Notes: a model not told the origin generated them from the sequence alone. Numbered from the stretch's first letter, positions 1 through 32,000 are shown. The stretch: DNA of 32,000 nucleotides from Cylindrospermopsis raciborskii Cr2010 (GCF_003367075.2 NZ_CP065936.1:2640001-2672000); one strand, 5' to 3'. Numbers and translations: made by a program.

Positions 1-42
1 CTGTGGGAGAAGAATATTCTTGGAGGGAGGCCTAGAAAATGA
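1..42 (+). CDS. 3' terminus of a gene entering from the window edge. Product unknown; plausibly the ATPase partner of the following DUF4276-like gene.
   Basis: Frame 1 reads LWEKNILGGRPRK-stop with no earlier stop. Its TGA (40-42) overlaps the next ATG (39-41) as ATGA, a typical coupled-operon junction. The function is inference only. Confidence 0.3.
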   Translation: MWEKNILGGRPRK

Positions 43-491
43 TTCGCGTTCACATCATTTGTGAAGGACAGACAGAAGAAGATTTTATCAAAGAGGTATT
101 GCGTCCCCATTTTTCCCAAAAGGGAATAGCAGTCTACCCCTCCCTCATTGGTAAGCCAGGTCACAAGGGAGGTAATTTCAAGATTGAACGCCTACTGAAT
201 GATGTGCGTAACCGCATCAAAGGGGACACAGAGGCTTTCTGTACTACTATGTTTGACTACTATGGTCTTCCCACCTCATTTCCTGGGAAGACTACAAGCA
301 CTGCGGGGATGACCTCAGAAGAAAAATCAAATATCCTGTGTCGGGAGCTAGCACAGGTGATTGAGAGTCAGCGATGTTACCCTGGGATAAGAAACTTCGC
401 TGCTGTCTGTACATCTTTATCACCCCTACCAGAACAATTAATCACAATTCGTGGACTACCTACTAACTGGGGACATAAAGTTTCTAAATAA
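39..491 (+). pseudogene. DUF4276-family protein, 3'-truncated remnant
   Basis: The first ~110 aa (MIRVHIICEGQTEEDF..VLRPHF..GKPGHKGGN..TTMFDYYGLPTSFPGK) fit the DUF4276 signature as I remember it. The expected C-terminal half is absent. From nt 377 the ORF only runs antisense through the 3' end of trpB (115-nt overlap). Confidence 0.55.
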
Positions 492-1639
492 GCGATCGCA
501 TGGGATGTTTCCAAAGCTGGTATAATCCCCTCCAATTGGGAAAGTCTTTGAAAAGCCTCTAAAGCTTCCCTATCTGTTACACTATAATATTCAGCTCTAC
601 CGGTATCCTTCATATAACTGTGTTCTGGTCCAACACCAGGATAATCAAGTCCTGCACTAATAGAGTGTGGCTCAATAACCTGCCCCTCCCCGTCTTGTAG
701 CAAATAACTCATAGCACCATGCAATACACCCACTTGTCCTTTGGTCAAAGTAGCAGCATGTTTACCAGTATCCACCCCTTCACCAGCTGCTTCCACACCA
801 ATTAATCGTACAGAAGGTTCTTTAACAAACTCATGGAAAAGTCCCATAGCATTAGAACCCCCTCCCACACAAGCCAAAAGAATATCTGGTAAACCGCCCC
901 ATTTTTCCATAGCTTGCTCCCGGGTTTCCCGACCAATCACAGCATGAAAGTCTCGCACCATCATGGGGTAAGGATGGGGACCAGCAACTGATCCTAGAAT
1001 ATAGTGAGTTGTTTCCACATTAGTCACCCAATCCCGAATGGCTTCAGATGTGGCATCTTTAAGAGTACCTGTTCCCGCAGCTACCCCCCTCACTTCCGCA
1101 CCCATTAATCGCATTCTAAATACATTTAAAGATTGGCGTTCCATGTCATGAACGCCCATATAAATAACACATTTTAAACCAAACCGGGCGCATACCGTTG
1201 CTGTAGCTACCCCATGCTGTCCTGCTCCGGTTTCAGCAATAATTCGCTCTTTACCCATGCGTTTGGCTAAAAGTACCTGACCAAGAGCATTATTAATTTT
1301 ATGAGCACCTGTATGATTTAAATCCTCACGCTTTAAATAAATTTGCGCCCCAGTACCATCAGGAAGAGCATAATGAGCAGTAAGTCTTTGGGCAAAGTAT
1401 AAAGGTGTGGAGCGTCCTACATAGTCTTTTAGTAAAGCCTGTAATTCCGTTTGAAAATCCGACTCCTGACGATAACGCTGATAAGCCGCTTCCAATTCAA
1501 ACAAAGCTGGCATTAAAGTTTCTGGAACATATTTGCCCCCAAAGCGACCAAAACGTCCCAGACTATCGGGGACAGAACTAGCTTGGGACAGGTTAGGAGA
1601 AAGGGGAGTAGTAATCACAGATTCATTAAAAAGAGACAA
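377..1639 (-). CDS. trpB: tryptophan synthase beta chain
   Basis: 420-aa ORF with hallmark TrpB motifs: [21 protein letters not shown] (PLP lysine), [15 protein letters not shown]. Confidence 0.95.
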
Positions 1640-1676
1640 CAGGGTTAATTTTAAGAGTTAATTCTAATTCTATATT

Positions 1677-1701
1677 CTATCTGCAATTATCTTGCAGATA
1701 G
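1677..1701 (-). terminator. Perfect 10-bp stem / 5-nt loop palindrome between ndhJ and trpB; candidate operon terminator or processing hairpin.
   Basis: CTATCTGCAA-ttatc-TTGCAGATAG seen directly. The downstream sequence is A/T-rich but has no clean U-tract. Confidence 0.3.
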
Positions 1702-1735
1702 ATATTAATCTGGACAAGAGCATGAAAAATGCTAC

Positions 1736-2251
1736 TTAATAAGCATCTTGCAACTCGTAGAAATCCGGCGAAATGTAGTCCTTACGCAAAGGCCAACCCA
1801 CCCAATCTTCAGGCATCAGGATTCGTTTCAAATTGGGATGACCCTCATAAATAATACCAAACATGTCATAGGATTCCCGTTCTTGCCAGTCAGCAGTCCG
1901 CCAAATCCAGTACACAGATGGTACAACGGGATTCTCTCTGGGTAAGAATACCTTAAGTCTTACCTCAGCTGGTTTATCAGCATCACTACTGACCTTAATC
2001 AAATGGTAAACACTAACCAAATCCTGCCCAGGACCTAAATCAATACCTCCTTGAAACTGGAGATAATTAAACCCATAAGCATATAAAGCCGTTGCAGTGG
2101 GTAGTAAAAAATCCGGTGCCACCTTAATAATTTCTACCCCATTGACATCAGGACTTAAAGACTCATGGTCAAAGCCATTTTCCGTTAACCAGGTAGAAAC
2201 CTGACCTGCAGGAACCAGTTTAGATTCCGCTTGAGACTCCACATCAGCCAC
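1736..2251 (-). CDS. ndhJ: NAD(P)H-quinone oxidoreductase (NDH-1) subunit J
   Basis: 171-aa ORF with NdhJ/NuoC-like sequence ([26 protein letters not shown]). It overlaps ndhK by 8 nt in the conserved ndhC-K-J order. Confidence 0.93.
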
Positions 2252-2981
2252 GCTTTTGTTCCTCCTTTGTCCTAGATGTCAACAGTGCGGGTGGTACAGG
2301 CATACCAATTGCCTGAGTTAATTCCTTGGGTGGATTATAGCGAGTTTCTGATTGTAAATACCTACCAGTTAAAATCTCTGGAACTGGTTTCATACTGTGG
2401 GTAGTACTGTAATAGCGATGGGTTTGCTTAATTTGATCCCGTTCCTGCATAGAATCATTAGCAATTTTTTTGCGCAACTTAATAATTGCATCAATAATTG
2501 CTTCCGGACGAGGAGGACAACCGGGTAAATACACATCTACAGGAATTAACTTATCTACCCCGCGCACCGCACTAGGAGAGTCCACGCTAAACATCCCACC
2601 AGTAATAGTACAAGCTCCCATGGCGATCACATACTTAGGTTCAGGCATTTGTTCATAAAGACGTACCAATTGAGGACCCATCTTCATGGTAATTGTGCCA
2701 GCAGTAATCAATAAATCAGCTTGACGGGGGCTAGAACGGGGAATTAACCCAAAACGGTCGAAGTCGAAACGAGAGCCAATTAAAGCGGCAAATTCAATGA
2801 AACAGCAAGCTGTACCAAATAACAAAGGCCACAAACTAGAAAGCCTAGCCCAGTTATAGAGGTCATCTACCGTGGTTAAAATGACGTTTTCTGACAGTTC
2901 CTGAGTAACTGTGGTGGGCCGCTCAATAGGATTAATAATTCTTTCTTTGTCTTGGGTGGTTAAATTAGAACCTACGACCAT
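2244..2981 (-). CDS. ndhK: NAD(P)H-quinone oxidoreductase (NDH-1) subunit K
   Basis: 245-aa ORF. NuoB-type Fe-S cysteines are present ([28 protein letters not shown]). Confidence 0.94.
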
Positions 2982-3334
2982 TCTAATGCTCCTTTACGCC
3001 ATGCGTAAACTAGTGCGACTACAAGAATCGCAATAAAAATCAATGCCTCTATAAATGCCAATAGCCCTAAACGGTGGAAAGCCACTGCCCAAGGGTAAAG
3101 AAAAACCGTCTCCACGTCAAAGACAACAAAGACTAGAGCAAACATATAGTAGCGAATGTTAAATTGAATCCAGGCACCACCAAAAGGTTCCATACCGGAC
3201 TCATAAGTAGTGCGTCGTTCAGGACTGTAGCTACTAGGTCTCAGGATTTTAGATGCTGACAGCGCCAGGGCTGGAACTAGGCTACAAAGGATTAAGAAGC
3301 CTAGAAGATATTCGTAACCGCTAAGGACAAACAC
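2972..3334 (-). CDS. ndhC: NAD(P)H-quinone oxidoreductase (NDH-1) subunit 3
   Basis: 120-aa three-helix membrane protein with the NuoA/NdhC signature ([19 protein letters not shown]). It is the first gene of ndhCKJ. Confidence 0.93.
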
Positions 3335-3532
3335 AATGGATATCTACCAAACTATGAGGAAAATAAGGCTGTGAGCTTCTTTTACATTATATCTTTTCGG
3401 CCTGTCTGAAATCTAGGAAACAGACAGACTAAACTATTGGATTAGGTTTTGACAATTATCGAAAAGTTTTACAAATATAATGTCATAATTTTTAACGTAT
3501 ATTTAAGATTTCCTCTCTAGGAGAATCCGACC

Positions 3533-3877
3533 ATGAGTGAACAAGCTCAAGAAGCTCTGGAGACTCAGGCGCCAGACCGTTATGAGTGTCGCGCCTGCGG
3601 TTATGTTTATGAACCAGAGAAGGGAGATGATAAATATAATATCCCAGCGGGCACAGCTTTTGCCGACTTACCGACAAATTGGAAATGTCCAGTATGTAGT
3701 GCTAAGAAAGTGGCTTTTGCCAATATTGGTCCTACGGGCACGGCTTCTGGTTTCAAAGAGAACTTAGGTTACGGATTTGGTGTTAATCAACTCACACCAA
3801 CGCAAAAAAACATCTTGATTTTTGGTGCCTTAGCCTTGGGATTCTTGTTTTTTATTAGTCTCTACGGCTTACAATAA
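3533..3877 (+). CDS. rubA: Membrane-anchored rubredoxin A
   Basis: Rubredoxin CxxC pairs (CRACGY ... CPVCSA) plus a C-terminal hydrophobic helix (ILIFGALALGFLFFISLYGL). It lies immediately upstream of ycf48, as in other cyanobacteria. Confidence 0.92.
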   Translation: MSEQAQEALETQAPDRYECRACGYVYEPEKGDDKYNIPAGTAFADLPTNWKCPVCSAKKVAFANIGPTGTASGFKENLGYGFGVNQLTPTQKNILIFGALALGFLFFISLYGLQ

Positions 3878-3937
3878 CAGCCCTCTAGGGCTAAAACCTG
3901 TAAAAATTCAACTCTTGATAAAGACTAAAACATACTG

Positions 3938-4960
3938 ATGAGTTCAATAACAAAAAAGTGGCAAGGATTATTTGCCGTGTTACTAGTGGTGCTGACCTGT
4001 ATTGCTTGTAGTAAGGTTCCATCTACCAGTTTTAACCCTTGGGAAATAATTAGTGTACCAACAGAGGAAAAACTGTTTGATATTGCCTTTACAGATGAGC
4101 CCAATCATGGTTATTTAGTAGGTAGCAATGCTACCTTATTAGAAACTAAAGATGGTGGAAAGACTTGGCAGCGTTTAGAATTAGCAGTGGAAGAGCCAAG
4201 GTCTCGTTTTGACTCTATTAGTTTCGCTGGTCAAGAAGGTTGGATTGTGGGTGAACCCTCCGTACTACTACATACCACCGATGGTGGTAAATCTTGGTCT
4301 AGCTTACCCCTGAGTCAGAAATTACCCGGTAGCCCTATTTTAGTAAAAGCTCTGGGTGAAAATGCAGCAGAAATGGCCACGGATGTGGGAGCAATATATG
4401 GGACTACAGATGGTGGTTTAAACTGGAAGGCTCAAGTAGAAACTGCTGTAGGTGTGGTGCGCAATTTAGAGCGTTCTAGTGACGGTAAATATATCGCCGT
4501 TTCTGCTAAGGGTAGTTTTTATTCTGTTTGGGAACCGGGGATGACCGCTTGGGAACCTCATAATCGCAATAGTTCCCGACGTTTGGAAAATATGGGTTTT
4601 GCTGATAACGGTCAACTGTGGTTATTAGCAAGAGGTGGTCAAGTGCAATTTAGTGACCCAGCTAAATCGGATGAGTGGTTAGAAGCTAGATATCCAGAGT
4701 TGTCTACCAGTTGGGGGTTATTAGATTTAGCTTATCGCACACCCCAGGAAATCTGGATTGGTGGCGGTAGTGGTAATTTATTACGCAGCACAGATGGTGG
4801 TCAAACCTGGGAAAAAGACCGAGAGGTGGAAGAAGTTGCTGCTAACTTATATAAGGTTGTATTTTTCAACCCTGATCAAGGTTTTATTATTGCCGATCAT
4901 GGTGTGTTGCTTAAATATAATCCCCACAAAGAAAATACCACCCCAGCTGATGTGATTTAG
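3938..4960 (+). CDS. ycf48: Photosystem II assembly/stability factor Ycf48 (HCF136 homologue)
   Basis: 340-aa ORF with a lipoprotein-like signal (LTCIACS) and repeated T(T/K)DGGxxW beta-propeller motifs. Conserved rubA-ycf48 adjacency. Confidence 0.92.
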   Translation: MSSITKKWQGLFAVLLVVLTCIACSKVPSTSFNPWEIISVPTEEKLFDIAFTDEPNHGYLVGSNATLLETKDGGKTWQRLELAVEEPRSRFDSISFAGQEGWIVGEPSVLLHTTDGGKSWSSLPLSQKLPGSPILVKALGENAAEMATDVGAIYGTTDGGLNWKAQVETAVGVVRNLERSSDGKYIAVSAKGSFYSVWEPGMTAWEPHNRNSSRRLENMGFADNGQLWLLARGGQVQFSDPAKSDEWLEARYPELSTSWGLLDLAYRTPQEIWIGGGSGNLLRSTDGGQTWEKDREVEEVAANLYKVVFFNPDQGFIIADHGVLLKYNPHKENTTPADVI

Positions 4961-5031
4961 TTGATGGTTTAGTAGCCAGAACGTCATCAACTCTTTATAT
5001 AGCGTTCTGGCACAAGCCATGATTCATAAAA

Positions 5032-6342
5032 ATGAACCAAAACAAGGAAAGACAAAAAAGAAGACCAATTGCCATTGATTTATTTTCTGGAGCGGGTGGA
5101 CTTTCTCTAGGAATAGAATCTGCTGGTTTTGAGGTAGTGATATCTATTGAAATTGATCCCGTTCACAGTGCCATTCACAACTATAATTTCCCCAACTGTG
5201 CAAATATTTGTCGAGACATATCAAATGTGTCTAGCGAAGAGTTATGGAATATTTTAAATGATAAGGATATAAATGAAGTTGATTTATTAGCTGGGGGACC
5301 GCCCTGTCAAGGATTTTCCCAAATGGGATATAGACACATAGAAGATCCCAGAAACAAATTAGTGTTTGAATATGTAAGAGTTGTCAGAGACATCAAACCA
5401 AGGTACTTTATTTTTGAAAATGTTCCTGGTATAGTGTCTGGCAAGCATAAGGGATTTATAGAGGATCTTTGTCATGAATTTATCCAGATAGGCTATAATA
5501 CCATTGTTCCGGTTTTAATTTTGAATGCAGCGGACTTTGGTGTGGCACAAAACAGATCTCGTTTAATTTTGCTGGGTTGGCGCAAGGACATGCCAAAACC
5601 AGTATATCCCGGAGTTCTGTTTGAAAAACCCACAGCAAATAGTAAAAGTAGGGAGCTATCTTCTCTACCACCATGGTTAGGAGCATCAGACGTTTTGAGT
5701 GATTTAGAGGGTGTTTCAGTTTTTATTGGGAAAGATGAAGGGCTCAGTCCTGATAAATTGGAATATTGTGGACCCCGATCTAACTTTTCCTTTGATCCCA
5801 ATGGTGTATTTGACCTATGTCACAGAAGAACCTTTACCCAAAAATTAATTTACGGTCATTTGTCCTCTACCCACACAGAACAATCAATCGTCAGATTTAA
5901 AAATGTTCCCCAAGGAGTAGTAGAACCAACAACTAGGCTCTTCAAATTACATCCTTATAGACCCTCTAACACCCTCAGAGCGGGTACAGATAGTAAACGA
6001 GGTGCACATACTGCGCCCCGACCCATACATTACTCTCATCCACGTTGTATTTCCATCCGTGAAGCTGCAAGATTACATTCCTTTCCAGACTGGTTTCAGT
6101 TTCATAGAACTATTTGGCATGGACATAGACAGATTGGCAATTCCGTACCTCCCCTATTAGCAAAGGAGATTGCCCAAAGCCTAATTGGGCTTTTAGGTTA
6201 TGACCTGAGCAAGATTCCCGTGGACAATTTACCGCCATCAGATCCGGGACTTCTTTCTTTAACTATGCACCAGGCTTGTAATTTACTTGGCGTGTGTAAG
6301 AATGTTATAGGAAAGCGGAACCGTAACAAATTAAACACATAG
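5032..6342 (+). CDS. DNA (cytosine-5)-methyltransferase, solitary (no adjacent endonuclease gene)
   Basis: All canonical m5C-MTase motifs are present: I DLFSGAGGLSLG, IV GGPPCQGFS, VI ENVPG, VIII QNRSRLILLG, IX RCISIREAARLHSFPDWFQF, X GNSVPPLLA. Confidence 0.9.
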   Translation: MNQNKERQKRRPIAIDLFSGAGGLSLGIESAGFEVVISIEIDPVHSAIHNYNFPNCANICRDISNVSSEELWNILNDKDINEVDLLAGGPPCQGFSQMGYRHIEDPRNKLVFEYVRVVRDIKPRYFIFENVPGIVSGKHKGFIEDLCHEFIQIGYNTIVPVLILNAADFGVAQNRSRLILLGWRKDMPKPVYPGVLFEKPTANSKSRELSSLPPWLGASDVLSDLEGVSVFIGKDEGLSPDKLEYCGPRSNFSFDPNGVFDLCHRRTFTQKLIYGHLSSTHTEQSIVRFKNVPQGVVEPTTRLFKLHPYRPSNTLRAGTDSKRGAHTAPRPIHYSHPRCISIREAARLHSFPDWFQFHRTIWHGHRQIGNSVPPLLAKEIAQSLIGLLGYDLSKIPVDNLPPSDPGLLSLTMHQACNLLGVCKNVIGKRNRNKLNT

Positions 6343-6370
6343 TTCATTAACAATATTAATTAAACAATAT

Positions 6371-6919
6371 ATGTCCCATTCTATCCTTCAACAAAACCTA
6401 ACACAAAAGAAAATTAGTCCAGTCAGCTTTTTTGCGGACATTCTCTTAGCAGGAATGGTATTGGGTCCATCCTTAGCTCCCTTCTTGGCCGCATCTAATG
6501 TGTTTGTACTACAAATTATCAGTAATATAATTTATTTCATAGGTGATCATGTTTGTCCTCAACCTGAAACCGGTTTAGAATTAGCGCCCCCTTACATTAT
6601 GACAGTTTGTATGCGGTGTTATGGAACAGTTACGGGATTATTAATAACACGTGTTTTGTATGGTCTAACCCAGGGGAAAGGAGTTTTTTGGTTACACCAA
6701 TATGGTTGGATGGGTGCATCCGTGGCTACAATTTTGATGACAGCTTATCCTTGGGAGTTAGCTGCTGAGGTTTTTGGTTTGTGGGAGTTTAATAATTATG
6801 TTGTTACTCCCTTTGGTTTAGTTACCGGTTTGGCTTGGGGGTTGTTTGCTATGCCACTTTTACATTCTAGTAAGAGAACTTTGTTACGGAGACTTGCTAT
6901 TTATTACAAAAAAGAGTAG
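6371..6919 (+). CDS. DUF2085-like integral membrane protein
   Basis: 182-aa polytopic ORF. The paired Cys motifs (GDHVCPQ ... VCMRCYGTVTG) resemble the CHQ...CARCTG pattern of DUF2085. Assignment is from memory. Confidence 0.5.
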   Translation: MSHSILQQNLTQKKISPVSFFADILLAGMVLGPSLAPFLAASNVFVLQIISNIIYFIGDHVCPQPETGLELAPPYIMTVCMRCYGTVTGLLITRVLYGLTQGKGVFWLHQYGWMGASVATILMTAYPWELAAEVFGLWEFNNYVVTPFGLVTGLAWGLFAMPLLHSSKRTLLRRLAIYYKKE

Positions 6920-7053
6920 GAGTGGATGCTCCAAAAATCTTTATTAATAAAATTTCCACAGGAAAACTACAAATCTTTGATCTGAAACAAAATCATTGCC
7001 ATTGATTCCCGGTCTCCCCCACAGACAGTCTCCAGGTAGGGAGTGTAATATTA

Positions 7054-7416
7054 CAGCGGTTTTCATGTAAATAAACCACAATGATTGAACCAATTAAGCG
7101 CATCCTCTCCTGTAATATAATTTACTGGACTTGTCATGCACTCATTTAGGGCTTCTAATGTTCGTGCCTCACGACTACGGAGAAATTGCTTTAATTTTGA
7201 TCAACATAATTCTATCGGAGAGTGGAGTCTCCTGTTCACTGGCATTTAGACTTTTTTTATGACGTAGACCCAACTTTTCTAAGGCTCTATGCATGGTTGT
7301 GATACTAACACTAGTGCCCGTCGTTTCTCTCAGGCGATCGCATAATTCTGAAAGTAGTAAATCATTTTTCTCATCCAGCCAAGACTTGATCATGTTTAAA
7401 TATTGGCCTGCAATTA
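7054..7416 (-). mobile_element. IS630-family remnant, internally deleted and lacking its 5' end; a relative of the copy at 10335-11381.
   Basis: 7054-7220 aligns by eye to the reverse complement of ~11217-11381, including the terminal inverted repeat (CAGCgGTTTTCATGTAAATAAACC) preceded by TA. 7222-7416 aligns to ~10615-10805. About 410 bp encoding the DDE core is missing, with the junction near 7220-7222. ORF 7175-7453 is the leftover HTH part (AGQYLNMIKSWLDEKNDLLLSELCDRLRETTGTSVSITTMHRALEKLGLRHKK). Confidence 0.85.
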
Positions 7417-7496
7417 TCTGGGAACAAAATACAGATAAATTTTCCATTCCCACAAGCTTTGATAGAATAAAAATAAATCGAGCAAAGGTAACTTTT

Positions 7497-8297
7497 ATGG
7501 CAACCCTACTCAGTGAAAGTAAATCACAGACGGGACTGGTTATCTCATGGGAAGCGTTACCCGATGATTTTCAACTAGAGGATGAACCAGTGGACAATAT
7601 AGGACAACCACTTTTAGCAGGTGCTTTATGTGAAAGTTTAGAAATCAGTGGTTTTATTCAACCACAGATGTTAATTGCTGCTAATTTTGCTTTATGTGCC
7701 ACATTAAATGCTCAATTTATCGCTAAAGCACCAGATTGGCTATATATACCTTCAGTTAAAGAAATATTGCCAGGACGCAAAAGCTATACACCCCATTTAG
7801 AAGGGGATATACCGGCTTTGGTTATGGAATTTTTGTCAGATAAAGAAGGCGGAGAATACTCATTTAAACGTACCTATCCGCCAGGAAAATGGTTTTTTTA
7901 TGAACAGATTTTGCAAGTTCCTATTTATATCATTTTTGATCCAGATGGAGGATTATTAGAATATTATCAACTGGAAGATGAACGTTATGAATTAAAGCAA
8001 CCAGACGAAAATGGTCGTCATTGGATTAAGTCAATGGGACTATTTTTAGGAACTTGGCAAGGTACAAAAGAAGGACGTACTGGCTATTGGTTGCGATGGT
8101 GGGATAAAACAGGTAATTTGTTACCTTGGGCTTTAGAACTGATTGAACAGGAACGTCAACTAGCAGAGCAGGAACGCCAACGAGCAGAGCAGGAACGCCA
8201 ACGAGCAGAACAGGAACGTCAGGAAAAAGAAAGGTTAATAGCTTACTTGCGATCGCAAGGAGTTGACCCTAATAGTTTACCTAATCATGCCAAGTAA
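7497..8297 (+). CDS. Uma2-family (DUF820) PD-(D/E)xK endonuclease with a C-terminal EQERQ(R/L)A coiled-coil repeat
   Basis: Sequence typical of the abundant cyanobacterial Uma2 family (APDWLYIP..PALVMEFLS..YFYEQILQVPIYIIFDP..). The tail is LIEQERQLAEQERQRAEQERQRAEQERQEKERLIAYLRSQGVDP. The start is set at ATG 7497 because the ORF-track start (7293) lies inside the IS630 remnant. Confidence 0.8.
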   Translation: MATLLSESKSQTGLVISWEALPDDFQLEDEPVDNIGQPLLAGALCESLEISGFIQPQMLIAANFALCATLNAQFIAKAPDWLYIPSVKEILPGRKSYTPHLEGDIPALVMEFLSDKEGGEYSFKRTYPPGKWFFYEQILQVPIYIIFDPDGGLLEYYQLEDERYELKQPDENGRHWIKSMGLFLGTWQGTKEGRTGYWLRWWDKTGNLLPWALELIEQERQLAEQERQRAEQERQRAEQERQEKERLIAYLRSQGVDPNSLPNHAK

Positions 8298-8440
8298 ATT
8301 GGCTATGTAAATGTAGACGGAACTTATCTAACATTTTGTCATCCCATTCATTAGGAACAGATACAAGAGAGTTGTTGAAAAATAAGGGATAATAATCAAG
8401 CAGACAGGTGATATTAATGAAGTTGCGGGGAATTATTAAA

Positions 8441-8645
8441 TGCAATCTCCCAAAGGGAGTGCTTCCCAATCCCCCGCAGGGAGTGCTTCGCGATCGCCCG
8501 TAGGGAGTGCTTCGCAATCGCCTTCCTGCAGATAAATCACTGTACTGAGATGAATGTTAGAATGGTAATCTGTATGGTGCGATCGCTTGTGGAATAACAG
8601 CGGAAAGCATAGTTTTATCTGTTTTACATCTATCTCCGGGTAGAT
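8441..8645 (+). repeat. HIP1-associated small dispersed repeat, copy A (diverged full-length copy with a 3x tandem 24-nt head)
   Basis: 24-nt units at 8443-8466, 8467-8490 and 8491-8514 (consensus C[A/G]ATCnCCCnnAGGGAGTGCTTC[G/C]). A body follows (CTGCAGATAAATCACTGTACTGAGATGAATGTTAGAATGGTAATCTGTATGGTGCGATCGCTT...) that aligns with 13483-13560. Confidence 0.8.
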
Positions 8646-8729
8646 TTTAGAAGGAAGTGCAAAGTCTAGAGAACAGATCGCCCTGATATAGATCCAACTC
8701 ATGGGTCTCCCCATGAGTTAGCAAAGAAA

Positions 8730-8981
8730 CTAATTAATCACAATGTGTCTTACCAGAATACTCATAACCTCCCCTGAATTACCAGTTGGCGTGAGATCGC
8801 TCCAATCCGTTGCATTAGCATAACCAAGCACATGAAGATAGTGAACCGTACTAATCACTGTCTTTTTAGTCCCAATTAACAAGTGTTTTAGTGGCTCCCG
8901 GTGACTAGCTTGTGAAACCACCCTAGAGTCAACCACTCCAGAATCATCAATGCTGCTGATGAAATTTCTAATTTGTGCCAT
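8730..8981 (-). CDS. Small conserved hypothetical protein (83 aa)
   Basis: Clean ORF. The central and C-terminal pattern (HLLIG..V..T.H.LHVLGYA...DWS.L.PT.N.GEVMSIL.RH) resembles a small protein family I recall as multi-copy in filamentous cyanobacteria. No function is known to me. Confidence 0.5.
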   Translation of the reverse strand: MAQIRNFISSIDDSGVVDSRVVSQASHREPLKHLLIGTKKTVISTVHYLHVLGYANATDWSDLTPTGNSGEVMSILVRHIVIN

Positions 8982-9005
8982 AATTTATTTGCCTCTTTTT
9001 GGGGT

Positions 9006-9056
9006 GTAAGGTGATCGAGACTTCCTATCAAGAAATAGAGATCACCTTACTTTTTT
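9006..9056 (+). other. 11-bp perfect inverted repeat (GTAAGGTGATC...GATCACCTTAC) followed by T6
   Basis: Seen directly. The 23-nt loop is large for an intrinsic terminator. The element lies in the 5' leader region of the minus-strand 83-aa gene. Confidence 0.3.
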
Positions 9057-9313
9057 CTAATTATAAAACTACTTGAACAGATATGCAATAGGTTTACAGA
9101 AAATAATTAATAATTTTTGTAAACTCTTGCGACTTGTCAAGCATAAATGAAAAATACAAAAATCTCCCACTCATTTGGTTAGAGTCAAAGTAATATCTCA
9201 CATGTCTTGTCTGTTCTCGCAATACTTTGCTCAACCCAGTCACCTCTGAACAAGGTGTTATGGGTCATTGCTGGTATCTGTTTCCTTCTGTTCCCCTTCA
9301 TTATTTTTAGCTT

Positions 9314-9438
9314 GCGATCGCTTTGCGACAGCAGAAACCAACTATATGCAAAACCTATCCGAACTACTGTGTCCGTATCAAGCTACAAGTAAAATCTGTT
9401 AAGTGCGATCTCCCGTAGGGAGTGCTTCGCAATCGCCC
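9314..9438 (+). repeat. HIP1-associated small dispersed repeat, copy B (3' module only, with a ~45-bp internal insertion)
   Basis: GCGATCGCTTTGCGACAGCA...AAGCTACAAGTAAAATCTGTTAAGTGCGATCTCCCGTAGGGAGTGCTTCGCAATCGCC is near-identical to 13541-13616. It ends 18 bp before the degenerate CRISPR repeat. Confidence 0.8.
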
Positions 9439-9455
9439 ACCTGAACCATTTAGAT

Positions 9456-9497
9456 CTTTCCATTAATTAGTTCTACTTCCTTTGAGGGAAGTAGTTT
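9456..9497 (-). repeat. Degenerate (fossil) terminal CRISPR repeat
   Basis: CTTTCCATTAATTagttctACTTCCtttGAGGGAAGtagttt keeps the CCATTnATT box and the CTTCC/GGAAG hairpin arms of the repeat, but has a ~6-nt insertion and several substitutions. It is separated from repeat 1 by a spacer-sized 38 nt (9498-9535). Confidence 0.6.
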
Positions 9498-10423
9498 CAG
9501 ACAATAGAGAATGCAGTAGATCTAGTATTAGGGATGTTTCCATCAATTCCACTTCGCAGAGGGAAGCGGGTACCAGCGTTTAAGCTACGTATAAATAAAG
9601 CATTAGATATAATAAGAGTTTCCATTGATTCCACTTCCCAGAGGGAAGCGGGTCTCAAATCTCTACCGCTCAGCTCTAAAAGAGTTGGGTAGGTTTCCAT
9701 TGATTCCACTTCCCAGAGGGAAGCGGGTGTGTTTCCCTTATTGGTTGTAACGGAACTATTATCGCGTTTCCATTGATTCCACTTCCCAGAGGGAAGCGGG
9801 TTGGTGTTAGAGAGTCTTGGATAGATGTATATGATAGGGTTTCCATTGATTCCACTTCCCAGAGGGAAGCGGGTAAGCATTGGAGTGGACAAAACAAAAG
9901 ACGGGTTATGTGGTTTCCATTGATTCCACTTCCCAGAGGGAAGCGGGTTATTCGACAGATTTTAACTACTTTCAAATTACTGGGAAGTTTCCATTGATTC
10001 CACTTCCCAGAGGGAAGCGGGTAGATTCATTTTTCGACGAACCGGTAACCCCGGTAACCCCGTTTCCATTGATTCCACTTCCCAGAGGGAAGCGGGTGAC
10101 ATCTGCATCTACGCAGAAGCCGACTGCTCACTGGACGTTTCCATTGATTCCACTTCCCAGAGGGAAGCGGGTATTAAACCCCACGGGGAAAATACAGATT
10201 ATTTAGAGGTTGTTTCCATTGATTCCACTTCCCAGAGGGAAGCGGGTAGCTATGAAGAAATTAATTTCTTTTTTTGTGGCGGAAGGTTTCCATTGATTCC
10301 ACTTCCCAGAGGGAAGCGGGTCCTTTATGAATTACAGCAATTTTCATGTAGTTAAACTACAAAATAAGATAAGCTATAATAAGGGTAATAAACTAAAATA
10401 GAGTAGAAGTACTGTCAAATTAT

Positions 10424-10792
10424 ATGCCAAAACCTTATTCAATAGATTTGCGTAATCGCGTGATTGTAGCATGGGTTGCTCAAGAGGGATCTCAACGCCA
10501 GTTGGCAGAAAGATTCAAGGTCAGCTTATCATTTGTGAGAAATTTAGTACGTCGTTATCGTGAAACTGGGCAAGTTGAGCCAAAGCAATGTGGAGGATAT
10601 GAAAAGCCTGTAATTGCAGGCCAATATTTAAACATGATCAAGTCTTGGCTGGATGAGAAAAATGATTTACTACTTTCAGAATTGTGCGATCGCCTGAGAG
10701 AAACGACGGGCACTAGTGTTAGTATCACAACCATGCATCGAGCCTTAGAAAAGTTGGGTCTACGTCATAAAAAAAAGTCTAAATGCCAGTGA
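10424..10792 (+). CDS. IS630-family transposase, N-terminal HTH part (orfA)
   Basis: MPKPYSIDLRNRVI..SQRQLAERFKVSLSFVRNLVRRYRETG is typical of the IS630 helix-turn-helix domain. It ends just after an A8 run (10769-10776). Confidence 0.85.
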   Translation: MPKPYSIDLRNRVIVAWVAQEGSQRQLAERFKVSLSFVRNLVRRYRETGQVEPKQCGGYEKPVIAGQYLNMIKSWLDEKNDLLLSELCDRLRETTGTSVSITTMHRALEKLGLRHKKKSKCQ

Positions 10793-10868
10793 ACAGGAGA
10801 CTCCACGTGTTCAAGAATTAAGGCATGATTATCGTCGTTGGGTAGATACAGTTGATATTAGAAATTTA

Positions 10869-11372
10869 GTGTTTTTAGATGAATCGGGGATAAATTTAGG
10901 GATGTCAAGGTTGTTTGCCAGAAGCCAAGATGGACAAAGAGCAATTGGTAGCGTACCAGGAAACAAGGGCAAAAATATTTCTCTGATTGGGGCTTTAAAT
11001 ATGGATGGAATTCTGGCAGCAATGACTGTAGAGGGAAGCACAAATACAGAAGTATTTCTCACTTATGTAAATCAGGTTTTAGTACCTCAATTATGGAAAG
11101 GGGCTATTGTTGTTATGGATAATTTAAAGGTTCATTATGCCGAGCGCGTGAGATTGTCAATTGAATCAGTCGGTGCAAAAGTTAAGTTTTTACCCCCCTA
11201 TTCTCCAGACTTATCTCCGATAGAATTGTGTTGGTCAAAATTAAAGCAATTTCTCCGTAGTCGGGAGGCACGAACATTAGAAGCCCTAAATGAGGCCATG
11301 ACAAGTGCAGTAAATTATATTACAGCAGAGGATGCGCTTAATTGGTTCAATCATTGTGGTTTATTTACATGA
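10869..11372 (+). CDS. IS630-family transposase, DDE catalytic part (orfB, +1 frame relative to orfA)
   Basis: VFLDESG...VMDNLKVH...LPPYSPDLSPIELCWSKLK is the DD(34-35)E signature of IS630. Coding similarity in this frame extends upstream to the A-run (SLNASEQETPRVQELRHDYRRWV). Confidence 0.85.
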   Translation: MFLDESGINLGMSRLFARSQDGQRAIGSVPGNKGKNISLIGALNMDGILAAMTVEGSTNTEVFLTYVNQVLVPQLWKGAIVVMDNLKVHYAERVRLSIESVGAKVKFLPPYSPDLSPIELCWSKLKQFLRSREARTLEALNEAMTSAVNYITAEDALNWFNHCGLFT

Positions 11373-13449
11373 AAACTGCTGTAATAGGGGCTTTAAGCCT
11401 CTATTAAGTTTCCATTGATTCCACTTCCCAGAGGGAAGCGGGTGAGCAAACTTAACAAACAAGGAGGTTGGTACGAAGTTTCCATTGATTCCACTTCCCA
11501 GAGGGAAGCGGGTTTATGAAGAATTAGAGTCTTCTAAAGTCTTATTGCGGGTTTCCATTGATTCCACTTCCCAGAGGGAAGCGGGTTCCATAATTTGTTT
11601 AGCATAATCTAGAGCTCCTTGTATGTTTCCATTGATTCCACTTCCCAGAGGGAAGCGGGTTTAAAGGCTAGATACCCCTAACCAAATGAACAGTTTTTCG
11701 TTTCCATTGATTCCACTTCCCAGAGGGAAGCGGGTTAACTGTCCACCTGTTTTTTAGTCTCACTGAATAATTGTTTCCATTGATTCCACTTCCCAGAGGG
11801 AAGCGGGTCAGATGGGCATCGATTGGCTGTCATTGAAGTACCAGTTTCCATTGATTCCACTTCCCAGAGGGAAGCGGGTTGCCCAACTTCGGCGTTCTGG
11901 GAGCTAATGGTCAGTTCAGTTTCCATTGATTCCACTTCCCAGAGGGAAGCGGGTGTAAGTACGAGATGACAAACTTCTGGTCATCCAAATATGTTTCCAT
12001 TGATTCCACTTCCCAGAGGGAAGCGGGTTCAAGAGATATGAGGAGCTGTCAGGGACGACCTACCCGTTTCCATTGATTCCACTTCCCAGAGGGAAGCGGG
12101 TAAGAGACTGTAATCCTGGTAATCGCAGCGGTTGTTTCAGTTTCCATTGATTCCACTTCCCAGAGGGAAGCGGGTTTTACGCAGCAAAAGGCTTTGATTT
12201 TGCCTCGCTCAAAGAGTTTCCATTGATTCCACTTCCCAGAGGGAAGCGGGTGAGATAAGGTTATGGAGATTGTTACTTTGATGAATGTTTCCATTGATTC
12301 CACTTCCCAGAGGGAAGCGGGTAGGATTTGTGGGAAGATTACCAATCCGACCAAACACCAAGTTTCCATTGATTCCACTTCCCAGAGGGAAGCGGGTACT
12401 TCTGGAATAAAGTCGATCATCTGATCGACGAGTTAGGTTTCCATTGATTCCACTTCCCAGAGGGAAGCGGGTTGATGTTCAAACAGGTAGCCCACAGGAA
12501 TATGACCTAGTTTCCATTGATTCCACTTCCCAGAGGGAAGCGGGTAATCTGCAACGCCCTATCAGAGCTACAAGATCAGCTAGATGTTTCCATTGATTCC
12601 ACTTCCCAGAGGGAAGCGGGTCAAATATCTCGCTATCCCCCACTGCTCAGCCGCATTCTTGAGTTTCCATTGATTCCACTTCCCAGAGGGAAGCGGGTTA
12701 TCTGCATTACGCAGAGACCCCAACGGCATACATTGGGAGTTTCCATTGATTCCACTTCCCAGAGGGAAGCGGGTAGGTAGACGAGGTGAGACAATGCTTA
12801 CGATAAACGTGTTTCCATTGATTCCACTTCCCAGAGGGAAGCGGGTCCCTCCATTTTAAGCCCTTGCCCTGACTGGTGTCTAGACCCACTTTGCGAAGGT
12901 CAGCAAAATTTCTCTCTTTTTCACCTCCACTACCCTCAAAATAATGGCTGAAACCCTTACCCCACAAGGCTGCGAGGTTCCCGACGAAATAATAGGCATT
13001 CCAGCGTTTTTTCTTGACCTTCGCAGTTCCTTCGTTAATTACTAGTTTTAGTGTCATTTGTATTACTTTACTTTTTAAATATACTTGGTTAATAAAATTT
13101 AAAATAAATCCTGGAATCCCCCTATTATAGAGAATTTATAGAATAATAGTCAATATTGTAGAACCAACAACATAATGTAACATTTAAATTTTCTAATGTC
13201 AGTCGTTTATTGGAGATTTTAGAGAACAAATCCAGCCAGGTTCTAGATGAGATGAAAAAACTATCCGAACCACTGTTTTTATTAACACTACTACTGGCGA
13301 TCGCATGAGATTCAAAATACCCAATAGGCATCAAGTATAAAGTTTATAGTGGATTACTAGCACACCAGTATACCACAAAATCTATATATAAATATAGCAA
13401 CTTAAAACATTAGCAAAATGGTAAAGTCTAGAAAACAGACTGTGTAAGA

Positions 13450-13616
13450 GCGATCGCCTATGAGGAGTGCTTCGCAATCGCCCATCTGCAAAAAAACACT
13501 GTACTAGGACAAATGTTACAATAGTAACCTGTAAGATGCAATCGCTTTGCGACAGCATAAAGCTATAAGTAAAATCTGTTAAGTGCAATCTCCCGTAGGG
13601 AGTGCTTCGCAATCGC
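13450..13616 (+). repeat. HIP1-associated small dispersed repeat, copy C (most complete copy)
   Basis: GCGATCGCCtatGAGGAGTGCTTCGCAATCGCC - body (CTGCAAAAAAACACTGTACTAGGACAAATGTTACAATAGTAACCTGTAAGATGCAATCGCTTTGCGACAGCATAAAGCTATAAGTAAAATCTGTTAAGTGCAATCT) - CCCGTAGGGAGTGCTTCGCAATCGC. The two GGAGTGCTTCGCAATCGC ends are direct repeats. Confidence 0.8.
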
Positions 13617-13679
13617 TATTTTGTAGCATTATTTCCCCAGACTATTAGTTTGCTTTTACACATTTATATATAAAATCCC

Positions 13680-13709
13680 TTGTCAATAAAAAGTACAAGG
13701 GTTTATAAT
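13680..13709 (+). promoter_or_regulatory. Candidate sigma70-type promoter for the defence operon
   Basis: TTGTCA (13680-13685), 18-nt spacer, TATAAT (13704-13709), about 130 nt upstream of ATG 13839. It overlaps a 7-bp stem hairpin (CCCTTGT..ACAAGGG). Sequence pattern only. Confidence 0.3.
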
Positions 13710-13838
13710 TATTACCATATAATCTAGACCAAAACTGATTAGTGAGATCGCCCCTTTTAAGAAGTGTATCTGAACTAGTGTAATGTTTATTATAACATGG
13801 TAAAATTGTATTTACCAAAATATATACTTAGATAAAAT

Positions 13839-16800
13839 ATGATACCATCAGTACTAGCAAACCAAATTCGCAACTATGTAGAAGACTTTATTTCTACTAC
13901 TTTTCATCCGACTAATAGTCCTTTTAAAAATTTAATTGGTGATTTTTTACATCCACCTATAATAAGAGAAAGAGAGGGAGAATCAGGAGAAGAATCAGGG
14001 GTTTATCAGCCTGGAAATAATGTGTGTAAGGGACCCTATGTTTCATTGGGTATGCCTTTTAAAACTGGCTCTATTGGTAGGGACTTTTTCCCCCATATTC
14101 CCCTAGATTTTATCCCCTATTTACATCAACAAGAGGCTTTTACTCGCTTGATGCCTCCCCATTATCATTCTACTTTAATTGCAACGGGGACTGGGTCAGG
14201 AAAAACAGAGTGTTTTTTAATTCCCGTTTTAGAACATTGCCGAATTTATTCTCAAGAAGGGGGAATCAAGGCAATTCTCATCTATCCGATGAATGCCTTG
14301 GCAACGGATCAGGCTAAACGAATAGCTAAGTTTATTAATTCTATTCCTTCACTAAAGGGGAAGGTTACGGCGGGGTTATATGTGGGTGAGGAAGATGAAA
14401 ATCCCACTAAGGTGATGACTAAAGAAAAGGTTATTACTGATAAACAAATACTCTTGGCATCTCCCCCGGATATTCTGCTGACCAATTATAAAATGTTAGA
14501 TTATCTGTTAATTCAACCCAATTCTCAATCTCTATGGCAAAATAATCAACCAAACACTCTCCGCTATCTGGTGGTAGATGAGTTCCATACTTTTGATGGT
14601 GCCCAAGGGACTGATTTAGCTTGTTTATTACGTAGGCTGAAATATCGCTTGCAGGTGCCTGAAAATTTTTTAACCTGTGTGGGAACTTCTGCTACCCTGG
14701 GAGTGGGGTCTAATGCCAAAGGGTCAGGGAATATTTTACGCTATGCTGAAACTATATTTCAAGAGTGTTTTGAAGACCAGGCCTTAATAGAAGAAAAACG
14801 CATTCCTGATATGGAGTTTTTAGCGGGAAGTCTACTGAATGTAATTCCCATACCTACTCAAGATTATAAAGAGGTTCTGAGTGCCGAAAATTATCTGTTT
14901 CCAGCAGATTATATTCGCGCCCAAGCTGAACTTTGGTTACAAAGGTCTGGGGGATATGGCATATCAGAACCTGGTGCAGATTTAGGAGAAGAATGGTGTC
15001 TAGAATTGGGTAGAGATTTGAAAACCTTGCCTATTGTTCATAATCTGGTGCGAATTCTGTCTAAAAAGAGCTATACTTATGATGAAATTATAGAGCAGAT
15101 TGGTCGTCGTCTTCATTTCCCTAATAATAATAGTCCGGAGAATAGGTATTTTAATTTTTTGTTGTTGGATAGTATATTTTCTTTAATGGCTGTAGCTCGC
15201 TCTCAAGATGTGGCTAATAGTTCTGTGGTAAGACCTTGGGCTAATTTAAGGGTACATGTATGGTTCCGGGAACTAAAACGAATGGTGGCTACCGTGGAAC
15301 CAACACCACGGCTTTTATTTTCCGATGATTTAACAGCAGAAATTAAAGAAAAAACTAAAACTATGCCTGTTATTCACTGTCGTAGTTGTGGTATGACGGG
15401 ATGGGGTGCAATAAAAAGATCCCAAAATGATGATAAATTAATTCTAAATTTACAAGATTTCTATCAGGCATTTTTTAGTTATAATCCTCTGACTTGTTTT
15501 ATTTTTCCTAAAAATAATCCCAAAAATAATCCCAAAAATAATCTAGATCCTGCTTTTGCTGCTCGTCTTTGTTCCAAGTGTTTAAAAATTAATTTGCCTG
15601 ATGCAGTTACTTGCCATAGTTGTAATTCCCAAGAATTAATAGATGTAGAAATTCCAGATATACTGAAAGTAAAAAAAGCAAATAAGCAGTCTAAGTCTGT
15701 TTCTACTCATGACTGTCCTTACTGTCAAGCTACTAATAGTTTATCTATTTTAGGTTCTCAAGCTGCTAGTTTGACCAGCACTATTGTGAGTACCCTTTAT
15801 ACTACTCAGTTTAATCAAGATAAGAAACTGTTGGCTTTTTCTGATTCAGTTCAAGATGCAGCCCATCGCGCAGGATTTTATAATTCTCGAACCTATCGCA
15901 CTACCCTTAGAACAGCTATTTTTCAAGCAGTGCAGAATTTAAGCGCGGGAGAGGGAAAGATAAGTTTGAAACAACTAGTAGAGGGTTTTTCAGACTATTG
16001 GTTGACTACCTTAACCAAAGAGGGTGATAAGGATTACACTAAATATGTGGCCACCTTTCTTCCCAGTGATTTACATTGGTTGCAAGAATGGGAAAAACTG
16101 ATAGAGAATCCCGACTCTTTAAGCAAAGAGGAACTTACTCGTTTGCTGAGTTTTTTAAAAAAACGTCTGGAATGGGAAGTTGTAGCTCAGTTTAGTCATC
16201 GCGCTACCATTGGTACCACCCTCGAGTCTAGTGGGTTATGTAGTGTGGGTTTTAATCAATCTATTATTGAGCAGTCTGTACAAGAATTAATTATTTATTT
16301 AAATAATGAGATAGAGCTATTGCATGGTGTGTCATACCCCAAAGTGCATGAATTTATATTTGGTATACTTAATCATCTACGCCTTTTAGGGGGCATATAC
16401 CAACCTGTAGTGGCTAATCATGGGTATATTGAAACAGGGGGTAACCATTTTGTATGGAGTAAGTTATGGTTTATGCCTAAATTTAGTTATTCAGCTACTA
16501 TTCCTAGATTTTTGACTACCAACAATGGAGAAAATAGCTGGGAGGCAGTTTTTTCTAATTCTCCTAGGGGAAGTTGGTGTGAAAATTGGACAGAGCGGGT
16601 GTTTAGTTCTTTTGGTTTATTGATGAGAGAACAGTGCAAACAAATTCTCTACCAGACCCTGGATATACTGACTAAAACGAAGATTTTAGAAAGGAGAAAA
16701 TCGGAAAAAGGGGATGTTTGGGGAATTCCTATGAATGTGATGGAGATTTTTCCCCAGGGTGATGTTTTTTTATGTGATAGCTGTAATCACTCAGTCACTC

Positions 16801-18233
16801 TCTCCCCCCATGCTGGGGTAGGAGGTGCTTGTTATAACAGTAAATGTAACGGAAAATACCAGATTCCCAGTTCAGGTCTAGTTTATTATTCCCAACTTTA
16901 TCAAAGGGGTCAGGTTCACCGGGTGTTTGCTCAAGAACATACAAGTATGCTTAGTCGTCCACACCGGGAGAACTTAGAAAGATTGTTTATTACTAGTGCC
17001 CGTGCTTGTGACCCTAATTTGATTTCTGCTACCTCTACTCTAGAAATGGGTATTAATATTGGTGACTTATCTAGTATAGTTCTTTGTTCCATTCCCCCCA
17101 ATAGTGCTAACTTTCAACAACGGGTAGGAAGAGCAGGGCGAAAACAGGGTAATGCACTCATCAGTGCGATCGCTACTGGAAAAGCCCATGATTTATTTTT
17201 CTATGCAGATCCTGGGGAATTGATAGATGGGAGGGTAGAACCAGCGGGGTGTTATTTAAACGCAGCAGCTATCTTAAAAAGACAGTTAACAGCTTTTTGT
17301 TTAGACTGTTGGGTGACCCAGGGGGTAAGTAAGGAGGAGTTACCGATTCAATTGCAAAAGAGTTTAGATGCGGTAGATAAGTGTGATGAAGGACGTTTTC
17401 CTTACACCTGGCTGAAGTTTATTGAGCGTCATAAGAAAAAGTTGCTAGATGATTTTTTGTCTTTGTTTACAAATCTAAGGGAAGGAAGGGAGAAAACCAG
17501 GGATAACACTCAATATGAAGACTATAATCGTGTGGATGGGGAATATTTAAGGAAAGAATTAGGTGCTTTTATAGGGATAACTCCAGGAGATGGAATACAC
17601 CTGGATATATTAGAAAGGTTGAAGGAAATAAATAAAGAGCGTAAGCGTATAAAAAATCTAATAGATTCTATTGGAAGAACCATAAAGAAAATGGGTGAAA
17701 AACCGGATACGATTCAAAATTTACCGAACAACCAGGATCTAAAACAGGAACTAGAAGAGGAAAAACTAGCCTTTCAACAACTAATTAAAGAAATTAATCA
17801 GAAAAATTTGTTTAACTTTCTCACAGATGAGGGGATGTTACCCAACTACTCTTTTCCGCAAGCGGGGGTAACCCTGCGCTCTGTCATTCTCCGAAGGGAG
17901 AAACCAGATGAGGATAGCTCCAATAGAGAAACTACTTACAAAAACCTAACTCCCTTTGCTTATACTTATGAGAGACCGAGCCAAATTGCTATTAGAGAAC
18001 TTGTACCTGGTTGTGTGTTTTATGCAGAGGGTAGATCTATAACCATAGACCAAATAGATTTAAAACTATCTGAACCAGAAAAATGGCGCATCTGTCGCAA
18101 CTGTCATTATGCTGCACCTGATTTTTCTAATAGCCAAAAAACTTGTCCTCGCTGTGGAGACACCATGTGGGGAGACCAAGGTAGATTACATGATGTGTTG
18201 TCTCAAACAAGTAATAGCCACCACCTCAGATAG
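13839..18233 (+). CDS. Large DExH-box SF2 helicase with Zn-ribbons (DISARM DrmA-like, or the N-terminal two-thirds of a Druantia DruE-like protein)
   Basis: 1,464-aa ORF. Motif I ATGTGSGKTECFLIP, Ia LIYPMNALATDQ, II VVDEFHTFDG, III GTSATLG. After a ~700-aa insertion come motif V SATSTLEMGINIG and VI QQRVGRAGR. Also present are FSDSVQDAAHRAGFY, several CxxC pairs (CRSCG, CSKC..CHSC, CPYC), and a C-terminal LPNYSFP + CRNC..CPRC module typical of DUF1998-associated helicases. Confidence 0.85.
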   Translation: MIPSVLANQIRNYVEDFISTTFHPTNSPFKNLIGDFLHPPIIREREGESGEESGVYQPGNNVCKGPYVSLGMPFKTGSIGRDFFPHIPLDFIPYLHQQEAFTRLMPPHYHSTLIATGTGSGKTECFLIPVLEHCRIYSQEGGIKAILIYPMNALATDQAKRIAKFINSIPSLKGKVTAGLYVGEEDENPTKVMTKEKVITDKQILLASPPDILLTNYKMLDYLLIQPNSQSLWQNNQPNTLRYLVVDEFHTFDGAQGTDLACLLRRLKYRLQVPENFLTCVGTSATLGVGSNAKGSGNILRYAETIFQECFEDQALIEEKRIPDMEFLAGSLLNVIPIPTQDYKEVLSAENYLFPADYIRAQAELWLQRSGGYGISEPGADLGEEWCLELGRDLKTLPIVHNLVRILSKKSYTYDEIIEQIGRRLHFPNNNSPENRYFNFLLLDSIFSLMAVARSQDVANSSVVRPWANLRVHVWFRELKRMVATVEPTPRLLFSDDLTAEIKEKTKTMPVIHCRSCGMTGWGAIKRSQNDDKLILNLQDFYQAFFSYNPLTCFIFPKNNPKNNPKNNLDPAFAARLCSKCLKINLPDAVTCHSCNSQELIDVEIPDILKVKKANKQSKSVSTHDCPYCQATNSLSILGSQAASLTSTIVSTLYTTQFNQDKKLLAFSDSVQDAAHRAGFYNSRTYRTTLRTAIFQAVQNLSAGEGKISLKQLVEGFSDYWLTTLTKEGDKDYTKYVATFLPSDLHWLQEWEKLIENPDSLSKEELTRLLSFLKKRLEWEVVAQFSHRATIGTTLESSGLCSVGFNQSIIEQSVQELIIYLNNEIELLHGVSYPKVHEFIFGILNHLRLLGGIYQPVVANHGYIETGGNHFVWSKLWFMPKFSYSATIPRFLTTNNGENSWEAVFSNSPRGSWCENWTERVFSSFGLLMREQCKQILYQTLDILTKTKILERRKSEKGDVWGIPMNVMEIFPQGDVFLCDSCNHSVTLSPHAGVGGACYNSKCNGKYQIPSSGLVYYSQLYQRGQVHRVFAQEHTSMLSRPHRENLERLFITSARACDPNLISATSTLEMGINIGDLSSIVLCSIPPNSANFQQRVGRAGRKQGNALISAIATGKAHDLFFYADPGELIDGRVEPAGCYLNAAAILKRQLTAFCLDCWVTQGVSKEELPIQLQKSLDAVDKCDEGRFPYTWLKFIERHKKKLLDDFLSLFTNLREGREKTRDNTQYEDYNRVDGEYLRKELGAFIGITPGDGIHLDILERLKEINKERKRIKNLIDSIGRTIKKMGEKPDTIQNLPNNQDLKQELEEEKLAFQQLIKEINQKNLFNFLTDEGMLPNYSFPQAGVTLRSVILRREKPDEDSSNRETTYKNLTPFAYTYERPSQIAIRELVPGCVFYAEGRSITIDQIDLKLSEPEKWRICRNCHYAAPDFSNSQKTCPRCGDTMWGDQGRLHDVLSQTSNSHHLR

Positions 18234-20397
18234 GGAAAGTCGGTTTGGGGATGAGAATGAAGACAGGGACTCTAGTTTTTTTAAAAACCATTTGTTAGTA
18301 GATTTTGACCCATCCTTTAAGGAATACACTTATCTGGTAAAGAGTACAGAATTTCCCTTTGGATTTGAGTATATATCCCGAACCAAATTCCGAGAAATAA
18401 ATTTGGGGAAGACCCTCCCCCACGGGAAAAATGTAGAAATAGCAGGAGAGAACTTTTTTACAGAAGGATTTCGTATTTGTAAGGGGTGTGGGAAGATTTT
18501 AAGAAAAAATAACACTCAATCAAGTCAAGAACGAGACCATGCTCTAACTTGTAAATGGCGAGAACGACCAGAAGCAGCGGAGACCATAGAGACCCTTTAT
18601 TTATACCGAGAATTTGAGTCCGAATCCATTAGATTTTTAATGCCAGATCAAAGATTTTGGAGCGAACAGGGGTTACATTCCTTTATTGCTGCATTGCAAT
18701 TAGGCTTGAAACAAAAATTTGGAGGAAGGGTAGACCACCTGCAAATTACCCAAGTGCAAGAACCCCAACCAGATAATAAACTGCGTAAATCCTTTCTTTA
18801 CCTATATGACACAGTGCCCGGAGGGACTGGTTATTTGCGACAGTTGTGTGAGAACAGGGTAGATAGTAGACCAGAGGATCTGCGCCAGGTGTTTCAACAG
18901 GCTTTAAATGTATTAATTAATTGCAGTTGTCAAGAAAGGGGAGAAGATGGTTGTTATAAATGTTTATTTGCCTATCGTAATAGCTTTCACCAAGACTTTA
19001 CTAGTAGTAAAGCAGCCCAATCCCTACTGAGTGAAATTTTGAACCACTGGTCAGATTTAGGAGAAGAGAAGAGCCAAAATCTTTCTGGTCTGTCCATTAA
19101 CTCCGACCTAGAAAGTGAACTAGAGTCTAAATTCATTCAAGCTTTGACAAGCTATACAAGAAATGGAGAAGAAACCAAATTACAACCATTGTTACTCCAT
19201 GGCAAAAAAGCCTACTACCTAAAAATAGGGGAAATGGCTTGGAACATAGAGCTACAAGTTCCTTTAGGTAAAGAAGAAGGACTACCTCTAAATTGCAGAG
19301 CAGATTTTGTGTTTTATCCCGCCCATAGTCGGGTTAACAGTTTACCCATAGTAGTATTTACTGATGGATGGGAGTATCACCAAGAAAGAATAGACCAGGA
19401 TTTAGAGCAACGTCTAGGGATTATAAAAACCGGAGATTATTGGTGTTGGTCACTGACCTGGGCGGATATAGATAAACAATTAAACCAGAAAACCACCTTT
19501 TATAACTCCACCACTGATTATGGGGGGACTAAATCTGGAATGGATTCCTCATTGAACAATCCACAGATTAATCAGAGAAGGAAAGAACTATATGAACACT
19601 ACCAATGTAGTCAACTTGCCCATTTAGAAGATAAAAGTAGCTGGGAATGGTTAATGGATTATCTTTATTCTCCCATAGATAGTTTGTGGCAAAACTGGGC
19701 ACTGCTGCGTACTATCCTACAGGCACAGAAGAAAAACCAGACCCCCCCTGCTATAGAAGATTTTTTAGCACCCCAACTAGAAATGTGGAATCGACCTCAA
19801 AACTATCATAGTGGAGTAATAGAATTATCAAAGAATCTAGAGATCTTTACCCTAGTTGACCACAAGCGAAATAAGGAATTGAACAAAAATGGCAGTTTAG
19901 TTTTAATTCGGTTGCAAGAAATTTACCAATCGGACTGGCAAGAAATGCTACGCATGTTAAACCTCTATCAATTTTTACCCTATACTTATGCCATGACCAC
20001 AACCAGTGACAGGGACAACCTTAGCACCATGGTTCCCACCTGGGAAACCAGGTTAGATACAAATATACATAATAATATTAGTAGAGGTGTAAATAAAGAA
20101 TGGCAGAGTATAAAGGAGTTAATCATAGAAGAGGATCTAGTACCTTGGATTGACCAGATGATAGAGAACCAGTGGAATTTACCAGTAGTGGGCTATGAAT
20201 TAGAGAACAAAAAGGGAGCAGTGATAGCCAGTGCGGAACTAAGCTGGGTAGAAGAGAAAGTAAGTATTGTCACCACAGTAGAAGACAAACATATATTTGA
20301 GCAAACTGGGTGGCATAGCTTATTAGTAGAAGAAGTATCCTCCCAGATAGAGAACCTAAACCAGTTTTTAAAAACAACTATTAAGGAGAGAAGATAA
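18190..20397 (+). CDS. DUF1998/MZB-domain protein (DrmB-like) with a C-terminal endonuclease-like domain. The start is uncertain; it may be the frameshifted continuation of the preceding helicase.
   Basis: The frame is +1 relative to the upstream ORF and is open from 18109. The first plausible ATGs are at 18190/18193, with AAGG 8 nt upstream. DUF1998 hallmarks are present: FLYLYDTVPGGTGYL and the Cys cluster INCSCQERGEDGCYKCL. At 19111-19385, ESELESKF..ELQVPL..RADFVFYP..VVFTDGWEYH resembles the Vsr/DUF559 PD-(D/E)xK pattern. Confidence 0.75.
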   Translation: MMCCLKQVIATTSDRESRFGDENEDRDSSFFKNHLLVDFDPSFKEYTYLVKSTEFPFGFEYISRTKFREINLGKTLPHGKNVEIAGENFFTEGFRICKGCGKILRKNNTQSSQERDHALTCKWRERPEAAETIETLYLYREFESESIRFLMPDQRFWSEQGLHSFIAALQLGLKQKFGGRVDHLQITQVQEPQPDNKLRKSFLYLYDTVPGGTGYLRQLCENRVDSRPEDLRQVFQQALNVLINCSCQERGEDGCYKCLFAYRNSFHQDFTSSKAAQSLLSEILNHWSDLGEEKSQNLSGLSINSDLESELESKFIQALTSYTRNGEETKLQPLLLHGKKAYYLKIGEMAWNIELQVPLGKEEGLPLNCRADFVFYPAHSRVNSLPIVVFTDGWEYHQERIDQDLEQRLGIIKTGDYWCWSLTWADIDKQLNQKTTFYNSTTDYGGTKSGMDSSLNNPQINQRRKELYEHYQCSQLAHLEDKSSWEWLMDYLYSPIDSLWQNWALLRTILQAQKKNQTPPAIEDFLAPQLEMWNRPQNYHSGVIELSKNLEIFTLVDHKRNKELNKNGSLVLIRLQEIYQSDWQEMLRMLNLYQFLPYTYAMTTTSDRDNLSTMVPTWETRLDTNIHNNISRGVNKEWQSIKELIIEEDLVPWIDQMIENQWNLPVVGYELENKKGAVIASAELSWVEEKVSIVTTVEDKHIFEQTGWHSLLVEEVSSQIENLNQFLKTTIKERR

Positions 20398-21393
20398 TGG
20401 TCGAATTAAAACATCCCGTCAAATTAGCCATTGCAGACAGTTTTTTAGACCAGTTTGGGCGATTACCCAAAAACATTCAGAGTAAAGTTACCTCCTTTCT
20501 CAATCGGTTCAAACAAAACCCCACCAGTAGTGGAATTAACTATGAGACCATAAAAGACTGTAAAGATAACCGCATGAGGTCAGTGAGAATAGATTTAGAA
20601 TACCGGGCAATTATTCTCAAACCAGAAACCGGGAACTTGTATCCTTTATTATGGGTAGGTAAACACGATTTAGCCTATTTTTGGGCCCAAAAAAGAGTTT
20701 GTCAAATCAATCAGATATCTGGAGCTTTACAAATTATTGATACAGAAGAAATACAAAATACAACAGAAAGACTCACCACACAAAAACAGGAACAACCCGG
20801 GCGATTTGACCATATCAAAGACGAAGATTTAATGAGATTGGGCGTACCACAAATGTTAATTCCTGCCCTGCGAAAACTAGTTACAGATGCAGACGTAGAT
20901 AACATACTATCACATCTTCCCCAGGAATGTACAGACCGTATAATTATGTTAGCAGCTGGCTATAAACTTCCAGAAATCTACCAATTAATAGAGACCCCCA
21001 AAACAACTATTGATGTAGAGAATATAGAAACAGCGCTAGAAAATCAGGACACCCTGAGTCGGTTTGTAGTTATTACTGAAGACATAGAACTAGAAGAGAT
21101 GTTAGCAGCACCCCTAGAAAAGTGGCGTGTATTTTTACATCCTAGCCAGCGTAAACTAGTAGAACGAGACTGGAATGGTCCCGTTAGAGTTTTAGGAGGT
21201 GCAGGGACTGGCAAAACCGTAGTCGCCCTACACCGAGCTAAATGGTTAGTGCACCATCGTTTTAATATGCCAGGCGATCGCATATTATTTACGACCTACA
21301 CCAGGAATTTAAGCATAGACATAGCATCAAGTTTAAAGACAATAGTTACACCAGAAGAGATGGAGCGGATAAAAGTAGTAAACCTAGATAAAT
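20397..21393 (+). pseudogene. UvrD/Rep-like SF1 helicase, 5' portion (interrupted by IS): RelE/ParE-like N-terminal domain + Walker A
   Basis: The ATG overlaps the upstream stop (TAATG). The N-terminus reads FL..F..LP..IQSKV..FL..F..NP...G.N.E.....D.R.RSVRID..YRAI.L......Y.LLWVG.HD.AY.WA. It is followed by VLGGAGTGKTVVALHRA (motif I) and ILFTTYTRNL (Ia). The native frame ends at the IS boundary, after ..VVNLDK. Confidence 0.8.
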
Positions 21394-23592
21394 CCCACAT
21401 TCCGCACCCTCAACTATCGGGGAGGGAAATTACTGAGATAAAAATCAAAGTTAGCATAAAAATAAACATAGAGAGTGAAAAAAGCATTCGAGAAACAGTA
21501 AATCAGCAAAAATGTCATCAAAATCTATTCTCAATAAGCAGCAATAAGAATTCACATTACCCAGAGAGGTGAACAAATAAATAAAATTAAGATATTCAAG
21601 GTAAAATCATAAAATAGACTAATTTTTCCAGGGTAAAAACAAGATTATAGACATAGCAAAATGGAGCTGTAAATCAAATAGCTCATTTAAACATGATAAA
21701 TTAAATTGATAGAGACAATAATTAAGTTACTAATCGATAGTAACGTAAACAATCATTTGGCAAAAGATTCAAGATAAAATCTCTATCTTTAGTCCAATTA
21801 GAGACTTGTTTTTCATTGTTATATTCAACTAAATGAATACCCTGAAAGCATTGAAAAATCCAGCGTAAAGTAGGGCGGTTAGTTAGTTTACCTAATTGGT
21901 CTTTAATTGTTGATTTAGACTCTCTGAGTGCGGCTCTAATTTCACGTTGAGCCAAAGTATAAACCAGTAAACATAAACCCATAATCATCCCCATTGACTC
22001 TATTCTTTTAGGACTTTTGAGGAAAATACTGTCTGCAAAAAATAATGGGTCTTTGAGAAAACGAAACCCTCTTTCACAACACTGCTGGGCTTTATATTCA
22101 CTGAGCATGGAATCATTGCTCAGTTCCTTTGAATCCAAAACATTAGTAGCAATAATAAAACGTCCCGCACTCAGGGATTCTCTATTAATTTTACGTTCAT
22201 CTTCCGAGACTTTTGCTAATATTTGATAGGATGTTTCTCCTGAACTATCTTTTTTATTAGATTTGACTTGAGTAACTGTACTCTCGTTAATTTTATGATA
22301 TTTGAACTGTTTTGATAATTTTGATAATGCCTTGATAGCATCTGCTTCACAAGCAAATTCTTCTTGTGATAATTTTCTCAAATCTTGCACGGCTTTTGAT
22401 TCTGATTTGATAATTTTTTGGGTGAGCTTACGCAAGTCTGATTCTCTCCTCTCTTGACTTTGCACTACTAACCATCTTTGTTCTATTCCGGCATAATTTT
22501 CTATTTTTGATGCTAGTTTATATCCTGGTATTGTACTATCAATAAATTCTGATTCTGGTATTGTTAAGATTAATGATTTTGCCGCTTTTATACTTACTGG
22601 TACTCGACACAGCCAAGATAATTCTGACATCATTTTCAGGTTTGATTCTGTATATAAAGCCGAATCAGCCACCATAAGACTATTAACTTCTAATTGTTTT
22701 TGATATTCTACTGCTATTTGACCAAAACATGATGAATCTACTTGGTTGCCCGATGCTAGTTTTAAAAATATTGGCATGTCTCCATCTCCCGAACATATCA
22801 TTTCTATAATGAATTGTTTTAAGTCTGGACGATGGTCACGAGAATAACCATAACTAATAGTTATTTCTTTTGGTAATTTCGCTGTCATTTCCTCTAATTC
22901 TTGGTTATCTCCTATTTTTTGACTCTCAAATATTACTTCTTGTAAGCTAGTGTTATACTTCCCATGTACGTGCATTGATGATGAGTCTAGATGTGATGTT
23001 GATAGTGATACTCCAAATTTTTGGGCAGCTTTTACTGCGATGATAAAAAAGATTGTACTCAATCCTTTTTCAAACATCTTATCCATGACTCTCCCCAGTT
23101 TATCATCGTTGAGATATTCTGGTTTTACTCCTGCTCCTATTAGATGTTCACAGGCTATTGTTTCAAAATATTCAGGAAACATATATAACGGTTTTGAGAC
23201 AAATCCTAACCCGTTTATTATCATGGCTTTTACTACTTGACCTGCATTTACTTTTTCGTCTTTTTCGACTCCTATCAATTCATTTATTATTTCCACTATT
23301 CCGATTGAATCTATTATTCCTGCTACTATCCCTAGATGGTCTATATTCTGAATTTCTATTTCTTCACTTTTTAATTTCACAACAGTTTCCTCTACTATTT
23401 CTGTTGCAATCAATTATTTCTTATTTGGTTATCAATTCTCTTTTTTGTTACCAAACTTTACTTTCTCACACCATGTCTCTATTAATGCTATTTATTCTCA
23501 TTAAGCCCTTTAATCCCTGAATTAATTTTAGTTATTATGTACTACATTAGGATCCTCTTTGATCTGTCACAGCTTAGGGTGCGGAATGTGGG
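21394..23592 (-). mobile_element. IS1634-family (IS4-related) insertion sequence, 2,199 bp
   Basis: 17-bp perfect terminal inverted repeats (CCCACATTCCGCACCCT at 21394-21410 and its complement ending at 23592). Direct 6-bp target duplication ATAAAT (21388-21393 and 23593-23598). The element encodes one 563-aa DDE transposase. Confidence 0.9.
21722..23413 (-). CDS. IS1634-family DDE transposase
   Basis: 563-aa ORF. The N-terminus (IDHLGIVAGIIDSIGIVEIINELIG) and overall length are typical of IS1634/IS4-clade transposases as I recall them. Confidence 0.8.
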   Translation of the reverse strand: MIATEIVEETVVKLKSEEIEIQNIDHLGIVAGIIDSIGIVEIINELIGVEKDEKVNAGQVVKAMIINGLGFVSKPLYMFPEYFETIACEHLIGAGVKPEYLNDDKLGRVMDKMFEKGLSTIFFIIAVKAAQKFGVSLSTSHLDSSSMHVHGKYNTSLQEVIFESQKIGDNQELEEMTAKLPKEITISYGYSRDHRPDLKQFIIEMICSGDGDMPIFLKLASGNQVDSSCFGQIAVEYQKQLEVNSLMVADSALYTESNLKMMSELSWLCRVPVSIKAAKSLILTIPESEFIDSTIPGYKLASKIENYAGIEQRWLVVQSQERRESDLRKLTQKIIKSESKAVQDLRKLSQEEFACEADAIKALSKLSKQFKYHKINESTVTQVKSNKKDSSGETSYQILAKVSEDERKINRESLSAGRFIIATNVLDSKELSNDSMLSEYKAQQCCERGFRFLKDPLFFADSIFLKSPKRIESMGMIMGLCLLVYTLAQREIRAALRESKSTIKDQLGKLTNRPTLRWIFQCFQGIHLVEYNNEKQVSNWTKDRDFILNLLPNDCLRYYRLVT

Positions 23593-24716
23593 ATAAATGG
23601 CTACTAGAGTTTTTTAAACAACAGAACATAAACATTAAAATTGCCTATGATAAAGAAACCAGACCATTATGGGAAAAAGCATATAATAAAAGAGAAGAAG
23701 CAAATTTAAGCCTAGACTTTTATAAACAAGAATGGGAAGAAATAATACAGACAAACGAATGTAAGAACTTGAGAGACTACCTAAAAGTAGTAAGGACAGG
23801 GAGAGGGACAAGATTAAATAGAGAGCAGAGACAGAAAGTGTGGAAAGTGATAGAGGAATATATGAACCTGCTGAGTGAAGAGGGGTTAAGGGAACCAAAA
23901 GACGCCATGAGAGATGGCATAGAGATATTAAAACAGAACCCCAGGGGGATAAAATATCAGAGCGTCATAGTAGACGAAGCCCAGGACATGAGCAAAATAG
24001 CATTTGAGCTAATTAGAGCCATAGTAGGGCCTGCAAAACCCAACGACATATTTATAGTAGGGGATGGGCACCAAAGGATTTATGGGAGTGCGGTGAAATT
24101 GAGCCAGTGCGACATAGATATTAGAGGGAGGTCAAAAAAACTGATTTTAAACTATCGTACCACAGACGAGAACCGCAAATGGGCCACAGACATATTATCA
24201 CCCCTTACCATAGACGACCTAGATGGTGGTATAGACAACCTAAAAGAATATCGTTCCTTATTGCATGGAGAGAAACCCATAGTAAAAGGATTTAACAGCA
24301 TAGAAGAAGAAATAGAATACATTCTAAATTTTTTAAGAGAGATAAACAAAACAGAGAAAGAGAGCGTAACCTGTATAGCATTAAGAACCAAAGAACTGAT
24401 AGAGAGATACAAAGAGGGGCTAAAAGAACTAGAGATACAAGAAATAATTGGAGAGCAAGAAGAGAGAGGAGAGAGGATAAGAATAGCCACCATGCACCGA
24501 GTAAAAGGATTACAATTTGACCATATAATTTTACCCAGTGTAAACGCCGATATTATTCCTTTCAAGAGCGCCCTAGAGAGGTCAGCGGATTTAACAGCTA
24601 AAGAGCAGTTTTTAACCAGAGAGAGATGCTTAGTGCATGTAGCTGCGACCAGAGCCAAGAAACAGATTTTAGTTACCTATTATGGTAAACCCAGTCCCTT
24701 TTTAAACTTATCCTGA
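23593..24716 (+). pseudogene. UvrD/Rep-like SF1 helicase, 3' portion
   Basis: Motif II VIVDEAQDMS, III IVGDGHQRIY, IV ILNYRTTDEN, V/VI ATMHRVKGLQFDHIILP and HVAATRAKKQILVTY. It is in the same frame as 20397-21393 once the IS plus one ATAAAT copy (2,205 bp = 735 codons) is removed. Confidence 0.85.
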
Positions 24717-24733
24717 TTTTTTCCAATACTCTG

Positions 24734-24790
24734 GCAATCGCCCACGGGGAGTGCTTCCTAATCGCATTTATATCCCGTAGGGGTGTTGAG
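24734..24790 (+). repeat. HIP1-associated small dispersed repeat, copy D (short)
   Basis: GCAATCGCCCACGGGGAGTGCTTCCTAATCGC followed by a partial second unit (CCCGTAGGGG), in the gap between the SF1 helicase and the SNF2 gene. Confidence 0.65.
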
Positions 24791-24898
24791 CTCCCCCAAC
24801 CCAACCTACGATTATCCACGACAAAATATCTATCCAAAGATAGATGAAAAATCGTGGCAAAAGGATTCTGCTACAATAATGCAAAAGTAAAAAAAAGC

Positions 24899-27784
24899 AT
24901 GGAACTAGCACCGGGCGCACGCATCTTATGTAGAGATGCAGAATGGTTAGTAAAAGATGTATCCCTCTCCTCCGATGGAGATAAAATAATTCAGGTCGTA
25001 GGGGTGTCAGAGTTTATTCGTGGCACCAGATCCCTATTTCTAGAAGAATTAGAATCTAAAAAAGGTCCCTTTGAAGTGCTAAAAGCAGAGAAAACTGGAC
25101 TGGTTACAGATACCTCACCCGAATATAGAAATAGTCGTCTCTTTATAGAAGCAAATCTAAAACAAATAGCCCCCCCCGACTCAAAAATATATGTGGGACA
25201 CAGAGCAGCAATGGATACTCTTAAATATCAGCTCTCTCCTACAAGTATGGCTCTGAAAATGCTACGCCAAAGAATGCTCATAGCAGATGGAGTAGGTCTA
25301 GGTAAAACTCTCGAATGTGGTATTCTCGTAGCAGAATTAATTGCACGACACCGGGGAAGAAGAATTTTGGTGGTAACCAGTAAGTCCATGATGGCTCAGT
25401 TCCAAAAAGAATTCTGGTTCCGTTTTACTATCCCCTTGGTAAGGTTGGATTCTACAGAGGTTCAACGCATAAAATCTATTATACCTACTAACCATAATCC
25501 CTTCTATTATTATGACCGCACTATTATATCTATAGATACCCTAAAACAAGACAGAGAATATCGTAATTATTTGGAGAAGGCAAATTGGGATATTATTATT
25601 ATTGATGAAGCTCATAATGTAGCGAAAAGAAGAAGAGCAGAAGATAATTCTCTACGCTCTAAATTGGCTCAGCGTCTCTCAAAACGCTCCGATACCTTAA
25701 TCCTCCTTTCTGCTACTCCCCATGATGGAAAACCACAAAGTTTCGCCAGTTTGATGAATATGCTGGATCCTACTGCCATTGCAGATGAGTCTGATTATAC
25801 CAAAGATGACATCCGAAATTTGTATATCAGACGGTTTAAAAAGGATGTTTTGGCAGATTTACGGGATAATGTCCCAGAACGTCATTCTCAATCTATTGAT
25901 ACCCCAGCTTCCGAAAGTGAAGAAAGGGTATTTGATTTGTTGGATAACTTAAACCTGTCCGGTGATAAGCAATTACGGGGTGGACAGTTATTTAAAACCA
26001 CCCTGCTAAAGTCTATTCTTTCTAGTCATAAGGCTTGTTTGGCAACGGTAAATAACAGGTTGAAAAAGCTAAAAGAAGGGAATAAAAAAAATCCGGTGGG
26101 TGGGGAAAATCATCGAGCAGATATAGAGGCTTTACAAGAGTTACAACAGTCTTTAGGTGAAGTAGGTAAGGAAGATTTTTCTAAATATCAAAGACTTTTA
26201 AAATTGATAAAGCAAGATTTAAGCTGGAATGGGGAAGATAGTGGGGATAGGTTAGTAATTTTTACAGGTAGGTTAGAAACCTTAGATTTTCTGTTTACAG
26301 AATTGCAGAAAGATTTAAAGTTGAAATCAGGAAGTATTTTAAAATTAAAAGGAGATATGTCTGATACCCAGCAGTTAGAGGTAGTAGAACAGTTCTCTAA
26401 AGAAAAGGATCCAGTGAGAATTCTGTTAGCAACAGAAGTAGCTTCCGAAGGAATTAATTTACATTATTTAAGTCATAGATTAATTCATTTTGACATACCA
26501 TGGTCTTTTATGACATTGCAACAAAGAAACGGTAGAATAGACCGTTATGGACAAAGTAAAAAGCCCGAGATTAGGTATCTCTTGACTAGATCCCGTAGAA
26601 ATAGAATGGATGAGGTACATCGTATTATTAAGGTACTCTTGGCCAAAGAGGAACAGGCTACTAAAAATATAGGAGATCCCGCAATTTTAATTGGGGTGTT
26701 TGATGCTCAGGAGGAGGAGAACTATATTTCTGACGTGATAGAGCAGGGAAAGACTGCTGAAGAGTTTAATAGTATGTTAGAAAACAACAATAAAAAGGAG
26801 GAGGGAGGGCTTTTTGACTGGTTTGAAAATGACCAGGAGGATGATTATTCAAGTTCTCCACAACCAGAAGAGCTATGCGAAACAGGAAGTTTATTGAGTC
26901 TGTTTGATTCGACCTTTGATTTTGTCTCTACCGCCCTAAGTTCTGATATAGTAAATGTCACAAATTTAAATATAAATCAGCAAGTCAGGTTTATTGAATT
27001 GCAGTTGCCAGATGAATTACGGTCTCGCTATAAAAGATTGCCTAGAGAAATTATTCCAGAACCAAAAGATTTATTATATCTCACCGATTCACCCCAAGTG
27101 ATAAAAAAGGAAATTGCTGATGCGCGTCAACAAGAAAAACAATGGTCAATGAAACAATATCTGTGGGAATTACATCCCCTAGTAGAATGGTTAACCGACA
27201 GATGTTTATTCCACATTCCTCGACATCAAGCACCAGTAATTCAACTACCTAGCGACAAAAAAACCTTAACTTTTATCTGTTTTGGCAGTTTCTCTAATCG
27301 CCAAGGTTCACCAATTATTAGTCGTCAATTTTCAGTTATTGTGGATCATAATAACCCTTATAGAATAGAAGATTTTGCTGAAACTATAAAAAAAGTAGGC
27401 TTAAATAAGCCCATACCTAATCCTGGGAATATAGACATTAGTGAAGTGAGTAGTTTTTTAAAGGAGGTAGTAAAAAAAGGGCAGGAATATTTAGAAAAAG
27501 AAAGAAAGACAGTACAACAAGAGCTGAATGAGAGAATAGCCAAAGAAAAAGGTCGTTTAAAGGACCTACGGCAGTATCATCTTCAAAAATGGAATCATTT
27601 CTACCTAGACAGTGGAATAAATCAAAAAATGACACAAGAAAAGGTAGAAAAAAAACAACAAGAAATTGATAAAATGTTTCAAGAGCATGAGCAGTGGGTA
27701 GAACGCTATATGAGCACTAGTAGCGCCAAAGCTCTTAATTCCCCCACTCCCTATATTAAGTTAATTGCTGTGTTGAGAGGTTAG
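24899..27784 (+). CDS. SNF2-family ATPase/helicase (DISARM DrmD-like)
   Basis: Motif I LIADGVGLGKTLECG, II IIIDEAHNV, III LLSATPHDG, V LLATEVASEGINLH, VI QQRNGRIDRYGQ. About 370 aa of C-terminal extension has no motifs I recognise. The start is set at ATG 24899; the ORF track uses GTG 24854. Confidence 0.88.
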   Translation: MELAPGARILCRDAEWLVKDVSLSSDGDKIIQVVGVSEFIRGTRSLFLEELESKKGPFEVLKAEKTGLVTDTSPEYRNSRLFIEANLKQIAPPDSKIYVGHRAAMDTLKYQLSPTSMALKMLRQRMLIADGVGLGKTLECGILVAELIARHRGRRILVVTSKSMMAQFQKEFWFRFTIPLVRLDSTEVQRIKSIIPTNHNPFYYYDRTIISIDTLKQDREYRNYLEKANWDIIIIDEAHNVAKRRRAEDNSLRSKLAQRLSKRSDTLILLSATPHDGKPQSFASLMNMLDPTAIADESDYTKDDIRNLYIRRFKKDVLADLRDNVPERHSQSIDTPASESEERVFDLLDNLNLSGDKQLRGGQLFKTTLLKSILSSHKACLATVNNRLKKLKEGNKKNPVGGENHRADIEALQELQQSLGEVGKEDFSKYQRLLKLIKQDLSWNGEDSGDRLVIFTGRLETLDFLFTELQKDLKLKSGSILKLKGDMSDTQQLEVVEQFSKEKDPVRILLATEVASEGINLHYLSHRLIHFDIPWSFMTLQQRNGRIDRYGQSKKPEIRYLLTRSRRNRMDEVHRIIKVLLAKEEQATKNIGDPAILIGVFDAQEEENYISDVIEQGKTAEEFNSMLENNNKKEEGGLFDWFENDQEDDYSSSPQPEELCETGSLLSLFDSTFDFVSTALSSDIVNVTNLNINQQVRFIELQLPDELRSRYKRLPREIIPEPKDLLYLTDSPQVIKKEIADARQQEKQWSMKQYLWELHPLVEWLTDRCLFHIPRHQAPVIQLPSDKKTLTFICFGSFSNRQGSPIISRQFSVIVDHNNPYRIEDFAETIKKVGLNKPIPNPGNIDISEVSSFLKEVVKKGQEYLEKERKTVQQELNERIAKEKGRLKDLRQYHLQKWNHFYLDSGINQKMTQEKVEKKQQEIDKMFQEHEQWVERYMSTSSAKALNSPTPYIKLIAVLRG

Positions 27785-27786
27785 AT

Positions 27787-30700
27787 ATGGCACTAGTAGG
27801 AATTTCAATTGAAAATGAGTTTTATGCGCCTTATTATGTAGATACCTTGCTGAGTAAAGATGTAGATGTAAAAAGCAAAGAAACTGAAGAGAAACCAGCT
27901 TATGAGCTTTTGGAAAAAATACAACAAGAGTATTTTCAGGTTCGGAATAGGGTAGAAAGAACTACAAACCAACAAGAGAAGTATGAATTACAAAGTGATT
28001 TAATAAGAAAGCTATTATCTATTTTAGGCTATGAATATAAAATAGATTTTAAGTTATTAGATGACGATAGAATATTACCTATTGTGGCGGAGGTCAAGAA
28101 AAACTCTGGCGAACCCTACGTGTGGATATTATCTGCTTTTAATCTGGGTATAGAAACCAGTGATATTCTCTCTTTAGAAATAAATCAAGAGCAGATTAAT
28201 GAAATTAATTCCACCTACCTACTTAACAGTAAAGTTCAAAAGGGGAAAAAATCCTCCCGGGAACCACAAGTAGTACAAGGAAATTTAGAAGAGCTTTTAA
28301 ACGACGCTATTTTTGCCCAGAATGCACCCCCAAAATGGGTAATATTGATAAATATGGAGCAAATAGTATTAATAGACCGTTATAAGTGGAATGCTTCTCG
28401 ATTAATTAGATTTGATTTAGCAAAGTTATTAGAAGAAAGAGATAAGAAATCTCTCATGGTAACTGCTAACCTATTACATCGGGAATCTATTGTCCTAAAA
28501 GACGGTACTTGCTTATTAGATATAATAGAAGAAAAGAGCTACCGACATAGTTATAGTATTTCCGAAAACTTAAAGTTTGCCCTAAGAGAAGCCATTGAAA
28601 TACTAGGGAATGAGGCCATTTATTACTGGCAAAAGTCAGGAAAGAGAGTATTCGATAATCAAAAACAAAAAGAACAGGGTGTAGTAGAAATAGACCCTCA
28701 GCAATTAAAAAAAGAATGTTTAAGATGGATATATAGATTGCTATTTTTATTTTATATAGAAGCCAGACCAGACCTAGGATATATACCCATGGGATCTGAT
28801 GTTTACCGTCAAGGATATAGCCTAGAAGCATTGCGAGATGTAGAACTGGCTAAATTAACAGAAGAAGATGAAGAGAATTATTACCTAGATTGGTCAATTA
28901 GGTTACTCTTTGAATTGCTGTGGTCAGGCTATCCATTAGATAAACAAAAACAACTAACCACTGAAAACCCCTCTTTAGCTGATACACCCATTCATAAGAC
29001 CTTTCGTCTCCCCTCCTTGCAAAGTCATCTGTTTGATCCCAAAAACACAGAAATGCTAAACGAAGTTAAATTTCGTAATGTAGCCCTCCAAAAAATAATC
29101 CGGTTAATGTCCCTATCAACACAAGAGGGGAAAAGGGGGAGAATTAGCTACGCCCAACTAGGTGTAAACCAGTTAGGGGAAGTATATGAAGGTCTTTTAA
29201 GTCTTTCTGCCTTTTTGGCCCAAGAGGATTTATATGAAGTGCAACCGTGGAATAAAAAGGAATCTGGAGATGAGTCAGAAGAACAGGAAGAGGAAGACCT
29301 AGAAACTAATGAGAGGGGGAATGTAACCCGGGGGAAAACAGTAAAGGCCAAAGAGAATTTAAAACAAGATCTGGAAAAAGAGAATTTAAAACAAGATCTG
29401 GAAGTAGCATATTTTATTCCAGAACATCGGATGGATGAATTTAAGCAAGAGGAGTTGGTAATAGATTGGGAGAAAGGGGAATTTCGTAAACATCCCAAAG
29501 GGAAATTTTTGTTTCGGTTAGCTGGGAGAGATAGAGAAAAGAGTGCTAGTTACTATACTCCACAAAGTTTAACCAAATGTTTAGTTAAATATGCTTTAAA
29601 AGAACTATTAGAGGGTAAGCAAGCAGACGATATATTAGAGCTAACTATATGTGAACCTGCCATGGGGAGTGCAGCTTTTTTAAATGAGGTAATAGACCAG
29701 TTAGCAGAAACGTATTTGGAAAGGAAACAAAAAGAAAAAGGAGAGTTAATAAGTCATGAACAAGCCATGCGAGAGCAACAAAAGATTAAGATGCTCCTAG
29801 CCGATAGAAATGTATTTGGGATTGATAAAAATCCTATAGCCATGGAACTAGCAGAAGTATCCCTATGGTTAAATTGTATTTATGCGTCAGAAGCTGATAA
29901 AGATAACATATTTATTCCTTGGTTTGGCTTCCAGTTGCAGTGCGGAAACTCCTTAATAGGAGCCAGGAGACAAATCTACTACTTAAACAATATTACGGAA
30001 AAGAAAAAGAGCAAGAGTAGTAAAAATACCAAGTGGTATGAACAAGAACCAGAACAACTATCCTTGGGGAAAAATTTACCCAAAGGGGGAATTTTTCATT
30101 TTCTGTTGGGAGATCCGGGTATGGGGAACTATACAGATAAAATCATAAAAAAGATGACTGGGGAGAACCTCAAGAAAATAGATAATTGGCGAAAAGAGTT
30201 TTGTCAAGAATTAACAGACGAGCAAGGGAGCTATGCCCATACATTAAGTGAGAGAATTGATAAACTGTGGCATCATTATGCCCAAGAGTTAAAAAGAATT
30301 AGAAAAAGAACCACAGACAGTCTAAATATATGGGGACAGGAGGAAGAAAAAAAGCAAGAAATAGCCCTGGAGAAGAAAGATAAGATTCATGACCAGGAGA
30401 AACTTGCAGAAGGGATAGAGAACGCCACATCCTATAGGAGATTAAAGCTAGTCATGGACTACTGGTGCGCCCTTTGGTTTTGGCCCATAGAAAAAGCAGA
30501 GGAATTACCAGACAGAGAGCAGTTTTTTTGTGACCTAGCTATTATTTTAGGCGAAACAGAAATGTTGCTGGATAGTAACAGACAGCTATCTCTATTTCCT
30601 GAGACCCAAACCCCACAAGAGGGGGAAGAGTTTATTAATCAATGGGGATTTGTTAACTTAAACAAATTAAAGCAGAAGAATATTCGGTTACAGATAGTAG

Positions 30701-32000
30701 ATGAAGTTGTTAACAACCAGCGATTTTTCCATTGGGAACTAGAATTTGCAGATATATTTTGGGAGAGAGGAGGTTTTGACCTCATATTAGGAAATCCCCC
30801 CTGGATAAAGATGGAATGGAAAGAAGGGGGAATTTTAGGGGATTATGACCCCAGGATAGCCATCCGCAACCTATCAGCGAGTGAATTAGCGAAAAAGCGG
30901 GAGGAGCTTTTTGATAGACATCCTGGATTGAGGGCTGCATATATACAAGAGTATGAAGAGATAAGCGGAACCAAGAATTTTCTCAATGCGGAACAGAATT
31001 ATCCATTGCTAAAAGGGTCACAAACTAATTTATTTAAGTGTTTTTTACCCCAGGGGTGGAGATACACCAGAGAAGGAGGAGTGTCAGCTTTTTTACATCC
31101 TGAGGGGGTTTATGATGACCCCAAGGGGGGAAGGTTACGTAGGGCAATTTATCAGCGATTGCGTTATCATTTTCAGTTTCAAAATCAATATATTCTGTTT
31201 CCTATAGGACATAGGGTTAAATACAGTTTAAATGTCTATGGTTCAGAGAAATTACCTGAATTTACAACCATAGCTAACCTGTTTACCAGTAAAACCGTGG
31301 ATGAGTGTTTAGAGCATGATGGTAAGGGGGAGGTGAAAGGAATTAAAGATGAATCAAATAAGTGGAATGTACAGGGACACAAAGAGAGAATTATCACTGT
31401 AAATAGGGAGAGACTAAATCTATTTTCCCAACTCTATGATGATGAGGGAACCCCAGGGGAAGAAGCGCGACTGCCAACCTTACATTCCCAGCAGTTAATG
31501 GGGGTACTGGAGAAATTTGCAGCCCAAGAAAGGCGCTTAGGTGATTTACAGGGTGAGTATTTTGCTACAGAAATGTGGCATGAAACCAATTCGCAAAAAG
31601 ACCAAACTATTAAGCGTAACACCCAATTTGCCCAGGGTGCAGAACAGTTGATATTATCTGGCCCCCATTTCTTTGTGGGTAATCCTTTAAATAAAACCCC
31701 CAGAAAGGTTTGTAAGACCAAAAGTGATTATGATGTTATTGACCTGACCCAAATTCCCCCAGATTATCTCCCCCGCACCAATTACGTCCCAGACTGCACT
31801 CCCAGAGATTATCTTGACCGCACCCCCCGTGTTCCCTGGGGTGAGCAAAAACCCGTCACTGATTTTTATCGGGTTGCTTATAGAAGAAGGTTAAGTCAAT
31901 CGGGTGAAAGAACCTTAATCCCAGCAATTATCCCTAAACAAGTTGGACATGTTCATACTTGTATTTCTTTCACATTTGAAAATACCAAACATCTCATATC
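27787..32000 (+). CDS. Very large gamma-class N6-adenine DNA methyltransferase (DISARM DrmMI / PglX / Eco57I-like), 3'-incomplete at the window edge
   Basis: Not in the ORF track because it never terminates. I translated frame +1 from ATG 27787 (2 nt after the SNF2 stop) to 32000 and found no stop (>1,404 codons). AdoMet motif I LTICEPAMGSAAFLNE (~29640) and catalytic motif IV DLILGNPPWIK (~30780), with YYTPQSL upstream, are typical of Eco57I/PglX-type enzymes. Confidence 0.85.
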   Translation, partial: MALVGISIENEFYAPYYVDTLLSKDVDVKSKETEEKPAYELLEKIQQEYFQVRNRVERTTNQQEKYELQSDLIRKLLSILGYEYKIDFKLLDDDRILPIVAEVKKNSGEPYVWILSAFNLGIETSDILSLEINQEQINEINSTYLLNSKVQKGKKSSREPQVVQGNLEELLNDAIFAQNAPPKWVILINMEQIVLIDRYKWNASRLIRFDLAKLLEERDKKSLMVTANLLHRESIVLKDGTCLLDIIEEKSYRHSYSISENLKFALREAIEILGNEAIYYWQKSGKRVFDNQKQKEQGVVEIDPQQLKKECLRWIYRLLFLFYIEARPDLGYIPMGSDVYRQGYSLEALRDVELAKLTEEDEENYYLDWSIRLLFELLWSGYPLDKQKQLTTENPSLADTPIHKTFRLPSLQSHLFDPKNTEMLNEVKFRNVALQKIIRLMSLSTQEGKRGRISYAQLGVNQLGEVYEGLLSLSAFLAQEDLYEVQPWNKKESGDESEEQEEEDLETNERGNVTRGKTVKAKENLKQDLEKENLKQDLEVAYFIPEHRMDEFKQEELVIDWEKGEFRKHPKGKFLFRLAGRDREKSASYYTPQSLTKCLVKYALKELLEGKQADDILELTICEPAMGSAAFLNEVIDQLAETYLERKQKEKGELISHEQAMREQQKIKMLLADRNVFGIDKNPIAMELAEVSLWLNCIYASEADKDNIFIPWFGFQLQCGNSLIGARRQIYYLNNITEKKKSKSSKNTKWYEQEPEQLSLGKNLPKGGIFHFLLGDPGMGNYTDKIIKKMTGENLKKIDNWRKEFCQELTDEQGSYAHTLSERIDKLWHHYAQELKRIRKRTTDSLNIWGQEEEKKQEIALEKKDKIHDQEKLAEGIENATSYRRLKLVMDYWCALWFWPIEKAEELPDREQFFCDLAIILGETEMLLDSNRQLSLFPETQTPQEGEEFINQWGFVNLNKLKQKNIRLQIVDEVVNNQRFFHWELEFADIFWERGGFDLILGNPPWIKMEWKEGGILGDYDPRIAIRNLSASELAKKREELFDRHPGLRAAYIQEYEEISGTKNFLNAEQNYPLLKGSQTNLFKCFLPQGWRYTREGGVSAFLHPEGVYDDPKGGRLRRAIYQRLRYHFQFQNQYILFPIGHRVKYSLNVYGSEKLPEFTTIANLFTSKTVDECLEHDGKGEVKGIKDESNKWNVQGHKERIITVNRERLNLFSQLYDDEGTPGEEARLPTLHSQQLMGVLEKFAAQERRLGDLQGEYFATEMWHETNSQKDQTIKRNTQFAQGAEQLILSGPHFFVGNPLNKTPRKVCKTKSDYDVIDLTQIPPDYLPRTNYVPDCTPRDYLDRTPRVPWGEQKPVTDFYRVAYRRRLSQSGERTLIPAIIPKQVGHVHTCISFTFENTKHLI

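Follow-up and report, generated by a model that had tools for sequence, protein, structure and literature searches.

A probable chromosomal ARMADA type II anti-phage locus in Cylindrospermopsis raciborskii Cr2010, with modules in the order C-D-A-B and with armC and armD broken

ARMADA type II, published in 2025 and reported as predicted with DefenseFinder (Bell et al., PMC12458937), has been described in Escherichia coli NCTC 12900 / EDL933 OI-172 / ATCC 8739 (PMC12458937; mBio 2026, PMC13463889). In E. coli its four genes protect against many phages directly and without abortive infection, and in the two E. coli strains in which defence was tested all four were needed, ArmD for full defence, as were the Walker A motifs of the ATPases and the NPPW motif (PMC12458937, PMC13463889). 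The gene order of type II is reported as strictly A-B-C-D, and classes are drawn by YprA clade and by the genes present (PMC12458937). Bell et al. call ARMADA the "missing link" between DISARM and Druantia: the SNF2 and methylase components are common to ARMADA and DISARM class 1, and ArmC and the Druantia protein DruE fall in the same major YprA helicase clade (PMC12458937). The Deinococcus radiodurans protein DR_B0135 is listed as a type I helicase in Table S1 of that study (PMC12458937).

We analyzed a stretch of 32,000 nucleotides of the C. raciborskii Cr2010 chromosome (NZ_CP065936.1:2640001-2672000; here, the window), in which co-directional large ORFs fill positions 13839-32000. The first-pass annotation had read these ORFs as a five-gene operon with the class 1 DISARM set, either an undescribed subtype or a DISARM/Druantia-like hybrid. 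The co-directional cluster stood, but as four genes rather than five (the first two ORFs are one gene), in the order armC-armD-armA-armB, two of them disrupted because armC is frameshifted by a 2-nt deletion and armD is split by an insertion sequence (IS). The locus is very probably a chromosomal copy of the ARMADA type II anti-phage system in which the modules run C-D-A-B and armC and armD are broken. E. coli ArmA/B/C/D align end to end with the locus proteins (43.5/44.0/33.6/43.0% identity), and all eight residues mutated in the ARMADA paper (ArmA K136 and D236, ArmB G605 and N971, ArmC K110 and D234, ArmD K266 and D454, in E. coli numbering) are conserved here at the positions aligned with E. 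coli ArmA-ArmD. As in ARMADA type II, a YprA helicase whose RecA lobes are set apart by a large insertion is fused to DUF1998 and to a putative Vsr-like C-terminal nuclease, and it is accompanied by a RelE-fold plus UvrD/GajB helicase, an SNF2 ATPase and an NPPW methylase, without a PLD gene. The gene set is thus a previously described and experimentally validated one (in two E. coli strains) and not an undescribed subtype, while the idea of a hybrid agrees with the "missing link" description of Bell et al. (PMC12458937). The one departure from the published architecture is the order C-D-A-B in place of a strict A-B-C-D. The host also differs, being a cyanobacterium with the system on the chromosome here and on a plasmid in a close relative, whereas E. 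coli ARMADA type II sits in tRNA-linked islands and has neither the armC frameshift nor the armD IS. What is new here is the swapped module order and the natural decay of the helicase-nuclease half, with the SNF2-methylase half still open.

Among the ARMADA types, the locus falls with type II. The DR_B0135 locus (ArmC-ArmA-ArmB) also encodes a YprA-like helicase that carries a Vsr-type nuclease, an SNF2 protein and a PglX-like methylase, and its helicase-first order resembles that found here, but it lacks ArmD, and its ArmC has a length of only 1,706 aa and resembles the present one in the helicase motifs alone. In pairwise scores, residues 1-2158 of the conceptually fused ArmC aligned with the E. 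coli type II protein at 1194 bits, compared with 117 + 68 bits for DR_B0135. The RelE-fold N terminus, the hallmark of ArmD, is likewise present in the SF1 helicase of this locus.

The 5' part of armC (13839-18233, plus strand) encodes a YprA-like DExH helicase, which the frameshift brings to a premature stop. Its layout is RecA1, an insertion, RecA2, a coiled-coil region and a first Zn ribbon; since the Pfam domains DEAD and Helicase_C lie at aa 96-288 and 1036-1102, the insertion between the RecA lobes is ca. 750 aa long, close to the ca. 700 aa of the first-pass annotation. The Walker A lysine (K122) and the aspartate of the DEFH motif (D247) are conserved in the alignment with E. coli ArmC. 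The best PADLOC matches of this ORF were DruE3 (E 3e-83) and DruE1 (E 3e-81), which covered only parts of the protein. The 3' part (18202-20397, plus strand) contains the second OB-CON half, the MZB/DUF1998 Zn cluster (PF09369, Pfam E 3e-11), a Vsr-like PD-(D/E)xK core and further C-terminal domains, and it matched positions 1489-1689 of the PADLOC DruE1 profile. Hence, the DUF1998/MZB domain had been correctly recognized, but it does not belong to a separate gene. Compared with the intact orthologue on a plasmid of Cylindrospermopsis curvispora (L086), two nucleotides (AC) are deleted at 18199-18200 on the plus strand, turning GTTACGTCTC into GTTGTCTC. The 125-nt overlap of the two ORFs results from this deletion, as judged against the 99%-identical intact orthologue, and the break interrupts a conserved stretch (family consensus GRxRxMLRLRQVMATT). 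The conceptual fusion is a single gene of ca. 2,182 aa, in keeping with the earlier remark that the two ORFs together are of DruE size. The best 120 homologues listed for the fused protein were all single proteins, 115 of them 2,087 to 2,203 aa long, and most covered 99 to 100% of its sequence.

The endonuclease-like module noticed earlier in the DUF1998 part corresponds to a candidate Vsr-like core at ca. 19294-19473, in which D57, D77, G78, H82, D89 and R93 were invariant in 32 homologues. Over the RADFV..FTDGxxYH stretch, profile comparison with E. coli Vsr (hhalign) gave a weak match (probability 51%, E 1.5e-4). Pfam and a PDB profile search gave no match, and the 420-aa multi-domain AF2 model of this region (pLDDT 85.6) had no significant Foldseek match. 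In ARMADA type II the C-terminal nuclease of ArmC is described as Vsr type (PD-(D/E)xK) and predicted to be active; at this locus the domain is putatively of that type, with weak fold support.

armD follows through a TAATG overlap at 20397, and its 5' part (20397-21392, plus strand) encodes a RelE-fold N-terminal domain (aa ca. 9-115, nt ca. 20421-20741), followed by a helical linker and the first portion of a UvrD/GajB-like core with the Walker A motif GAGTGKT (K273). The 3' part (23598-24716, plus strand) carries the rest of the helicase, including the Walker B motif VIVDEAQD (D458). The UvrD-like SF1 assignment and its translational coupling were thus upheld (PADLOC GajB, E 4e-21; Pfam UvrD_C, E 4e-18; Pfam UvrD-helicase), but the gene is interrupted: an IS1634-family element of 2,201 bp lies at 21393-23593 on the minus strand, with its transposase ORF at 21722-23413, also on the minus strand (410.8 bits with NCBIfam transpos_IS1634, for which the cut-off is 100). 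The element has 24-nt terminal inverted repeats (92% complementary) and is flanked by a TAAA target duplication at 21389-21392 and 23594-23597. Joining 20397-21392 to 23598-24716 restores an uninterrupted 704-aa ORF, whose residues 9-701 are 43% identical to E. coli ArmD. The element is absent from the orthologous C. curvispora plasmid locus, and copies 86 to 88% identical to it occur on plasmids of Dolichospermum, Anabaena and related Nostocales. For the AF2 model behind the RelE-fold assignment (pLDDT 90.1), the top Foldseek PDB matches were nearly all RelE/YoeB/YafQ/HigB/ParE toxins, with best TMt values of ca. 0.7 to 0.79.

A 182-nt spacer (24717-24898) separates armD from armA. As the first-pass annotation had seen, it holds a dispersed repeat, here one 24-nt HIP1-type unit at 24734-24757, with further copies in the window at 8442-8536, 9405, 13450 and 13585; two more units in the spacer of the orthologous plasmid account for a 48-nt indel. 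The SNF2 ATPase reported earlier is armA (24899-27784, plus strand), an intact BrxHII/RapA-like protein of 961 aa that is also annotated as a 961-aa gene on the orthologous plasmid. It carries the Pfam domains SNF2-rel_dom and Helicase_C, matched PADLOC BrxHII (E 1e-61) and NCBIfam RapA (4e-39) in addition to DrmD (see below), and retains K136 and D236, with the identity to E. coli ArmA extending over the full length. After a 2-nt spacer (27785-27786), armB (27787-32000, plus strand) encodes a PglX-like N6-adenine methyltransferase, whose reading frame is still open after 1,404 aa, where the window ends; because the orthologue has 1,630 aa, ca. 230 C-terminal residues lie beyond it. The NPPW adenine methyltransferase of the earlier reading was confirmed by Pfam Eco57I and N6_Mtase, a PADLOC IIG-type match (E 2e-203) and GNPPW at aa 1002-1006, with G627 of the GxG motif and N1003 of NPPW conserved, and the identity of 44% was measured against aa 1-1386 of E. 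coli ArmB.

The orthologous operon on the C. curvispora plasmid (NZ_CP060823.1) is intact, 98.7% identical and in the same armC-armD-armA-armB order. Its downstream neighbour is a GUN4-domain gene rather than a PLD gene, and no PLD nuclease was found in the 11 kb after armB; none was present in the window either, as the first-pass annotation had stated for DrmC. We then considered 80 related genome loci spread over 12 or more phyla, 62 of which had enough sequence to evaluate ArmC-ArmD. ArmD came immediately after ArmC in 59 of 62, starting at a median of -3 nt from its end, so the SF1 helicase, whose co-occurrence had been proposed as a check, does accompany the large helicase. ArmA-ArmB lay upstream of ArmC-ArmD in 39 of 47 loci, and Raphidiopsis BLCC-F218 and Limnospira, the next closest relatives, have the order A-B-C-D. 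In a Crocosphaera locus (L008) ArmA was 7 kb downstream of ArmD. There was no recurrent fifth gene, PLD included, across the 80 loci, with other ORF families appearing in at most seven loci each.

The DISARM reading, a class 1 variant made of DrmA, DrmB, DrmD and DrmMI that gained an SF1 helicase and lost DrmC, draws on real kinship, since the class 1 set (DrmD, DrmMI, DrmA, DrmB and DrmC) includes a related SNF2 ATPase, a large adenine methylase and a YprA-family helicase with DUF1998. DrmD was the best PADLOC and NCBIfam match of the SNF2 protein (E 3e-96 and 8e-104), and the methylase matched DrmMI (E 7e-58), both components, however, being common to ARMADA and DISARM class 1. The score against the NCBIfam equivalog DISARM_DrmD (NF038317) was 348.9 bits, below the curated cut-off of 610, so that by profile score ArmA is related to DrmD without being its equivalog. 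DISARM encodes its helicase and its DUF1998 protein in two genes, which belong to another YprA clade. Separate DrmA and DrmB genes were rejected at this locus because the split is a product of the 2-nt deletion, the homologues are fused and the DrmA match was local only (E 3e-14, against 3e-83 for DruE); the domain assignments of the first-pass annotation were correct, but not the class. DISARM also has the PLD nuclease DrmC in place of the predicted fused Vsr-like domain and lacks the RelE-UvrD helicase ArmD, and none of the 80 related loci carries a PLD gene. Altogether, we regard a DISARM class 1 variant as extremely improbable. With Druantia, the likeness is limited to DruE, which resembles ArmC in size and supplies its best PADLOC matches. 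Neither the window nor the orthologue nor any related locus contained one of the partner genes (DruA-D, DruM/F/G or DruH), and ARMADA, unlike Druantia, has the methylase and the SNF2 ATPase. The nuclease of type III DruE is PLD-like, as opposed to the predicted Vsr-like one of ArmC. In E. coli, the ARMADA locus adjoins a second DEAD/DEAH helicase gene, an integrase and tRNA-Phe, matching Fig. 5 of Bell et al. (PMC12458937); that helicase gene, taken as Druantia III druE by position, scored only 48 bits against ArmC.

Two further explanations accept the gene identities. The cluster might be a chance neighbourhood of a Druantia-like ArmC-ArmD pair and a BREX/type IIG-like ArmA-ArmB pair, each self-sufficient. 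Both module orders exist (that of Cr2010 and its plasmid orthologue and that of most other loci), unrelated genes occupy 1.2 to 6 kb between the modules in 25 of 39 loci, a few loci (L040, L041 and L055) have no ArmA or ArmB within 10 kb upstream of ArmC, and only the C-D module is broken in Cr2010. Against this, the modules are together within 10 kb in 39 to 41 of 47 loci from many phyla, the B-C junction is tight in 14 loci, like the A-B and C-D junctions, and deletions in two E. coli strains show that each of the four genes is needed for defence; we hold two independent systems to be very unlikely. The operon could alternatively be functional, the armC split being a sequencing error or a naturally tolerated one like that of DrmA/DrmB. 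The 2-nt indel could indeed be an assembly error, but the break falls inside a conserved stretch, the overlap is out of frame, there is no good in-register start codon and, regardless of armC, armD is cut by an IS of 2.2 kb, and full defence in E. coli depends on ArmD. We consider a working operon very doubtful.

The mechanism proposed here is modelled on BREX, DISARM and Druantia III. Together with ArmA, ArmB would mark or read host DNA at a sequence motif; ArmC would load on phage DNA ends or single-stranded intermediates, translocate and cut through its putative Vsr-like nuclease; and ArmD might act as an accessory helicase or sensor. In Cr2010, the deletion truncates ArmC ahead of the DUF1998 and nuclease parts, and since both armC and armD are disrupted, the defence function of this copy is almost certainly dead. 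The pN/pS values against the orthologue (0.12 for armC and 0.09 for armD), together with the intact inverted repeats and target duplication of the IS, indicate that inactivation is recent. As armA and the visible part of armB are still open, adenine methylation may persist.

It is also conceivable, though we hold it to be rather unlikely, that ARMADA type II consists of separable modules, an A-B modification/reader and a C-D helicase-nuclease, which are shuffled, spaced by kilobases of cargo genes or found apart, and that the Nostocales C-D-A-B form, mobile between plasmid and chromosome, is a distinct sub-lineage. If so, ArmA-ArmB would go on working after the loss of C-D in this sub-lineage, now as an orphan adenine methylase whose role is epigenetic or one of residual protection.

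From position 13839 to the end of the window, large open reading frames (ORFs) follow one another on the plus strand. ORF1 (13839-18233, 1,464 aa) carries DEAD (aa 96 to 288) and Helicase_C (aa 1036 to 1102) domains, with the two RecA lobes ca. 750 aa apart, and ORF2 (18109-20397) carries an MZB/DUF1998 zinc cluster. They are followed by the N-terminal (20397-21572) and C-terminal (23559-24716) halves of a UvrD-type helicase, an SNF2 ATPase (24899-27784), and an Eco57I/N6_Mtase-type methyltransferase with a GNPPW motif (27787 to the window end; 1,404 aa, the ORF being unclosed there). Pfam and PADLOC agreed on these domains, as proposed in the first-pass annotation, and the layout described there was borne out as well, namely, the TAATG overlap at 20397, the 2-nt spacer at 27785-27786, and a 182-nt gap with a dispersed repeat. 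This repeat is a 24-nt HIP1-type unit (GCGATCGCCCGTAGGGAGTGCTTC, here at 24734) scattered through the island at 8442-8536, 9405, 13450, and 13585.

The cluster was therefore largely real, but it consists of four genes, two of them broken, rather than the five-gene operon described initially. The helicase and the DUF1998 protein, taken as separate genes, are one gene (armC) split by a 2-nt deletion: ORF1 and ORF2 overlap by 125 nt, out of frame, and AC is missing at 18200 compared with a 99%-identical ortholog. Their conceptual fusion (2,184 aa), used as a homology query, had thousands of homologs, the best 120 of which were all single proteins (115 of 2,087 to 2,203 aa, with query coverage of 99 to 100% for most), and the family consensus GRxRxMLRLRQVMATT continued uninterrupted across the junction. 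Programmed frameshifting was ruled out by the continuous ORF in the 99% ortholog and in the listed homologs. Likewise, the SF1 helicase gene (armD), first listed as a single gene, is interrupted by an IS1634-family element of 2,201 bp (21393-23593) with 24-nt terminal inverted repeats and a TAAA target duplication, whose transposase, on the minus strand, scored 410.8 bits against an NCBIfam IS1634 cutoff of 100. Once the element and one copy of TAAA were taken out, a 704-aa ORF was regained. Given the frameshift and the insertion, the locus comprises four genes, armC and armD, both disrupted, followed by armA (SNF2) and armB (methyltransferase). An assembly error could in principle account for the 2-nt deletion but not for the insertion.

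ARMADA type II is a system of four proteins, in which ArmA is a BrxHII/RapA-like SNF2 helicase, ArmB a PglX-like methyltransferase, and ArmC a YprA-like helicase with a fused DUF1998 and a Vsr-type nuclease at the C terminus (Bell et al. 2025, PMC12458937). The Escherichia coli reference locus (L085) was reached via a Mangrovibacter homolog as a bridge. It encodes proteins of 952, 1,643, 2,113, and 704 aa, and its neighbors are an integrase gene, tRNA-Phe, and another DEAD/DEAH helicase gene, whose position is that of Druantia III druE, in agreement with the description in Bell et al. (PMC12458937); related DNA was present in 526 of the 5,426 complete genomes of this species. The window proteins aligned end to end with E. 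coli ArmA, ArmB, ArmC, and ArmD at 43.5, 44.0, 33.6, and 43.0% identity, respectively. All eight residues mutated by Bell et al. (ArmA K136 and D236, ArmB G605 and N971, ArmC K110 and D234, and ArmD K266 and D454) occupy their expected motifs in L085, and the window proteins retain every one of them. Deinococcus radiodurans served as the type I reference, since a Chroococcidiopsis plasmid locus (L089) was fragmented and had been set aside; DR_B0135 is a type I entry in their Table S1 (Bell et al., PMC12458937). ArmC scored 1194 bits against the E. coli type II protein and 117 + 68 bits against DR_B0135, where the similarity was confined to helicase motifs. Exact-sequence look-ups returned no record for P0027 or for the window SNF2 protein, whichever of its two start codons was used.

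The locus had previously been interpreted as a class 1 DISARM-like operon, which could be an undescribed DISARM subtype or a DISARM/Druantia-like hybrid. The DISARM reading fails on three counts, as its A/B split is artefactual, the window SNF2 protein scores 348.9 bits against a DrmD cutoff of 610, and the PLD gene is absent. Nor is the locus Druantia, because none of the Dru partner genes is found there. The idea of a hybrid was perceptive, but what it glimpsed is an already published and experimentally validated system, reported as predicted with DefenseFinder, and hence not an undescribed one. In the 2023 PADLOC models and in NCBIfam, ARMADA genes carry piecemeal labels (DruE, DrmD, GajB, and type IIG), which invites a "novel hybrid" reading. 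A type IIG restriction-modification enzyme was entertained for ArmB because its best PADLOC match was a IIG profile; it was rejected, as no nuclease domain was detected in its N-terminal 555 aa, and the ArmB alignment was full length. The N terminus of ArmB had no Pfam match.

A D..TDG..H..D..R pattern in ArmC was invariant across 32 homologs, and hhalign placed this region against the catalytic stretch of E. coli Vsr (probability of 51%, E value of 1.5e-4). Pfam and a PDB profile search with the nuclease-core alignment returned nothing, and Foldseek gave no significant match for a 420-aa multidomain C-terminal model, the sole suggestive one being TnsA, a PD-(D/E)xK protein (E value of 0.1). 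These data hint at a Vsr-type nuclease in the window ArmC, with the aspartates of RADF and FTDG and the histidine following FTDGxxY as candidate catalytic positions. The last ca. 90 aa of ArmC (ca. 20095-20370, ORF2 aa 663 to 754) matched the C-terminal end (positions 283 to 373 of 375) of the PADLOC ZorE2 profile of Zorya II (E value of 7e-10), and the two proteins might have a C-terminal domain in common; ARMADA II and Zorya II co-localize in E. coli. Regarding ArmD, the AlphaFold2 model of its N terminus (pLDDT of 90.1) had as best PDB matches nearly exclusively RelE/YoeB/YafQ/HigB/ParE toxins (for the best, TMt of ca. 0.7 to 0.79 and rmsd of 2.3 to 3 Å over ca. 86 residues). Pfam detected only a faint ParE_like match (E value of 0.16), and a PDB profile search with the N-terminal alignment found helicases only.

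What is new is that the modules are permuted in a Nostocales plasmid/chromosome lineage and that a decayed and an intact ARMADA copy form a natural pair. From 13585 onwards, the window matches plasmid p-r.curvispora1 (NZ_CP060823.1) of Cylindrospermopsis curvispora GIHE-G1 at 98.7% identity. In the plasmid operon (48686-65359; ArmC, WP_187707595.1), all four genes are intact (2,182, 704, 961, and 1,630 aa) and are likewise arranged as armC-armD-armA-armB, with a GUN4-domain gene after them. The type II gene order has been called "strict" (Bell et al. 2025, PMC12458937), that is, A-B-C-D, and this canonical order was found in the relatives that come next in similarity, namely, Raphidiopsis BLCC-F218 (54% identity), Lyngbya, and Limnospira. 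Therefore, C-D-A-B is a true, although rare, exception, and the two gene pairs (C-D and A-B) may behave as movable modules. In Crocosphaera watsonii, ArmA lies 7 kb downstream of ArmD, past parA, parB, and xseA. The GIHE-G1 chromosome (CP060822.1) also has an ARMADA type I helicase, IAR63_07870, according to Table S1 (Bell et al., PMC12458937), so that both types coexist in the lineage.

Species-representative genomes were scanned, yielding 80 loci (L005 to L084; gene positions by tblastn) in Cyanobacteria, Desulfobacterota, Proteobacteria, Firmicutes, Bacteroidota/Rhodothermota, Planctomycetota, Acidobacteriota, Spirochaetota, Thermotogota, Synergistota, Verrucomicrobiota, and Myxococcota. 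ArmD came directly after ArmC in 59 of the 62 loci with enough sequence (median start, -3 nt) and further downstream in 2 of the remaining 3, so the SF1 helicase, initially regarded as an extra, is a core component. Among the 47 loci for which the whole 10-kb flank was available, 39 carried ArmB upstream and on the same strand as ArmC, and 2 more carried it at the flank edge. The ArmB-to-ArmC spacer was bimodal, <200 nt in 14 loci and 1.2 to 6 kb of unrelated genes in 25; the cargo in locus L003, for instance, includes DUF3800 and DUF559 genes. Three loci (L040, L041, and L055) had ArmC and ArmD with ArmA/ArmB absent within 10 kb upstream, and in L041 (Salinivenus) a pPIWI-RE Argonaute system adjoins the pair instead. 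When all other ORFs of the 80 loci were clustered, no family occurred in more than 7, and the largest clusters were artefacts of an incomplete ArmB query; hence, neither a PLD gene nor any other fifth gene is conserved, and the lack of a PLD gene pointed out at first is normal for ARMADA type II. Beside the ARMADA II locus of Lyngbya aestuarii, at 21299-26417 of L001, there are Cas5d, DevR, DevT, Cas6, TniQ, and TniB genes, which look like a module of the CRISPR-associated transposon type.

Differences between the window armC and armD and their plasmid orthologs were mostly synonymous (pN/pS ratios of 0.12 and 0.09, respectively), which, together with the surviving IS target duplication, indicates that both lesions are recent. 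In the insertion region of ArmC (15500-15535, aa ca. 555 to 566), a tandem PKNN peptide repeat (PKNNPKNNPKNN) differs from the ortholog by one 12-nt unit. The ratio was raised in armB (0.57) because of a 27-nt in-frame tandem duplication (29350-29403, KENLKQDLE) and a short, highly divergent mosaic patch downstream of NPPW (31180-31290, aa ca. 1132 to 1167; indels of +4, -7, and -3 nt), both relative to the 98.7% ortholog; the patch may be a recombination tract in a target recognition region. In E. coli, deletion of any one of the four genes abolishes defense (PMC12458937; PMC13463889), and the window copy should therefore be non-functional as a defense. The ORFs of armA and the visible armB are open with intact catalytic motifs, so that adenine methylation may persist.

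The locus in the window is chromosomal. Upstream are a gene for a PLP-dependent enzyme, ndhJ/K/C, rubredoxin, and the housekeeping gene ycf48 (3938-4960), then a small island with a Dcm-type C5 cytosine methyltransferase (5032-6342), IS630 remnants (7045-7417), a Uma2-family endonuclease-like gene (7293-8297), and a DUF2085 membrane protein gene, all between ycf48 and a CRISPR array; the stretch 5032-8297 looks like the edge of a defense or mobile island. The array (9536-12846), directly upstream of ARMADA, comprises 31 copies of a 36-nt repeat (GTTTCCATTGATTCCACTTCCCAGAGGGAAGCGGGT), separated by spacers of 34 to 41 nt, and is split by an IS630-family element (ca. 10333-11384, HTH and DDE_3). 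As the leftmost repeat (9536) is degenerate, the leader probably lies beyond the right-hand end, within AT-rich sequence at 12.85 to 13.8 kb; no cas genes were found in the window. A 69-nt direct repeat (9368-9436 and 13548-13616, 90% identical) that includes the HIP1-type unit flanks the array. Since homology to the C. curvispora plasmid starts exactly at the repeat copy at 13585, such repeats may be recombination junctions.

In E. coli, ARMADA II protection is direct and non-abortive and depends on all four genes as well as on intact Walker A (ArmA, ArmC, and ArmD) and NPPW (ArmB) motifs (PMC12458937; PMC13463889). On the model of BREX, DISARM, and Druantia III, ArmB together with ArmA would mark or read a host motif, ArmC would move along invading DNA and cut it via its Vsr-like domain, and ArmD, which carries a RelE-fold domain, could serve as an auxiliary helicase or a sensor. 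With this locus, plasmid-borne in one strain and chromosomal in another, a cyanobacterial example joins a defense system for which all tests to date have been in E. coli. The broken window copy and the intact GIHE-G1 plasmid copy, at 98.7% identity, form a directly comparable natural knockout pair: their methylomes would tell if ArmB methylates without ArmC and ArmD, and their phage sensitivity would test the role of the system in bloom-forming Raphidiopsis/Cylindrospermopsis.
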